Part shown: piece after piece, positions 1 to 64,000 of the stretch
How the letters are laid out: the number at the start of each line of letters is the position of its first letter
Position numbering within the stretch: the first letter of the stretch is position 1
Source: an uncultured Gammaproteobacteria bacterium
Lineage (GTDB): Bacteria; Pseudomonadota; Gammaproteobacteria; GCA-002705445; GCA-002716945
NCBI GenBank assembly: GCA_902559355.1
Contig: CACEHM010000005.1
Span: forward strand, 11,755 to 75,754
Reading direction: 5' to 3'
DNA length: 64,000 nt
The notes under the pieces: model-generated
What the model was told of the DNA's origin: nothing
Seen by the model: only the letters and a program-made list of their open reading frames with translations
The model's database searches: none
Position numbers and translations under genes: made by a program

Positions 1-144
1 GCATATTTTAGATACTCTAATAAATCTAATGAACTTGATAATCTTTATTTTGTTGGGGCCGGTAGTCATCCGGGAGCTGGCGTACCTGGGGTAATCTCAT
101 CTGCAAAAGTTACAGAAAAGCTTATACTTAAATATCATGGCTGA
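1..144 (+). CDS. crtI: phytoene desaturase, C-terminal fragment (truncated by window start)
   Basis: Manual frame-1 translation gives ...NLYFVGAGSHPGAGVPGVISSAK..., the CrtI C-terminal signature; TGA at 142-144 overlaps crtB start. Confidence 0.9.
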   Translation, partial: AYFRYSNKSNELDNLYFVGAGSHPGAGVPGVISSAKVTEKLILKYHG

Positions 145-961
145 GTCTAGTAATCATATTCTTAAACAAAATAGCAAGACATTCCATATTGCATCTTTAT
201 TTCTTCCAAAAAATATTAAAAAGAAAGTCTTATCTGTATATGCATTCTGCAGACTGTATGATGATAATGTAGATCACAAGCGTTCTGTCAATACATCAGA
301 ATTAGAAGAAAAGATCCTGAGCTTTGGGATTGATGAGAAGGTTATAGCCCAACTTAAAGAAGGCATTGATTCAGACATGTATTCAAATAGCATTTCCTCT
401 ATGGAGGACCTATTAAATTACTGCTATAAAGTAGCAGGGTGTGTGGGCATTATGATGTGTGATGTGCTTAACATAACTGACAGACGAGCTAAGTATCATG
501 CTATAGATTTAGGCATTGCAATGCAGATTACAAATATATGTAGAGATATTAAAGAAGATTTTTCTATGAGCAGAATCTATCTTCCCAAAGACAGAATTAC
601 TAAAAGTGAAATGATAAGTAGAAAGAACAATAAACTTTTTAAAACTACTTGTGAACTAATTGCACTATCAAATAGATATTATGAAAGTGCACTAGAGGGA
701 ATAAAATATATACCATTAAACACAAGGTTTTCTATTTTATTCGCACTGATGATGTATCAACAAATTGGTTTCAAAATTAAAAATAATGAAGAAAGTTTCA
801 TAATTAAAAAACCAAATACTACTAAGATAGATAAATTTTTAGTATTCATAAAAACTGTATTTATCTTTATATATAGATACCTATTATGTTCACCTAAAGC
901 CCATAATCAGTCTCTACATTCATCATTACAAGGTTTACCAAACACTCATGAAAGATTATGA
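137..961 (+). CDS. crtB: phytoene synthase
   Basis: SKTFHIAS, YAFCRLYDD, YCYKVAGCVG, LGIAMQITNICRDIKED motifs; between crtI and crtY. Confidence 0.93.
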   Translation: MAESSNHILKQNSKTFHIASLFLPKNIKKKVLSVYAFCRLYDDNVDHKRSVNTSELEEKILSFGIDEKVIAQLKEGIDSDMYSNSISSMEDLLNYCYKVAGCVGIMMCDVLNITDRRAKYHAIDLGIAMQITNICRDIKEDFSMSRIYLPKDRITKSEMISRKNNKLFKTTCELIALSNRYYESALEGIKYIPLNTRFSILFALMMYQQIGFKIKNNEESFIIKKPNTTKIDKFLVFIKTVFIFIYRYLLCSPKAHNQSLHSSLQGLPNTHERL

Positions 962-2069
962 CATAGTAATAGTGGGCGCAGGTTGCTCAGGACTTAGTCT
1001 TGCTTATAGACTAATTAATAGTTCTTATAGTGTATGTCTGATTGAAAATAAGCCTGTTACAAATAGAATAAGAAAAACATGGTCATATTGGGATGCTTAT
1101 GAGCACCCATTTAAACATTTAAACAAATACACTAATAAAAAATTATCTATTCATAATAACAAATCAACTTCTATACTGGATTGTTCTGAACAGAACTACT
1201 GTAGTATTGATTCTTATGACTTCGATAAATATGTTCTCAATAATATTGATGAATGCGCTAATGTGGAAATAATGTTTGATACAGAAATAAAAGAAATTAT
1301 TACAACACATGAGCGTTATGATATTAATCTCAATAAAGGATCAATAAATGCTAAATATATTTTTGACAGTAGACCAAATAGTCAGGCAATCGAAATGAAG
1401 CAAATATTTAAAGGATTATTTATAAGATTCGATAAAGAAATAAAAAAATTTAATACTCAACTCATGGATTTTACTGAGAAAAACGAATTTCACTTTTTTT
1501 ATTGCTTACCTATGGGGGATGATACGTACTTGTTTGAATCAACTTATTACACAGCACTCAGAAAAGATAAAAATGAGATGACAGACGAAGTTCATGAGTA
1601 TATTAAAAAAAGATATGGAGATGAATACTCAATTATGAGAGAAGAATATGGTGAAATTCCATTAACTACAAATATTAAAATAAATAAAAAAAATTCAAAT
1701 TATTTAAATATCGGAATCCCCTCCGGCTCTACGAGAGCATCAACAGGGTATACATTTCTAAATATCCAAAAACAAGCAGATGAGTATATAAAAAAATTAG
1801 ATGGAAATAATTATATTGAATTTCCGAGTACATTTAAAAGCAGAGTTTTAAGAAAAATGGACAATGTGCTTTTGCAAATAATTAAAGATCACCCTAATGC
1901 CAGTAAAAATATTCTCTATAGAATGTTCGAATCTAATGACAGCAAAAGAGTCATTAGATTTTTATCGGATAATCCAACTCTACTCGACATACTTATAATC
2001 GTTTGGAATATGCCTAAATTAATATTTATAAAATATGCTATTAAATCATTTACAACAAGAAGTATATAA
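948..2069 (+). CDS. crtY: lycopene beta-cyclase
   Basis: N-terminal GAGCSG FAD motif, LMDF, FFYCLP, ESTYY, EYGEIP, STGYTF; carotenoid operon context. Confidence 0.88.
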   Translation: MKDYDIVIVGAGCSGLSLAYRLINSSYSVCLIENKPVTNRIRKTWSYWDAYEHPFKHLNKYTNKKLSIHNNKSTSILDCSEQNYCSIDSYDFDKYVLNNIDECANVEIMFDTEIKEIITTHERYDINLNKGSINAKYIFDSRPNSQAIEMKQIFKGLFIRFDKEIKKFNTQLMDFTEKNEFHFFYCLPMGDDTYLFESTYYTALRKDKNEMTDEVHEYIKKRYGDEYSIMREEYGEIPLTTNIKINKKNSNYLNIGIPSGSTRASTGYTFLNIQKQADEYIKKLDGNNYIEFPSTFKSRVLRKMDNVLLQIIKDHPNASKNILYRMFESNDSKRVIRFLSDNPTLLDILIIVWNMPKLIFIKYAIKSFTTRSI

Positions 2070-2937
2070 AAAATATCAACTGATATTATTAATGAACCTA
2101 AGCATAATTAGTTTGTTGCTTATGATTATTGAACCAACAATTCTTAATACAAATACACAACTAATACTTCTGCTCACAACTGTTACCATAATAGGCATAC
2201 CTCATGGTTATTTTGATTTCTTAATTGCAAAAAAACTGTTTAATCACTATAACAATTGGCTTGCTAAATTTATCTCTACATATACATCATTATCGTTAGT
2301 TTACCTTCTAGCTTGGCTTATATCTCCTGTTGCTGCGCTGACTATATTCTTGATTATGTCTGTTTATCATTTTGGTATAGAAGAGACAGAGGATATAAAA
2401 AACAATAATATTTTATTGATATTGTATCTAGGAAGCGTTCCTATTATTGTTCCAATCTTATTTCATACTAACGAGGTGTATTATTTTTTTGATATATTAC
2501 TAAATCAAACGATTACGTATCAAAATAACTTTGACTTAATAAAATATGTATATTGTTTTGGACTTATCGGTCTATTATTTCTGAAGGTTAAAAAATTACT
2601 CCCACTATATGGGCTATTACTTATCAACTTCATATTTTTACCACCATTAATCTCCTTCATACTTTATTTTTGTTTTCACCACTCTATTAGGCACTACTTA
2701 CACGCAATGGGAGATAGTAATATTTTTTCAAGCCAGATTAATGTTATGAAGTTTGCAACTATCTTTCTAGTGCTCACAGTTGTTTTTACTGCGGCAGTTG
2801 TAGGATACATGACAGAGTTTTCAAATTTGACGTTTGAAAAAATAATCATTAAATATATTTTTATCACACTAGCTTGCCTAACTCTGCCTCACCTACTATT
2901 GAATATCATTTATGAAAATAAGTTTAGTTATAAGTAA
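2035..2937 (+). CDS. blh: beta-carotene 15,15'-dioxygenase, Brp/Blh family
   Basis: Multi-TM protein with GIPHGYFD, SVYHFG, YFCFHHSIRH and LTLPH His motifs; follows crtY. Confidence 0.9.
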   Translation: MLLNHLQQEVYKKYQLILLMNLSIISLLLMIIEPTILNTNTQLILLLTTVTIIGIPHGYFDFLIAKKLFNHYNNWLAKFISTYTSLSLVYLLAWLISPVAALTIFLIMSVYHFGIEETEDIKNNNILLILYLGSVPIIVPILFHTNEVYYFFDILLNQTITYQNNFDLIKYVYCFGLIGLLFLKVKKLLPLYGLLLINFIFLPPLISFILYFCFHHSIRHYLHAMGDSNIFSSQINVMKFATIFLVLTVVFTAAVVGYMTEFSNLTFEKIIIKYIFITLACLTLPHLLLNIIYENKFSYK

Positions 2938-2941
2938 TACT

Positions 2942-2961
2942 AAATTAGATTATTCTAATAT
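2942..2961. promoter_or_regulatory. putative ArsR-family operator, AAATTAG-N6-CTAATAT
   Basis: One mismatch to the ATATTAG-N6-CTAATAT palindrome also found at 8747, 34509 and 57890. Confidence 0.4.
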
Positions 2962-3019
2962 TATTATTATTGTTGATTTTATATATTAAAAGAAGATACT
3001 CAGATTAGAGGGGTTTAAA

Positions 3020-3085
3020 ATGGTTATATCGATAATAGCGTTTGTGCTTTTAATGTGGCTATTTTGTTGTGGCTTTAAAAGTTAA
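3020..3085 (+). CDS. putative 21-aa single-TM peptide [21 protein letters not shown]
   Basis: ATG at 3020 with GAGGGG Shine-Dalgarno upstream; hydrophobic; below the ORF-track length cutoff. Confidence 0.45.
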
Positions 3086-3120
3086 AAATAAATAATTCTA
3101 TAAGGAAAGTAGTCTTTAAT

Positions 3121-5061
3121 ATGAGCGTATCTGATATTTATAAATCCAAAGATTGGGTTAAAGATAAAGCACTAATAAATAAAGAAGATTATAAAAAACT
3201 TTATAATCAATCTATTACAGATCCATTATCCTTTTGGGATGAGCAAGGCAAGCGACTCGACTGGTATACGCCTTATACAAAAATTAGAGACTATTCGTAT
3301 GATATAAATAACCTCTACATTAAATGGTATGAAGATGGAGTATTAAATGTATCTTATAACTGTATTGATCGACATATTGAAAAATCTGGTGATAAAGTTG
3401 CAATACTATGGGAAGGGGATGATCCAGCACAAACTAAAAAAATTACTTATAAAGAACTTTTAATAGAAGTATGTAGATTTTCAAATGGATTAAAGTCACT
3501 AGGCATAAACAAAGGCGATAGAGTTACTATTTATATGCCAATGATTCCTGAAGCTGCAGTTGCTATGCTTGCTTGTACTAGGATAGGTGCGATTCATTCC
3601 GTTGTTTTTGGAGGATTTTCTCCTGAAGCATTGGCGGGTAGGTTAGAAGATTGCAATTCTAAATTTATAATTACCTCTGATGAAGGTGTTCGAGGAGGCA
3701 AAATCATTCCATTAAAAAGCAATGTCGATATGGCTATCTCGAAAGTTAAAGATTTTGAAAAATGTATAGTTGTGAAAAGAACAGGAAATGATGTTCCATG
3801 GAATGATAAATATGATTATTGGTACCATGATTTAATAGATAACTCTTCTGATACATTTGAACCAGAAAAAATGTCGGCAGAAGATCCAATGTTTATTTTA
3901 TATACATCTGGATCAACCGGGAAACCCAAAGGTGTTCTTCATACTACTGGAGGATATTTAGTTTATGCATCATTAACTCACCAATATGTTTTTGACTATC
4001 ATGACGATGATATATATTGGTGTACTGCTGATGTAGGTTGGGTGACTGGACACTCTTACATTATCTATGGCCCTTTGTGTAATGGGGCGACCACAGTTAT
4101 GTTCGAGGGAATTCCTAATTATCCGACAGCTAGTAGATTCTGGGAAATTGTAGATAAACATAGAATTAATATTTTATATACTGCACCTACGGCTATTCGT
4201 GCACTAATGTCTGAGGGTAATAAGTTCCTAGAAAATACATCTAGAAAATCTCTTCGAATTTTAGGAAGCGTCGGAGAACCAATAAATCCAGAGGCATGGC
4301 GATGGTACTACGAAGCCGCAGGGAATTCTCAATGCTCCATCGTTGATACTTGGTGGCAAACTGAAACCGGAGGGATATTGATCACTCCACTAGTTGGAGC
4401 AATTGACATGAAACCTGGATCTGCCACTCTCCCTTTCTTTGGAATAAAGCCATCAATTGTTGACAAGGATAATCAAGAAATAGAGGGTCCAGGAGAGGGA
4501 AGTCTTTGTATTGATGCCTCATGGCCCGGTCAAATGAGAACCGTATATGGTGATCATGACAGATTCATTGATACCTACTTTAAACAGTATTTAGGAAGAT
4601 ACTTTTCTGGTGATGGTTGTAGGAGAGACGAAGATGGTTATTACTGGATTACTGGTAGGATGGATGATGTAATAAATGTCTCAGGTCATCGTCTGGGAAC
4701 TGCCGAAGTAGAATCCGCACTTGTTCTCCATCAGGATGTTTCTGAAGCAGCTGTAGTTGGATATCCTCATGATATAAAAGGACAGGGATTATATGCATTC
4801 GTGACTTTGAATAAAGGAACTGAACAGAACGAGCAATTAGAAAATGATTTATTAGCATGGGTCAAAAAAGAAATTGGCTCAATTGCAAAACCTGATTTTA
4901 TACAATTTACGAATGGATTACCTAAGACTAGGTCTGGTAAAATTATGAGGAGAATATTAAGGAAAATATCTACAAACGATTATACTAACTTAGGCGATAC
5001 ATCAACGCTAGCCGATCCTGGCGTAGTCGATGAGCTAATACTTAACAGGAAGAACATATAA
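3121..5061 (+). CDS. acs: acetyl-CoA synthetase
   Basis: [14 protein letters not shown]-binding loop, [22 protein letters not shown]. Confidence 0.97.
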
Positions 5062-5447
5062 TGGTTGATATAGTAAAAAAAAGAGTTATTGACTGGGATA
5101 ATCAGTTACGTAAAGAAAAACATTTCAATGAAAAATTTGGAACAAATTTAACTCCAAGTGAAGTAAAAGAATTGACAGGCTCTTTCAGGAGACTTACTGA
5201 AAAAAGTAAAAGTAAAATCGGTGATGGAACACTAGAGCAATCTGAAGAATTTTATTTGTCTCTTGATTTAATGAAACAGAATCAATATTCACATATTTGT
5301 AAGAATAGAAGCGCAGCATTTTATAAGATAGGGGACGAGCCTGATTCAGATAAGAATAATTCTGAGTATCAGCAAGTATTTAAAAAATGGGATCAAGAGC
5401 TCAAGGACTTCAAAGATAAAAATGATTGGATGAAATTTAATAAATAA
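5061..5447 (+). CDS. hypothetical protein
   Basis: 128-aa ORF coupled to acs (TAATG overlap) and abutting the SRAP gene; no recognised motif. Confidence 0.6.
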   Translation: MVDIVKKRVIDWDNQLRKEKHFNEKFGTNLTPSEVKELTGSFRRLTEKSKSKIGDGTLEQSEEFYLSLDLMKQNQYSHICKNRSAAFYKIGDEPDSDKNNSEYQQVFKKWDQELKDFKDKNDWMKFNK

Positions 5448-5450
5448 TAT

Positions 5451-6029
5451 ATGTGTGGACGTTTCACTTTAACAAATAAAGATAAAGTCAAAAAAAGATT
5501 TGATATCGATTTAGAGCAAAGCTTTAATATTTGTCCAAGTACAGAAATTTTAGTCCTTACCAATAAATTAGAGAATATAAAATGGGGTTATTCTCCTCAT
5601 TGGGCAAAATCTCCGATGAATCTTATCAATGCACGATATGAGACTATTCATGAAAAGCCATCATTTAAAGATGCTAAGCGATGTGTGTTTATTATGGATG
5701 GGTGGTATGAGTGGAAAAGATATTTTGATTGGAAAAGAAGGGAGAACATCAAAGATCCCTATTACCACCACCTGAATAGCAACCTCATATATACTGCAGG
5801 GTTATATAATGAAAGTGGTTGTGTTTGTGTGACGAAAGAGTCTGTCAAGCCAATATCTGATATACATAACAGACAACCCCTTCTACTTGAAGAAGAACAA
5901 ATAGAAAAGTGGTTGGTAGGTGATCATATACTTAAAGATTATGTTTCAGGCAACATACAGATACATAAGGTTTCAACATATGTTAATTCGCCAAGAAATA
6001 ATGACTATAAATGCATTCAACCTATATAG
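5451..6029 (+). CDS. SOS response-associated peptidase (SRAP, YedK/HMCES-like abasic-site processing protein)
   Basis: N-terminal MCGRF, INARYET, GWYEW, IHNRQP, VSTYVNSPRN. Confidence 0.9.
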   Translation: MCGRFTLTNKDKVKKRFDIDLEQSFNICPSTEILVLTNKLENIKWGYSPHWAKSPMNLINARYETIHEKPSFKDAKRCVFIMDGWYEWKRYFDWKRRENIKDPYYHHLNSNLIYTAGLYNESGCVCVTKESVKPISDIHNRQPLLLEEEQIEKWLVGDHILKDYVSGNIQIHKVSTYVNSPRNNDYKCIQPI

Positions 6030-6159
6030 AAATATTATTTAAAAACTTTGAAAAGAAGAATAATAATATAGATGCTATGACATCATAAAGAGGCTGAGCT
6101 TCTGGGTAGCCATAATTCCATAAAACTATGAGAAAGACCCAAATTATGAATACCAACAT

Positions 6160-6477
6160 CTATTGAATTTTGTCTAGTAGGACTGATTTCTTGTTATTGA
6201 ATTCTTCATCAGTAATTATTCCACGATCTTTGAGGTCTGCGAGTTTCTCAATTTGCGATAATGTCTCATCAATACCACTGTATCTTGGTTTATCATTGTT
6301 TGATGAACCCATAAAATCAACATCATCATTAATTAATCTATGAATAAAAGAATTTTCTTTGTCTTCCTGTGACTTCTTAGTATGGCCTATCTTATTATTA
6401 GCTCCTGGCCTTGCTGTATCTTGCGCGATACTATGCAGAGAAAAAATCAAAAAAACGAAAGGTAATAAATATTTCAT
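6160..6477 (-). CDS. exported protein with C-terminal SHOCT domain
   Basis: Signal peptide from MKYLLPF (ATG 6477; track ORF starts 6543); C-terminal IEKLADLKDRGIITDEEFNNKK. Confidence 0.7.
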   Translation of the reverse strand: MKYLLPFVFLIFSLHSIAQDTARPGANNKIGHTKKSQEDKENSFIHRLINDDVDFMGSSNNDKPRYSGIDETLSQIEKLADLKDRGIITDEEFNNKKSVLLDKIQ

Positions 6478-6508
6478 AGGGCCATTATAGTATTTATTTT
6501 TTACAAAA

Positions 6509-7516
6509 TCATTCCATCGACAAATTTTTGCTAAAGAACTCACTAACTTCTTTTAAAGCTTTTTGAGTTGCCTTATGGTTATATTTAACCGTAACGCCTT
6601 TAAATGAACATTTATCAAGAAAATATTCACTTATCTTAGGAGTATTTATTACAACACCTTTCATATTTTCAATTTCACCAGCATTAGTTATGGTTAGCGT
6701 ACAATCATCATTAATTATTTTTAAATTAGGAAGTTCATCAAAAGTCATCCCAAAATACAAAAATGGATTATCAAAACCATGTCTAGCATTTTCCATTGAT
6801 ATAAACTTAATCTTATTATCATCTCTAAAAAACTTTGTATAAATATTTCTACATGCAGCTTCTGGAGTGAGGTCATCATCTGCACCTGTAATCATCAATA
6901 AGGGTGTCTCTGTTACGCTATCACCAGGGAATGTAAAACCACAGTATGGATATAATGCTATTGCTGCTTTAAACCTCTCCTTAGTTGGTAGTAAATCATT
7001 CACAAATTTGAAATGTGATAGAATTGGGCCAACACCACCTTGTGACCATCCCAGGTATCCAACATTATTTATTTTTTCATCTGTTTTTAAAATATCGAGT
7101 GCTGCATATGCATCATTCATAAATGTTAGACCGGATACTTTTGAAAATGTTTTATCATATTTAATTTTTCTGGCTGCGTAATGATCTAATTGAAATACAA
7201 CCAACCCCATCTCTGTAAGAAGATCAACATATTTATCATGATACCTTCTCTTGCCGCCAGAACCATGAGTCATAATAATTGCATTGTAAGTATTTTTTTT
7301 AGTATCTGGGAAATAAAGCTGACCATTAATAACAAGCTTCTTTTTACCGGAATAGTCCAAGTCATAACTGTCAACTGACTCAAAACATATCAGCATATCG
7401 GATATAGCATTAATTGTAGATTTGGGCTTTTGATTCTCACAAGGATCTATTTTAGTCCTTGAGCAAGACGATATGATTACAGCTATCAGCAAAAACAAAA
7501 GGAAGCTTCTATACAT
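6509..7516 (-). CDS. dienelactone hydrolase-family alpha/beta hydrolase, probable lipoprotein
   Basis: Lipobox-like ISSC, HGSGG, GWSQGG nucleophile elbow, YPYC, GADDDLTP, HGFD. Confidence 0.8.
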   Translation of the reverse strand: MYRSFLLFLLIAVIISSCSRTKIDPCENQKPKSTINAISDMLICFESVDSYDLDYSGKKKLVINGQLYFPDTKKNTYNAIIMTHGSGGKRRYHDKYVDLLTEMGLVVFQLDHYAARKIKYDKTFSKVSGLTFMNDAYAALDILKTDEKINNVGYLGWSQGGVGPILSHFKFVNDLLPTKERFKAAIALYPYCGFTFPGDSVTETPLLMITGADDDLTPEAACRNIYTKFFRDDNKIKFISMENARHGFDNPFLYFGMTFDELPNLKIINDDCTLTITNAGEIENMKGVVINTPKISEYFLDKCSFKGVTVKYNHKATQKALKEVSEFFSKNLSME

Positions 7517-7521
7517 AAGTA

Positions 7522-8706
7522 TTATTTAGCTTTTGAAATTTTGTTTTCAATATCCTCTATAACAGCAATAATCTGATTATCTTTATTATATGGAACTGGC
7601 AGTAAACTGTTAGGTTTATCAATTTCCTCAAACTCAATTTTGACATCAGGCTCAATGCCATTGCCATGAATATGCCTATCATTAGGTGTGTAGTATCTTG
7701 CTGTTGTAAGTTTAAGTGCTGAGCCATCAATCATCTCTTGTATAGACTGAACAGATGCTTTACCGAACGATTTTTCTCCATAGATTTTAGCTCTTTGATG
7801 ATCTTGTAATGCACCTGCAACGATTTCTGATGCAGATGCTGAACCACCGTTGATAAGGACATAAAGAGGTAGTCCTTCGAGTATGTCTTCACTATTTGCA
7901 AAATATTCTAGATCTGAATTGTTAGTTCTGCCCTTGGTATAGACAATCTTACCTGACTCTAAAAATAAGTCTGATATACCAACAGCAGCACCTAAAACAC
8001 CACCGGGATTATTTCTTAAATCAAGAATAAGCGCAGTCATCATTTTGCCTGCATCCTTTCTAAGTTTATATATGGCATCTCTAACATTCGTTGTAGAGTT
8101 TGATTGGAAACTTGATAATCTCAGGTAACCAATTTCACCGTTGAAAATCTGAGTTTTTATTCCTTTAGATACAATTATTTGTCTAGTTAACTCAAAGTCT
8201 ATAGGTTGCTTTGCCTCTTCACGTAAAACTTTAACTTTTACTTTTGTACCAGGCTCACCTCGCATTAGTTTTACTGCATCATTAAGCGATTTATCTTTTA
8301 ACGAAACATCTTGAACTTCAATAACTAAATCACCGGCTTTTAGTCCAGCTTTTTGTGCTGGCGTATCATCAATGGGAGTTATAATTTTTACAAAACCATC
8401 TTCCATTGTAATCTCAATTCCTATACCACCGAATCTACCTGTGGTACCAACTTTGAGCTCGGAGAAATCATCTTTTGATAAGTAGTCTGAGTATGGATCA
8501 AGCTTCGACACCATGCCTTCAATCGCATAGTTGAATAATGTATTATCATCTATGTCATCTACATATTGATCTTTAATTTTTTTATAAACATCAACAAATT
8601 GCTGTATTTTTTCTGATGGAACTTCTGAATCATTGGCATACAACGGCAAGCTCGTTAGACCTAGCGTTACAGAAAATGCCACATATATAAGGGTTTTATT
8701 AAACAT
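7522..8706 (-). CDS. ctpA: carboxyl-terminal processing protease, S41 family
   Basis: LDPYSDY, GGIGIEI PDZ, DLRNNPGG, SASASEI, FGKASVQ; likely start MFNKT at 8706 (track ORF starts 8730). Confidence 0.92.
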   Translation of the reverse strand: MFNKTLIYVAFSVTLGLTSLPLYANDSEVPSEKIQQFVDVYKKIKDQYVDDIDDNTLFNYAIEGMVSKLDPYSDYLSKDDFSELKVGTTGRFGGIGIEITMEDGFVKIITPIDDTPAQKAGLKAGDLVIEVQDVSLKDKSLNDAVKLMRGEPGTKVKVKVLREEAKQPIDFELTRQIIVSKGIKTQIFNGEIGYLRLSSFQSNSTTNVRDAIYKLRKDAGKMMTALILDLRNNPGGVLGAAVGISDLFLESGKIVYTKGRTNNSDLEYFANSEDILEGLPLYVLINGGSASASEIVAGALQDHQRAKIYGEKSFGKASVQSIQEMIDGSALKLTTARYYTPNDRHIHGNGIEPDVKIEFEEIDKPNSLLPVPYNKDNQIIAVIEDIENKISKAK

Positions 8707-8746
8707 TTCGACCACGAGTAATAATAACACTTTATTGCTAGATTTA

Positions 8747-8766
8747 TTATTAGTTTCGGCTAATAT
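8747..8766. promoter_or_regulatory. putative autoregulatory ArsR operator, TTATTAG-N6-CTAATAT
   Basis: Inverted repeat 17 bp upstream of the arsR start codon. Confidence 0.55.
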
Positions 8767-8783
8767 AGGTATATAATAATACT

Positions 8784-9125
8784 ATGGAAAACGAACAAAT
8801 ACAGACCGAAGAGCAAATTGATTATTCTTCTGTAGACCAGCAAAAAGATGTAGAAACAGCATCTCGTTCACTCAAAGCAATGTCTCACCCCCTAAGGTTG
8901 ATGATTCTTTGTAAACTTGGCGAGGGCGAATTTAGCGTACAAGATATTGTTGATAATGTAGGTACATCACAAAGTAACATTTCACAACATCTAGCAATTC
9001 TTAGAGACAAAGGAATATTATCTGCAAGAAAAGACGCTAATAAAGTTTTTTATAAAGTCACTGATTTTAAAACTCTGAAACTAATAGATATGATGAGAGA
9101 AGTTTTCTGTTCTAAGCATAACTAA
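8784..9125 (+). CDS. ArsR/SmtB-family regulator, BigR/SqrR/HlyU-like dithiol (persulfide-sensor) type
   Basis: LKAMSHPLRLMILC, SQSNISQHLAILR HTH, second Cys in C-terminal VFC. Confidence 0.85.
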   Translation: MENEQIQTEEQIDYSSVDQQKDVETASRSLKAMSHPLRLMILCKLGEGEFSVQDIVDNVGTSQSNISQHLAILRDKGILSARKDANKVFYKVTDFKTLKLIDMMREVFCSKHN

Positions 9126-9133
9126 CCCATACA

Positions 9134-9541
9134 ATGGGTAATTCAATGGAATTTGTTTCAAATCACCCAGTCTTATCTGTAGCCTTATTTATTTTTATTT
9201 ATTTAATTATTTCTTATGAAATTAAAAATCTCACAAAGAAATATAAATCTATTAACTGCAATGACTTAGTTCAAAAAATCAATGAAGAAAATATCATTAT
9301 TCTAGATACAAGGGAAAAATCTGATTTCAAAAAAGGTCATATCTCTAATGCTACTAACTATGAAATATCTTCGGATAAAAAATTAGAACATACAGAAGTG
9401 GTAGTCTATGATAAAGATGAAATGGCAAGCGCTAGCAGTGCAGAAAAAATATCAAAAAATAATGTTACAAAAGTTATATACCTAGAAGGAGGCATTCAAT
9501 CTTGGATCGAAAATAATTTACCATTAGTGGAGAAGACATGA
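9134..9541 (+). CDS. membrane-anchored rhodanese-like protein (YibN-like)
   Basis: N-terminal TM, ILDTRE..F..GHI, LEGGIQSW; active-site position reads VVYD (no Cys). Confidence 0.8.
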   Translation: MGNSMEFVSNHPVLSVALFIFIYLIISYEIKNLTKKYKSINCNDLVQKINEENIIILDTREKSDFKKGHISNATNYEISSDKKLEHTEVVVYDKDEMASASSAEKISKNNVTKVIYLEGGIQSWIENNLPLVEKT

Positions 9542-9975
9542 CAGATAATAAAGTCCAATTTAATATACAAAGAATTTATTTAAAAGACTTATCGTTTGAA
9601 TCACCGATGACCCCAGATGTATTCACAAGTATGTCATCAGCCCCAAAAGTAGGCTTTAACTTTGAATCAAATATCAATAATATTTCTGATGACACACATG
9701 AACTAACATTAACGTTTAATGTTAAAGCTGAAGTTGAAAGTGAAACTCTGTACCTAGTTGAATTAAAACAATGTGGTGTATTTACAATATCAATTGATGA
9801 TGAAGCTGTTAAAAAGAGATTTTTAAATGTTCACTGTGCTGAAATCGTATATCCTTATGCAAGAGAAAATATTTCTAATACAATACTAAAAGGCGGTTTT
9901 CCTCCACTATTTTTGTCACCTATCGATTTCCATACAATTTACCAAAATGAATTAGAAAAAAGAAAAGATAATTAA
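9538..9975 (+). CDS. secB: protein-export chaperone SecB
   Basis: IQRIYLKDLSFESP, YPYARE, GGFPPLFLSPIDF. Confidence 0.95.
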   Translation: MTDNKVQFNIQRIYLKDLSFESPMTPDVFTSMSSAPKVGFNFESNINNISDDTHELTLTFNVKAEVESETLYLVELKQCGVFTISIDDEAVKKRFLNVHCAEIVYPYARENISNTILKGGFPPLFLSPIDFHTIYQNELEKRKDN

Positions 9976-10973
9976 TGACATCTAACTTTAGAGTGCTAGG
10001 GGCTGGAGTTTGGGGACTAGCTTTTTCTGACTATCTATTAAAACTCGGACATAATGTAGAAATCTTTTGTAGAGATACTAATTTAAGTAATAAGAATATT
10101 TCAGGATTAAAATTATCTCATGTATCTGACAAGAACTTAGTGTCTTTGGATACTCTAAATGCTCAAAAATCTAATGGTGAAATTAATATTATTGCAGTCA
10201 ACAGCAAAGGCTTTGGTGAACTTTTAAATGAACATAAAAGTTATTTCAGCACTCTCCATGAATTAGTGTCGCTGACAAAGGGTCTTGACCACATCAGTGG
10301 TAAATACTTCAGTGATTATGTATTTGATATGTTTAGTAATATAAAAAGGTATGGTCTTATATCGGGCCCTTCCTTTGCAAAAGACTTATGTCATGAAAAG
10401 AAAATTAGTGTGTCATTTGCATCTATAGATAATAAACTTTCATATTTAATGGTTGAAGCTACTAAAAGTTCACATTTTGAAATGATTCCTACTACGTATA
10501 TTTACCATATTGAAATAGCTGGGATTATAAAAAATATTGCTGCTATTTTATGCGGAATGGCTGATAAATATTCTAGTAAAGGAATATATTCAAATATGAT
10601 TATTAAAAAAGCTTGTCAGGAAACTTGGCAAAGAGGAATTGAAATATTTAATAAAAATAATAAAAATATTGATCATTTAAATAAAGATAGAAACTCTATT
10701 ATTACATCACCTGGATGCATAGGGGATATGATTTTAACTTGTAAGCAGAATGTATCTCGGAATTATCAGTTTGGAAAATTAATAGCAGACCCAAGTATAA
10801 GTATTGAAGACGCTACGACCATGGTCGGTACAGTCGAAGGTTATGACTGTTGTCTAACTTTAGTAGATAGAACTCAATCAGCTCAAGGTGAATTAACAAG
10901 TTTGCTCTATAAAATTATTAAAGCTGAAAACACGCAGCGCGAGTCCTTACTTAAAGATTTTCTACAAGCCTAA
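9975..10973 (+). CDS. gpsA: NAD(P)H-dependent glycerol-3-phosphate dehydrogenase
   Basis: GAGVWG, TKG, SGPSFA, KNIAAI, GDMILTC, SRNYQFG, VEG; follows secB. Confidence 0.88.
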   Translation: MTSNFRVLGAGVWGLAFSDYLLKLGHNVEIFCRDTNLSNKNISGLKLSHVSDKNLVSLDTLNAQKSNGEINIIAVNSKGFGELLNEHKSYFSTLHELVSLTKGLDHISGKYFSDYVFDMFSNIKRYGLISGPSFAKDLCHEKKISVSFASIDNKLSYLMVEATKSSHFEMIPTTYIYHIEIAGIIKNIAAILCGMADKYSSKGIYSNMIIKKACQETWQRGIEIFNKNNKNIDHLNKDRNSIITSPGCIGDMILTCKQNVSRNYQFGKLIADPSISIEDATTMVGTVEGYDCCLTLVDRTQSAQGELTSLLYKIIKAENTQRESLLKDFLQA

Positions 10974-12365
10974 GTCTTTTATCTTTCTTGTGATTGTGTT
11001 TCTACCAAGTCCAAGAATTTTCGCCGCATCAATTCTTCTACCCTTACTAGCTTTTAGTGCTTCTTGAAGGAGAATCTTCTCTAAATCTTTAGACAAGGTG
11101 GTAAGATCATTTTTATCTTGAAGTACATTTCTTATATGACCAGATAAGGATTCCTCCCAGTTAACTTTAGAGTCTAGCCCATTAGCATGGGGCGATCTCT
11201 CAAGGCTCATATCAATATTTTTAACTTCATCGGGTATATCATCTAGAGTAATACTCGTAGATGGCGCCATAACCGTAATATAACGACATGTGTTCTCAAG
11301 TTGTCTAATATTGCCAGGCCAGTCATATTCATTTAATACTTCCATTGCAGGATCCTCTATATCTTTCTGATCACTTTTAATCTCATCAGCACTTTTCTTT
11401 AGAAAATATTTTACTAGAGAGGGAATATCCTCTTTCCTTTTTCTTAGAGGAGGCAGCTCGATTCTAAATACATTTAAACGATGATATAAATCTTCTCTAA
11501 ACTTTCCAGTCTTTATAAGACTTTCTATATTTTGGTTTGTAGCGGCGATAATTCTTACATCTGATCTAATAGGTTTCTGTCCGCCAACTCTGTAAAATTC
11601 ATGACTAGATAGAACCCTTAAAAGACGTGTTTGTAACTCAGGATGCATATCTCCTATTTCATCAAGAAATAGTGTGCCCCCCAATGCTTGTTCAAACCGA
11701 CCTATCCTTTGGGATTGTGCACCGGTAAATGATCCTTTTTCATGACCAAATAATTCACTTTCTAAAAGCTCATGAGGTATGGCAGCAACATTTATTGCAA
11801 TAAAGGGCTCATTGCTTCTTGAGCTATTTTCATGAACAGACTGCGCTATTAATTCTTTTCCTGTTCCTGATTCGCCTCTAATCAATACCGTAATGTCTGT
11901 TTTAGATATTTTACCTATAGCTTTAAAAACTTCCTGCATGGACTCAGCCTTTCCTACAATTTGACTATTTGATTCTTGCGTAAGATCATTATGTTGAGGT
12001 TTACTAGATTTTGTTGCTTTAATAGCTAGCTTTCTAATTTCATTTATATCGAAAGGCTTTGTAAGATATTCAAACGCCCCTCCTTTGTAAGCTGAAAGGG
12101 CATTGTCGATATTAGCATGTGCTGTAATTATAATAGTTGGAAGATTAGGGAACTTTTCTGAGACCTTATTTAAAAATTCAAGACCAGACATTCCTGGCAT
12201 CTTGATATCAGTGATGATTAGATCAGGTGTAGTTGAGTTCAGCGCTAATAATGCTTCTGACGCGCTGGAAAAAGACTCAACATTGAATAAATCTTCAAGT
12301 GCACTCGTACAAATTGTTCTTATACTCTCTTCATCATCAATTATCCAAACATTATTCATCTTCAT
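10962..12365 (-). CDS. ntrC: nitrogen regulation response regulator NtrC
   Basis: Receiver, AAA+ ([22 protein letters not shown]) and Fis HTH ([11 protein letters not shown]); AGGAG before ATG 12365. Confidence 0.95.
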
Positions 12366-13437
12366 AGCTCCTAATAGGAAGTACAATTGTGAATTTTGTC
12401 TCTCGGTGTTTACTTGAGCACTCTATAAGTCCTGAGTTTTGCATTACTATTGATTGTGCTATGGTGAGACCAAGTCCCATTCCATCATTTTTTGTAGTTA
12501 CCATCGGATAAAAAATCTCTTTCAGTTTCTCCTCAGGAATACCTGGGCCATCATCAATAACATCAATTTTAGCTACTAGTTGATATTTCTTGTTTCCTAT
12601 TGTGTAACTAGATTCGGATCTTGTTTTTATTAAAACATTACCTTTATATTTGAGTGCTTGAATTGAGTTTCTAACAAGATTAATCAATGTCTGTATTAAC
12701 TGCTCTTTATTTGTAAGAACATCAGGTATGCTAGGATCATAATCTTTTTCAAAGTGAACTTCTTTATTTTTGAGATCAAACTTAAATAAATCGATAACGT
12801 GTTCTGTAGCTTCATGAAGGTTAATATTCTCTTTTTCTACAGACGTAACAGGCAAGGCCATATCATTTAATAGATTAACTAACCTCCCTGTTTCTTTTTT
12901 GATAATATCTGTAAATTTTTTATATTTATCATCTAAAGACTTCTCCAGAATCTGTGCAGCCCCTAGAATGCCACCTAATGGGTTTTTAATTTCATGAGAT
13001 AATCCTTTTATCATTTCTCTTACAGCTCTTTCTTGTTCAATCAAATTTTGTTCAAGAGATATGCTATGCAACCTTCCAGTTTCTGAGAGTTCAATAAGAG
13101 TAACATTAGCATCATCTATGACGGCTTGAGATATATTACAATCAACAATTTTTTCGTCTCCTTCAAAATTTTTGAATTTAAAGTCTCTAATCATTTTTGA
13201 ATGCTTATTATCACAAACATTTTTAATGTGTATATCTAGAGATTTATGCCCAACTGATGATTTTAGGGTTTTGAGATCAGGAAAATTACTACTGATTCCT
13301 AACATATTCAAAGCTGCGATATTGATAAAAAAATATGTATTATCACTATTCAAGGCAACTACAGCAGTAGACATATTTTCTAATATATCTAGAAGCAGCT
13401 TAGGTTCTAATGAAATTTTGCTTTGTAGTTCCATCAC
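12352..13437 (-). CDS. ntrB: nitrogen regulation sensor kinase NtrB
   Basis: PAS, HEIKNPLGGI, DYDPSIP, DDGPGIP, GMGLGL; between glnA and ntrC. Confidence 0.93.
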   Translation of the reverse strand: MMELQSKISLEPKLLLDILENMSTAVVALNSDNTYFFINIAALNMLGISSNFPDLKTLKSSVGHKSLDIHIKNVCDNKHSKMIRDFKFKNFEGDEKIVDCNISQAVIDDANVTLIELSETGRLHSISLEQNLIEQERAVREMIKGLSHEIKNPLGGILGAAQILEKSLDDKYKKFTDIIKKETGRLVNLLNDMALPVTSVEKENINLHEATEHVIDLFKFDLKNKEVHFEKDYDPSIPDVLTNKEQLIQTLINLVRNSIQALKYKGNVLIKTRSESSYTIGNKKYQLVAKIDVIDDGPGIPEEKLKEIFYPMVTTKNDGMGLGLTIAQSIVMQNSGLIECSSKHRETKFTIVLPIRSYEDE

Positions 13438-13443
13438 ATATTA

Positions 13444-13467
13444 CATACCGCCTTTTGGGGCGGTATG
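13444..13467 (-). terminator. stem-loop downstream of glnA
   Basis: CATACCGCC/GGCGGTATG inverted repeat between the glnA stop and the ntrB start. Confidence 0.6.
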
Positions 13468-13477
13468 ATATTTATAC

Positions 13478-14890
13478 TTATAGACTGTAGTACATCTCAA
13501 ATTCACATGGATGCGTAGATTGTCTTAATCTTTGCACCTCATCCATTTTCAAATCAATGTATGAGTCAATCATTGTATTTGTAAATACATCACCTGCATT
13601 TAAAAATTCCCTATCCTTATCTAAAGCATCCAATGCGATATCTAGACCTGGCGCAACAGTTGGAAGAAGAGCTTCCTCTTCTCGTGATATAGCAAACAAA
13701 TCTTTATCCATAGCAGGACCAGGATCTATTTTATTTTTAATACCATCAAGCCCAGCCATCATCATCGCGGAAAATGCTAAGTATGGATTAGCTGTCGAAT
13801 CTGGGAATCTAACCTCAATACGTCTTGCCTTATCAGACATAACGTATGGGATTCTTATAGAAGCTGATCTATTTCTGGCTGAGTAAGTGAGAATTACAGG
13901 AGCTTCAAATCCAGGTATTAATCTCTTGTAACTATTTGTAGATGCATTAGTGAAAGCATTTAGTGCTCTAGCGTGTTTTATAATACCGCCAATATACCAT
14001 AATGCTTCCTGAGACATATGACCATACATATCACCAGCAAAAATATTTTTACCATCTTTTGAGAGTGACTGGTGAACATGCATACCTGTACCATTATCAC
14101 CAACCACTGGTTTTGGCATAAATGTAGCAGTTTTACCAAATGCATGAGCCACGTTCTGTACAACATATTTATATTTTTGAACTTGATCTGCTTTTTTCAC
14201 AAGTGTATCGAATACTGTTCCAATCTCGCACTGTCCTGCAGTTGCTACTTCATGATGGTGCACTTCACACATAACACCAACTTCATGTAGGGTAGTAATC
14301 ATGGCAGATCTACAATCCTGAAGTGCGTCAACTGGAGGAACTGGAAAGTAACCACCTTTAACAAGAGGCCTATGGCCCATATTGCCGTCCTCATAATCTT
14401 TACCACTATTCCAACATGCTTCAGTTGAGTCTACTTTGAAAAAACAACTGCCTATTTTATCTTCATATTTGACATCATCAAAAACAAAAAATTCATTTTC
14501 TGGTCCAAAATAAGCAGTATCTGCTACACCTGAATCTGTTAGAAACTTTTCAGCTCTTTTTGCAATACCTCTTGGATCTTTTTCATAACTAGAGCCGTCT
14601 TCTGGCTCTATTACATCACATGTGACATTGATAGTAGGTTCATCAAAGAATGGATCAGCAAAAGCTGTTGATGTATCAGGCATTAAAATCATGTCAGACT
14701 CATTAATATCTTTCCATCCGGCTATGGATGATCCATCGAACATCTTGCCTTCTTCACAGTCTGTGGCAATACCATCATCTGAAGCAGTGACTGTTACATG
14801 TTGCTCTTTACCTAAAGTATTGGTAAATCTATAGTCAATGAACTTAGCTTCTTTTTCATCAACCATTTTTTTAATATCATTTGCGCTCAT
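13478..14890 (-). CDS. glnA: glutamine synthetase type I
   Basis: [47 protein letters not shown]; ATG 14890 after GAGGA. Confidence 0.98.
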
Positions 14891-14930
14891 TTTATTCCTC
14901 ACTAGTGTTTTTCATTCGCAATAACATACA

Positions 14931-14946
14931 TGCATTAATCATGCCA
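14931..14946 (-). promoter_or_regulatory. sigma-54 (-24/-12) promoter of glnA
   Basis: Minus strand reads TGGCATGATTAATGCA with correct GG-N10-GC spacing. Confidence 0.85.
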
Positions 14947-15036
14947 CCTATACACTTAGATTGTTAAAGTAGGTGTTGATGATAATAACACATTGTGCAC
15001 TATAATGTATCATAAAATGTTTATATATAATGCATA

Positions 15037-15066
15037 TGCACTAAATAATTGCATTAATATAGTGCA
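15037..15066. promoter_or_regulatory. overlapping NtrC enhancer sites
   Basis: TGCACTAAATAATTGCA (15037-15053) and TGCATTAATATAGTGCA (15050-15066) resemble TGCAC-N7-GTGCA, about 100 bp upstream of the sigma-54 promoter. Confidence 0.75.
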
Positions 15067-15137
15067 AAATATTATATAAAAAATATATGTGATATTAAAA
15101 TATACAAGTATAATTCCAATATTCACCAGGAGATAAT

Positions 15138-16493
15138 TTGACTCAATATAGCATGGAAGAAATCGTATCTCTTTGCAAAAGAAGAGGTTTCATATTCCAA
15201 TCTAACGAAATTTATGGAGGACTCCAAGGGTTATATGATTATGGACCACTGGGAGTCGAACTTAAAAATAACTTAAAATCAGCTTGGTGGAAATCTATTG
15301 TATATAATAGAGATGATGTTGAGGGGCTCGATACATCTATTCTTACCCACCCTGACGTTCTAAAATATTCAGGACATGAAGACACATTTACTGATCCTCT
15401 TGTGGATTGTAAAAGCTGTGGTCTTAGATTTAGACAAGACCAAGTACCCGATCAGTGTAAAGACGAAGAATTAACTGAGCCCAGGGATTTTAATTTGATG
15501 TTTAAAACAAATGTAGGTCCAGTTGCTGATGACTCATCTCTTGCGTATTTAAGGCCAGAGACGGCACAACAAATTTATATTAACTTCAAAAACGTTTTAG
15601 ATTCAACATCTAGAACTCTTCCTTTCGGTATTGCACAGATTGGAAAATCTTTTAGAAATGAAATTACTCCTAGAAACTTTATATTTAGAGTACGTGAATT
15701 TGAACAAATGGAGTTAGAGTATTTTGTACTTCCTGGGGAAGATGAAGAATGGCATAAGAAATGGATTGAGAATAGAGTCAGTTGGTGGGAAGAGCAAGGT
15801 ATACCATCGGATAAATTAAACCTTCTTGAAGTGACTGGCGATGACTTAGCTCATTACTCTAAATCAACTGTTGATATAATGTATAAGTTTCCGCATGGTG
15901 AAGAGGAACTAGAGGGCATTGCTAATAGGACTGATTTTGATCTTGGTTCACACACAAAAAATCAAAAAGATCTCAATATTACTGCACAAGTTAAAGATAA
16001 TAATGATTCTAACACTCGTTTAGCTATTCAAAATGATGACAATGACTGGATAGTACCATACGTAATTGAACCATCAGCTGGTGTCGATAGAGGTGTATTA
16101 GCTGTTATCTACGAAGCTTACACTGTAGAGGATTTGGGTGACGATAAAAGACGTACCGTTTTGAAATTAAAAAAACATTTAGCACCTATAAAATCTGCTG
16201 TTATTCCTTTGAAAAGGAATAATGATGATCTTGTCAAACTTACCCATACAATTAAATCTTCTTTACAGCAGTACCAAATCGGTAGAGTCGTTGTTGAGAA
16301 TACAGGTAATATTGGTAAAAGTTATAGAAAACATGATGAGATAGGAACGCCACTTTGCATCACAGTTGATTTTGATACTCTTGAAAATAAAACTGTTACG
16401 GTTCGTGATCGTGACACAATGGAACAAAAAACTATTGCTCTTGATGAACTAAATAAATATTTTTTAGATTTCTTTTCTGATGCTAAGTCATAA
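15138..16493 (+). CDS. glyQS: glycine--tRNA ligase, alpha2 (GlyRS-I, archaeal/eukaryote-like) type
   Basis: [47 protein letters not shown]-terminal anticodon domain; TTG start after AGGAG. Confidence 0.93.
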
Positions 16494-17040
16494 ATATATT
16501 ATTTTAGATAGAGATGGTGTTATAAATCATGATTCATCAGCATATATTAAAAATCCTCAAGAATGGAGACCTATAAAGAGGAGCCTTGAAGCAATTAGCT
16601 TGTTAACAAAAAATTCATACAGAATATTAATTTTATCAAATCAAGCGGGCGTAAGCAGAGGTATTATTAAGTATGAAGATCTCATACAGATACATAATAA
16701 ATTCATTTTAAGTTGTCTAGAGATTGGAGGGAAAATATTTCTAACTCACTATTGCTATGATCACCCAGATACAAATTCAACTAAAAGAAAACCACAGCCT
16801 GGTATGTATCTAGAAATTTCAGATCGACTAGGCATTAACCTTTCTGATGTCTTTGCAATTGGTGATTCACCAAAAGATATGATTGCTGCATTATCATCAG
16901 GATGCAAACCATTAGGAGTTAGAACCGGAAATGGCAGTGAGATAAAAGATCAAATGCCTGAAATTAATTTGTTTGATGATCTACTTGATGCCGCTGAATA
17001 TGTAATCGATTATGATAAGCAATATATTCTTAATATCTAG
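16480..17040 (+). CDS. gmhB: D-glycero-beta-D-manno-heptose 1,7-bisphosphate phosphatase
   Basis: [11 protein letters not shown] motif, SNQAG, RKPQPGM, IGDS. Confidence 0.88.
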
Positions 17041-17695
17041 ATCTATTCTATTTTGGATAAATATTGTTTTTTCAGTTCTTATTTTTGGTCCAGTCACTTT
17101 TTTAGTAGGCATCATATCTTACGACCTATGTCTCTATCTTAGTAAACAATGGTGTAGATATAATTTATTATTTTTAAAATATATTTGTTTACTATCATAT
17201 AATTTCGATAATCAAGAAATTAAAACAGCAAAAATGATAATATCAAGACACCAATCAACTTGGGAAACTTTCTTCTTCATGGCCTATATTGATTATCCAA
17301 TTTTTATATTAAAAAAAGAACTTTTAATGATCCCTCTGTTTGGGTGGTGCCTGTATCTATTAAAACATATTTCAATCGATAGGTCTGATGGAGCATCCTC
17401 ACTTAAAAAAATTATGAAATCCTGCGATGAACACATTCAGAAAAACAGAACTATTATTATTTTTCCAGAAGGAACAAGATCTCTTTTTGGAACAAAAGCT
17501 AAACTAAAAAGAGGTGTTTTCAAAATATTAGAGTCTGTTAAAACAAGGTCTCATATAGTCAATCATAATGCTGGTCAGTATTGGAATAATTCTTTCCTCG
17601 TTAGACCTGGAACAATTAATATCAACGTAATATCTCTCGAATACGATCCTAATCTGGACAACCTGAAAAATAAAATACAAAATCATTTCTCTTAA
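17012..17695 (+). CDS. plsC: 1-acyl-sn-glycerol-3-phosphate acyltransferase
   Basis: HQSTWET, KKELLMIPLFGW, IFPEGTR. Confidence 0.9.
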   Translation: MISNIFLISRSILFWINIVFSVLIFGPVTFLVGIISYDLCLYLSKQWCRYNLLFLKYICLLSYNFDNQEIKTAKMIISRHQSTWETFFFMAYIDYPIFILKKELLMIPLFGWCLYLLKHISIDRSDGASSLKKIMKSCDEHIQKNRTIIIFPEGTRSLFGTKAKLKRGVFKILESVKTRSHIVNHNAGQYWNNSFLVRPGTININVISLEYDPNLDNLKNKIQNHFS

Positions 17696-17714
17696 TATTA
17701 AATAAGGTCTAAAA

Positions 17715-18743
17715 CTAAGGAGCAGGATTTGGTTGACTTAAATGAACTTCATTAACTTCTTCCAATATCTCTTCACTAAGGTCTATATTAATTGATTCAA
17801 TATTTTCTTTTAACTGTTCCATTGTAGTTGCACCAATAATATTTGAAGTAACAAATGGTCGAGTATTCACAAATGCTAGCGCAAGATGAGTTAAAGAGAT
17901 ATTATGCTTATCAGCTATCCTAGAATATTTCTTTATAGCATTGAGACAATTCTCGTTACTATAACGGGTAAACCAATCCCCATATAAACCTAGTCTCGTA
18001 TTCTCCTCAGTTTTATTAATATATTTTCCCGTAAGTTGCCCAAAACCAAGTGGTGAGTAGGCTAAAAGACCAATATTTTCATGTTGTGAAATCTCTGCTA
18101 AGCCTACTTCATATATTCTATTTAATAGCGAATATGGATTTTGAATAGTAATGATTTTTTCAAGCTTCGCATCCTTTGCATGCTGAAGATATCTATTGGT
18201 GCCCCACGGTGTCTCATTTGATATCCCAATATGTCTGACTTTACCTGACTTAACTAGAGAAGACATAGCCTCTAAAGTTTCTTCTAGTGAAACTCCCATT
18301 TCATCAGAATACTCATAGCCCAGTCTTCCAAAAAAATTAGACTTTCTTTCAGGCCAATGAACTTGATATAAATCTATATAATCTGTTCGTAATCTTTTAA
18401 GAGAATCTTCTACTGCCTGTAATATGTGCTTTTCACTTAAACGTGAACCACCTCTTAAATATTCCATTCCTGGACCTGCAACCTTAGTAGCAAGTATGAT
18501 TTTATCTCTATCCTTTCTTTTAGAAAGCCAACTACCTATTATTTCTTCTGTCTTACCTTGTGTTTCTTCTCTCGGCGGTATTGCATACATCTCTGCCGTA
18601 TCAATAAAATTAACACCATTGCATGTAGAATAATCTAGTTGTTCATGAGCCTCTTTTTCATTATTCTGTTCACCATATGTCATTGTACCTAAACAAATCA
18701 TACTAACCTCTAGGTCAGTATCTGGAAGTTTTTTATATTTCAT
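17715..18743 (-). CDS. tas: NADP(H)-dependent aldo-keto reductase, Tas-like
   Basis: LGTMTYGEQN, DTAEMY, YQVHWP, IGISNETPWG, YSPL. Confidence 0.88.
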   Translation of the reverse strand: MKYKKLPDTDLEVSMICLGTMTYGEQNNEKEAHEQLDYSTCNGVNFIDTAEMYAIPPREETQGKTEEIIGSWLSKRKDRDKIILATKVAGPGMEYLRGGSRLSEKHILQAVEDSLKRLRTDYIDLYQVHWPERKSNFFGRLGYEYSDEMGVSLEETLEAMSSLVKSGKVRHIGISNETPWGTNRYLQHAKDAKLEKIITIQNPYSLLNRIYEVGLAEISQHENIGLLAYSPLGFGQLTGKYINKTEENTRLGLYGDWFTRYSNENCLNAIKKYSRIADKHNISLTHLALAFVNTRPFVTSNIIGATTMEQLKENIESINIDLSEEILEEVNEVHLSQPNPAP

Positions 18744-18751
18744 TTTTACTC

Positions 18752-20176
18752 CTAGTTTCTGCCATAAATATCCTCGTACCTTATAATATCTTCTTCTGAC
18801 ACCTTTGCACCAGTTTGAACTTCAATAATTTCTAAATTAATATTTTCATTGTTGATTAATTTATGCTTATCTCCCTTAGCAATATAAGTTGATTCATTTT
18901 TTTTTATTTTAAATGATGAATTATTTTTTTTGATTGTTGCTACCCCTTTCAAAACAATCCAATGTTCGTTCCTATATTTATGAGACTGATATGAGAGCTC
19001 AGATTTTGGTTTAACAGTAATTTTCTTTATCTTAGTATTTTTCTCTTGGAAGATTATTTCATACTTACCCCATGGCCTATAGGCTGTAGAATGTTCAATT
19101 AAAATATCTTGATTTATCTTTTTTACTTTCTTTATAAAATCTTTTATAGATGATGGATTATTTTTGTTAATGATTAATAATGCATCTTTCGTATCTACGA
19201 TTATTAAATCCTTAACGCCTAAAAGAGATATGTTCTTATATTTAGCTATTACTGTAGTATTGTAAGTATCTTTTTCAATAACTTCACCTTGGATAATATT
19301 ACCTTTGTTATTTTTCTTATAAATAGAATCTAATGAGTTATATTCTCCAAGATCAGACCATTTTGTTTTTAATTCTATTAATTTAACTTTGAGGCCAATA
19401 GATATTGCTTTTTCAATTACAGCATAATCAATTGACTTTGAAGATGATTTAGAAAAACTTAGCCTATCTGGGCGTTCAAATAAACCATCAGTCGTTTTCT
19501 TTTTCCATGATTTTTCAATACTCTTATAGATTAATTTATTTGTTATGCTTATTGCATTCAGCCAAGTTTTTGACTTAAGTATAAATATGCCTGAATTCCA
19601 TAAGCTATTCCCATTTGAAATTAATTCTTGAGCTAAATTATAATCCGGCTTTTCTACAAACCTCGTTACGTCTTTAATAGTTTGATTTCCTGTATATGTA
19701 ATGTAACCATAAGAGCTTTGATTACTTTTTGGTTTGGTACCGAGCAAAAATATACAATGATCATCGAGATGTCTTACGCCTTTATGTATTGAACTTATAA
19801 GTATTTTATCATTTTTTATGTAATGGTCTGATGGCAACACAACCAAATTTGAATTCACCGCTGCAAAAGATGCCAAAGTAAGGGATGGTGCTGTATTTAA
19901 TGAAATAGGTTCTAAGATAAGCCTGAATTTTAAATTATTATTTAATTTTTCAAGTTGTTGTAGCACCAGGTAGCGGTACTCTTCATTCGTAACAATTAAC
20001 ACCTCTTTGATTTTAATAAATTTATTATTAAGTGATTCAATTCTGTTAAAGGTTTTCTGAAATAATGTAAAATCATCATCTAAATCAACAAATTGTTTTG
20101 GATAATTTGTCCGCGATAGTGGCCACAATCTAGTTCCACATCCTCCGCATAATATCACCGGTGTAATCGTAATCAT
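18752..20176 (-). CDS. manC: mannose-1-phosphate guanylyltransferase/mannose-6-phosphate isomerase
   Basis: GGCGTRLWPLSR..PKQF, NTAP, PSDH, FVEKP, WNSG, SIDYA, C-terminal RPWG cupin. Confidence 0.92.
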   Translation of the reverse strand: MITITPVILCGGCGTRLWPLSRTNYPKQFVDLDDDFTLFQKTFNRIESLNNKFIKIKEVLIVTNEEYRYLVLQQLEKLNNNLKFRLILEPISLNTAPSLTLASFAAVNSNLVVLPSDHYIKNDKILISSIHKGVRHLDDHCIFLLGTKPKSNQSSYGYITYTGNQTIKDVTRFVEKPDYNLAQELISNGNSLWNSGIFILKSKTWLNAISITNKLIYKSIEKSWKKKTTDGLFERPDRLSFSKSSSKSIDYAVIEKAISIGLKVKLIELKTKWSDLGEYNSLDSIYKKNNKGNIIQGEVIEKDTYNTTVIAKYKNISLLGVKDLIIVDTKDALLIINKNNPSSIKDFIKKVKKINQDILIEHSTAYRPWGKYEIIFQEKNTKIKKITVKPKSELSYQSHKYRNEHWIVLKGVATIKKNNSSFKIKKNESTYIAKGDKHKLINNENINLEIIEVQTGAKVSEEDIIRYEDIYGRN

Positions 20177-20237
20177 AGTTAGGGACTCTTGAACCTACAG
20201 ATCATATACCTGCCAACTCACTTGTAAATTTTCCATT

Positions 20238-21650
20238 ATGTTTATATTATACCCACTTAACAGGTTCTATGAGGATTTACGTATCAACTACTTAATCTAT
20301 ATCCAGTCTTTATTTCTAAATTTTACTTCATGGCTACCTGATGCCACTTCTAAACAGACCTATATTACACGTGATATTATTGCAGGTACTACCATCGCGA
20401 TGATAATTATCCCTCAATCAATGGCTTATGCAACACTAGCGAATCTTGATCCTGTCTATGGCCTTTATGCATCCTTTATTCCTGTAGCAATAGCTGCTTT
20501 TTTTGGATCATCAAGATATTTAGCTACCGGTCCAGTAGCAATGGTAAGCCTATTAACCGCTGTAGCTATTACCTCACTATCATTAGGTGACGAATCACTT
20601 TATGTACCTCTTGCAATTATGCTAGCCCTCAGTGTAGGCGTTTTTCAAATAACTCTTTCTATGGTCAAAGCTGGAAAATTAATAGACATTGTTTTGAAAG
20701 AACATGTCATTCTTGGTTTTACATCTGCTGCAGCACTAATTATTGCGAGTTCTCAGCTAAGTAAGATTTTTGGTTTAAATAAAGTCTCCTTTGATGATTT
20801 ATTAAGTATAAATAGCTTATTGAATAATACGCCTATTAATTCATACTCAGTATTGATGTCACTGGTGGCACTATTAATTTTATATGTCTTTAAAAATAAA
20901 TTAACGAAGTATCAATTCTTTGGGAATATTGCTGTTTTATCTGCCGTTGTTGTGACGATATTACTTTCAAAAAGTATAAGCTACAAAGGCCCAATAGTGG
21001 GAGTTATTCCAAATGGTTTACCAAGCTTCTCTTTACCAGGAATAAATATAAGTCCAGAGGTTGTATTCATGTTTATAATTCACACTGTTATTATTAGTTT
21101 CGTTGGTTTTATGGAAGCGATAGCTATTGCAAGGCAGTTAGAGCAGAAGGAGCCGGTCAAAAATTCTAAGGGTGTTGAATTATATAAATACCCAACGCCG
21201 GTAAATTCTAACCAAGAATTATTTGGTCAAGGTTTAGGAAATATTGCTTCGAGTATTTCCGGAGCCTATCCTGTATCAGGATCATTTTCTCGATCAGCTG
21301 TAAATGAATCTGTTGGTTCTTATAGTCCCATATCTTCAATTACTACAATGCTCATTGTTATGGCAACGTTGCTGTATGCAACACCATTACTTTTTAACTT
21401 ACCACAATCTACATTAGGCATTATAGTTATTTTTGCAGTTGTTCCTCTTATTAGAATTAATAAGATGAGATCTCTTTTTAGTAGTGATAAACAAAAAGGA
21501 AGTGTTACATGGATAACTTTTTTAAGTACTCTAATATTTCCTATTCTATCAATTGAAATATTTTCTGGAATCAATACTCATATCTGGACAGGTATCATAT
21601 TTGGCTTTTTATTATCATTAATTATAGAACGCAAACCATCTACTGTTTAA
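20238..21650 (+). CDS. SulP/SLC26-family anion transporter lacking a STAS domain
   Basis: DIIAG...IPQSMAYA, YGLY, GSS...GP, NQELFGQG, GSFSRSA; ends directly after the last TM; start uncertain. Confidence 0.85.
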   Translation: MFILYPLNRFYEDLRINYLIYIQSLFLNFTSWLPDATSKQTYITRDIIAGTTIAMIIIPQSMAYATLANLDPVYGLYASFIPVAIAAFFGSSRYLATGPVAMVSLLTAVAITSLSLGDESLYVPLAIMLALSVGVFQITLSMVKAGKLIDIVLKEHVILGFTSAAALIIASSQLSKIFGLNKVSFDDLLSINSLLNNTPINSYSVLMSLVALLILYVFKNKLTKYQFFGNIAVLSAVVVTILLSKSISYKGPIVGVIPNGLPSFSLPGINISPEVVFMFIIHTVIISFVGFMEAIAIARQLEQKEPVKNSKGVELYKYPTPVNSNQELFGQGLGNIASSISGAYPVSGSFSRSAVNESVGSYSPISSITTMLIVMATLLYATPLLFNLPQSTLGIIVIFAVVPLIRINKMRSLFSSDKQKGSVTWITFLSTLIFPILSIEIFSGINTHIWTGIIFGFLLSLIIERKPSTV

Positions 21651-22224
21651 TATATATCAAATCAAAAACAAAATTCTTCTTGGAAATACCTTTCTTTTCG
21701 AATTTAGTTATAGGTCTAAAGCCACGATTCTTTGAAAACGAAATATCAACAGAGGTTACTCTACTTATAATTTTCTTTGCCTCCAAAGCATAACTTATAT
21801 TATCAGTTGAGAAGTGGAAAAACCCATTTCTCTTAATAATTGCTAAAATAACCCTAAAAGTATACTCGTTAAATAATCTTCTTTTTCTATGCTTCTTTTT
21901 TTGCCACGGATCAGGGAATAGCATGTAAATTTGACTAATTGTATCACTGCTAATTTTTTCTATTATTTCTAAGGCATCACCATAATGAACATAAATATTT
22001 TTACTAAGTAGATTTTTTATGCCTGGTTTATATGCCTCTATTCCCAAGACTTTGTATTTAGGAAACATATCTTGCAGGGCTATAGTTGAATCACCTGTCC
22101 CAAAACCTACATCTAGAATAATATCTTTCTCTACGGCAAGAATATCTAATGCAGATCTCTTAGGTTTCTCTGGTTCCTGAAACTTCCTAGAACGAAATGA
22201 TTTATAATATACAGGCTTATTCAC
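21640..22224 (-). CDS. trmB: tRNA (guanine-N7)-methyltransferase
   Basis: [29 protein letters not shown]. Confidence 0.9.
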
Positions 22225-22999
22225 CTGTAACTAATCCAGCTTTTGGTGAAGATGGTGAGCCTGATAGTTTTTTATCAATCCTTCCTGCTAATAAGGCTTC
22301 TCTTCCAGCAATCACAGCATATTTCATTGCGTTTGCCATTTTGATAGGTTCTTTAGCACAGGCTATTGCCGTATTCATAAGCACTCCATCACAACCTAAT
22401 TCCATTGCTATACATGCATCACTTGCTGTTCCGACACCCGCATCGACTATGATTGGAACAGTTGCGTTTTCAATTATTTCTTTAATGTTATATTCATTAA
22501 TTATTCCAATTCCAGAACCGATAGCTGAACCCAGAGGCATTACGCACTCACAGCCTATGTTCTCAAGTTCTTTAGCAACTATAGGGTCGTCTGTTGTATA
22601 GACCATTACTTTAAAATCTCTTTTTACAAGCATTTCAGCAGCCTTAATTGTTTCTACAATGTTTGGAAAAAGCGTCTTACTTTGACTTAATACTTCAAGT
22701 TTAATTAATTTTTCTCCATTTAATAATTCTTTTGCAATCTCGCAGGTTCTTACTGCATCTTCAGCTGTATAGCAACCAGCTGTATTAGGAAGAATTGTGT
22801 ATTTATCTGGAGATACATAATCTAATAAATTTTTAGAATCATGATCTTGACCAATATTCATTCTTCTTACAGCTACTGTGACCATCTCGCAGCCACTTGC
22901 CTCCAAAGCAGATTTTGTTTCATCAAAATCTTTATACTTACCTGTTCCAAGAATCAATCGAGAAGAATATTCTTTTTTATTAATTATCAGTTTACTCAA
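22217..22999 (-). CDS. thiG: thiazole synthase
   Basis: [42 protein letters not shown]. Confidence 0.96.
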
Positions 23000-23001
23000 A
23001 T

Positions 23002-23202
23002 CTAACCTCCCCCTATGGCAGTAATAATTTCTATTCTATCCCCATCTTTGATAACGTGTGTGTCATGATCTGATTTAGGTATTATTATTTTATTTATCTC
23101 GACAGCATAATATTTATTTTTTATATTCTTAATTTCAAGCAGTTTTTTTACAGTTGATCCGTCAAATAATATTTCTGGCCTATTGTTTAACAAAATATTC
23201 AT
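23002..23202 (-). CDS. thiS: sulfur carrier protein ThiS
   Basis: 66 aa ending [13 protein letters not shown]; upstream of thiG. Confidence 0.93.
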
Positions 23203-23251
23203 GAATAATGATATATGATAATATAATCATTAAGTCATAGATAGTATTCTA

Positions 23252-23324
23252 GCCGGAATAGCTCAGTAGGTAGAGCACCGCATTCGTAACGCGTAGGTCG
23301 GGGGTTCGATTCCTCTTTCCGGCA
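23252..23324 (+). tRNA. tRNA-Thr(CGT)
   Basis: Acceptor GCCGGAA/TTCCGGC+A, D-arm GCTC/GAGC, anticodon loop TTCGTAA, GGTTCGATTCC T-arm; CCA not encoded. Confidence 0.9.
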
Positions 23325-23394
23325 CGTATTTCATTTCTTACTTCCTTTAGTTAAGTGATAAAAAAATATTTTCATGCTACATTGTCTACAAATT

Positions 23395-23410
23395 TGGCAT
23401 GTTTAATGCA
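23395..23410 (+). promoter_or_regulatory. putative sigma-54 promoter upstream of rfbA
   Basis: TGGCATGTTTAATGCA, 15/16 identical to the glnA sigma-54 promoter in this window. Confidence 0.55.
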
Positions 23411-23418
23411 GTAGATAA

Positions 23419-24291
23419 GTGATGTATAGAAAAGGTATAATTTTAGCAGGGGGGAAAGGGACTCGTCTTTATCCCACAACCAAAGCATTACCCAAATGTC
23501 TTTTACCTGTTTATGACAAACCAATGATTTATTATTCTGTATCCACACTTATGCTTGCTGGGATAAGAGAAATACTCGTTATAACTACACCTTCTGACAG
23601 AGAAAGAGTAAATACACTATTAGGTGATGGAAAAAAATGGGGTATTGATATTGTATATAAAGTTCAAGACCAACCTAGGGGAATAGCCGATGCATTAATA
23701 ATAGCAGAGGAATTTATTAATAAAACACCTTGCGCATTAATGCTAGGCGATAATATATTTCACGGTCCAGAACTTCAATCCAAACTAACCCATGCATATT
23801 CGAGCAACAACAATACAATTTTTGCTTATGAGGTACCTGATCCTGAAAGATTTGGTATTTGTGAGCTTAATGCTGAAGATAAAGTAATTAGTATTGAGGA
23901 AAAACCATCAGTGCCAAAATCTAATCTTTGCGTTACTGGTTTATATTTTTACGATGAACATGCTTCTGAAGTTGCCTCTAACATAGAGCCCTCAGCAAGA
24001 GGCGAATTAGAGATTACAGATGTAAATAAAACTTATATGAAACAAGAAAATTTATATGCACAAGTCCTCGATCAGGGATATACATGGATGGATGCCGGGA
24101 CAGTTGAATCATTTCTTGAAGCTAGCCTATTTGTAAAATCTGTTGAGCAACAAATACGTATTAAAATATCTTGCCCTGAGGAAATTGCTTTTAACAATAA
24201 ATGGATTGATGTAGATAGAGTCAAAATGATTGCTGGAGATTTAAGTAACAGCCCATACAGTGACTATCTTTTGAACATAATTAAAAATTAA
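23419..24291 (+). CDS. rfbA: glucose-1-phosphate thymidylyltransferase
   Basis: KGIILAGGKGTRLYP, YDKPMIYY, LGDNIF, EEKP, SARGELEITD, WMDAGT. Confidence 0.94.
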   Translation: MMYRKGIILAGGKGTRLYPTTKALPKCLLPVYDKPMIYYSVSTLMLAGIREILVITTPSDRERVNTLLGDGKKWGIDIVYKVQDQPRGIADALIIAEEFINKTPCALMLGDNIFHGPELQSKLTHAYSSNNNTIFAYEVPDPERFGICELNAEDKVISIEEKPSVPKSNLCVTGLYFYDEHASEVASNIEPSARGELEITDVNKTYMKQENLYAQVLDQGYTWMDAGTVESFLEASLFVKSVEQQIRIKISCPEEIAFNNKWIDVDRVKMIAGDLSNSPYSDYLLNIIKN

Positions 24292-24980
24292 TCTCTTTTA
24301 TTTAATTTAATAAATCTTTTAGATAATAAAGGGACTAATCCAAGTAATGTTAAATAAATAACCAAGCTCGGTGATATCACATTACCTGAAACTAAAATAC
24401 CGCTTAACTCATTGCCTAATAAAATTATTATTATGGTACCAGGAAGCATTCCTATTTGACTAATTAGGTAAAATGGAAGAAGCTTCATTTTTGTCAATCC
24501 AAAGCATATATTAATAATAAAAAAAGGAAATAAAGGTGACATTCTCAATGCAAATAAATAATAACTGCCATTATCTTTAAAGTTGGAGTTAATTATTTCA
24601 AAGTACTTTTTATACTTAGAAGTCATGTAGTCTCTTATAATGTATCTCGATAAACTCATAGCCACAGTCGCGCCAATTGTAGACGTGAAAGATACTATGA
24701 CTACAGCTAGGTAAAAATCAAAAACACTACCTGCAAGAAGTCCCATTAGTAAAGCTACAGGTAATGATAATGTTGTCATAACCAAGTAAGCAGCGATAAA
24801 AAAGGAGATAAACATTAGGGGTTGATTGCTATATAGAGCTTTTATATTTTCAATATTTTCAATTAGGTAAGATTTAAATTCATCATTGGTAACAAGGCCA
24901 ATAATGATTATTGATAGCAATAGTATGCTTATAGATAATTTTTTAATTTTCATAAATATTAAACTTTCTGTCATAATCAT
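24288..24980 (-). CDS. TVP38/TMEM64 (VTT/DedA-superfamily) membrane protein
   Basis: TIGATVA, LRMSPLFPFFIIN, SQIGMLPGT. Confidence 0.85.
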   Translation of the reverse strand: MIMTESLIFMKIKKLSISILLLSIIIIGLVTNDEFKSYLIENIENIKALYSNQPLMFISFFIAAYLVMTTLSLPVALLMGLLAGSVFDFYLAVVIVSFTSTIGATVAMSLSRYIIRDYMTSKYKKYFEIINSNFKDNGSYYLFALRMSPLFPFFIINICFGLTKMKLLPFYLISQIGMLPGTIIIILLGNELSGILVSGNVISPSLVIYLTLLGLVPLLSKRFIKLNKRD

Positions 24981-24991
24981 AAACTAGATTC

Positions 24992-25816
24992 ATGGAAATT
25001 AATAAATATATAAAAAATGAGATTGCCTTATTTAATAATGATTTAGATATATTTTTAAATAAATATAAAACTAATACTAAGTTGTATAAGGTCATGTGTT
25101 ACAGCATGAAAAATGGAGGGAAACGCCTCAGGCCAATAATAATTAAAGAAGTTGCAAAATCTCTAAGTCTCAATAAAAATCAGTTTCTTAAATCTATGAT
25201 AGCTATAGAACTTGTTCATTCCTATTCTCTTATACATGATGATCTCCCATGTATGGATGATGATGATTACAGGCGAGGCAGATTAAGTACTCATAAAAAA
25301 TATGACGAAGCACAAGCTATACTTGCAGGAAATAGTTTACTGACCATGGCATTTAACTTACTTGCTCAAGATTCAAATCCATCGCTTGTAGAATTACTCT
25401 CACTATTATCTGGTCATGAAGGATTAGCAGGCGGTCAATCATTAGATGTTGATACCATTGAAAAGAAATTAAATTTTAAAATAATTAAAAAGATACATGA
25501 ACAGAAAACAGCTAAATTATTTGAATTTTGCCTAGCAGCACCGTTTATTATAAGTAACAAGAGCCAAAAAGAAATTAATATGTCGAGGAAATACGGGAAA
25601 ATTATAGGTACAGTATTTCAAATTATTGATGATGTCCATGACTATGAAAATAAAGATAATGAATATATCAATATCTTAAATGTCATGGCTAAAGATGATG
25701 CAATAGAAAAATGCTACCGTTATGAGGTAGAAGCAAATTCTCTCAGAGAGAAACTCCTTCCTAATAAAAAAAACAGAATGAATGATATTTTATCGTTCAT
25801 AATTAATCGAAAATAA
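24992..25816 (+). CDS. ispA: polyprenyl (farnesyl/geranylgeranyl) diphosphate synthase
   Basis: GGKRLRP, HSYSLIHDDLPCMDDDDYRRG, GGQSLD, KTA, FQIIDD. Confidence 0.8.
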   Translation: MEINKYIKNEIALFNNDLDIFLNKYKTNTKLYKVMCYSMKNGGKRLRPIIIKEVAKSLSLNKNQFLKSMIAIELVHSYSLIHDDLPCMDDDDYRRGRLSTHKKYDEAQAILAGNSLLTMAFNLLAQDSNPSLVELLSLLSGHEGLAGGQSLDVDTIEKKLNFKIIKKIHEQKTAKLFEFCLAAPFIISNKSQKEINMSRKYGKIIGTVFQIIDDVHDYENKDNEYINILNVMAKDDAIEKCYRYEVEANSLREKLLPNKKNRMNDILSFIINRK

Positions 25817-25820
25817 TACC

Positions 25821-26645
25821 ATGACTACTACTATCATTACTGGTGCCACATCAGGTATAGGTTTAGAGACTGCAAAAGGATTAGCCAAAGAAAAACATAA
25901 GTTAATTTTAGTCTCTCGCAATCTAAGTAAGCTCGAATCTACTAAGAAACTTCTTGATAGTGAGAACAATATAGACTGTGACATATATGAATATGATTTG
26001 TCTCTTATTAGAGATAATATTAACTTTTATGAGCTAATATTAAATAGATACAGTGATATTGACTTTCTGATTAATAATGTAGGTGCAATATTTATGAAAA
26101 GGGAGGAAACCATTGAAGGTTTAGAAAAAACATTTAGCTTAAATCATATGAGCTATTTTGTTTTATCTAAACTATTTTCTCAACAAGGTAGCCCATTAAA
26201 AATCATTAATGTTAGTTCTGAGGCACATAGAAACATAAGTCTTGATTTTCATGATCTTCAAAACAAGAAAAATTATAATGGCTGGTACTCATATAAGAGA
26301 AGTAAACTTGCTAATATTTATTTAACATATGAACTTCATGAAAGACTTCTAAAATCCAAGTCAACCGTTAATTGTTTGCACCCCGGTGTTGTTAACACCA
26401 ATTTTGCTAACGATAATGCATTGCCATTTAAGATAGTGGCGAGTTTGATTAAATACTTCGGAATATCACCTAAAGAAGGCTCTGAAACAATCATGTATCT
26501 TGTTAAAAACAATGATATAAGAAATGTATCAGGACTATACTTTAAGAAATGTATGCCTGTCAAATCATCACAGATCTCTCATAATCAAGAATATGGTTTA
26601 AAATTATGGGATTATAGCGAAGAAATTTTGTCAAAGTATTTATGA
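25821..26645 (+). CDS. short-chain dehydrogenase, retinol-dehydrogenase/WWOX-like subfamily
   Basis: TGATSGIG, NHMSYF, NVSSEAH, YKRSKLAN, LHPGVV. Confidence 0.85.
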   Translation: MTTTIITGATSGIGLETAKGLAKEKHKLILVSRNLSKLESTKKLLDSENNIDCDIYEYDLSLIRDNINFYELILNRYSDIDFLINNVGAIFMKREETIEGLEKTFSLNHMSYFVLSKLFSQQGSPLKIINVSSEAHRNISLDFHDLQNKKNYNGWYSYKRSKLANIYLTYELHERLLKSKSTVNCLHPGVVNTNFANDNALPFKIVASLIKYFGISPKEGSETIMYLVKNNDIRNVSGLYFKKCMPVKSSQISHNQEYGLKLWDYSEEILSKYL

Positions 26646-27070
26646 AATATTATTTATTATTAATTACTTTTATTTTATCTGCATGTGGTTCTAGAGTTTC
26701 AGGCCAATATAATTTTCCAATGAACATATATACCTATGATTCAAATAAAAAAGAATTGTCTGCGGATTGTAAGTTGTACTCAGCTGAAACGAGGTTAAGT
26801 TTTGTAACACCACAAAAAATTAATTATCAAGCGAATTGTGGTCCAATTAATATACTATGCAAGAGTGGGACTAAAGTTGGAGAGTTTGGATTAATGCCTA
26901 AACCCGAAAGCGAGATAGAGGTCAATACTATTTTAAGTACAGGTGCAGGTATTATATTTGATAGATTAGTTGACTCAACAACACCTTTTGGAATGTTTGT
27001 CAGATACACAAATGCTTTTGATAATTCAACATGTTTGATACCTAAAGAAATTAATATAATTCTAGATTAA
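26642..27070 (+). CDS. hypothetical lipoprotein
   Basis: Lipobox LSAC; additional Cys residues. Confidence 0.65.
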   Translation: MKYYLLLITFILSACGSRVSGQYNFPMNIYTYDSNKKELSADCKLYSAETRLSFVTPQKINYQANCGPINILCKSGTKVGEFGLMPKPESEIEVNTILSTGAGIIFDRLVDSTTPFGMFVRYTNAFDNSTCLIPKEINIILD

Positions 27071-27107
27071 TACTTGTCTAACTATTTATCAGGTGTTAGC
27101 TTGAGAT

Positions 27108-27311
27108 ATGGCGATTATAATTGGTTCAATATTTTTTCTTGCAGTGGGATATTTTGCTTATACATTTGGACAGTGTGTTGCGAAATTTTCACGTTTAGAT
27201 AAATTAATCAATAAAAAAGTATTTGGAGTAGCTTTCTTAGCTATCTATATTAATTATGTCTATACAAATCAGGCAATGATCATAGATGCATTTATGGCAC
27301 CACTCAGATAA
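27108..27311 (+). CDS. small two-TM hypothetical membrane protein
   Basis: 67-aa ORF with two hydrophobic segments. Confidence 0.55.
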   Translation: MAIIIGSIFFLAVGYFAYTFGQCVAKFSRLDKLINKKVFGVAFLAIYINYVYTNQAMIIDAFMAPLR

Positions 27312-27711
27312 TTTTTAGAACTTTGACTAGCCAATAAATCACAAACGAGAGCATAGCTCCGATTACAACTATATTTATTAAAGAAGTAATAAACTTATAT
27401 TCTTGAACTTCTGAATTGTTATCTTTGTTTAAAAATGCCCCATTGACCCATGTGCCGTTATATATCCTTCCATCAGCATAAGTCCATTGCCCATCACCAA
27501 CAGGTTTTCCTTTATCGAAGTTGCCGGTATATATTTTCCCGTTAGGAAATGTATTGATACCAAATCCATGAGGCTTGTCATTTTTCCAGTCACCCTCATA
27601 AGATCTATTATTTCTCGTTGTCAATATTCCTTTCCCATGTTTAAGGCCATTTTTGATTTCACCTTTATAAATATCACCATTTGGCAGTGTTTTCGTTACA
27701 GATTTGCTCAT
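27304..27711 (-). CDS. MORN-repeat protein with C-terminal TM anchor
   Basis: Repeated YxGxxxxxxxxGxG units (YKGEIKNGLKHGKG, YEGDWKNDKPHGFG); GAGGTG SD. Confidence 0.85.
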   Translation of the reverse strand: MSKSVTKTLPNGDIYKGEIKNGLKHGKGILTTRNNRSYEGDWKNDKPHGFGINTFPNGKIYTGNFDKGKPVGDGQWTYADGRIYNGTWVNGAFLNKDNNSEVQEYKFITSLINIVVIGAMLSFVIYWLVKVLKII

Positions 27712-27772
27712 ATCACCTCATCTCTCATAATTATATCTTATACCTCAATTATTTGTTCTTCAGTAAATAGAT

Positions 27773-27801
27773 TTGACAATGGTATCCGGATACCACAATA
27801 T
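27773..27801 (+). promoter_or_regulatory. sigma-70-like promoter with a perfect 16-bp palindrome in the spacer
   Basis: TTGACA (27773-27778) followed by TGGTATCCGGATACCA (27780-27795) and an AT-rich -10 region. Confidence 0.55.
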
Positions 27802-27807
27802 AGAGTC

Positions 27808-27987
27808 ATGAGTATGAAATATTATAAAAGCCTTGAGAATAGTGACTATTACCAAAAGAATAAGGCAAATATTCTTGGAAAGAGGAGAGAATATTATCTT
27901 CAAAATAAGGAGTTAATATTAGAGAAGAAAAAGAAAAGATATTTACTAGTAAAAATAAATAAAGAGGTTTCGCGTGAGCAAAATTGA
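27808..27987 (+). CDS. small basic protein with YYxxNKE-like repeats
   Basis: C-terminal 59 aa of track ORF 27487..27987 from ATG 27808 (YYQKNKANI, YYLQNKELI); overlaps the next gene. Confidence 0.55.
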   Translation: MSMKYYKSLENSDYYQKNKANILGKRREYYLQNKELILEKKKKRYLLVKINKEVSREQN

Positions 27988-28630
27988 AAAATCCTATTGG
28001 GATATTGGTCTAGAAAATTTCATGAAGTTTATTGACGAACATGGGCATCCATTCGTGCCTGTTAGGCAAGAAGGCAAGACAAGTGTTGATGATGGAGATG
28101 GATTTAAAGCCTACACTTATGGCACTGGAAGAGATGGTGAGCCATTTTTACTTGGTAGATGGGTTGCCTATGCAAGAAGGGTCATGAAAAACCATCTAAA
28201 AAAGCCAACACCAATATCAGTCAAAAGAAAAACTGATCTTGAAACATGCGGTTTTATGTACGAAACAGATATTAGACAGTTATTAATAGGAGATATAAAA
28301 GAAAATGCTTATAAGATTGATGCGTTTATAAAACAAGTTTCTTTAATAATTTCAAAAAAACTTAAAGGAAAGCATAATGAGTTCTCTCTAGAAAGATATT
28401 TTTGGAGGGAAATGAGCAAAGAAGTTCATGATTTTGATGATGAGATAGAACCAGCACATGAATACAAATTCCCAGATTCCAAAAGAGATGAATTATCCCA
28501 AAAGCTTAAGGATTATCAGATAGCAATAGTTGGATTAGAAAATGCTCAAATACAAATAAAAAAAATTAAAAGCGATATAAGATCTATTCTATCAAGTCCT
28601 GAAAGATACTATGTTGAGGACCCATCATAA
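27974..28630 (+). CDS. protein with N-terminal helicase-associated (HA) domain and C-terminal coiled coil
   Basis: W...L..F..EHGH..VP...LGRWV...R...R..LE..GF pattern of the HA domain; GAGG SD with GTG start. Confidence 0.7.
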   Translation: MSKIEKSYWDIGLENFMKFIDEHGHPFVPVRQEGKTSVDDGDGFKAYTYGTGRDGEPFLLGRWVAYARRVMKNHLKKPTPISVKRKTDLETCGFMYETDIRQLLIGDIKENAYKIDAFIKQVSLIISKKLKGKHNEFSLERYFWREMSKEVHDFDDEIEPAHEYKFPDSKRDELSQKLKDYQIAIVGLENAQIQIKKIKSDIRSILSSPERYYVEDPS

Positions 28631-28642
28631 CATTAGGAGAAT

Positions 28643-28912
28643 ATGATAATGACGATAGACCATCAAAATATAGACATCATTAAGTTCATTGATTTTATTC
28701 AAATGATGCATGGTGCAGCTACTTATTATCAAGATATTGGGAAAAAACCTCATGAATTTATTAAAGAGTCAAACATATCAGATATTGAGTCTTATGTTTT
28801 ACAATCTCATCACCTGAGATCATTGGATGATATTACTTGGGGCGAAGCCATGAACATCGTTTTGACGAAAAAATTTCCCACCTTCTTTTCAGATTATGGT
28901 GACATGCAATGA
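28643..28912 (+). CDS. hypothetical protein (paralog A, ITWGEAMNIV)
   Basis: AGGAG SD; shares a motif with 29057..29308. Confidence 0.65.
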   Translation: MIMTIDHQNIDIIKFIDFIQMMHGAATYYQDIGKKPHEFIKESNISDIESYVLQSHHLRSLDDITWGEAMNIVLTKKFPTFFSDYGDMQ

Positions 28913-29067
28913 ATTATATAAATAAAATGCTAGGGTCAAAAAATATCGCTATTCTCTCTATGATCCTAGCAGAACAGTTTGTACCTCCGTTAGTTACGGC
29001 CTATGAGTTTTTGTTGTTTCCTCATAGGCTAAACGAGGTTTTTTTTGGGAAATATCATGACAGATAG
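28909..29067 (+). CDS. putative 52-aa ORF spanning a structured region
   Basis: ATGA overlap with the upstream stop; open to TAG at 29065-29067, overlapping the next gene start. Confidence 0.35.
   Translation: MNYINKMLGSKNIAILSMILAEQFVPPLVTAYEFLLFPHRLNEVFFGKYHDR
28928..29046 (+). other. two long stem-loops followed by a T8 run (attenuator/terminator or ncRNA candidate)
   Basis: TGCTAGGGTCA/TGATCCTAGCA (28928-28971); GCCTATGAG/CTCATAGGC (28999-29029) nested in ACCTC/GAGGT; T run 29039-29046. Confidence 0.5.
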
Positions 29068-29308
29068 ACATTATGTTTATGGATGCTCTCAACTTCTTAA
29101 GAACCTTCGTGATTTGATATCTGTAGCCGCAAGGTTTGAGGAAGAGGGTAAATCAATTGAAGACTGGCTTAGACATGAGGGTTATAAAAATATACATGCA
29201 TCAAGAAGAAAGCTTACATGGGGCGCGGCTATTAACTTAGTTATCATCCGTCAGACAAAACAGCTTTTAAGAATTAGAGAAGATAGCATGGCCGATTGGC
29301 CTTTTTAA
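29057..29308 (+). CDS. hypothetical protein (paralog B, LTWGAAINLV)
   Basis: ATG 29057 within track ORF 29045..29308; motif shared with 28643..28912. Confidence 0.65.
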   Translation: MTDRHYVYGCSQLLKNLRDLISVAARFEEEGKSIEDWLRHEGYKNIHASRRKLTWGAAINLVIIRQTKQLLRIREDSMADWPF

Positions 29309-29342
29309 ACGAATTAAAAATAATCTATTAGAGGTAAAACTG

Positions 29343-30521
29343 ATGAGAAAAAATATACATGATGACAGATGCTACCATTGCGGACAGACTCTTACTCCTG
29401 AAGCTAGAGAGCATTTAGATAAGATTGGAGGATTATTAGCCAGAACACCAGAACAAGAAGAAGCTGATAGAAAAGCTGAAGCAAAGAGAATAGAGGATTT
29501 AGCTGATGAAAGATATCAGGCTAAACTCAAAGAGAATGAAAAAACACCAGAACAAGAAGAAGCTGAGAAAAAGGAAATTAAGCAGACAATAGAAGCTGCT
29601 GAAAGTTCCGGATATAAGAGTGGTGTACGTTCTGTACAAGAGCAACTCGATGTAAAGATTAAAGAAGAGGCAGATATGAAGAAACAAATAAATGAACTTA
29701 AAGCTTCAGTAGCGGCACTATCCAATACTAAAGGTGTATCAGGAGAACTTATTGGTAATCTTCAGGATCAAAAGTTATTTGATATTCTTGTTGGTTTATA
29801 CCCTGATGATGAGTTTAAGGATTTTGGTATTGGTGAACCCGGAGCAGACATATTACATACTATTTTTCATAATGGTAAATCATGTGGAAGTATTACATGG
29901 GAAAGCAAAAGAATGGAGCCTCATAAAAGCTTTAAAGAGACTGAGTGGATAAGCAAATTGATGAAAGATAAGCTGGAAAACAAATCCAGCATAGCAGTAA
30001 TTGTGGCTAATAAGTACCCACACAAAAAAGATAAACTGTCAGGCGTAGAACTAGATTATCCACAATCTTGTTTAATAGAAGATTTTGGTTACTGGTACTG
30101 CTCTACAATTCCTCACAACATACAAATGCTATCTTTTGCATTGAGACAGCAAATTATAGCACAAGCTTCAAATCTAATTTATAAAGATCAATTAAGCGTT
30201 AGTGAAGAAGTCATGAACTTTGTTTGTGGCGAAGAATCAAGAGCAATATCGGATAAAGTTACCCTTCATAATAGCAAAACAGACGTGCACAGACAAAAGG
30301 TATTGAAACTCCAACAGGAAGCTATAAAAAATGCAGTTGACACTATTGGAACGTTGAATAAATACGATGCCGAATGTCAAGATGTACTTGATTTACAGAG
30401 TAGGTTTATCAATTCATTATTTAAGATTACGAATCAAACAGATAATTTAATTGAGAGTTCTCCACATAAAGAGCCCTTGGTAATAGATAACCCTACTAAG
30501 AAATCTAGAAGCGTTAAATAA
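29343..30521 (+). CDS. DUF2130-like protein (CxxC, coiled coil, PD-(D/E)xK-like domain)
   Basis: N-terminal CYHC, coiled coil, then YPDD..GEPGADILH..CGSITWESKR..WISKL..D..IAVIV typical of DUF2130. Confidence 0.75.
   Translation: MRKNIHDDRCYHCGQTLTPEAREHLDKIGGLLARTPEQEEADRKAEAKRIEDLADERYQAKLKENEKTPEQEEAEKKEIKQTIEAAESSGYKSGVRSVQEQLDVKIKEEADMKKQINELKASVAALSNTKGVSGELIGNLQDQKLFDILVGLYPDDEFKDFGIGEPGADILHTIFHNGKSCGSITWESKRMEPHKSFKETEWISKLMKDKLENKSSIAVIVANKYPHKKDKLSGVELDYPQSCLIEDFGYWYCSTIPHNIQMLSFALRQQIIAQASNLIYKDQLSVSEEVMNFVCGEESRAISDKVTLHNSKTDVHRQKVLKLQQEAIKNAVDTIGTLNKYDAECQDVLDLQSRFINSLFKITNQTDNLIESSPHKEPLVIDNPTKKSRSVK
29444..29566 (+). repeat. 24-bp direct repeat inside the DUF2130-like gene
   Basis: AACACCAGAACAAGAAGAAGCTGA at 29444-29467 and 29543-29566 (TPEQEEA twice, 99-bp period). 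Confidence 0.85.
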
Positions 30522-30536
30522 TCAGTATCACAATTA

Positions 30537-30689
30537 ATGCTTTATGTATGTGATGAGTTGCCTGATATGCTTCAGGCGTTCATCTTTATATCATTAGTTA
30601 TATTTTTTTGGATGCTATCTTATAGAAGTTTTAGTTTTACAGGTATAACAAAAAAACAATCTCGTAGTCTATATTTACTCGGTTTTTGA
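30537..30689 (+). CDS. putative 50-aa single-TM peptide
   Basis: Manual translation MLYVCDELPDMLQAFIFISLVIFFWMLSYR...; no clear SD. Confidence 0.3.
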   Translation: MLYVCDELPDMLQAFIFISLVIFFWMLSYRSFSFTGITKKQSRSLYLLGF

Positions 30690-30714
30690 TAAATGTAATC
30701 AACAAAATGTAAAA

Positions 30715-32793
30715 TTATACTTTCTTGATTTGAGCTAGGACTGTATAAAAGATTGGACCATCACCCATATCTGTTAAGTCTTGAGAGTTAAGTGCATTGG
30801 CATTGAGACCGTTTTTGACCAGTGAACCCCTATATTGTTTTTGTGTAGAGGCCACACCCTCAAGCATTGAATCTTTAATGATTGCATGTGCAAAGGTTTC
30901 ACCCACATCATTAAAAACTTTACATAGATCGCCATCTTTAATTTTTCTTTTTTTTGCATCAATAGAGGATATTTCAATAGTAGGTCGTGATGCCATATTT
31001 CTTAATCTTTCAACTGGTACAAATGAATTTCCAATAAATTGATGTGTTGCAGGGCTTAATATTTGAATAGGGTATTTTTTTTTAATTTCTGACTTTTTGA
31101 ATTCTTCAGTGTAAGAAGGATAAGCACCTAGCCCAATCTTTTTTGTATCTTCAGAATAAATTTGTATTTTTTTATCTTTAGTGGGCCACCCCGTTTTTAA
31201 ATAATTGCGCCTTGGATTATTTACATCCCCTTTGACCCAACCATTTTTTTTGAGTTTTTCATATGTCACACCTTTGAACAAAGGATTATGCTTAGGATCA
31301 ATCATATTTTTTATCATACTTTCATCAGATTCTCTGAAGCACTTATCTTTGTATCCCATGTGTTTTGCCAAATCTCTAAATAGATCCTGATTTGATTTAC
31401 TCTCACCTAATGGCTTTATAGCTTGTTGAGTAAGGCTAAAATAATAATGACCATATGGTGCATGAAGATCTGTGTGTTCAAGTTGAGTATCGGCAGGCAA
31501 TACCACATCAGCATACATGCAGCTATCAGTCCAAAAAGTATCATGAACAACTGTAAATAAATCTTTTCTTTTTAACCCATCCCTAACGTTACTGCTATCA
31601 GGTGTACAATTTGCAATATCAGAATTCCAAACAAACAAATGTTTAATTGGAGGGTCAAGATTCTTATCATTTAGTGCTTTTCCAATTTGGACCATGTTAA
31701 TACTTCTAGGTTTTTTGTTTTCTAAAAGGTCAGGCCTTTGCAATTTTTGTAAATCAACATTCCACATCTCTTCAATAGAACCCACAAAACATCCCGACTC
31801 TTTATGTTTCCATGCACCTGTTATTGCCGGCAATATCATAATTGTTCTTGTCATCATGCCACCATTTCTGTGTCTATTGAGCCCGTAGTTTGGCCTTATA
31901 TAACTTCTTTTTGCTTTTGCGTATTCGTATGCTAGTTTTTTGATATCAGTCTGTTTGAGACCTGTTATCTTTGCTACTTTACTAAGTGTATATTTTGGTA
32001 GCTCATTTTTAATAAAGTCTTCAGAACCCGAAGTATGTTTTTTTAAAAAAGCTTTATCGTGCAGATTATTTTTTACAATTTCATTCATCATGCCAAGTGC
32101 CAATGCAGAATCTGTTCCAGGCTTAGGCTGTAGATGCCAGTGGCACATTACACTTGTTCTGGTCTCTCTTGGATCTATACAAACTATTTTTGCTCCATTT
32201 TTTTTTGCTTCTTCTAAAAAAGGAACCATATGCACGTGTGTTGAAGCCACATTCGTACCCCATAAAATTATGTAATCATTTTTAGGTACTTCATCTATTG
32301 CAGGACCACATGCTGCGCCGTATGTATAAATACCAGCTGTTGATGCTGCTGCAATGCAAATTGTTCTTCCAAGTCTCGCAGCACCAACTTTATTCCAAAA
32401 TCTTTCAGACATACCCCAATATCCAAGCATACCGAGTGTCCCAGAATATGAATAAGGCTGAATAGAATCACCCCCGTACTCTTTTAGATTTTTATTAATA
32501 TTTTGACTAATAAGTTTTAATACATAGTCCCATGAAACTTTTTTAAATTTACCTTTTTTACCTTTTGGTCCAACTCGAACATGAGGGTACAAAATTCTAT
32601 TTTTGTTATAGACAAGATCTAAGTAGTGATTAACTTTATTACAAAGAAAACCTTTTGTAATTGGGTGCTCTTCGTTACCTCTTAATTTAACTGCCTTACC
32701 AGTTGATTTATCGACAGTGACTACCAATGAACAAGTATCAGGACAGTCATGAGGACAGGTAACATTTATATCTTTGAATTTAGGCTGACGCAT
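30715..32793 (-). CDS. cytoplasmic molybdopterin (bis-MGD) oxidoreductase, uncharacterised MopB_3/YyaE-like clade
   Basis: CPHDCPDTC..GFLCNK Fe-S motif, YSYSGTLG, RTIC, PGTDSALALG, ADVVLPA, C-terminal molydop-binding domain; no Tat signal. Confidence 0.88.
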   Translation of the reverse strand: MRQPKFKDINVTCPHDCPDTCSLVVTVDKSTGKAVKLRGNEEHPITKGFLCNKVNHYLDLVYNKNRILYPHVRVGPKGKKGKFKKVSWDYVLKLISQNINKNLKEYGGDSIQPYSYSGTLGMLGYWGMSERFWNKVGAARLGRTICIAAASTAGIYTYGAACGPAIDEVPKNDYIILWGTNVASTHVHMVPFLEEAKKNGAKIVCIDPRETRTSVMCHWHLQPKPGTDSALALGMMNEIVKNNLHDKAFLKKHTSGSEDFIKNELPKYTLSKVAKITGLKQTDIKKLAYEYAKAKRSYIRPNYGLNRHRNGGMMTRTIMILPAITGAWKHKESGCFVGSIEEMWNVDLQKLQRPDLLENKKPRSINMVQIGKALNDKNLDPPIKHLFVWNSDIANCTPDSSNVRDGLKRKDLFTVVHDTFWTDSCMYADVVLPADTQLEHTDLHAPYGHYYFSLTQQAIKPLGESKSNQDLFRDLAKHMGYKDKCFRESDESMIKNMIDPKHNPLFKGVTYEKLKKNGWVKGDVNNPRRNYLKTGWPTKDKKIQIYSEDTKKIGLGAYPSYTEEFKKSEIKKKYPIQILSPATHQFIGNSFVPVERLRNMASRPTIEISSIDAKKRKIKDGDLCKVFNDVGETFAHAIIKDSMLEGVASTQKQYRGSLVKNGLNANALNSQDLTDMGDGPIFYTVLAQIKKV

Positions 32794-34420
32794 TTATTTT
32801 ACTAATTTTAGCTAATGAAATTGCGCCAGTAGGACAGGCTTTTTCGCACTCACCACATCTAACGCATACCTTAGGATCAATATATAAGAGTCCATGATAG
32901 ATCCCATGTGATTTGCCAGGCTCTATTTTTTTTAATGAAACCTCACCATTATCATCAATACTTTTTGATGAAAGTTCTTTGATACATTCATGGACGGGCC
33001 TAACAAGTAAACATTCATCACACAAAACACATAAGTCATTATTTATCGCAAATTGATAATGACACAAGTAGCATCTTGATGATTCTTTTTTGCTTTCTAG
33101 TTTGTTATATCCAAGTTCCACCTCTGCTGTAAATGTTCTTTTTGGCAGATCTTTTAATCTCATATCTGTGAGCGGAATATAATTATCTTTGAGTGTTCTT
33201 TTTGTTGAATTTGTACTTTCTAGAGTATATCTTTCGCTCAGAACATTTCGTTTCATTAAGTACTTATCAACATCAATTGCAGTTTTTTTTGCATCTCCGA
33301 TAGCATTAATAAGCGTGGTTGCACCTAATTTGTAGTCACCCGCAAAGAAAATATTTTCACTTTTTCTGGCTGAAAACTGCTGACTCTGACCTATAGCTAA
33401 AATTATATGATCTGTTCTTATTTTAAATTTACTTCGTGGCACATCCTCTAGCTTTCCATTTTTAATATTATTTTGAGTTTTTGCTAATTCAAGATATTTT
33501 AGTTTACCTTTTTCAGTTATCAATTTATTTGGACGAGCACGAAATATCATTTTACCCTTTTCGTTTACTAATTCTTCAAGCTCGCCAGGGAGTATTTCTA
33601 GATCTCCTTGCTCTCTTCTATAAAAAGTCCTCACAGATTTAGCGCCTAACCTGAGAGCAGTACGAGCACAATCCATTGAGGTATATCCTCCCCCTATAAC
33701 TATTACATTCTTGCCAACATAATGATTGTTATTCTCATTGACGCGTAATAAAAAATCTAAACCATCTTCAACATTTGGATTATCACTAAAAACCTTATTC
33801 AAAATATTAGGTTTTAATGTTCCCATTGCGCATATCACTGCATCATACTTTTCAGATAATTTATGTATCTCAGCAGAGGAAGATATTGATTTATTTAGTT
33901 CAACTTTTATACCAAGATTTGTAATTTGTTTTATTTCTTTTTCAATTAATTCCCTTGGAAGTCTAAAAATTGGTATACCTTGATTGAGCATTCCTCCTAG
34001 CGAACTATGTTTTTCATAAAGAGTAACGTTATGGCCAAATCTTTTTAGTTCTGCTGATGCAGCCAGTCCAGCAACTCCACCGCCGATAACAAGAATATTT
34101 TTTCCTGTGCCTTTTTGCTTATTTTTTAATCTGACCTTGTTAGATGAAGAATATTTCCCCGCAGCTCTTTTTGAAAAACATATTGATACAGATTCTCCAT
34201 TTTCATTTTCCCCATGCCTACAATTATCCTCGCATGGTCTGGAACATACTCTACCTAAAATTTCAGGGAAGAAATTATCGTTAAAATTAATTTCATAGGC
34301 TTCGTTAAAATTGTTATTGTATATTGCTTCAAGATATCCTGGGATATCAGTATCTGCAGGACATGAGCTTCTACAAGGCACGCTGTTTTTATACAATTGT
34401 TTAAGTTGATTTTTCCCCAT
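32780..34420 (-). CDS. GltD/DsrL-like FAD/NADPH oxidoreductase with C-terminal ferredoxin
   Basis: CRSSCP..GRVCSRPCEDNC, GGGVAG, GGGYTSMD, YRR, C-terminal CVLCDEC and CVRCGECEKACP; ATG 34420 after GGGGAG. Confidence 0.85.
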   Translation of the reverse strand: MGKNQLKQLYKNSVPCRSSCPADTDIPGYLEAIYNNNFNEAYEINFNDNFFPEILGRVCSRPCEDNCRHGENENGESVSICFSKRAAGKYSSSNKVRLKNKQKGTGKNILVIGGGVAGLAASAELKRFGHNVTLYEKHSSLGGMLNQGIPIFRLPRELIEKEIKQITNLGIKVELNKSISSSAEIHKLSEKYDAVICAMGTLKPNILNKVFSDNPNVEDGLDFLLRVNENNNHYVGKNVIVIGGGYTSMDCARTALRLGAKSVRTFYRREQGDLEILPGELEELVNEKGKMIFRARPNKLITEKGKLKYLELAKTQNNIKNGKLEDVPRSKFKIRTDHIILAIGQSQQFSARKSENIFFAGDYKLGATTLINAIGDAKKTAIDVDKYLMKRNVLSERYTLESTNSTKRTLKDNYIPLTDMRLKDLPKRTFTAEVELGYNKLESKKESSRCYLCHYQFAINNDLCVLCDECLLVRPVHECIKELSSKSIDDNGEVSLKKIEPGKSHGIYHGLLYIDPKVCVRCGECEKACPTGAISLAKISKINASA

Positions 34421-34507
34421 TGAGCTCCCCAATACAAATTTAGCAAAAAAAATAATTTCTCGCCAGTATTGATACAATACATCACTCTATTCAGCCTTGT
34501 TTTCTTC

Positions 34508-34529
34508 TATATTAGTAAATACTAATATA
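34508..34529. promoter_or_regulatory. perfect 10-2-10 palindrome TATATTAGTA-AA-TACTAATATA (putative ArsR operator)
   Basis: In the divergent promoter between the GltD-like and DUF1326 genes. Confidence 0.65.
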
Positions 34530-34594
34530 ATCTTAATGCTATATTTTTGCCTTATAAAGTATTACTATATTTTTAGAATTACTCGGAGATTATT

Positions 34595-35197
34595 ATGAGT
34601 TGGAGTTTAGAAGGCAATTACGCAGAAAATTGTAATTGCGATATCATGTGTCCCTGCTTATATCTGCAAACACCTACAGAAGGTTTTTGTGAAGCAATGT
34701 TAGTTTGGGACATAAAAAAAGGGCATCTTAATGATGTAAAACTTGATGGACTTAAAGTTTCTATCTGGTTACATGCACCAGGCCCACAATTAACTGAAGG
34801 CGGATTTAAAATTGCATTGTATATTGATGAAAATGCTTCAGATGAACAAGCAACTGCACTAGAAGAACTTTACGGCGGAAAACATGGCGGCCACTTAGGA
34901 GTCATTGCTAGTCTTGTAGGTGAGGTAATGGGCGTTAAAAAAGCAGCAATCACGTGCGATATCTCAGGGAATAAAAAAACACTTAAAGTCGCAGGTGCTG
35001 GCGAGTGGGATATGGATGCTGTAGAAGATGGTAATGGTAATGTTGCTAAGTGCGAATATCATCCGTTAGCTATCAATCCTGGTTTCCCAGTTGAGGTGAG
35101 TAAAACAAATAAACAGTCTTATACTGATTTTGGACAAAATTGGAGTCCTAAACCAGACAGAGTTGGTCTATCAGGACCGTTCTCTTACGCACCGTAA
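34595..35197 (+). CDS. DUF1326 family protein (Cys-rich, putative metal-binding)
   Basis: W.L.G.Y.ENCNCDIMCPC...PTEGFC, IKKG....VKLDGL, LYIDE.A..EQ..AL. Confidence 0.85.
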   Translation: MSWSLEGNYAENCNCDIMCPCLYLQTPTEGFCEAMLVWDIKKGHLNDVKLDGLKVSIWLHAPGPQLTEGGFKIALYIDENASDEQATALEELYGGKHGGHLGVIASLVGEVMGVKKAAITCDISGNKKTLKVAGAGEWDMDAVEDGNGNVAKCEYHPLAINPGFPVEVSKTNKQSYTDFGQNWSPKPDRVGLSGPFSYAP

Positions 35198-35218
35198 AAT
35201 CTGTTTAAATCTGTTATT

Positions 35219-35248
35219 AAAAAGGAGAGGTTAAACTCTCCTTTTTTT
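35219..35248 (+). terminator. intrinsic (probably bidirectional) terminator
   Basis: A5-GGAGAG-GTTAAA-CTCTCC-T7. Confidence 0.8.
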
Positions 35249-35295
35249 ATATTTTTTTTGATTAGCTATTTAAATATGCATAAGATAATACTCAT

Positions 35296-36726
35296 TTGAT
35301 AATTATGACTGAAGACTCTAGAGATATAATTGAACAAGATCTTAATAAGGCTATTAATTTTCTTGGGCAAAATAAATTTTCAGAAGCAGAGTCAATTTGT
35401 AATCAAATTTTAAAAGAAAAAGATAATTCGGATGCTTATCACATACTCTCATCAATCAAACTCTATAAACAGGAGTTTAATCAATCAATAGAATTAGTAA
35501 ATAAGTCTATTGATATCAATAGTGAGAATCCTGGATATTATGTGACACTAGGATGTGCACATAGCGCATCAAAAGATTATAAAAATTCTATCAAAGCATT
35601 TATAAAAGCTATTAGTTTAAATGCTGAAGTGGCACAAGTTCATTTTTACTTAGGTGAGTCATATAGAAAACTAAAGAAATATAATGATGCAATAGCCTCA
35701 TTTTACCGAACTATTGAACTATCACCAGATCATGTTGCTGCATACATGTTACTAGGTTTAGTCTACCAAGAAAAAAAACAATTCGACTTATCTGTCCAGT
35801 CATTTAAAAAATGCATTGAAATTATGCCAGATTATCCAGAAGCGCATCTCAACTTAGGTCTATGTTACTTATTAGTTGGTGATTATGAAAACGGTTGGAG
35901 AGAATACGAGTGGAGGAAAAAACTAACAAAATTACCTATTGGTGATCTGAAGAAAGAGTGGACGGGGCAAAGCCTAGATAATAAGACACTGTTAATACTA
36001 CATGAGGGGAATGAAAATTTATTACATTTTATTAGATTTGCAAAGGAGCTTCATAAAGATAATTGCAAAATCATACTCCAATGCAGCAATGCAGCAATGG
36101 AATTGATGGTAAATCAGAAATGGATAAATGAAGTAGTTCCAGAAGACAGTATTCCGGAACACGATTACCACGTGCATATAGGATCTTTGATGAAAGTGCT
36201 TCAATGTAACCCAAATAATTTACCACAGAAATATCCTTATCTTGATTCAAAAAATAAAAAAGCTCAAAGTTCAGAAAAAGATAAATTAAATATTGGAGTT
36301 GTCATTGAAACAAGTCGGGAATCAAATGCCCATGATGATGAGAGCATTGATGAAGAGACATTCAGAAATGTTTTTAATGATACTCATAACATAATTTGTT
36401 TAGATGAAAAGATAGAAAAAGCAAATCTTCCAACTCTATACAATAAACATTTCAATTACACTGATCTAGATGAACTGGCTAGATTTGTTTCAAGTTTGGA
36501 TTTGGTAATTACTGTCGATCATCTTGTCGCACACCTAGCAGGAGCACTAAATGTTAATACAATTTTAATGTTACCTTGTGTACCAAATTGGAGATGGGAG
36601 ATTACGCACCGTAATACGACACCTTGGTATAAAAGTGTTACCATATTTAGGCAGGAAACTCCCGGGGATTGGAAATCTGTAATCAAGAAAGTAAAAGAAA
36701 AACTAGAAGAAAATATCCATGTCTGA
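35296..36726 (+). CDS. TPR-repeat protein with C-terminal GT-B (GT9-like) glycosyltransferase domain
   Basis: About 6 TPRs, then GWREYEWR, LDLVITVD..VAHLAGAL, NWRW, TPWY. Confidence 0.8.
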   Translation: MIIMTEDSRDIIEQDLNKAINFLGQNKFSEAESICNQILKEKDNSDAYHILSSIKLYKQEFNQSIELVNKSIDINSENPGYYVTLGCAHSASKDYKNSIKAFIKAISLNAEVAQVHFYLGESYRKLKKYNDAIASFYRTIELSPDHVAAYMLLGLVYQEKKQFDLSVQSFKKCIEIMPDYPEAHLNLGLCYLLVGDYENGWREYEWRKKLTKLPIGDLKKEWTGQSLDNKTLLILHEGNENLLHFIRFAKELHKDNCKIILQCSNAAMELMVNQKWINEVVPEDSIPEHDYHVHIGSLMKVLQCNPNNLPQKYPYLDSKNKKAQSSEKDKLNIGVVIETSRESNAHDDESIDEETFRNVFNDTHNIICLDEKIEKANLPTLYNKHFNYTDLDELARFVSSLDLVITVDHLVAHLAGALNVNTILMLPCVPNWRWEITHRNTTPWYKSVTIFRQETPGDWKSVIKKVKEKLEENIHV

Positions 36727-37492
36727 ATTTTTAATAGAGCAAGCTATGAGAGAAGCAATAGATCTTCAGAATAAAAATCAATTAGATGATGCAAAATCTA
36801 TTTATAAAAAAATCATAGCACATGATAAAAATAATAGTGATGCCTATCATTTGATATCTTTGATTTATCTTGTTGAAGGAAAACTTGATGAGGCAAAAAA
36901 CAATATCATGAGCGCTATAGAGCTCCAGCCGAAGATTTCTGTCTATCATAGTAATTATGGCAATATTCTTTATCAAAGTAATAACTTAGAATTTGCAATC
37001 CAAGAACATAAAAGGGCGATCAAACTTGACAAAAAAAACTTCCAATCATTTTATGGTCTTGGAGTAGTATATTCGTATTTAAAAAACTATGAAAAAGCAA
37101 TTGAGTACTATAAAAAAGCTTTATCACTAGATGGAGAGTCATCAGTTGCTCATAATAATCTTGCAAATATTTACAATAATGTAAATCCTAATTTAGCAGA
37201 AGAACATTATCTGAAAGTATTAGAGCTAGTCTCCGATGATGCAATGCCTTATATAAATATATCTAACTATTATCTTAAAAATACAAAATATAAAAAGTGT
37301 GTACAAATTCTAGAGGAAGCTTTAGATAAAAATATTAAAGTTAAAGAATTATATAATAATCTTGGAATTGCTTATTATGCAACCAAAGATAATATTAAAG
37401 CTAAAACAATGTTTGAGCAGGCCATTAAGCTTGATCCAGACTACAGTCATGCTCTGGATAACCTGAAAAATATTAATAATCTTGAGAAATAA
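36719..37492 (+). CDS. TPR-repeat protein
   Basis: Serial TPRs (YHSNYGNILY, FYGLGVVY, AHNNLANIY, YNNLGIAY). Confidence 0.85.
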   Translation: MSEFLIEQAMREAIDLQNKNQLDDAKSIYKKIIAHDKNNSDAYHLISLIYLVEGKLDEAKNNIMSAIELQPKISVYHSNYGNILYQSNNLEFAIQEHKRAIKLDKKNFQSFYGLGVVYSYLKNYEKAIEYYKKALSLDGESSVAHNNLANIYNNVNPNLAEEHYLKVLELVSDDAMPYINISNYYLKNTKYKKCVQILEEALDKNIKVKELYNNLGIAYYATKDNIKAKTMFEQAIKLDPDYSHALDNLKNINNLEK

Positions 37493-37536
37493 TATTTACT
37501 TTTGGTGCATTCCTTCTTAATATGTAATAAGGGGGA

Positions 37537-38448
37537 GTGTCAATGAAAAGATACATATCTGCACTTGCAGTAATTGTTATATCGTCTAGTCTTTATGCTG
37601 GAGAAGCCAGTAAGGCTGTTGATGAAATTAAACATTCAGCTATTAATCAGGCATTTTCATATGGAGATTCTGCTATTGAATCGTGGGCCCGAGATAATCT
37701 AACTAGCCTCAGACTAATTGAAATTGAAACTAGGTCTAGAGAAGATTCCAAACCTACCTTTAGAGCAATTTCGTTATTTGAAATTGGAGGTAACGACTTT
37801 AATAAAATATTGTCACAAATATCATACTCAACATTTGATGATGATGAAACACTAAATGCTGGGCTTGTTTATAGAATGATGAACAGTGATATGACAGTAA
37901 TATATGGATTGAATATTTTTTATGATCATCAATTTAACACCGGTCATGCAAGAACAGGGCTTGGTTTTGAAATGAAATCAAGTGTGTACGATGTGAATGT
38001 TAACTTTTATGATGCACAAACTGAACTTCATCATGTTGACGGAGTTCCTGAAGTTGCAGCTGGAGGTTACGATGCTGAAATTGGTATGCAGGTTCCTTAC
38101 TTACCTTGGGCAAAATTATATTACAAGGCTTACCAATGGAATAATGAAACATTAAATATAAAAGATGGTGAGAATATAAGTTTGTACATGGAGCCAACAT
38201 CACATCTTGCTGTTGAATTAGGTATGCAAGATGATGACACTATGAGTAGCAATGGGTTCATTAAATTAAATTATGTTCTATGCTGTAATGAAAGAAAAGT
38301 GGGACCCTCTATATTTACTGTATCTAATCAAGCATTTAACTATGGCAAAATTAATAGCGATAGAATGTACGAAAAAGTAAGAAGAGAAAATAATATCATC
38401 ACTGTACGTGGTGGTGGTGAGTTTGTAGTAACAGCGAGCGGGTTTTGA
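37537..38448 (+). CDS. inverse autotransporter (intimin/invasin-type) beta-barrel without a passenger domain
   Basis: Signal peptide, TLNAGLVYR, GLNIFYD, RTGLGFE, GYDAEIG, ending RMYEKVRRENNI (intimin barrel end signature). Confidence 0.78.
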   Translation: MSMKRYISALAVIVISSSLYAGEASKAVDEIKHSAINQAFSYGDSAIESWARDNLTSLRLIEIETRSREDSKPTFRAISLFEIGGNDFNKILSQISYSTFDDDETLNAGLVYRMMNSDMTVIYGLNIFYDHQFNTGHARTGLGFEMKSSVYDVNVNFYDAQTELHHVDGVPEVAAGGYDAEIGMQVPYLPWAKLYYKAYQWNNETLNIKDGENISLYMEPTSHLAVELGMQDDDTMSSNGFIKLNYVLCCNERKVGPSIFTVSNQAFNYGKINSDRMYEKVRRENNIITVRGGGEFVVTASGF

Positions 38449-39296
38449 GTATGAAAAAATTAATATACATATTTTTCCTTATAATCATCACACCACTTAG
38501 TAGCATGGCAAATACTTGTACTGTTACAAGTGGAGTAACTACCGTAGATAATGATAGTTGTGGAAGTCAACCAGATTCATATGGCATCAGAATGTACAAG
38601 ATGTATTTATGCACTTCTGCAGCAACTGAACCTACAACATCTAGTGCAGCTGATCTTACTGCAGGTGGATGCGTCTTAGTCTTAAATGGTGGAGCAGATG
38701 GTGTTCGAGTAGACGTGACGGGCTCTACAAAAGTTAATTTCACTGGTGCAACTTTTACGAAACCGCCCGCAGGTGTATACACTCATGGATACATGCATAT
38801 TGATAATATATTTTTCATCAAACAACAAAGAATATTCAATGAAGCCAAAGAAGGTAGAGTTGATGGTGCTGATTCGGGCATTCATTGCTCTACTGTATCG
38901 GGCACAGGTAACGAGACAGATGGTAAATCATCAACCTGTGGGAGTTCAGCAATAGCAGCAGGTACATGGGGGTCAATCCTATTAGATTTAGATGGTGGAA
39001 CTGCTGGTATGCAGGCGACGGCCGAGGCTGAGAATCTAAATAATACTGGCAGCAATATAAAGGGCATACTTGTAGACACCAATGGTCATACAGCTGAATC
39101 AACAGGCGAAGTTGATTCACTTGAGGGATTCCAAACTTTTGGAACTCCAGTAGTTGTTGGTATTAATCTAAAATCGTTTGATATTGCTTTTGGTATTACT
39201 GAGGGATCTACAATTTTTGAAGATACCAATTCTCCTCCAGTTGTAGGTTTTGGTAGCGGTCCTTTCCAAGCAGTCATCACACCTATTAATCATTAA
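38445..39296 (+). CDS. secreted Thr/Gly/Ser-rich protein with 6 Cys
   Basis: Signal peptide MKKLIYIFFLIIITPLSSMA; coupled to the barrel gene. Confidence 0.7.
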   Translation: MSMKKLIYIFFLIIITPLSSMANTCTVTSGVTTVDNDSCGSQPDSYGIRMYKMYLCTSAATEPTTSSAADLTAGGCVLVLNGGADGVRVDVTGSTKVNFTGATFTKPPAGVYTHGYMHIDNIFFIKQQRIFNEAKEGRVDGADSGIHCSTVSGTGNETDGKSSTCGSSAIAAGTWGSILLDLDGGTAGMQATAEAENLNNTGSNIKGILVDTNGHTAESTGEVDSLEGFQTFGTPVVVGINLKSFDIAFGITEGSTIFEDTNSPPVVGFGSGPFQAVITPINH

Positions 39297-39302
39297 TAGC
39301 TG

Positions 39303-39698
39303 CTATTCGTGACAGGCATACTCCTCTCTCAAGCAAAGCTTTCTATTTCTGAGGTGAGATAGTATAAGCATTAGACTACCTGCAATTGTGATCAAGACAG
39401 TTATTAGTTCTTCCGAATGTTCTTCTGCATGAAAGATCTCATGAAATAATAGTGATGAAGCGAGTAATATTACTCCTAACGTACCCATAACCGCAACTTT
39501 AAGATCACCATGTTTGCGACAACCTAGAACAAATGCAACAACTGCACATGGAAGAATAAAATAAATTAAAGCTTCATGAAATTCGTGACTTGCTAGAAAC
39601 GAATAGGGGGCAATTATAAAAATTGCAGGTAAAAGTACACAATGTATAGCACATACTGAAGATATTGTTATTCCCAGATTATCTATTATTTTTTGCAT
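39303..39698 (-). CDS. MerC-domain membrane protein, His-rich
   Basis: GITISSVCAIHC, HEFHE, GCRKH, FHEIFHAEEH, HLRNRKLC. Confidence 0.8.
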   Translation of the reverse strand: MQKIIDNLGITISSVCAIHCVLLPAIFIIAPYSFLASHEFHEALIYFILPCAVVAFVLGCRKHGDLKVAVMGTLGVILLASSLLFHEIFHAEEHSEELITVLITIAGSLMLILSHLRNRKLCLREEYACHE

Positions 39699-39752
39699 TG
39701 ATGTAAAACGTATTATGCATACTTACAATTAAAATGATAGCATAAATAGCAT

Positions 39753-41087
39753 ATGTCAAATATCAAATACACATTATGTCTTAAAAATGGACAGGTTATG
39801 ATTAACGACTCACTATGTTCAACAAATGTTTATATTTTGGATGGCAGAATATCAGTTATATCAGATAATAATTTTGATTCTGAGAAAACAATTGATTGCA
39901 CCAACTTAACAGTTCTTCCAGGTGTAATCGATTCACAAGTTCACTTTAGGGAACCAGGACTTGAAGGAAAAGAAACTCTAGAATCAGGCATGCTAGCTGC
40001 AGCATCAGGAGGCGTTACTTCTATATTTGAAATGCCCAATACGAATCCATTGACTATTACACCAGAGACCATCGAAGATAAATTAAATCGTGCCAGCAAA
40101 GGAGCTTGGACTGATTATGCTTTTTATTTAGGAGGTACAATGAGAACTTCTTCTAGTCTTGGTGTTTGGGAAAATTTGAAAGGTGTTTGTGGTATTAAAA
40201 TATTTATGGGCGCAAGTACAGGAGATTTAGTTACCGCAACTGATGAAGAAGTTGAATCCGTTGTTTCAAACGGTCGCCGAGTGATAGCTGTTCATGCTGA
40301 GGATCAGATGATTATGGATCAGAATCAAAATAGCATTCTTGGTAATAGTCAGGATGTTGGTATGCACTGCAAATGGCGTTCGCCAGAAAGTTGTTTATCA
40401 GCAACCATGCGTGTAGTTAGCCTTGCACGTAAACATAACAGAAGAGTTCATATTCTTCACATTACTACAGAGCAAGAAATGGAGTTTCTATCAAAGAACA
40501 AAGATGTTGCAAGTGTTGAACTACTGGCAAATCATCTAACATTACATGCTCCTGAGTGCTATGAAAGACTTGGAACTCTAGCACAACAAAACCCTCCTAT
40601 TCGAGAGCGAAAACATCAAGATGCATTGTGGGCTGCATTAAATTCAGGTATTGTAGATATTGTTGCATCTGATCATGCTCCACATACCCTTGATGAAAAA
40701 TCTCAAACATATCCAAAATCTCCAAGCGGGACTCCTGGAGTTCAAACATTAGTTCCTATTATGCTTAATCATGTTAATAATGGAAAACTTACATTGTCAA
40801 AACTGGTTAGCTTATGGAGTTATGGACCCGAACGTATTCATAAGATTTTAAATAAAGGAAGAATCAAAGAAGGCTACGATGCAGATTTCACCATTGTAGA
40901 TATGAATAAGGAAATGGTTATTCAAAATAGTCAACAAAGATCAAAAAGTAAATGGACACCATATGACGGACTGAAAATCAAAGGTTGGGTAACTCATACT
41001 ATACTGAGAGGAAATTGTGTCATGCAAGACGACGAGATACTTTCTGAACCTTTGGGGCAAATGATTAAATTCAAAGAAACTATTTAG
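39753..41087 (+). CDS. pyrC: dihydroorotase (cyclic amidohydrolase family)
   Basis: PGVIDSQVHFREPG, EMPNT, KIFMG, HAED, NPPIR, SDHAPH. Confidence 0.82.
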   Translation: MSNIKYTLCLKNGQVMINDSLCSTNVYILDGRISVISDNNFDSEKTIDCTNLTVLPGVIDSQVHFREPGLEGKETLESGMLAAASGGVTSIFEMPNTNPLTITPETIEDKLNRASKGAWTDYAFYLGGTMRTSSSLGVWENLKGVCGIKIFMGASTGDLVTATDEEVESVVSNGRRVIAVHAEDQMIMDQNQNSILGNSQDVGMHCKWRSPESCLSATMRVVSLARKHNRRVHILHITTEQEMEFLSKNKDVASVELLANHLTLHAPECYERLGTLAQQNPPIRERKHQDALWAALNSGIVDIVASDHAPHTLDEKSQTYPKSPSGTPGVQTLVPIMLNHVNNGKLTLSKLVSLWSYGPERIHKILNKGRIKEGYDADFTIVDMNKEMVIQNSQQRSKSKWTPYDGLKIKGWVTHTILRGNCVMQDDEILSEPLGQMIKFKETI

Positions 41088-41097
41088 TTAGAATGAC

Positions 41098-41571
41098 ATG
41101 GATCAAAAATATCACTTGTTTTATGAACTTGCTTATAATCTAGCCCAAGTAGCATACGATAAAGATGAGGTTCCAGTTGGAGCTGTAATAATCAAAGATT
41201 CAACTTTTGAAGTTATTTCATCTAGTTATAATCAAATGAGACAAAACCGCTCATCTATAGATCATGCTGAAATGCTAGCTATAAAAATAGCGATGACTAG
41301 ATTAGATAATGAGAGATTAAACGGATGCAGTATGATTATTACACTAGAACCATGCCCAATGTGCGCTCAAGCAATAAGTTTTGCAAGATTATCTAACATT
41401 ATTTTTAGTACTGAGGATAAAAAAAGCGGAGGTGTACTTAATGGGCCGGTAATATATAATTCATCATCTTGTCATCATAAACCAAGTATAATTAGGATAA
41501 ATGATGAAGGTAGATCAAAAAAACTACTTAAAAAATTCTTTCAAAATAAGAGAAAAAATAAGGGAAATTAA
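41098..41571 (+). CDS. tadA: tRNA adenosine deaminase
   Basis: EVPVGAV, HAE, TLEPCPMC. Confidence 0.82.
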   Translation: MDQKYHLFYELAYNLAQVAYDKDEVPVGAVIIKDSTFEVISSSYNQMRQNRSSIDHAEMLAIKIAMTRLDNERLNGCSMIITLEPCPMCAQAISFARLSNIIFSTEDKKSGGVLNGPVIYNSSSCHHKPSIIRINDEGRSKKLLKKFFQNKRKNKGN

Positions 41572-41662
41572 TATTGTCAAGCTTGTACATCACCTTTTTT
41601 AAAGGTATCGTTAGCTCTGCTGTCAATAAGGGTACATTTATTGCAGTGTATATCAAGAAACT

Positions 41663-44464
41663 ATGAGCGAATTCCTAAAAACCTTTGATAAGTTAAATGA
41701 TGCACAACTAAGATCTGCTGTTAAGACTCTTGGTAAATTACTTGGCAACATCATAAAAACTCATGCTGGCCATGATGTCTACATCGCTGTTGAGAAGCTT
41801 AGAAAAGGGTTCATTAATCTTCGAAAAGATAATAACCAACATAAACATGATCAATTAATTAGATATATTGAGAAATTAGATCCCAAGACATTGAAAAATG
41901 TAATTAGATCTTTCTCTAAATATTTTGCATTAGTCAATGTAGCTGAAGAGGCTTATCAACATATCAGTAGAACTGATCGATTAAAGAGTGGCTTTGATTC
42001 ATGGGAGGGATCTTTTGATCAAACATTAAGAGACTGCAATGCTTCAAATATAGATGATAGTAAGCTCCAAGAATTAATTGATTCTCTTCATTATGCTCCT
42101 GTATTTACTGCTCATCCAACAGAAGCAAAGAGAAGAAGTAAACTCGAAGCTATGAGAAGAATCTTTAATACTATTCTTGAACTTCAGAGATACAAAGGAC
42201 AGTCAATTAAACGTGAAGAATTAATTGAGGAGCTCCAAGCAGAAATTTTAATTTTATGGAGAACAGACGAAGTAAGACTCAAAAAACCTACAGTAATAGA
42301 TGAAGTTGAGAATGGTCTTTATTATTTTAGAACTTCTTTATTTAAGTCTATACCCGAAGTCTACAAAGATATGGAGAAGGCTATTAAAAGGGTTTACCAC
42401 ACAGATAATATTAAAGTTCCTAGTTTCATAAAATTTGGTTCATGGATTGGCGGTGATAGAGACGGCAACCCGTTTGTTACTCCTGACATAACCAGAGAAG
42501 CAGTTTATATGCATGCGGAAACTGCCATTCATGAGTATATGAGGAGAGCACAAAACTTATCAACTATACTTACTCACTCTCTAGAACTAACCCGACCATC
42601 AAATCAATTTTTAAAATCATCTAAAAGAGATGAGATTTATTTAACTAATGCTTTCAAAAATACTACCCAAGATTTTGCGAAAGAGCCATATAGAAGAAAA
42701 TTTAAAATTATTAGATACCGTCTTGATCAACGATTGAAGGTTATTAATCAATTAAAACATAACAATCAACCTCAAGCTGAACATGCATATGAGTCTGAGA
42801 AAGAGCTATTGGATGACTTATATGTAATAAGAGATTCACTTATTTCTGATAATGACTTGATACTTAGTGATTTTGGTCTAAATGATTTTATAAGATTAGT
42901 TGAAACATTTGGTTTCCACTTAGTTAATCTTGACATTCGAGAAGAGTCAACAAACCATACTAATGCGATTACTGATGTGCTGAATGTTTCACTACAAATT
43001 GATTATGCATCTATGGATGAAAAATCTAGAATAAATGAACTTGAAAAGTTTATTAAATCAGATATCAACTTGAATCAAGTTTATGACAAAATAAACGAAG
43101 CATCTAAGAAAGTTATTGATGTATTTACTGTAATGACTCGATTAAGAAATGAAATAAGTGTCAATGCTTTCGGTAATTATGTTATCTCAATGACTCATCA
43201 TGCAAGTCATGTCTTCGAAGTCTTAGCTTTAGCTAAGCTATGCGGTCTTGTAAATAACGTAAATGGAAAGCTCGAATCATCCATTCAGGTTACCCCTCTA
43301 TTTGAAACTATAGATGATTTAACTAGGATTGAAGAAATTCTCGAAGATTTATTTAGCAATAATACCTACAATAGTTTAATAGGACATTATAAAGATACTA
43401 AGCTTCAAGAAGTAATGCTTGGGTATTCTGACTCATGTAAAGATGGTGGTATTTTATCTTCTTCATGGAGTCTATACAAAGCACAGCTTCAAGTGCTAGA
43501 CATTTCTAAAAAGTATAAAATCGAATGCCGTCTCTTTCATGGAAGGGGTGGAACTGTTGGAAGAGGTGGAGGCCCAACTCATAATGCGATTCTGGCTCAG
43601 CCAAATGGGACAGTAAGGGGTATGATTAAAATTACAGAACAAGGTGAAGTACTATCATATAAATATGGACTTCCGCAATCTGCATCCTACGAATTAGAAC
43701 TTGCATTGAGCGGATTAATGAAAGCGAGTAAACATCTTGTTGTAGATGAAGCAATACCTATAAACAATTTTGAAGACATGATGGGTAATATGTCATTAAT
43801 GGGAGAGAAAAAATACAGAGATCTCACAGACGACAAGCCCGGGATAATGGATTATTTCTATGAAGCAACTCCAGTACAAGAGCTTGCTGAATTAAATATT
43901 GGTTCTAGACCTTCTCATAGGAAACAAACAAATCGATCTAAATATTCCATAAGAGCAATCCCATGGGTATTTGGATGGTCATTGTCACGCCATACATTAC
44001 CAGCATGGTACGGTCTTGGAACAGCCTTAAATAAAATTGTCTCTGAAAATCCGAGTAATATGGATAATCTAAAATCAATGTATACTGAATGGCCTTTTTT
44101 TAGTGTTCTTCTCGACAATATCCAAATGGCATTGTCAAAGTCCGATATTGGAATTGCTAAAGACTATGCGCAGCTTGTACAAAATAAAGAAGCAGCCAAA
44201 GATATCATTGCAGATATTGAGACTGAGTATAATGCAACTGTTGCTACATTATTAGAAATTGTTGGTTCAGATGAATTGCTTGCAGAAAATACCAAGTTAT
44301 CATTATCATTAAAAAGAAGACAACCATACTTAGACCCGCTTAATTACATACAGGTAATGCTACTTCAAAAACACAGAAAAATATCAGGCGAGGATACAGT
44401 TAATTTTGATCCTTTGCTAAGAACAATCCATGCAATTGCCATTGGCATGAAAAATACCGGTTAA
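41663..44464 (+). CDS. ppc: phosphoenolpyruvate carboxylase
   Basis: FTAHPTE, SWIGGDRDGNP, VMLGYSDSCKDGG, FHGRGGTVGRGG, RAIPW, GMKNTG. Confidence 0.97.
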   Translation: MSEFLKTFDKLNDAQLRSAVKTLGKLLGNIIKTHAGHDVYIAVEKLRKGFINLRKDNNQHKHDQLIRYIEKLDPKTLKNVIRSFSKYFALVNVAEEAYQHISRTDRLKSGFDSWEGSFDQTLRDCNASNIDDSKLQELIDSLHYAPVFTAHPTEAKRRSKLEAMRRIFNTILELQRYKGQSIKREELIEELQAEILILWRTDEVRLKKPTVIDEVENGLYYFRTSLFKSIPEVYKDMEKAIKRVYHTDNIKVPSFIKFGSWIGGDRDGNPFVTPDITREAVYMHAETAIHEYMRRAQNLSTILTHSLELTRPSNQFLKSSKRDEIYLTNAFKNTTQDFAKEPYRRKFKIIRYRLDQRLKVINQLKHNNQPQAEHAYESEKELLDDLYVIRDSLISDNDLILSDFGLNDFIRLVETFGFHLVNLDIREESTNHTNAITDVLNVSLQIDYASMDEKSRINELEKFIKSDINLNQVYDKINEASKKVIDVFTVMTRLRNEISVNAFGNYVISMTHHASHVFEVLALAKLCGLVNNVNGKLESSIQVTPLFETIDDLTRIEEILEDLFSNNTYNSLIGHYKDTKLQEVMLGYSDSCKDGGILSSSWSLYKAQLQVLDISKKYKIECRLFHGRGGTVGRGGGPTHNAILAQPNGTVRGMIKITEQGEVLSYKYGLPQSASYELELALSGLMKASKHLVVDEAIPINNFEDMMGNMSLMGEKKYRDLTDDKPGIMDYFYEATPVQELAELNIGSRPSHRKQTNRSKYSIRAIPWVFGWSLSRHTLPAWYGLGTALNKIVSENPSNMDNLKSMYTEWPFFSVLLDNIQMALSKSDIGIAKDYAQLVQNKEAAKDIIADIETEYNATVATLLEIVGSDELLAENTKLSLSLKRRQPYLDPLNYIQVMLLQKHRKISGEDTVNFDPLLRTIHAIAIGMKNTG

Positions 44465-44466
44465 TA

Positions 44467-44664
44467 ATGTCAAAAGTCCTAATTATATTAGGAGCTATTT
44501 TAATATTAATAGGCCTAATTTATCCATATCTTCACAGTTTAGGAATAGGACGTCTTCCTGGTGATATTGTAATTAAAAAAGATAATTTTAATCTCTATTT
44601 TCCAGTTACAAGTGCCATAATAATAAGTATCTTATTAACTATAGTTTTTAGGTTATTTAAATGA
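44467..44664 (+). CDS. DUF2905 family small membrane protein
   Basis: GRLPGDI...YFPVTS motif. Confidence 0.85.
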   Translation: MSKVLIILGAILILIGLIYPYLHSLGIGRLPGDIVIKKDNFNLYFPVTSAIIISILLTIVFRLFK

Positions 44665-44996
44665 GCGAAGAGACGAATCAACTAACAGATATGAATAGCG
44701 AATGCGGATCATCAGAGCCGTATGCATTACAAGTTACTGATAATAGTATGGAGCCAGAATTTCCTAAAGATTGTATTGTTATTGTTGATCCATCAGGGTC
44801 ATGTGTAGATGGACAGTATATATTTGTTGAATATGATGGTGTTAGATGGTTTAGAAGATTTAAAGAAATTGATGGAGAAAAATACCTTCTTGCAGTCAAT
44901 GATGAATACCCTGAAATAAAACTTGATAATTCATATGATGTTATTGGTATAATTGTCCAGAAAAACGTTAAAAGGGAAATTACACATTACAACTAA
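44661..44996 (+). CDS. stand-alone S24 peptidase-like domain protein (no HTH)
   Basis: ALQVTDNSMEP..IVIVDP, L.AVN..YP, VIGIIV; usual Lys position reads WFRRF. Confidence 0.75.
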   Translation: MSEETNQLTDMNSECGSSEPYALQVTDNSMEPEFPKDCIVIVDPSGSCVDGQYIFVEYDGVRWFRRFKEIDGEKYLLAVNDEYPEIKLDNSYDVIGIIVQKNVKREITHYN

Positions 44997-44997
44997 T

Positions 44998-45249
44998 ATG
45001 AAAAAAATAACAATTTACAGCACAAGAATTTGTCCTTACTGTGTGAGAGCAAAAAACTTCTTTAATAAAAAAAATCTCGAATACACAGAGATTATGATTG
45101 ATAGAGATCCAGAGCAAATGAAAGAAATGATGGAGAAATCTGGAAGACAGTCGGTCCCTCAAATATTTATAGGAGATTATCATGTGGGCGGCTTTGATGA
45201 TCTAATAGAACATGACATGGATGGAAAACTCGAAGGCTTGTTAGGTTAA
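44998..45249 (+). CDS. grxC: glutaredoxin 3
   Basis: CPYC, SVPQIFI, GGFDD; ATG at 44998. Confidence 0.93.
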   Translation: MKKITIYSTRICPYCVRAKNFFNKKNLEYTEIMIDRDPEQMKEMMEKSGRQSVPQIFIGDYHVGGFDDLIEHDMDGKLEGLLG

Positions 45250-45686
45250 TGGACTTAAGAGAGAACAGGGCCATGGAACTTGAAAGTGGTATTGCTGCTT
45301 TTGAAACTAAAAACTTTGCACACGCAACCAAGTTATTATCTCCCATAGCTGAAGAGGGTAATGTTGATGCCTTATACCGTATGGCTATAATGTTACAAAA
45401 TGGACTTGGTTGCTTAGCCAATGAGGATAAAGCATTTTCATATATGACAAAGGCAGCCGAAGATGGTCTGCCACTTGCAATGCATGCACTCGGATTCATG
45501 TACTTCGAGGGAGAGTGTACAGAAAAAGATTCAGATCTATGCATTAAATGGTTTGAACGTGCGGCAGCAAAAGGAATGATGGGTTCAGCAACCACACTAG
45601 GAATGATTTATGAAGATGGAAAAATAGTAAAACAAGATCTTGAAAAAGCTGAAGAATGGTATAAAAAAGCAGGCATTACAAAATAA
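45249..45686 (+). CDS. Sel1-like repeat protein
   Basis: Three SLRs (AMHALGFMYFEG, LGMIYEDG..QDLEKAEEWY). Confidence 0.85.
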   Translation: MDLRENRAMELESGIAAFETKNFAHATKLLSPIAEEGNVDALYRMAIMLQNGLGCLANEDKAFSYMTKAAEDGLPLAMHALGFMYFEGECTEKDSDLCIKWFERAAAKGMMGSATTLGMIYEDGKIVKQDLEKAEEWYKKAGITK

Positions 45687-45691
45687 GCCTC

Positions 45692-47095
45692 ATGAAATAT
45701 TTCCCCTTCTTCTTACAATTGAATAAGCTACCATGTTTAATAATTGGAGGCGGATCAGTTGCAGAGAGGAAATTAGATCTTCTAGTAAAAGCTAATGCAG
45801 ACATAACCATTGTATCCATTGAATTTACAGATTACATACTTGAACTGTCAAAGACGAATAATATTAAGTGTGTTACCAAAGAATACTCACAAAAATTATT
45901 AGAAGAAAAAAGATATAAATTTGTAATTGCTGCAACTAATAATGTAACTTTAAATGAACAAGTAGCAAAAGATTGCGACAATCATAATATTCTCATTAAT
46001 GTTGTCGATCAGCCTAATATATGTGATTTTATATTCCCGTCAATTTTAGAAAGAGGAGATATAACTGTTGCTGTCTCAACAGGAGGAGCATCTCCGGTAC
46101 TTGCCAGGATGCTTAGAACAAAGTTAGAAACTATGGTTCCATCAAACTATGGAAAACTAGCAGCAATAGTATCCGCAAATAGGATTAAAGTTAGAGATAA
46201 AATGAAAAAATTCTCATCTAATAAAATATTCTGGGAACAAATGCTTAATGGTAAATTCTTTGAATTAGTTTTATCTGGAAGAAATGAGGAAGCTGAACTA
46301 TTCCTTGATGAGCAAATTGAAAATTTTAATGAGGATATTGCGAATCAAGGTGAGGTCTATTTAGTCGGGGCAGGTCCAGGTGATCCAGATTTACTAACAT
46401 TTAAAGCTCTACGATTAATGCAACAAGCAGATATTGCCTTATATGATAGGTTAGTACACCCATCGATAGTAGATCTAATTAGACGTGATGCCACTAAAAT
46501 ATATGTTGGTAAAGAACGAGATAATCATGTGGTTCGCCAAGAGGAAATTAATCATTTACTCGTGAAGTACGCTAAAGAAGGCAAAAAAGTTCTTCGACTT
46601 AAAGGCGGGGATCCTTTTATCTTTGGACGAGGAGGTGAGGAGATTGAAACCCTAGCAGAAGAGAAAATTTCATTTCAAGTTGTACCAGGTATTACAAGTG
46701 CAAGTGGATGCTCGGCATACAGTGGAATACCTTTAACTCATAGAGATTACGCTCAAAGTTGTATTTTTGTAACAGGCCATCTTAAAGAGGGAAAGCTTGA
46801 CTTAGATTGGGAAAAACTAGTACAACCTAATCAGACAATTGTTTTTTATATGGGTCTTGTATCAATTAACATAATTTGTAATGAATTAATTAACAATGGA
46901 ATGGATAAAGAAACTCCATGTGCATTAGTTCAACAAGGTACAACCAATACTCAAAAAGAATACATATCAGTATTAAAGGATATGCCGGCATTAGTTGAAG
47001 CAAAGAGACCTAAAGCACCAACAATATTCATTATTGGTGGAGTGGTATCGCTAAGAGATAAGTTAAAGTGGTATACGACTAACGCTGAAGGTTAA
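45692..47095 (+). CDS. cysG: multifunctional siroheme synthase
   Basis: GGGSVAERK, NVVDQP, STGGASP, then VGAGPGDPDLLT, RLKGGDP..FGRGGEE. Confidence 0.96.
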   Translation: MKYFPFFLQLNKLPCLIIGGGSVAERKLDLLVKANADITIVSIEFTDYILELSKTNNIKCVTKEYSQKLLEEKRYKFVIAATNNVTLNEQVAKDCDNHNILINVVDQPNICDFIFPSILERGDITVAVSTGGASPVLARMLRTKLETMVPSNYGKLAAIVSANRIKVRDKMKKFSSNKIFWEQMLNGKFFELVLSGRNEEAELFLDEQIENFNEDIANQGEVYLVGAGPGDPDLLTFKALRLMQQADIALYDRLVHPSIVDLIRRDATKIYVGKERDNHVVRQEEINHLLVKYAKEGKKVLRLKGGDPFIFGRGGEEIETLAEEKISFQVVPGITSASGCSAYSGIPLTHRDYAQSCIFVTGHLKEGKLDLDWEKLVQPNQTIVFYMGLVSINIICNELINNGMDKETPCALVQQGTTNTQKEYISVLKDMPALVEAKRPKAPTIFIIGGVVSLRDKLKWYTTNAEG

Positions 47096-47639
47096 AGTTT
47101 ATCGGTATTCTTAAATCTATACTCTTCTTGCCTATTGAATCTGGTATTGGGGGAAATGGAGAGGATTTAAGGACAATTTTCTGAGCTTCTCTATCAAGTA
47201 ATCTATAGCCAGATGAAGACACCGACAAATTAGTTACCGCACCATTTTGCAATATTGTAAATTCCACAACTGGTGTGCCTTCTTGACGTCTTTGCAAAGA
47301 TAAAAGTGGATACTTCTTGTTTGAGTCAAGAATATTTCTAATAACACCATAATAGGATTGATATATTTTTTCAGCTTTATCCCCTTGTATCCTATTATCA
47401 AATATAGCTTGCTGTTCTTGCTCAATTTCTTTTAAAATTTCTTTTTCTTCACTTAAAACTGATTCGTCTTCTTGAATATCATCAGTTTTATCTTGTATCA
47501 ATACCATTTGAATTTGCATACCTTGTTCACCAATCTGACTTATATCTTGTTTCATATACGTACTTTTAAAAGATATGAAAAATAGCATGTGTATGACTAA
47601 TGATATAAGTATGTATTTATTTAATTGATCAGTTTGCAT
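47079..47639 (-). CDS. tonB: energy transducer TonB
   Basis: N-terminal TM with S..H, C-terminal YP....RRQEG, SSG..LLD; likely ATG 47639. Confidence 0.82.
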   Translation of the reverse strand: MQTDQLNKYILISLVIHMLFFISFKSTYMKQDISQIGEQGMQIQMVLIQDKTDDIQEDESVLSEEKEILKEIEQEQQAIFDNRIQGDKAEKIYQSYYGVIRNILDSNKKYPLLSLQRRQEGTPVVEFTILQNGAVTNLSVSSSGYRLLDREAQKIVLKSSPFPPIPDSIGKKSIDLRIPINFNLQR

Positions 47640-48027
47640 TTCTATTAGATAAAAGTTTAATATTTTTAATATTATTTTCATGAAGTTTAGTCAAAAGTAT
47701 ATTTACATCATTTATATACAATGATTTATCAGCAATGATTACGACTTCATTAATTTTATTTGATTTTAAGTAAGCACTTATTTCGCTAATATTTGTAATT
47801 TTATTATTAATAGAAAAAATATTGCTTTTATTAATAAATATCTTTGTTACTTCTTTATTTTCAAATCTATTAAGCTCAGCACTTGGAAGATCTATATCAT
47901 CTTTGACAATTCTCTTTTCAATAACACCAGCAATCATAAAAAAAATAAGTAGTAGGAATATTATATTTACCAAAGGCAATAAACCATCATCATCGTATTC
48001 TCTTTTTTTTCTAGTTACTAATTTCAT
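47629..48027 (-). CDS. exbD: biopolymer transporter ExbD
   Basis: LLPLVNIIFLLLIFFM, IADK; Asn in place of the conserved TM Asp. Confidence 0.85.
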   Translation of the reverse strand: MKLVTRKKREYDDDGLLPLVNIIFLLLIFFMIAGVIEKRIVKDDIDLPSAELNRFENKEVTKIFINKSNIFSINNKITNISEISAYLKSNKINEVVIIADKSLYINDVNILLTKLHENNIKNIKLLSNRNAN

Positions 48028-48397
48028 TTTTTTTTAAACCTATGCTTACATTGTTTAATTCATTTGTTTTGAGATAACTTATAAGATTTAAAAATCTTTG
48101 ATAAGTCACATCATCTTTTGATGTAAGTATGATTGAGTATTTAGCTGCATCTTTTATAGCAATGTTAAGCATATTTAATAGCTCGTTATCATCGTATACC
48201 TTTCCCTCGCTAAGAACTGTTTGGTCTTGTCTTACTAATAATTTGATAATTTTAATATCTTCTTTACTCGACGTTGTAGATTCCTTGGTCATATCCATAT
48301 TTATTTCACCCACTTTATTGAAGTTTGAGGCAAGCATAAAAAATATTAATAAGATGAACACAACATCTATTACTGGCGTTAGGCTAATTCTTGTCAT
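48011..48397 (-). CDS. exbD: biopolymer transporter ExbD
   Basis: SLTPVIDVVFILLIFFM. Confidence 0.87.
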   Translation of the reverse strand: MTRISLTPVIDVVFILLIFFMLASNFNKVGEINMDMTKESTTSSKEDIKIIKLLVRQDQTVLSEGKVYDDNELLNMLNIAIKDAAKYSIILTSKDDVTYQRFLNLISYLKTNELNNVSIGLKKNEISN

Positions 48398-48482
48398 TTG
48401 AATACTGTAAATGAAATTTGTCTCATTTTAAAATATATTACTAAAAATCACCTTTTGATCAGTGGAAGTGCACTAATATTGT

Positions 48483-48524
48483 GAAAATAATAATTATTAT
48501 CTCTTGCAAATGAGAATCATTCTC
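48483..48524. promoter_or_regulatory. two Fur boxes
   Basis: GAAAATAATAATTATTATC (48483-48501) and GCAAATGAGAATCATTCTC (48506-48524) versus consensus GATAATGATAATCATTATC. Confidence 0.8.
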
Positions 48525-48564
48525 AATATAATACTCCCAATTAATTTAAATTAATGGGAAAAAT

Positions 48565-50754
48565 ATGAAAAAAACAGCCATTCTTATTGCTTTTTTAAGC
48601 AGTAATGCATTTGCAGATGACCTTGCACCATTGAGTATTTTTGGTGGGCAATCGGAATCTGAAATTGCTGGTTCAGCTACCTATATAGGTGATGATGAAC
48701 TGAAAAAGTCCGGCTATACAGATACTGAAAGGATAATGGGTCGTGTACCTGGTGTCTTCTCACAAACTGAAGATGGTCTCGGACTCAGAACAAACATTGG
48801 TATGAGAGGAGCTAATCCAAACCGTACTACAAAAATAAATGTCACTGAAGATGGAATATTGCAGGGACCTGCAGTTTATTCTAACTCTTCAATGTATTTC
48901 TACCCAGATGCTGGTGATGCCGAAGGCATTGAAGTTCTGAAAGGTGCTACTGCCATAGGTAACGGACCAAGAACTACATCTGGTGCTATTAACTATATAT
49001 CTAGATCTGTTCCTACAGAGGGAACTAAAGGATATTTCAACCAAACTTTCGGTGACGAAGGTTACTTGAGAAACCATGCATACTATGGAGCAGCTATGGG
49101 CAACTTGTCTTTCGTTGTTGAAAGTCATAAAACTGCTTATGATGGTCATAAAGAAATAGATGCAGGTGCTGGTAACGATACTAATTCTGGGTTTAGAAAA
49201 AATTCAGATTTATTCAAAATCAGATACACTATGCCAAGTTCTTATATGGAATTCTCAAGTCAGAATACTTCTGAAACATCACATGCTTCATACATTGGTT
49301 TGACAAGAGCTGATTTTGCTGCAAATGAAAACAGAAGATATTCAATTTCATCTAAAGATAAAATGGATAACGATTATCACAGATATATCTTTACATATGG
49401 AATGGATTTAAGTCCTACATCAAATCTTACAGCTAAAATCTATAAAGCTAAATATAGCCGTAATTGGAAAAAAGTTGGTGAGATGACAGTTGATGATGAT
49501 GGAAGTGCAGGAGGTAGTACATCTACTGTGAAAATGTCAGCTATTGACTGGACAACTAACTGTGCTGCGGATTCTACAACTGAACTCAGAGCTTGTAACA
49601 TTGTTACTAATGCAACAGCAATGATAACTGGTGAATCTATCAAACGTTCACTTGGTCATAGAGACTATGGTATGTATGGGTATGACATGCGCTACAACAC
49701 AATTATGGGCGCACATGATATAACTATCGGATTTAGAAGTCACAGAGATTACCGTGACAGACATGATTCAGGTATATCAGAAACATATACATTAGGTTCA
49801 AACAATACTATGGCTTTAACAGCATCTGACTATGTTGGTACTGGTGGTAATGATGATTTTGCTAGCGCTGAATCATTCAGTATCATTGATCGTATTTCAC
49901 ATGGCAACTTAGTTACAACTCTAGGTCTTCGTTACGAAGATGTAGAATACTGGGAATCTACTGACGGAACTGCTGGAACACCACGTGAAAACAGCGAAAC
50001 AATGATCGCTGCTAGTACTGTTTATAACATGGGCAATGGTAAATCTGTTTTTGCAGGATACAGCCAAGGTTATATGCCTACAGGTGTAAGTTCTGCTCTT
50101 CCAGAAGAATCAGATAACTATGAAGTTGGATATCGTTCTATTAGTGCTAATAGTCATATGGAGATTGTTGGTTTCTATACAGATTACGAAAACCTAAATG
50201 AAACATGTAACATAGCAGCGGGTTGTGCTGACGCATCACAAGATCAAAAAAGTGCTGGTGAAGCTCATGCACAAGGTATTGAATTCTTATACAGAGTAAA
50301 TAACTTATTTGCAGCTCCCCAAATGAAAGGTGCAGCAAATACAGGATCTGGCGTGAGATACCCAATGATTCTTGCTGTAACATTGCAAGAAGCTGAGCAT
50401 GATGTCACAACAGATACGAGTTTCCAAGATGGTGCGAGAATTAAGTACACACCTGAAGAAATCTATTATCTATCCCTTGGTATGGAGACAAATTCATGGG
50501 ATATGAATATATCAGCAAAATACAATGATGAAGTTATGAATACAGGTAAAAGTACTGCAGTGAAAACTGAAAGCGCTTGGATTTATGATTTCAGAAGTGG
50601 TATGAGCTTAGATGGAATGGGCATGCAAGGTGCACGTGCATTCTTAAATGTAGACAACTTATTTGATAAATCTTATATCGCGTCTGCACATAACTATGGA
50701 GTTAGACCTAACAAGCCACAAACTGTTATGGCTGGTGTATCGTTTGACTTCTAA
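48565..50754 (+). CDS. TonB-dependent receptor, FecA-like (iron uptake)
   Basis: Signal peptide, VPGV..EDG.GLR.NIGMRG, IEVLKG, NVDNLFDK.Y, C-terminal Phe; Fur boxes upstream. Confidence 0.88.
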   Translation: MKKTAILIAFLSSNAFADDLAPLSIFGGQSESEIAGSATYIGDDELKKSGYTDTERIMGRVPGVFSQTEDGLGLRTNIGMRGANPNRTTKINVTEDGILQGPAVYSNSSMYFYPDAGDAEGIEVLKGATAIGNGPRTTSGAINYISRSVPTEGTKGYFNQTFGDEGYLRNHAYYGAAMGNLSFVVESHKTAYDGHKEIDAGAGNDTNSGFRKNSDLFKIRYTMPSSYMEFSSQNTSETSHASYIGLTRADFAANENRRYSISSKDKMDNDYHRYIFTYGMDLSPTSNLTAKIYKAKYSRNWKKVGEMTVDDDGSAGGSTSTVKMSAIDWTTNCAADSTTELRACNIVTNATAMITGESIKRSLGHRDYGMYGYDMRYNTIMGAHDITIGFRSHRDYRDRHDSGISETYTLGSNNTMALTASDYVGTGGNDDFASAESFSIIDRISHGNLVTTLGLRYEDVEYWESTDGTAGTPRENSETMIAASTVYNMGNGKSVFAGYSQGYMPTGVSSALPEESDNYEVGYRSISANSHMEIVGFYTDYENLNETCNIAAGCADASQDQKSAGEAHAQGIEFLYRVNNLFAAPQMKGAANTGSGVRYPMILAVTLQEAEHDVTTDTSFQDGARIKYTPEEIYYLSLGMETNSWDMNISAKYNDEVMNTGKSTAVKTESAWIYDFRSGMSLDGMGMQGARAFLNVDNLFDKSYIASAHNYGVRPNKPQTVMAGVSFDF

Positions 50755-50792
50755 TAAAAATAAATTTTATATCGTTCTCCGATGATATGAAT

Positions 50793-50825
50793 GAGTCTGG
50801 CCGGATTCCCTGCGGCCAGACTTTT
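50793..50825 (+). terminator. intrinsic terminator
   Basis: AGTCTGGCCG/CGGCCAGACT stem followed by Ts. Confidence 0.7.
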
Positions 50826-50924
50826 GATTGAAGAGATGCTCGTTTCCTTATTTCCCTATAATAATGAGTATCTTCTTCTTTCAATTCTACGAACTTTTTG
50901 TTAATTTATATAAGGGGTATATAA

Positions 50925-51320
50925 ATCAATAATTTATTCAAAATATTTTTAGTTATATTTGTAGCAATACAACCATTGCATAGCTACACAACTATCAATC
51001 TATCTAATCCTGATGACAATAACGGGTTTCAGTATTTACATGCTGAATTATGTGGTACTAAATATTCTGGTTCCATTTCACACACTAAAAAGATTTCTGA
51101 TCTACTGGATAAAATCAATGCAACTATACTAAGTGAAATGGCTGCAGACTGTGTCTGTTGTGAATCTTTAGATATTTCATCCCTTGATTTCTTTAATTTA
51201 ACATCTAATGAGTTTTTACTATCTAGAGTTACATTAACTTTAGATAAGAATTTTTACGCTCCTAACGTAAAAAAGTTAATACCATATACAAAACAAGTCA
51301 GAGCGCCTCCAATCGTTTAG
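50925..51320 (+). CDS. DUF2946/CruR-like exported regulatory protein with a C-terminal RAPP arrest motif
   Basis: Frame open from ATC 50925 (AAGGGG SD) giving a signal peptide; ELCG, CVCC, ends VRAPPIV; directly upstream of an OprC-like receptor (track ORF 50976..51320). Confidence 0.75.
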   Translation: MNNLFKIFLVIFVAIQPLHSYTTINLSNPDDNNGFQYLHAELCGTKYSGSISHTKKISDLLDKINATILSEMAADCVCCESLDISSLDFFNLTSNEFLLSRVTLTLDKNFYAPNVKKLIPYTKQVRAPPIV

Positions 51321-51359
51321 TAATTTTTTAATTAATCAACGATTAATCTGGAGGACAAT

Positions 51360-53354
51360 ATGAACAGATTATTATTTTTTGTCTTCAGCATTACGCTTAT
51401 AACAAATGTATCAGCTGAAGATTTAACTGATATACAGATAAGTAGCCCAGTCATGGATAAAGCTACTATAAGTAATGAAGCTATTGAAGAAGTCGATACT
51501 AGAAATGCTGTTGATGGTGGTGACTTGCTTAAAAATATTAATGGTGTAAATGCTATTAGACGTGGAGGACATGGCCTTGACCCTGTCATCCGAGGTCAGA
51601 GTGATCAAAGACTAAATACATTTTTAGATGGCGCTATGGTATATGGGGCTTGCTCTTCAAAAATGGATCCTGCAAGTACATATGCAAATGTAAATAACTA
51701 TGATTCTGTTACTGTAATCAAAGGAACACAATCTGTACTATTTGGTGCAGGCGGTCCAGGTGGTGCAGTGAGCTTTAAACGTGTAACAAATCCTGTTACA
51801 AAATCTGAATTCAGGTTGGGTCAAAATTTTGATTCTAATGCAGGTGCTTATACAACAAGTGGTAATATGATATTTCCATTATCATCAAAAGCATATTTGA
51901 GACTCAATGGTTCTGCTACGAACGCAGGTAACTATGAAACTGGATCTGGAATTAAACCTTTGACAGAATACTCAACTACTGATTACACAGCTATTTTAGG
52001 AACTCTTTTGTCTGATGGATCAAAATTAGAATTTAATTATACAAATAACAGGCAAGATAAAGTGGGCTACCCAGGGCTTAATATGGATATTGTTTATAGC
52101 TACACAGACATGTATACCCTCAAATATCATAGAGTGACTCCTTTTGGTATTTTCTCAACAATGAATGTTGAACTATTCAATACTGATATAGACCATCTAA
52201 TGGATAATGTTGTCCTCAGAGGAAATACTGGGAATGGTGTTATGGCTAACCCAACTGCATCTGATACTTATGGTGGAAGAATGATTGGTACCATTGGATC
52301 AGACATTAGAGCAGGTATTGATTATGAACATAATACTAAAGACGCTGAGCAAAACATGGTTATGAGTGGAATGAATGTGTTCATGACTTATTTATGGCCA
52401 GGTGTAGAAACTGAAAAGCTTGGTTTGTTCTTTGAAAAAGATCTGAACAATATCTCTTATGGTCTAAGATATGATCAAGTAGAACTTGATCCTACTAGAG
52501 CAGCTGATGATCCGGGTTCAGGAATGATGCAGAAAACTGCTAATGAAGTTTACACAGCAGACTACGATGGAACGATAGTTGCATCAAAAAGAGATTTCGA
52601 TAATATAAGTGGCTTTTTAAGAATTAATAAAGATTATAATCATGGGGAGTCTTATATTAATTTCAGTATTAACGAAAGAGCTCCAGATGCAAACGAGCTA
52701 TTCCATGCTAAAAATAACAGCACAGCTATGATGAGACATGTGGGTAATCCAAATTTATCAAGTGAGAGACACATGACATTGGAAGTTGGGTATGAGGGTA
52801 TGCTTATGGGTAATCATATTACAGGTTCTCTTTATTATAACGATGTCGATGATTACATAACTACTCACAGAAAAGATGATTCTGCAATGAAAGCTAGATT
52901 GTATAAAAATGTTGATGCGACATTGTACGGCTATGAACTTACTGCTCACAGAATTATCGCAGGTATTGATACTACTTTGAATCTAAACTACACGCGTGGT
53001 GAAGATGATACACAAAATAGACCATTACCTCAGATTATGCCTTTAGCAGGGGACATAACATTTGAACTTAAATCAGCAAAAACTAATTATGGATTAAGAA
53101 TTAATTTTGCAGATACGCAAGATCGTTTTGATACAAAAGTTTTAGATGTTGGTGAGACAGCGGGATACACAGTCTATGATATATTTGCAGGATTTGAACC
53201 GACACCTAATCTGCGTTTTACAGTTGGTATGGCTAATATTACTGATAAAAGATACGCAACTCATTTGAATGCCACTAATAGACTTGACGGAGCTGCGGAC
53301 AGAACCGATGAGCCGGGAAGAAGTATATTTGGGGCTATCAATTACGAGTTCTAA
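51360..53354 (+). CDS. TonB-dependent copper receptor, OprC-like
   Basis: DGGDLL, RRGG..DPVIRG, GACSSKMDP (CxxxM), DHLMDN (HxM), Met-rich loops, EPGR, C-terminal Phe. Confidence 0.85.
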   Translation: MNRLLFFVFSITLITNVSAEDLTDIQISSPVMDKATISNEAIEEVDTRNAVDGGDLLKNINGVNAIRRGGHGLDPVIRGQSDQRLNTFLDGAMVYGACSSKMDPASTYANVNNYDSVTVIKGTQSVLFGAGGPGGAVSFKRVTNPVTKSEFRLGQNFDSNAGAYTTSGNMIFPLSSKAYLRLNGSATNAGNYETGSGIKPLTEYSTTDYTAILGTLLSDGSKLEFNYTNNRQDKVGYPGLNMDIVYSYTDMYTLKYHRVTPFGIFSTMNVELFNTDIDHLMDNVVLRGNTGNGVMANPTASDTYGGRMIGTIGSDIRAGIDYEHNTKDAEQNMVMSGMNVFMTYLWPGVETEKLGLFFEKDLNNISYGLRYDQVELDPTRAADDPGSGMMQKTANEVYTADYDGTIVASKRDFDNISGFLRINKDYNHGESYINFSINERAPDANELFHAKNNSTAMMRHVGNPNLSSERHMTLEVGYEGMLMGNHITGSLYYNDVDDYITTHRKDDSAMKARLYKNVDATLYGYELTAHRIIAGIDTTLNLNYTRGEDDTQNRPLPQIMPLAGDITFELKSAKTNYGLRINFADTQDRFDTKVLDVGETAGYTVYDIFAGFEPTPNLRFTVGMANITDKRYATHLNATNRLDGAADRTDEPGRSIFGAINYEF

Positions 53355-53366
53355 ATCTGAAAAATT

Positions 53367-53398
53367 TAGTCTAACAGGGAGAAATCTCTGTTAGACTA
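53367..53398. terminator. long stem-loop after the copper receptor
   Basis: TAGTCTAACAGGGA-GAAA-TCTCTGTTAGACTA. Confidence 0.6.
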
Positions 53399-53423
53399 TT
53401 GCTTTAAAAACTAAAATAACAAT

Positions 53424-54050
53424 ATGGAATTTGCATCACTACTAGTTAAAGGCGGCCCTGTCGTATATATTTTGTTAGGACTATCTGTCTATGTATTGTC
53501 TATTGTGATTTACAAATTACATATACTTTTCAAAGTCAATTTCTTTAGTTCCGATGTCACTCATAATAGCGTTAAAATGTGGCTTAATAATAATAAAGAA
53601 GAAGCATATACCGATATATCAAAAGATACACATCCTCAAAAAGAAGTCGTCTCATTTACTATGTACCATTTACTTAAAAATAATATTAATCAAGATAAAG
53701 AGCGATATCTTAGAGAAGAGGTATCGAGGTTAAGCCAAGAAAGATTAGAATATTATGATTCAAATCTAGACACTTTAAAAGTGATTGCTATGGTCGCTCC
53801 TTTGCTCGGATTATTAGGAACAGTATTTGGAATGATAGATGCATTTCAACAAATGGAAATGGCAGGTAATAATATCAATCCTTCTACTTTATCTGGCGGT
53901 ATTTGGGAGGCATTGCTGACAACTGCAGTTGGTTTATCAGTAGCTATTCCTACTGTATTGTTTGAAAGTTACTTTAGGGCAACTAACGAAAAGCTAAAAA
54001 TTAATATAGAACATTCTGTGACCAAGCTTTTGACAGCACACATGAATTAA
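53424..54050 (+). CDS. exbB: MotA/TolQ/ExbB proton channel
   Basis: APLLGLLGTVFGMI, LSGGIWEALLTTAVGL..AIP. Confidence 0.9.
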   Translation: MEFASLLVKGGPVVYILLGLSVYVLSIVIYKLHILFKVNFFSSDVTHNSVKMWLNNNKEEAYTDISKDTHPQKEVVSFTMYHLLKNNINQDKERYLREEVSRLSQERLEYYDSNLDTLKVIAMVAPLLGLLGTVFGMIDAFQQMEMAGNNINPSTLSGGIWEALLTTAVGLSVAIPTVLFESYFRATNEKLKINIEHSVTKLLTAHMN

Positions 54051-54496
54051 TTACAACATCCTTTGTTAAATTTTTTCAGTCTCCAATAGTTATAAGGCCA
54101 AGGTGTTAAGAAACCTGCAAGTAGCATCAAAGGCATTACCATAAGATTTATTTTTGCACCCCCTGTTACTAAATAATCAACTAAGTTCATAGCTATTTCC
54201 ATGCTAACCATAGAAATAAGACTCATTCCAATCGCTGTTCTAAACGCTGCTTTTAAATCCATTTGTTTTAACAAAATTATAGTTTCTAAGATGATACTGG
54301 TTAGTATTCCATTGGTCATAGCTAGTAGCATAATTGAAAGTGTACTCCATGGGATTTGATGTACCTGAAAATAGTATATGGTACCCATGTCACCAATACT
54401 GCAACCTATCAAACACCACATGGTATTATAGGCAGACTGTTTCCATGTATGATTACATTCCCAATCAATTGTTCTATCAAATACTGTTAAAATCAT
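54047..54496 (-). CDS. DUF4396 family membrane protein
   Basis: TMWCLIGCSIGD, MSLISMVSME, GFLTPWPYNYW. Confidence 0.8.
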   Translation of the reverse strand: MILTVFDRTIDWECNHTWKQSAYNTMWCLIGCSIGDMGTIYYFQVHQIPWSTLSIMLLAMTNGILTSIILETIILLKQMDLKAAFRTAIGMSLISMVSMEIAMNLVDYLVTGGAKINLMVMPLMLLAGFLTPWPYNYWRLKKFNKGCCN

Positions 54497-54795
54497 AGTT
54501 CAATACAAATGTTATTACCTTCGATGATTGTTGGATATGTTTTTATTGGTTCATCAGCAGGTTCGTTGAGTGCCTTACCAGTTTCTAGATCAAAGTAGCT
54601 TCCATGTAGTGAGCACTTGATAGTTTTGTCTTTTAAGCATCCAAGAATTAATTCAGAGTTTTCATGGCTGCACATATTATCAACCACAAAGTACTCCTCA
54701 TTCACTTTAGCAACAAGGTATGAATGTTTTTCATGAATAATTTCTAACATATTATTTTCAGAAAAAGCATTAGTTGAGCATAATGTAACAATCAT
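54493..54795 (-). CDS. Rieske [2Fe-2S] ferredoxin
   Basis: CSH...CSLHGSYFDL.TG. Confidence 0.9.
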   Translation of the reverse strand: MIVTLCSTNAFSENNMLEIIHEKHSYLVAKVNEEYFVVDNMCSHENSELILGCLKDKTIKCSLHGSYFDLETGKALNEPADEPIKTYPTIIEGNNICIEL

Positions 54796-55898
54796 GATTT
54801 CATTCGTTTTAGTGCTGAGCCACTATCAATAACTTTTAATACCTCTTTGGAACATTCTTTAATATCGTTGCCTGTCATCCTCTGAAGTATAATCGAGGCC
54901 CCTAGTTGTATACACGATTTCATAGCTCCGTTTTTACCAGATAGAGCTTCTTGTCCAGATTTTACTGTTGCCTTGGCAATGTCTGTGGCTGATACTTTTG
55001 ATTCAATTTTATCTTTAGTATCTTTTCTCACTATACTATCTGGAATATCAACAGCCCTTGATTCATCATTAATTTGCAAGTCTTCTGGCTTAACCTCATA
55101 CATCTTATCTTCTTCACTAGGCTTATCATAATAATGGACTTTACCTATTTGTCTAAGAGATGGAATAATTCCACCTTCTGTGCCTCTTATTACACTTGCA
55201 GAGTGAAATGCTGCATTTCTAGATAATTCTAAATAAATTGGCGGATAAGGTTTGTGAACAAAGCCTGTAAAAAATGCGTCATGTTTAGAACTGATTGGCT
55301 TAACGAGAACTTCTACTGTAGTGATAACTGGTCTTTTAATAATTTTTTTCCTAAGGTTCATTAAGTTGTGAAGTTTAGGATTAAAAATAGATTGATCAGC
55401 GTAAGCCCACCCAATATTTTGATCTTCTAATCGAGCTGCAATTTCCTCATGTGAATACTCACAATTATAATTAAGCTCTTTAAGAGTGAGATGATGAGTA
55501 CAGCCGTATTTTGGACCAACAGATAAAACTCCATGAGAGATTATTGGATATCCTAATTCTGCAAGGACAGGTAATAAAAAAATTGATGAAGGTAGGTTTC
55601 TAGAAAAGCCATCATATGGATCAGCTATATTAATTAAATTGTCGGTAGTTATATTCACAGAATGGGTTGTTTCAATAATTGCATCATGAACTCCTAGATT
55701 TTCGTCCATGGTTTCTCTTTTCATTCTTAGGGCAATAAGAAAAATTGCAGCTTGTACAGGATCAATTTCATCATTAAGAATATCCAACATCGTCTGCTTA
55801 GCTTCTTCTCTTGAAATATTTTTACTAAGCTCAGGACCTGTAGCTATTCTTTGAATAACAGACTTCATATTTTCATTTGGGCTTAATTTATTATTCAT
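54792..55898 (-). CDS. anthranilate phosphoribosyltransferase-like (TrpD/YbiB-fold) protein
   Basis: IATGPELSK, FLIALRMKRET, ADPYDG, GPKYG, GFVHKPY, RGTEG; canonical TrpD GTGGD absent. Confidence 0.75.
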   Translation of the reverse strand: MNNKLSPNENMKSVIQRIATGPELSKNISREEAKQTMLDILNDEIDPVQAAIFLIALRMKRETMDENLGVHDAIIETTHSVNITTDNLINIADPYDGFSRNLPSSIFLLPVLAELGYPIISHGVLSVGPKYGCTHHLTLKELNYNCEYSHEEIAARLEDQNIGWAYADQSIFNPKLHNLMNLRKKIIKRPVITTVEVLVKPISSKHDAFFTGFVHKPYPPIYLELSRNAAFHSASVIRGTEGGIIPSLRQIGKVHYYDKPSEEDKMYEVKPEDLQINDESRAVDIPDSIVRKDTKDKIESKVSATDIAKATVKSGQEALSGKNGAMKSCIQLGASIILQRMTGNDIKECSKEVLKVIDSGSALKRMKS

Positions 55899-56494
55899 TT
55901 AAAAACTATCCAAGTTGTTGCAATATATTTAGAACCTTTTTTAAGTGTAACACCTCGATGTTCATGGGTCCAAAATGGAGGAAATACTACTAACTTACCC
56001 TCTTCAGGTTTAACTTTGACTTTTTGATGTAAAAATTCAGTTTCTCCACCAGGGCCTTCTACATCATTTAGATACCATATAGCGACGAGTTGCCTATCAC
56101 TCATTTGGTGACTCCCAGTGTCTACATGCCAGTGAAAATATTCTCCAACATCTGTTCTTTGGATGGCATATCCAATATCTTTGAATTTCCCATTAAAATA
56201 ATCATATTCTTTTTTTATTTTAGATAGAGCTTTCGATAAGCTTACAAAAAATAATTCATCAATATCTTTCCATGAATCTTTACCACTGATAACCATATCA
56301 GTAGATTTTTTTACTGTATCATTTTCCTCAAAGTTAGGACCAACTCTACCTCGATAATGATCATCTTTAGATTCCTCGAATCTTTCAATTATTTCCTTAC
56401 ACTTTTGTGATGGAATTTCATTATCAAATTCAAAGATAAAACTTCCTGGCGAGCTTTCTATAAGTCTCTTTTCTATTTTTATTTCGTTAGCCAT
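55895..56494 (-). CDS. 2OG-Fe(II) oxygenase (prolyl-hydroxylase-like)
   Basis: WHVD, WYLNDV..GGETEF, FPPFWTHEHRG, KYIATTW. Confidence 0.88.
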   Translation of the reverse strand: MANEIKIEKRLIESSPGSFIFEFDNEIPSQKCKEIIERFEESKDDHYRGRVGPNFEENDTVKKSTDMVISGKDSWKDIDELFFVSLSKALSKIKKEYDYFNGKFKDIGYAIQRTDVGEYFHWHVDTGSHQMSDRQLVAIWYLNDVEGPGGETEFLHQKVKVKPEEGKLVVFPPFWTHEHRGVTLKKGSKYIATTWIVFK

Positions 56495-56534
56495 AATATT
56501 TATATTACACAGTAAATGTTATCATCTGAATACT

Positions 56535-57098
56535 ATGGCAATAAGAATTAAAAGCAAGTGGTCTAAAACAGTTAAAAGAAGTAAAACTCCTGAAGATTTT
56601 GGAAGCGCTCTGTCTTATATTTCATGGAGATTATCTCTTGATAAAGCAAAGACACTGCATGGAGAAGATTTCGAATATGAGAATGATCATCAAAGAGTAT
56701 CGGTCATAGTCGAATATATGTCTTTCCAAGTACACCTCGTAGATAGACTACTATATGAGGATAAAGCTGATAATGATTTTAGAGGTGAAGTCATGAATTC
56801 TCTCGGCAAGCAATCTTCAAGAATTATGCAAGAAAACTGTGAGGACTTGTTTGGGCCAGGTGATTATAAAAAGGGATATATTAATACTCTCAATCTGAGA
56901 TCTACAGAATATTCTGAATTTGAGTTTTCGAGAAAGGGTAGTAATTATTCACTCTATAGGCACTTGTCAAAAAAATGTCAGGATGTGATGGGATACAGTC
57001 AAACTAATAAATGGGTAATGGATCAGATAATAGATATTGATTCTGTCGAGATATTAAAAAAGATTTTAGAAGTTTACGATTCGGTCACTAAAACTTAA
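56535..57098 (+). CDS. hypothetical protein within the sulfur-oxidation accessory cluster
   Basis: 187-aa ORF, MAIRIKSKW N-terminus; recalled as typical of sulfur-oxidiser dsr neighbourhoods, not verified. Confidence 0.65.
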   Translation: MAIRIKSKWSKTVKRSKTPEDFGSALSYISWRLSLDKAKTLHGEDFEYENDHQRVSVIVEYMSFQVHLVDRLLYEDKADNDFRGEVMNSLGKQSSRIMQENCEDLFGPGDYKKGYINTLNLRSTEYSEFEFSRKGSNYSLYRHLSKKCQDVMGYSQTNKWVMDQIIDIDSVEILKKILEVYDSVTKT

Positions 57099-57099
57099 T

Positions 57100-57294
57100 T
57101 TAGCCTTTGTGCTGATCAACGCTATCGAAGTTATTATTTTTACCATCTTCATAACCAGCTTCATAAGCATCAGTTAGGCGTTGTTCTTCAACTTCAGGAG
57201 CTCCCTGATAGCCTTCTTGCCAACCCAGAATATATTGTTCGCTAGCATTCATCTCTTCAAGCTCTGTTACTTTATCAAAGTACTCTTGGTTCAT
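57100..57294 (-). CDS. Alvin_2107-like sulfur-globule oxidation protein
   Basis: YILGWQEGY..P..EEQRLTDAYEAGYEDG motif (family recognised from memory). Confidence 0.7.
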   Translation of the reverse strand: MNQEYFDKVTELEEMNASEQYILGWQEGYQGAPEVEEQRLTDAYEAGYEDGKNNNFDSVDQHKG

Positions 57295-57527
57295 TATGTT
57301 CTTATAGACCCCTTAATTTTATGCGCAATGTCCACTAACCTATTAGCAAGTTTTTCATGCTCTTCTTTATACTCTTTTAGTACACCTTTAGGATTCTGAT
57401 GTAAATCTTTTTCAGTTACACCTTTCTCTCTTTCCAAGTCCATAAACCGTTTTTGAATATCCAAAAGTCTTGCAATTATTTGTTTTCTTTCTTCTAACAA
57501 TTCTTTTTCATTTGTAGCGTCAGTCAT
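57294..57527 (-). CDS. small helical hypothetical protein
   Basis: 77 aa, stop/start coupled to both neighbours. Confidence 0.7.
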   Translation of the reverse strand: MTDATNEKELLEERKQIIARLLDIQKRFMDLEREKGVTEKDLHQNPKGVLKEYKEEHEKLANRLVDIAHKIKGSIRT

Positions 57528-57865
57528 TAATATCCACCTTTTCTTCTGCTTTCCGGTAAGCCGCCAATTCTGCCAGCTTGCTTATCCGGTTTCCCTGGAA
57601 ACAGATCAAAAAGTGTTTTTGTATCTATTTTCTCACCCCACATTTTACCAAGATCTTTTACCATGTTTCTTAAATTCGGTTGGTTTTCTTTATTGTTAAT
57701 GAACTCATCTCTTAAGTAGTTAATAACGTCCCAGTGTCGCTGGCTTAGCTCTATGCTCTCTTGTTCAGCAATCACTTTAGCGACATCCTCATTCCAGTCT
57801 TCTAAATTAGTCAAAAAACCGGTTTCTGTAGTTGGTATTTCTTTACCATCAACTTCAACTTTCAT
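57527..57865 (-). CDS. DsrC/TusE-family protein without C-terminal cysteines (RspA-like)
   Basis: GFLTNLEDWNE, HWDVINYLR, LFPG, GLP; ends ESRRKGGY; no Cys in the protein. Confidence 0.85.
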   Translation of the reverse strand: MKVEVDGKEIPTTETGFLTNLEDWNEDVAKVIAEQESIELSQRHWDVINYLRDEFINNKENQPNLRNMVKDLGKMWGEKIDTKTLFDLFPGKPDKQAGRIGGLPESRRKGGY

Positions 57866-57889
57866 TCAAAACCCCTTGTTTTTAAATCA

Positions 57890-57909
57890 ATATTAAAAAA
57901 TTCTAATAT
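57890..57909. promoter_or_regulatory. putative ArsR operator, ATATTAA-N6-CTAATAT
   Basis: One mismatch to the shared palindrome; 24 bp upstream of the Cys-less dsrC paralog. Confidence 0.5.
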
Positions 57910-57943
57910 ACTGGAAAGAATAAGTCCAGACAGTATTTTTAAA

Positions 57944-58624
57944 CTAATCATCTTCTTTGAAATTACTTACTGCATCTATAGATTTATGTGGTAAAAATAT
58001 CCCACAACCAAACAATCTATGTTTACCCACACCTTCTTCCTGCAAGGTAACAGCCTCTTCTTTCGATAGATCAGCTATCATTAACGATCTTGTATATAAG
58101 GTTTTGTCACCAAAGCTAATCCTTTTTGATTGACCGCAAAGAGCCTTACTGATGTTTACTTTAAAAGCTCTCAATTCTGTCTGAACCTCCTCTAAAAAGA
58201 TATCCTCTGGTAGATCTTCATTACAACTCACAAATCTACAGAAAAGATCTCTGACAACTAAAAAACTCTTCATTTTCGATTTACCTATATTCAAATCATT
58301 TCCAAATAATTTAATTTTTTTGCCTTCAATTTCTTTGATTTTTTCTACATGATCCTTTCTTACCCTCAAACATAGCTTTGCTCTTTTAGATAAAAAAATA
58401 TTTTCACCATCAGCTCTAACCCAACCATTTCCTGACATGGGACCATGAAGAGTTTGTATTGCATTTCTTTTATCATTCTTAATCTCAGGTATCAGTTTGA
58501 TGAGTTCAGATGAAAGTTCATATGCATGGTCATATGGCAATTCTTTGCAATCAACGGAAAATGACAAATCAACCATTTCTGAAAAGTTAGCAGCAGATTT
58601 TTTTTTAGTATCTTCTTGCCACAT
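57944..58624 (-). CDS. cas6: orphan Cas6/Cmx6-like RAMP protein
   Basis: VDLSF....LPYDHAYEL N-terminus, LCLRV, C-terminal G-rich loop LQEEGVGKHRLFGCGIFLP (GhGxxxxxGhG); no array or other cas genes in window. Confidence 0.8.
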   Translation of the reverse strand: MWQEDTKKKSAANFSEMVDLSFSVDCKELPYDHAYELSSELIKLIPEIKNDKRNAIQTLHGPMSGNGWVRADGENIFLSKRAKLCLRVRKDHVEKIKEIEGKKIKLFGNDLNIGKSKMKSFLVVRDLFCRFVSCNEDLPEDIFLEEVQTELRAFKVNISKALCGQSKRISFGDKTLYTRSLMIADLSKEEAVTLQEEGVGKHRLFGCGIFLPHKSIDAVSNFKEDD

Positions 58625-58625
58625 T

Positions 58626-58820
58626 TTATTTTTTTATATATCCACTGAAAGCACTCTCCACACGGTCTTCCCAGTTCGATGGAGTATCGGGAAAAGGAGG
58701 CTTTAAATCAAATCTTATAAATCGTTCACCGCTTGCAGCTTTTTCTCTAACTGCCCCTAAAAAGTCATCAAATGTTTCAATGTCTTTTCTCTCTATTAGA
58801 ATGGCACTAAGGTATAACAT
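58626..58820 (-). CDS. small hypothetical protein of the dsr accessory operon
   Basis: 64 aa, DLKPPFPDTP.NWE motif; coupled to the TauD-like and Cas6-like genes. Confidence 0.72.
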   Translation of the reverse strand: MLYLSAILIERKDIETFDDFLGAVREKAASGERFIRFDLKPPFPDTPSNWEDRVESAFSGYIKK

Positions 58821-59650
58821 TAAATTCTCTCATACGATCTTATTCTATAAAGTTTTCTCATAGCCTTACCATCTTCAAATGAGTTTCTTCCATGCAGTAT
58901 ATTGTTACTAACTATTCCTTCATTTTTTGAGAGTTTATACGTTAAGCAGTACTTTTTACAATCTTCTTTGATAATTTTTTTCATTCTCATGATAGCTGTT
59001 TTAGATTGCTCATTTAGTTTCATATTTTTCTCTCTCATAGAGAATTTCATGTGAAATTTTTTATATTCATTATTATTATCGCAAATATATCCTTTTGTTT
59101 CGGCTCTATTGGCATGCGTATTTCCTGGTATAGTAAAGGCATCTAAACTTGAGAGTGACTCCAAATTGTCATATTTTATTATGTATTCTCTGATAGCAAG
59201 TTCATGGTCTAAAAGATAGTTTTCTCCTCCAGAGTAAGCAGGTTCTTCGCAGTGCAGTAGCCAAGAAAATATTGGCTTCTCATCATAATATCCATCTGTA
59301 TGCCAATTAAGTTTTTTATTAGTATATGGAATGTAATTTAAGGTATTCTTTGTTTCAAGAGACATTATCAAGCTTATTGGACTATTATGTATATTATTAG
59401 TGTCGTATGTTTCCATACCAATAGACTGTGCGAAATTCATTAAATCAGCTTGGGCATTTAAACTTACCCTAGACTGATAAATACAACAATTGAATCTTTT
59501 AATTATATCTTTGATATTAGATATTTCCGCCAAAGTAGCATGGTTAATATCATGGATTTTGACTATCAAATCATCAATATTTAAAGGGATATTGTCTTCT
59601 TTTTCCAGAGCCCATTGCTTGAATTCATTGGATTTTGAGGTAAATTTCAT
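58820..59650 (-). CDS. TauD/TfdA (clavaminate synthase-like) Fe(II)/2OG dioxygenase
   Basis: YIPYT..LNWHTDGYY, LHC..GGEN, NNILHGR..F, R.LYR. Confidence 0.83.
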   Translation of the reverse strand: MKFTSKSNEFKQWALEKEDNIPLNIDDLIVKIHDINHATLAEISNIKDIIKRFNCCIYQSRVSLNAQADLMNFAQSIGMETYDTNNIHNSPISLIMSLETKNTLNYIPYTNKKLNWHTDGYYDEKPIFSWLLHCEEPAYSGGENYLLDHELAIREYIIKYDNLESLSSLDAFTIPGNTHANRAETKGYICDNNNEYKKFHMKFSMREKNMKLNEQSKTAIMRMKKIIKEDCKKYCLTYKLSKNEGIVSNNILHGRNSFEDGKAMRKLYRIRSYERI

Positions 59651-59721
59651 ATTTCTTTATAATGTTTCAACCTTGTTAATTTTAGCACTTGTTTTTTGTT
59701 ATATAAGCGTGCAATATTAAC

Positions 59722-59743
59722 TTTCTAATAGACATATTAGAAA
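59722..59743. promoter_or_regulatory. inverted repeat in the divergent dsrA/tauD-like promoter
   Basis: TTTCTAATA-GACA-TATTAGAAA. Confidence 0.5.
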
Positions 59744-59806
59744 ACAATGATAAGATAATATACAACGTAAACCAACGTTTTTTCTTGGGAGAAATTGGGA
59801 GAAAGT

Positions 59807-61060
59807 ATGAAAAAACATGATACCCCTATGATTGATGAGCTTGAGAATGGCCCGTGGCCCAGCTTCATCAGCGGTATAAAAAGGCTCAGAGATACACACC
59901 CTGAGAAAAGAATTAATGAGATGACAAATGACCTTTTGGGTCAACTTGAGCATTCTTATGAGACACGTAAAGGTTATTGGAAAGGAGGCACTGTAAGTGT
60001 CTATGGTTACGGTGGAGGAATTATCCCAAGATTCTCTGAAGTCGGAGATGCATTTCCTAAATCTAAAGAATTTCATACATTAAGAGTCCAGCCTCCTGCT
60101 GGAAACTATTACACAACAGAGTCACTTCGTGATCTAGCAGACTCATGGGAAAAACATGGTTCTGGTCTTGTTACATTCCATGGCCAAACAGGTAACATTA
60201 TGTTTATAGGATCTACATCCGAAAATACACAGCATTTCTTTGATGAAATAAATGAAAAAGGCTGGGATCTAGGCGGCGCTGGCCCTTGTGTTAGAACAGC
60301 AATGTCGTGTGTAGGAGCAGGAAGATGTGAAATGTCTAATGTGAACGAACACAAAGCACATAGATTATTAGTTAATAATTTTATGGACGACATGCATAGA
60401 CCTGCATTGCCATATAAATTCAAATTCAAAGTTTCAGGATGCCCAAATGATTGTATGAACTCCATTGAAAGAGCTGATATGTCAGTCATAGGAACTTGGA
60501 GAGATGATATTAAAGTTGATCAAGAAGAGTTTAAAAAATACGTTGGCCTTAAAGGTCGTAAATACGTAATTGATAACATCGTTACAAGATGTCCAACTAA
60601 TGCAATATCGCTAAATGATGATGACTCAATTGATATTGATAATCAAAACTGTGTTAAGTGTATGCATTGTTTAAATGTTGTACCTAAAGCACTTCATCCC
60701 GGGGATGATAAAGGAGTTACGATCTTAATCGGTGGTAAAAGGACACTTAAAATCGGTGATTTAATGGGTACTGTAATTGTTCCGTTTATGAAATTAGAAA
60801 CAGAAGAAGATTGGGAAAGACTCGTTGAAATTGGGGAAGAGACAATCGATTTCTGGGCAGACAATGCACTTGAGCATGAAAGATGTGGAGAGATGATTGA
60901 AAGAATCGGACTTGTAAACTTCCTTGAGGGAGTTGGCTTCGACGTAGATCCAAATATGGTTGCAAACCCGAGAGAGAGTTCATATGTAAGAACAGATGAT
61001 TGGGATGATGAAGCAGTAAAATGGTATGAAAAAGCCGATGAGAAAAAGGATTCAGCATAA
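59807..61060 (+). CDS. dsrA: dissimilatory sulfite reductase alpha subunit, oxidative (reverse) type
   Basis: TPMIDELENGPWPSF, WKGG, HTLRVQPP, CVGAGRC, KFKFKVSGCPNDC; ATG 59807 (track TTG 59795). Confidence 0.97.
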   Translation: MKKHDTPMIDELENGPWPSFISGIKRLRDTHPEKRINEMTNDLLGQLEHSYETRKGYWKGGTVSVYGYGGGIIPRFSEVGDAFPKSKEFHTLRVQPPAGNYYTTESLRDLADSWEKHGSGLVTFHGQTGNIMFIGSTSENTQHFFDEINEKGWDLGGAGPCVRTAMSCVGAGRCEMSNVNEHKAHRLLVNNFMDDMHRPALPYKFKFKVSGCPNDCMNSIERADMSVIGTWRDDIKVDQEEFKKYVGLKGRKYVIDNIVTRCPTNAISLNDDDSIDIDNQNCVKCMHCLNVVPKALHPGDDKGVTILIGGKRTLKIGDLMGTVIVPFMKLETEEDWERLVEIGEETIDFWADNALEHERCGEMIERIGLVNFLEGVGFDVDPNMVANPRESSYVRTDDWDDEAVKWYEKADEKKDSA

Positions 61061-62145
61061 TGGGCGAGAAAGCAAAAAAAGAAATGAGAGCTCCTATTGA
61101 AACAGGAGCACCTGATGGTTTTCAATATATGCATCCAACAATGCGTAAAAATTTTGGTCAATGGAAATATCATGAACATCCAAGACCAGGTGTATTAGTA
61201 CATTACGCAAATAGTGGTGAAGAAATTTGGACTGTTAGAGCAGGAACACAAAGAATTCTTGATGTATTCACACTAAGAACATTATGTGACATTGGCGATG
61301 AATATGCTGATGGTTATGTAAGATTCACTATACGAAGTAACATCGAATACATGGTAAAAGATAAAGCGAAAGTTGAACCACTCATTGCGGCTATTGAAAA
61401 AGAGGGCTTCATTGTAGGTGGTACGAAAAACTCTGTTGCAATGATTTCCCATACACAAGGGTGGTTACATTGTGATATTCCAGGAACAGACGCTTCTGGT
61501 GTTGTAAAAGCCATGATGGATGAACTTATCGATGAATTTAGAAATAATGAAATGCCAAATAGAGTGCACTTAACAACCTCTTGCTGTCAAATCAACTGTG
61601 GAGGTCAAGGTGACATTGCCATAAATATTCAGCACACCAAGCCTCCTAAAATTAATCACGACCTAGTATCAAATGTATGTGAACGCCCATCAGTAGTTGC
61701 AAGATGTCCTGTAGCAGCAATTAGGCCGGCAATGGTTAATGGAAAGCCTTCATTAGAAGTGGATGAAAAAAAATGTATATGCTGTGGAGCGTGTTTTCCG
61801 CCATGTCCACCAATGCAAATCAATGATCCAGAACACAGTAAGCTTGCGATATGGGTAGGTGGAAATCACTCAAATGCTAGAAGTAAACCATCATTCCAGA
61901 AACTAGTAGCTGCTGGAATACCTAATAATCCTCCAAGATGGCCAGAAGCAACTGCAATTGTAAAAAGAATCTTATCTGCATATAAAGAAGATGCTAGAGA
62001 TTGGGAAAGAATAAATGATTGGATCGAGAGAATTGGTTGGCCAAGATTCTTTGAATTAACTGAGCTTCCATTCACCAAGTATCATATTGATAATTGGCGT
62101 GGTGGTAGAAAAACTCTTAACTCATCAGCATACGTTAGATTTTAA
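61060..62145 (+). CDS. dsrB: dissimilatory sulfite reductase beta subunit
   Basis: WKYHEHPRPG, HTQGWLHC, CCQINCG, CICCGAC, PNNPPRWPE. Confidence 0.97.
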   Translation: MGEKAKKEMRAPIETGAPDGFQYMHPTMRKNFGQWKYHEHPRPGVLVHYANSGEEIWTVRAGTQRILDVFTLRTLCDIGDEYADGYVRFTIRSNIEYMVKDKAKVEPLIAAIEKEGFIVGGTKNSVAMISHTQGWLHCDIPGTDASGVVKAMMDELIDEFRNNEMPNRVHLTTSCCQINCGGQGDIAINIQHTKPPKINHDLVSNVCERPSVVARCPVAAIRPAMVNGKPSLEVDEKKCICCGACFPPCPPMQINDPEHSKLAIWVGGNHSNARSKPSFQKLVAAGIPNNPPRWPEATAIVKRILSAYKEDARDWERINDWIERIGWPRFFELTELPFTKYHIDNWRGGRKTLNSSAYVRF

Positions 62146-62157
62146 TATCTATTCGAT

Positions 62158-62550
62158 ATGAAGTTTGGAGTTTTAATCAACGAAGGCCCATATCAGCATC
62201 AAGCATCTGATTCTGCATATAAATTTATTGAAGCTGCAATAGAAGAAGGGCACGAAATATATCGTGTTTTTTTCTATCATGATGGTGTTAATAACGGAAC
62301 CCGACTAGCAACACCACCACAAGATGATCGCCACATTCCAAACAGATGGAGTGAATTAGCAGAAAAACATGATTTAGATTTAGTATTATGTGTCGCTGCC
62401 GCTCAAAGACGTGGAATGGTTGATGAAGGTGAGATGGAACGTAATAAAAAAGATGCAAACAATATCGCTGATAAATTTAGAATTTCAGGTCTCGGTCAGC
62501 TCATAGAAGCTGGAATACAAGCAGATCGTATGATTACATTTGGGGATTAG
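62158..62550 (+). CDS. dsrE: sulfurtransferase DsrE
   Basis: FFYHDGV, CVAAAQRRG (active Cys), SGLGQL. Confidence 0.95.
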   Translation: MKFGVLINEGPYQHQASDSAYKFIEAAIEEGHEIYRVFFYHDGVNNGTRLATPPQDDRHIPNRWSELAEKHDLDLVLCVAAAQRRGMVDEGEMERNKKDANNIADKFRISGLGQLIEAGIQADRMITFGD

Positions 62551-62938
62551 AGTGGAAGAGCAAGAACTAGAATCAGGCAAAATTAGAAAATTCATTTATG
62601 TGAATAGAAAAGCACCTCATGGAACAATCTATGCACATGAAGCTTTAGAAGTCGTATTAATAGCTGCAGCTTTTGAGCAAGATGTCTCTTTGGCGTTTAT
62701 AGATGATGGAGTATATCAGCTAAAAAAAGGTCAAAATACGGATGGTATTGCTACTAAAAACTTTAGTAAAACTTTTGGAGCTTTAGACATGTATGATGTA
62801 GAAAAATTATATGTTGAAAAAGAATCATTAGATGCAAGAGGTTTAAGTGAAGAGGACTTATCTGTAGATGTTGAGATATTGCCTGCATTAGATTTAAAAA
62901 AACTATTCAACGAATCTGAGGTGTTTTTTAATTTCTAA
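62540..62938 (+). CDS. dsrF: DsrF
   Basis: APHGT..A.EALE, FIDDGVYQL; start may be GTG 62552. Confidence 0.93.
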   Translation: MGIRVEEQELESGKIRKFIYVNRKAPHGTIYAHEALEVVLIAAAFEQDVSLAFIDDGVYQLKKGQNTDGIATKNFSKTFGALDMYDVEKLYVEKESLDARGLSEEDLSVDVEILPALDLKKLFNESEVFFNF

Positions 62939-63240
62939 TGTTACATACAATTAATAAATCACCATTTGAAAAAGATAGCTTAAGCACATGTCTTCGTTAT
63001 GCAGATAAAGGAGCATCTGTACTTTTTATAGAAGATGCTGTTTATGCTTGTACTAAAGGTACTCAGTTCGAAAAAGCGATTCATGATAACCATGGAGATA
63101 TAAAGTTTTATGTTCTTGGCCCTGATTTAGAAGCAAGAGGACTTGATAATTCTAATCTTACTACTAATATAGAAATAGTAGATTATAAAGGTTTCGTTAA
63201 ACTAGTAGCGGATAATGAAAAAACACAAAATTGGCTTTAA
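62938..63240 (+). CDS. dsrH: DsrH
   Basis: MLHTINKSP, EDAVY, DLEARG, VDY.GFV.L. Confidence 0.94.
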   Translation: MLHTINKSPFEKDSLSTCLRYADKGASVLFIEDAVYACTKGTQFEKAIHDNHGDIKFYVLGPDLEARGLDNSNLTTNIEIVDYKGFVKLVADNEKTQNWL

Positions 63241-63259
63241 TCTTAATTAGGAGAAGAAA

Positions 63260-63592
63260 ATGGCATTAGAAGTAAATGGCAAACAAATAGAAGTAGATGA
63301 AGAGGGATATCTTTCTAATCTGAATGATTGGGAAAAAGATATTGCTACAATCATGGCGAAGGAAGATGATATTGAGCTTGGTGATGATCACTGGGAAATA
63401 ATTAACTTCTTACGCGAATACTACGAAGAATACCAAATAGCACCTGCAGTAAGAGTTCTTACTAAAGCTGTTGGTAAAAAACTTGGCAAAGACAAAGGAA
63501 ATAGTAAATATTTATACGAACTTTTTCCATATGGCCCCGGTAAACAAGCATGTAAATTTGCAGGTCTACCAAAACCAACTGGTTGCGTATAA
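63260..63592 (+). CDS. dsrC: DsrC sulfur carrier
   Basis: LFPYGPGKQACKFAGLPKPTGCV with both conserved Cys. Confidence 0.97.
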   Translation: MALEVNGKQIEVDEEGYLSNLNDWEKDIATIMAKEDDIELGDDHWEIINFLREYYEEYQIAPAVRVLTKAVGKKLGKDKGNSKYLYELFPYGPGKQACKFAGLPKPTGCV

Positions 63593-63619
63593 AAACAATC
63601 AAAAGGTCAGGGATAGCCA

Positions 63620-64000
63620 ATGTCATTTGTAACTATATTGTATGCAGCGTTGTTCTACTTCGCTGCAGCAATATTGTTCATAGGGCTTGCATACAGAATA
63701 TATGAATACGCAACAATTCCTGCGCCACTAAAAATACCTACCCCACCAGCACCCATGACACAAAGAGGTGTCGCCGTAAGAATTTTTCGTGAAGTTGTTT
63801 TTTTTGAAAGCCTTTTTTCTGCAACCAAGTGGACCTGGTTGTTCAGTTGGATTTTTCATTTAGCACTTCTACTCGCAGCTTTTAGACATTTAAAATATTT
63901 TACTGACCCTGTTTGGTCTTGGGTATCATCTGAATTAGTACAGGTATCAGGCCACTATGCAGTATATTTAATGTTAGCAGGTTTATTAGGACTGTTTGCT
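63620..64000 (+). CDS. dsrM: DsrM membrane cytochrome b subunit, N-terminal part (truncated by window end)
   Basis: Manual translation MSFVTILYAALFY...PAPLKIPTPPAP...EVVFFESLF...WIFH; follows dsrC. Confidence 0.9.
   Translation, partial: MSFVTILYAALFYFAAAILFIGLAYRIYEYATIPAPLKIPTPPAPMTQRGVAVRIFREVVFFESLFSATKWTWLFSWIFHLALLLAAFRHLKYFTDPVWSWVSSELVQVSGHYAVYLMLAGLLGLFA

Follow-up and report, generated by a model that had tools for sequence, protein, structure and literature searches.

A conserved inverted repeat as the probable operator of a two-cysteine ArsR-family repressor in a gammaproteobacterial sulfur oxidiser

Judging from sequence comparisons, the 20-bp inverted repeat WWATTAG-N6-CTAATAT probably serves as operator for an ArsR-family repressor with two cysteines, whose gene lies at 8784-9125 and which is related to BigR, SqrR, YgaV and HlyU. 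The motif is enriched, is conserved at orthologous promoters and is distributed among genomes together with the ArsR regulator, whose cysteine pair aligns with the sensing pair of its relatives; that the ArsR protein physically binds the motif, that it represses and does not activate, and which signal it answers to are inferences. That this signal would be persulfide is suggested by homology, given that both cysteines align, and by the sulfur-related targets of the motif in other genomes. A previous sequence-only reading had proposed that one regulator of the BigR/SqrR type links scattered loci through a shared operator, and intergenic enrichment, footprints at orthologous promoters, distant homologues and co-occurrence all point the same way. 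The predicted operator is a testable candidate for how small marine sulfur-oxidising bacteria couple gene expression to reactive sulfur.

The observation of a shared palindrome was confirmed. Allowing zero or one mismatch, ATATTAG-N6-CTAATAT matches four times in the window (the whole 64,000-nt stretch of DNA that was analysed), each time between open reading frames (ORFs), as had been noted: three sites carry one mismatch each (2942-2961, 8747-8766 and 57890-57909) and one is exact (34509-34528). The latter had been called a perfect 22-bp palindrome at 34508-34529, which overstates its symmetry, since it is self-complementary at only 20 of 22 positions and is broken by a central AA. Dinucleotide shuffles of the window give an expectation of 0.07 sites with at most one mismatch, and none of 100 shuffles reached four. 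With two mismatches allowed, the window yielded zero extra sites and 4 of 100 shuffles reached four, so that the signal resides in the near-perfect sites.

The whole genome (1.04 Mb) holds 12 sites with at most one mismatch, seven intergenic and five inside ORFs. Intergenic DNA, defined as that lying outside our own longest-ORF gene model, makes up 48,150 nt or 4.6% of the genome, and the bias of the palindrome towards it is strong (binomial P = 3e-7). Trained solely on intergenic DNA, a second-order Markov model predicts 0.22 sites against the seven seen, a count that none of 60 simulations reached; in this composition-matched scan, a check proposed with the sequence-only reading, the motif stands above background. 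When every 7-mer inverted repeat with gaps of 0-12 was counted genome-wide, the palindrome ranked second by intergenic count and first among those containing G or C, the sole repeat above it being the all-A/T AATATTA with a gap of 1 (8 intergenic, 17 coding). Among gap-6 repeats it has 7 intergenic and 5 coding copies, and the runner-up has 4 intergenic ones. The window makes up 6% of the genome and holds four of the seven intergenic sites, so the original choice of motif was post hoc; that choice plays no part in the genome-wide, family and co-occurrence tests.

The 113-aa protein encoded on the + strand at 8784-9125 belongs to the ArsR/SmtB family (Pfam HTH_5, E 3e-13) and has the size of its winged-helix fold (about 100-120 aa). 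Its closest solved structure is Xylella BigR (3pqj, E 1.8e-21), followed by SqrR, HlyU and YgaV, all four being among its top eight distinct PDB matches. It was rightly recognised as having the two-cysteine pattern of BigR, SqrR and HlyU: one residue lies in helix α2 (RLxILC) and one near the C-terminus, and in the alignments Cys43 and Cys109 fall in the same columns as the pairs of those three proteins. The pair is kept in 22 of 22 family orthologues; a distant homologue, L029, lacks the second cysteine. The best-scoring NCBIfam model is the equivalog NF040642, 'sulfite-sensing transcriptional repressor BigR', whose cut-off of 155 bits is not reached (89.3 bits), and the protein is therefore not filed as BigR itself.

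The predicted operator at the promoter of this gene, TTATTAG-N6-CTAATAT (8747-8766), ends 17 nt upstream of the ATG and is supported by both the motif and an orthologue footprint, giving the regulator, by sequence, the inverted repeat at its own promoter that characterises the BigR/SqrR/YgaV/HlyU group. Each of the 22 orthologues in the family is preceded by it, with half-sites that are 99-100% identical among 15 distinct sequences, against 83% for the spacer and 71% for the left flank. Beyond it a TATAAT hexamer (8772-8777), seen by eye, stands 6 nt ahead of the ATG. A promoter scan found no + strand promoter at the operator; its sole prediction there is on the - strand, with a -10 (8767-8762) that overlaps the right half-site. 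Three + strand genes identified by Pfam, encoding a membrane-anchored rhodanese-like protein without a catalytic cysteine (9134-9541), SecB (9538-9975) and GpsA (9975-10973), lie downstream of ArsR and probably form one operon (9134-10973). The order ArsR-rhodanese-(thioredoxin)-secB-gpsA recurs in other families, and the catalytic cysteine of the rhodanese-like protein has been lost throughout the family's six genera.

The exact predicted operator at 34509-34528, the top PWM score of the genome (23.5 bits), is flanked by a DUF1326 gene on the + strand (34595-35197, Pfam PF07040), a candidate target whose product has a CxCxxxCPC motif, and by a divergent - strand operon (30715-34477). The latter encodes two possible co-targets, a GltD-like Fe-S flavoprotein (32780-34477) and a molybdopterin oxidoreductase (30715-32793), both assigned by Pfam and NCBIfam. 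Sixteen of 26 loci of DUF1326 orthologues have a site with at most two mismatches 86-102 nt upstream (8/8 in genus g1, 5/8 in g2, 0/2 in g3, 0/3 in g4, 1/1 in g5 and 3/4 in g6). The divergent arrangement of flavoprotein and DUF1326 recurs in g1, g3, g4 and g5 and is absent from the g2 and g6 loci examined. A DUF1326 paralogue with a Tat signal, on contig C6 of this genome (G000) and also in relatives, has the motif upstream as well.

At 57890-57909 the predicted operator covers the -10 and start region of a - strand promoter (TGGACT-17-TAGAAT, -10 at 57905-57900). The candidate target that follows (57527-57865, - strand; Pfam DsrC, TIGR03342) encodes a DsrC/TusE/RspA-family protein which lacks both C-terminal cysteines, ends in RRKGGY and has zero cysteines overall; the gene lies beside the dsr cluster. 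Sites with at most two mismatches were found in 24 of 26 loci of its orthologues, and the left half ATATTAG, read by eye, is unchanged in 25 of 25 such loci with upstream DNA, in six genera.

The list of linked loci in the sequence-only reading thus stood for ArsR, DUF1326 and the Cys-less dsrC, which are conserved across genera, but not for acs, which is limited to one genus, or for dsrA, which keeps one half-site. The site at 2942-2961 lies upstream of a 21-aa peptide ORF (3020-3085, read with its Shine-Dalgarno sequence) and acs (3121-5061), and with at most two mismatches and a variable spacer it is present in 6 of 7 same-genus loci. None of 21 loci in other genera has it, and acs is there only 46-49% identical and placed elsewhere. 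A hemA site is also genus-limited, with only a conserved TATAAT promoter outside the genus. Both of the back-to-back half-sites reported at the dsrA promoter exist, CTAATAG (59725-59731) and ATATTAG (59734-59740), but only the second is conserved, its partner being degenerate. It opens an invariant + strand element (59734-59762), kept in each of the 21 loci whose upstream DNA is available, in six genera, which sits in the spacer of TAGACA-16-TAAGAT and is not a canonical full site: its best full-site reading has 3 mismatches and scores 8-10 PWM bits, against 11.5 bits for the weakest training site.

Across 31 genomes of the family, which are relatives and not independent samples, 203 motif sites were counted against 52 for a reversed control palindrome of identical composition. 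Five genomes from the family's five other genera contain 37 sites, 13 of them at ArsR, DUF1326-A, DUF1326-B or DsrC-like genes; the remaining 24 divide into 12 intergenic and 12 within ORFs, which, with the 5 of 12 within ORFs here, illustrates the false positives of the bare pattern. Recurrent intergenic sites lie between queC and a Sulf_transp gene (four genera), between L31 and a desaturase gene (two) and between SCO1 and a divergent desaturase gene (one), and further ones between the divergent queA and a 147-aa gene (two genera) and between mgtE and nrdA (one). Conservation in related genomes, a further check named with the sequence-only reading, was therefore found as footprints at orthologous promoters in up to six genera, including those of all 22 ArsR orthologues. 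Predicted targets conserved across genera comprise the ArsR operon, both DUF1326 genes, the gene for the Cys-less DsrC-like protein, two genes resembling desaturases and a YeeE-like transporter, of which the second DUF1326 gene, the desaturase-like genes and, in other genera, the transporter are additions to the initial list. Four genera other than this one have the YeeE-like gene as a candidate target, and its site has decayed in this genome.

Outside the family, five genomes with an ArsR orthologue of 67-73% identity contain 19 sites against 4 control sites, and five without an orthologue contain 3 against 4. Eighteen of those 19 fall between genes, in DNA with a GC content of 34-61%, and the other-family sites adjoin genes for SulP, a YeeE-like Sulf_transp protein, a DUF4395-rhodanese, a sulfur-globule protein, SLAC1/TehA and DUF302. 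The same motif lies upstream of other-family ArsR homologues with 41, 36 and 35% identity (by alignment), and one distant homologue has two exact overlapping copies ahead of ArsR and an SQR-like Pyr_redox_2 gene. Named sulfur oxidisers (Chromatium, Allochromatium, Thiothrix, Thiobacillus and others) gave 80 orthologue loci of 66-81% identity, of which 16 include a site within 600 nt when up to two mismatches are allowed. The motif adjoins the orthologue in beta- and gammaproteobacteria of up to 63% GC, with an exact site in 63% GC DNA. The ~3.3-kb loci of the five closest out-of-family orthologues retrieved (L023-L027; 67-73% identity, with an identical recognition helix) contain no site with at most two mismatches, which, together with the presence of sites at only 16 of 80 distant loci, indicates that autoregulation is not universal or that the sites are elsewhere.

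In the mechanism we propose, the reduced ArsR dimer would sit on a repeat that overlaps or abuts the core promoter and hold transcription down. It would thereby repress its own operon (ArsR, the Cys-less rhodanese, secB and gpsA) and both DUF1326 genes, together with the divergent operon for the flavoprotein and the Mo-oxidoreductase. Also repressed would be the Cys-less DsrC-like gene next to the dsr cluster, two desaturase/AlkB-like membrane genes, one of which diverges from SCO1, and, within this genus, the operon of the peptide and acs. The trigger would be an accumulation of sulfane sulfur (persulfide or polysulfide) during sulfur oxidation, which would join Cys43 to Cys109 in the dimer through a di- to tetrasulfide bridge; so bridged, the dimer would bind DNA less tightly and release the genes from repression.

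The sulfur-handling candidate targets of this genome are only the Cys-less rhodanese and the Cys-less DsrC-like gene. Classic sulfide-detoxification genes are missing from its regulon; a search with one SQR-like query, which is weak evidence, found no sqr, and soxB and aprA have no site of at least 10 PWM bits nearby among the best 45 listed. Many candidate targets are linked to oxygen or redox chemistry, namely DUF1326, the desaturases, SCO1, nrdA and an azoreductase-peroxiredoxin pair at a two-mismatch site. Because of these targets, we give some weight, if a minor share, to the same repressor and operator answering not to sulfane sulfur but to a general thiol oxidant or to oxygen/redox stress (H2O2, disulfide stress, sulfite or haem-mediated sensing), with a regulon that would protect or replace oxygen-dependent metal enzymes. 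Such a signal would suit two di-iron desaturase/AlkB-like genes and a class Ia nrdA, the peroxidase activity mentioned in PMC12992908 for DmdF, a Roseobacter relative of DUF1326, the binding of Escherichia coli YgaV to the katG promoter and to haem noted in PMC9774250, and the NCBIfam label of BigR as 'sulfite-sensing'; it sits less well with an ArsR orthologue group recovered from sulfur oxidisers, with other-family targets that are sulfur-related (SulP, YeeE-like Sulf_transp, rhodanese, sulfur-globule protein and SQR-like gene), and with SqrR, which has the same cysteine pair and is reported in bioRxiv 10.1101/2020.03.22.001966 to react with persulfides only.

It is very improbable that the palindrome is a genuine site for another transcription factor, lying upstream of ArsR incidentally. 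The five closest out-of-family loci would agree with this, but the motif precedes all 22 family orthologues and homologues of 35-41% identity in other families, exceeds its control only in genomes encoding an ArsR orthologue, adjoins that orthologue in two proteobacterial classes up to 63% GC and shares the geometry of the SqrR operator. Hardly credible is a motif that is no operator, only AT-rich promoter elements (TATAAT-like hexamers) of an AT-rich genome picked post hoc, for although the half-site looks like -10 hexamers, four of seven intergenic sites lie in the window first read, and single sites (hemA, with its TATAAT promoter outside the genus, and the dsrA half-site) may possibly be so explained, this is contradicted for the motif as a whole by the excess over composition-matched intergenic simulations, by the fourfold rarity of the reversed palindrome in 31 genomes, by half-sites that stay fixed while spacers vary, and by the intergenic and exact sites in GC-richer DNA.

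Known regulators offer close parallels to a sulfur-responsive ArsR repressor. BigR binds an AT-rich palindrome at the promoter of its own operon. It is the best solved relative (Xylella fastidiosa/Agrobacterium, PDB 3pqj, 3pqk) and the best NCBIfam model of the protein described here, with the cysteine pair aligned, but our protein scores 89 bits against the 155-bit equivalog cut-off and no blh/ETHE1-type dioxygenase operon follows its gene. SoxR and sHdrR of Hyphomicrobium denitrificans, described in PMC10451225 as two-cysteine ArsR repressors released by polysulfide from several target promoters, are likened by description and not by sequence, as regulators of the same type in a sulfur oxidiser; they differ in being alphaproteobacterial and located inside sox/shdr gene clusters.

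In Escherichia coli, YgaV (PDB 3cuo) is a two-cysteine ArsR regulator whose gene is followed by that of a membrane-anchored rhodanese, YgaP, as here, and it autorepresses at a site overlapping its promoter, DNA binding being abolished by sulfide treatment according to PMC9774250. The rhodanese here differs in having no catalytic cysteine, the genes downstream are others (secB, gpsA), and the regulon is not the same. SqrR of Rhodobacter capsulatus (PDB 6o8k-6o8o), a persulfide-responsive ArsR-family repressor, is a moderate match (E 2.5e-15); the fourth base of the half-site differs, G and C flank the spacer in our motif, and the ArsR gene here heads a rhodanese-secB-gpsA cluster in a genome where one query found no sqr. 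The two proteins nevertheless share the fold and both sensing cysteines align, the operator geometry is alike (ATTA-N8-TAAT here, ATTC-N8-GAAT in the sqr box as given in PMC9774250 and bioRxiv 10.1101/2020.03.22.001966), and SqrR controls many scattered genes, going by the title of a PNAS 2017 paper cited in PMC7315123.

The palindrome ATATTAG-N6-CTAATAT is a real and conserved element which is distributed together with a two-Cys ArsR regulator, and the finding as a whole is well supported. The genome under study (1.04 Mb in 18 contigs, 32% GC, 93% complete) carries an oxidative-type dsr cluster in the window (dsrABEFHC, 59807-63592), with soxB and aprA present outside it, and is therefore that of a small-genome sulfur-oxidising gammaproteobacterium. 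All four motif sites which a sequence-only reading had listed in the window were recovered in place with at most one mismatch, each between open reading frames. Shuffling the window gave an expectation of 0.07 sites, with none of 100 shuffles reaching four, and relaxing the search to two mismatches added no further site. One detail of that reading was inaccurate, as the supposedly perfect 22-bp palindrome in the DUF1326 divergon is self-complementary at 20 of its 22 positions.

Genome-wide, seven of the 12 motif sites fall within the intergenic 4.6% of the sequence (binomial P = 3e-7), as defined by a simple longest-ORF gene model (1109 ORFs, together 95.4% of the genome) under which intergenic DNA has 30.2% GC versus 31.9% for coding DNA. 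From the composition of intergenic DNA, a second-order Markov model predicts 0.22 sites against these seven, a number reached in 0 of 60 simulations. Given the objection that the motif was chosen post hoc, we counted all 7-mer inverted repeats with gaps of 0 to 12 in the genome: the motif has seven intergenic and five coding matches, the runner-up at gap 6 has four intergenic matches, and the only repeat exceeding the motif between genes is the all-A/T AATATTA at gap 1 (eight intergenic, 17 coding). Summed over 31 family genomes, there are 203 copies of the motif versus 52 of the same palindrome reversed. That the motif is an artefact of AT-rich composition, a caution raised when it was first noticed, is ruled out by the shuffles, the repeat enumeration, the reversed control and the Markov simulations. 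A script-built position weight matrix (PWM) trained on 39 distinct conserved sites gave 15 matches of at least 14 bits in the genome, nine of them intergenic.

The proposed binder of the motif (8784-9125, forward strand, 113 aa) is an ArsR/SmtB protein with Cys43 and Cys109. Its closest solved relatives are BigR (the best, E = 1.8e-21), SqrR, HlyU and YgaV, and both cysteines align with the paired cysteines of BigR, SqrR and HlyU, in agreement with the pattern originally recognised. The NCBIfam BigR model is its top match, yet with 89 bits against a cut-off of 155, and we therefore call the protein BigR/SqrR-like rather than BigR itself; at sequence level it belongs with SqrR, BigR and YgaV by fold, cysteine pair and an inverted repeat at its own promoter, but not by this curated equivalog threshold. 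Among the best 80 of 593 confirmed matches from named organisms, orthologs with 66-81% identity were found in Chromatium, Allochromatium, Thiocystis, Thiothrix, Ectothiorhodospira, Thiodiazotropha, Thiobacillus, Sulfuriferula, Gallionella and Hydrogenophilus. The gene is the first of a rhodanese-secB-gpsA cluster, and this order, divergent from gpmI, is found in other families of the class; our literature search found no study of the ArsR-rhodanese-secB arrangement in sulfur-oxidising bacteria. The membrane-anchored rhodanese-like protein which follows ArsR (9134-9541) has lost its catalytic Cys, its loop reading YDKDEMAS where other-family orthologs have YCRSGN, and this loss is common to all 20 full-length copies examined in the family, from six genera. 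By eye (the promoter scan gave no call), there is a TATAAT hexamer in 8772-8783, its end 6 nt short of the ArsR start codon; as a Shine-Dalgarno sequence could not be seen, the transcript may be leaderless.

The site noticed at the regulator's own promoter is conserved in relatives, in the form TTATTAG-N6-CTAATAT, 37-50 nt before the ATG in 22 of 22 same-family orthologs from six genera. Over 15 distinct upstream sequences, identity is 99-100% in the half-sites, 83% in the spacer and 71% in the left flank. Beyond the family, five genomes with an ArsR ortholog of 67-73% identity contain 19 motif sites versus 4 of the reversed control, and 18 of these 19 are intergenic despite a local GC content of 34-61%; five genomes with no ortholog match contain 3 motif sites versus 4 of the control. 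The motif also lies upstream of three other-family ArsR homologs (41, 36 and 35% identity by alignment), one of which has two exact overlapping copies before an ArsR and SQR-like gene pair. When the best 80 of 593 named-organism loci were searched, 16 had a site with at most two mismatches within 600 nt, one of which is exact and stands in DNA of 63% GC, and in betaproteobacteria the site separates the regulator from OEP/HlyD efflux genes. Four loci from Thiobacillaceae and Hydrogenophilus (L271, L291, L293, L301) have ArsR ortholog, operator and then an outer-membrane efflux (OEP) gene, which in L297 is replaced by a HlyD-type gene. Against the link counts the result for the five closest out-of-family ArsR loci (L023-L027), where no motif site was found, and autoregulation in these orthologs was set aside for that reason.

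Conserved sites also precede genes mostly of unknown function. DUF1326-A (34595-35197, forward strand), a member of a family for which no solved relative was found by sequence, is preceded at a distance of 86-102 nt by a site with at most two mismatches in 16 of 26 ortholog loci; by genus of the family, this site is present in 8/8 loci of g1, 5/8 of g2 (where one locus has just 36 nt of upstream DNA), 1/1 of g5, 3/4 of g6, 0/2 of g3 and 0/3 of g4. Its paralog DUF1326-B, which carries a Tat-like signal, is preceded by the motif in each of five genomes examined from other genera, and the copy in the genome under study (contig C6:31731-32500, signal SKRGFLKG) has its own, weaker palindrome upstream (12.4 PWM bits). 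The Cys-less DsrC-like gene (57527-57865, reverse strand) retains a site with at most two mismatches in 24 of 26 loci and an unchanged left half-site in all 25 with upstream DNA; the site covers the -10 element of its promoter, TGGACT-17-TAGAAT. Between this gene and a TauD-like gene, beside the dsr cluster, lies a stand-alone Cas6-like gene (57944-58624; PF09559; TIGR02807 Cas6/Cmx6). The order Cas6-like, DsrC-like and an ORF of 74 to 105 aa is repeated in four annotated loci of other genera, with the TauD-like neighbour confirmed in one of them.

Five genomes from the family's five other genera contain 37 motif sites versus 11 of the control. Thirteen of them belong to ArsR (4), DUF1326-A (2), DUF1326-B (5) and the DsrC-like gene (2); the remaining 24 comprise 12 within ORFs of the longest-ORF model (two of these short and doubtful) and 12 intergenic. 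Intergenic sites lie between queC and a Sulf_transp/YeeE-like gene in four genera, between L31 and FA_desaturase and between the divergent queA and a 147-aa gene in two genera each, and at the spacers of the SCO1/FA_desaturase divergon and of mgtE/nrdA, with two more elsewhere. At the desaturase genes, the genome under study has sites at C15:536 and C3:47031; its mgtE/nrdA site has two mismatches. Unlike in the four other genera, its queC/Sulf_transp spacer has no site of at least 10 PWM bits, and the YeeE-like transporter was rejected as a target here. A search for SQR with one query, a weak test in a genome 93% complete, found none.

Two assignments were genus-bound. The acs site, assigned to the regulon by the sequence-only reading, persists in six of seven same-genus loci with a changing spacer and is found in 0 of 21 loci elsewhere, so that acs is rejected as a general target. 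Between operator and acs lies a 21-aa hydrophobic peptide ORF (3020-3085) with a strong AGAGGGG Shine-Dalgarno sequence, largely conserved as variants in six site-bearing same-genus loci. Directly upstream of the acs site, genes for phytoene synthase, lycopene cyclase and beta-carotene 15,15'-dioxygenase (137-2937; retinal synthesis) suggest that this sulfur oxidiser with dsr genes uses light through a rhodopsin. At the hemA/TPR divergon (C1:220763), a site with at most two mismatches is present in 9/9 same-genus loci and 0/19 in other genera, where just a TATAAT-type promoter is conserved, and hemA was likewise rejected. Its promoter (loci L132-L157) shows genus-specific palindromes around the conserved TATAAT: three same-genus loci match ATAATAG-N6-CTATTAT exactly, and other genera show different spacings.

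The back-to-back half-sites described at dsrA proved half right: ATATTAG is invariant, and CTAATAG is found only here and in the relative with 100% identity. ATATTAG opens a 29-bp element (59734-59762), invariant in 21 of 21 loci from six genera, which lies in the spacer of the promoter TAGACA-16-TAAGAT. Read as a full site, the element has three mismatches in the partner half-site and scores 8-10 PWM bits, below every training site, and was rejected as canonical. It contains GATAAT-like repeats, which resemble a Fur box, and another regulator may bind there.

By analogy, our best reading is that ArsR acts as a dimeric repressor, which would occupy the palindrome when reduced and leave it when sulfane sulfur bridges its two cysteines; we infer that it binds the motif, in which direction it regulates and to which signal it responds. 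Release of this kind has been demonstrated for SqrR, YgaV and SoxR, according to the available text of the sources (bioRxiv 10.1101/2020.03.22.001966; PMC9774250; PMC10451225). The main rival, a signal that is a broader oxidant rather than sulfane sulfur, arises because the target list is only partly concerned with sulfur: relatives of DUF1326 show peroxidase activity (available text of PMC12992908), and desaturases, SCO1 and nrdA depend on oxygen or metal. In other families the candidate targets are plainly sulfur-related.

To our knowledge, little is understood of the way in which sulfur oxidisers detect their substrate and turn on dsr and related genes, and the abundant marine lineages with small genomes are not yet open to manipulation. 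The novelty lies in the operator consensus, in what the regulon contains and in how very widely the ArsR ortholog group is distributed, with sulfur oxidisers at its centre. What emerges is a precise consensus for the operator, a candidate regulator with 66-81% identity in cultivable sulfur oxidisers (Allochromatium, Thiothrix, Thiobacillus) and a short list of conserved targets, DUF1326, Cys-less DsrC, AlkB-like desaturases and Cys-less rhodanese, orphan families to which the regulon would lend functional context. It is conceivable, though we think it improbable, that this single, highly conserved ortholog group (Chromatiaceae, Thiothrix to Thiobacillus, Gallionella) serves proteobacterial sulfur oxidisers as their common master switch for sulfane sulfur, all with the one operator ATATTAG-N6-CTAATAT, and that in the streamlined marine family it heads a two-step cascade, in which ArsR would derepress the Cys-less DsrC-like (RspA-type) protein, and this protein, or ArsR itself at low affinity, would act on the dsrA element. 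If true, this would be the switch of the oxidative dsr genes that has long been sought.

A literature search that covered sources other than the original BigR papers did not find the operator published; its consensus could coincide with the BigR box. Candidate BigR operators of Acinetobacter are mentioned in the available text of PMC7315123. The sqr box bound by SqrR is given as ATTC-N8-GAAT in the accessible portions of PMC9774250 and bioRxiv 10.1101/2020.03.22.001966, and the core of the present motif, ATTAG-N6-CTAAT, can be read as ATTA-N8-TAAT, which has the geometry of that box and is a further link between motif and regulator. ArsR would work in the same manner as SqrR, BigR and YgaV.
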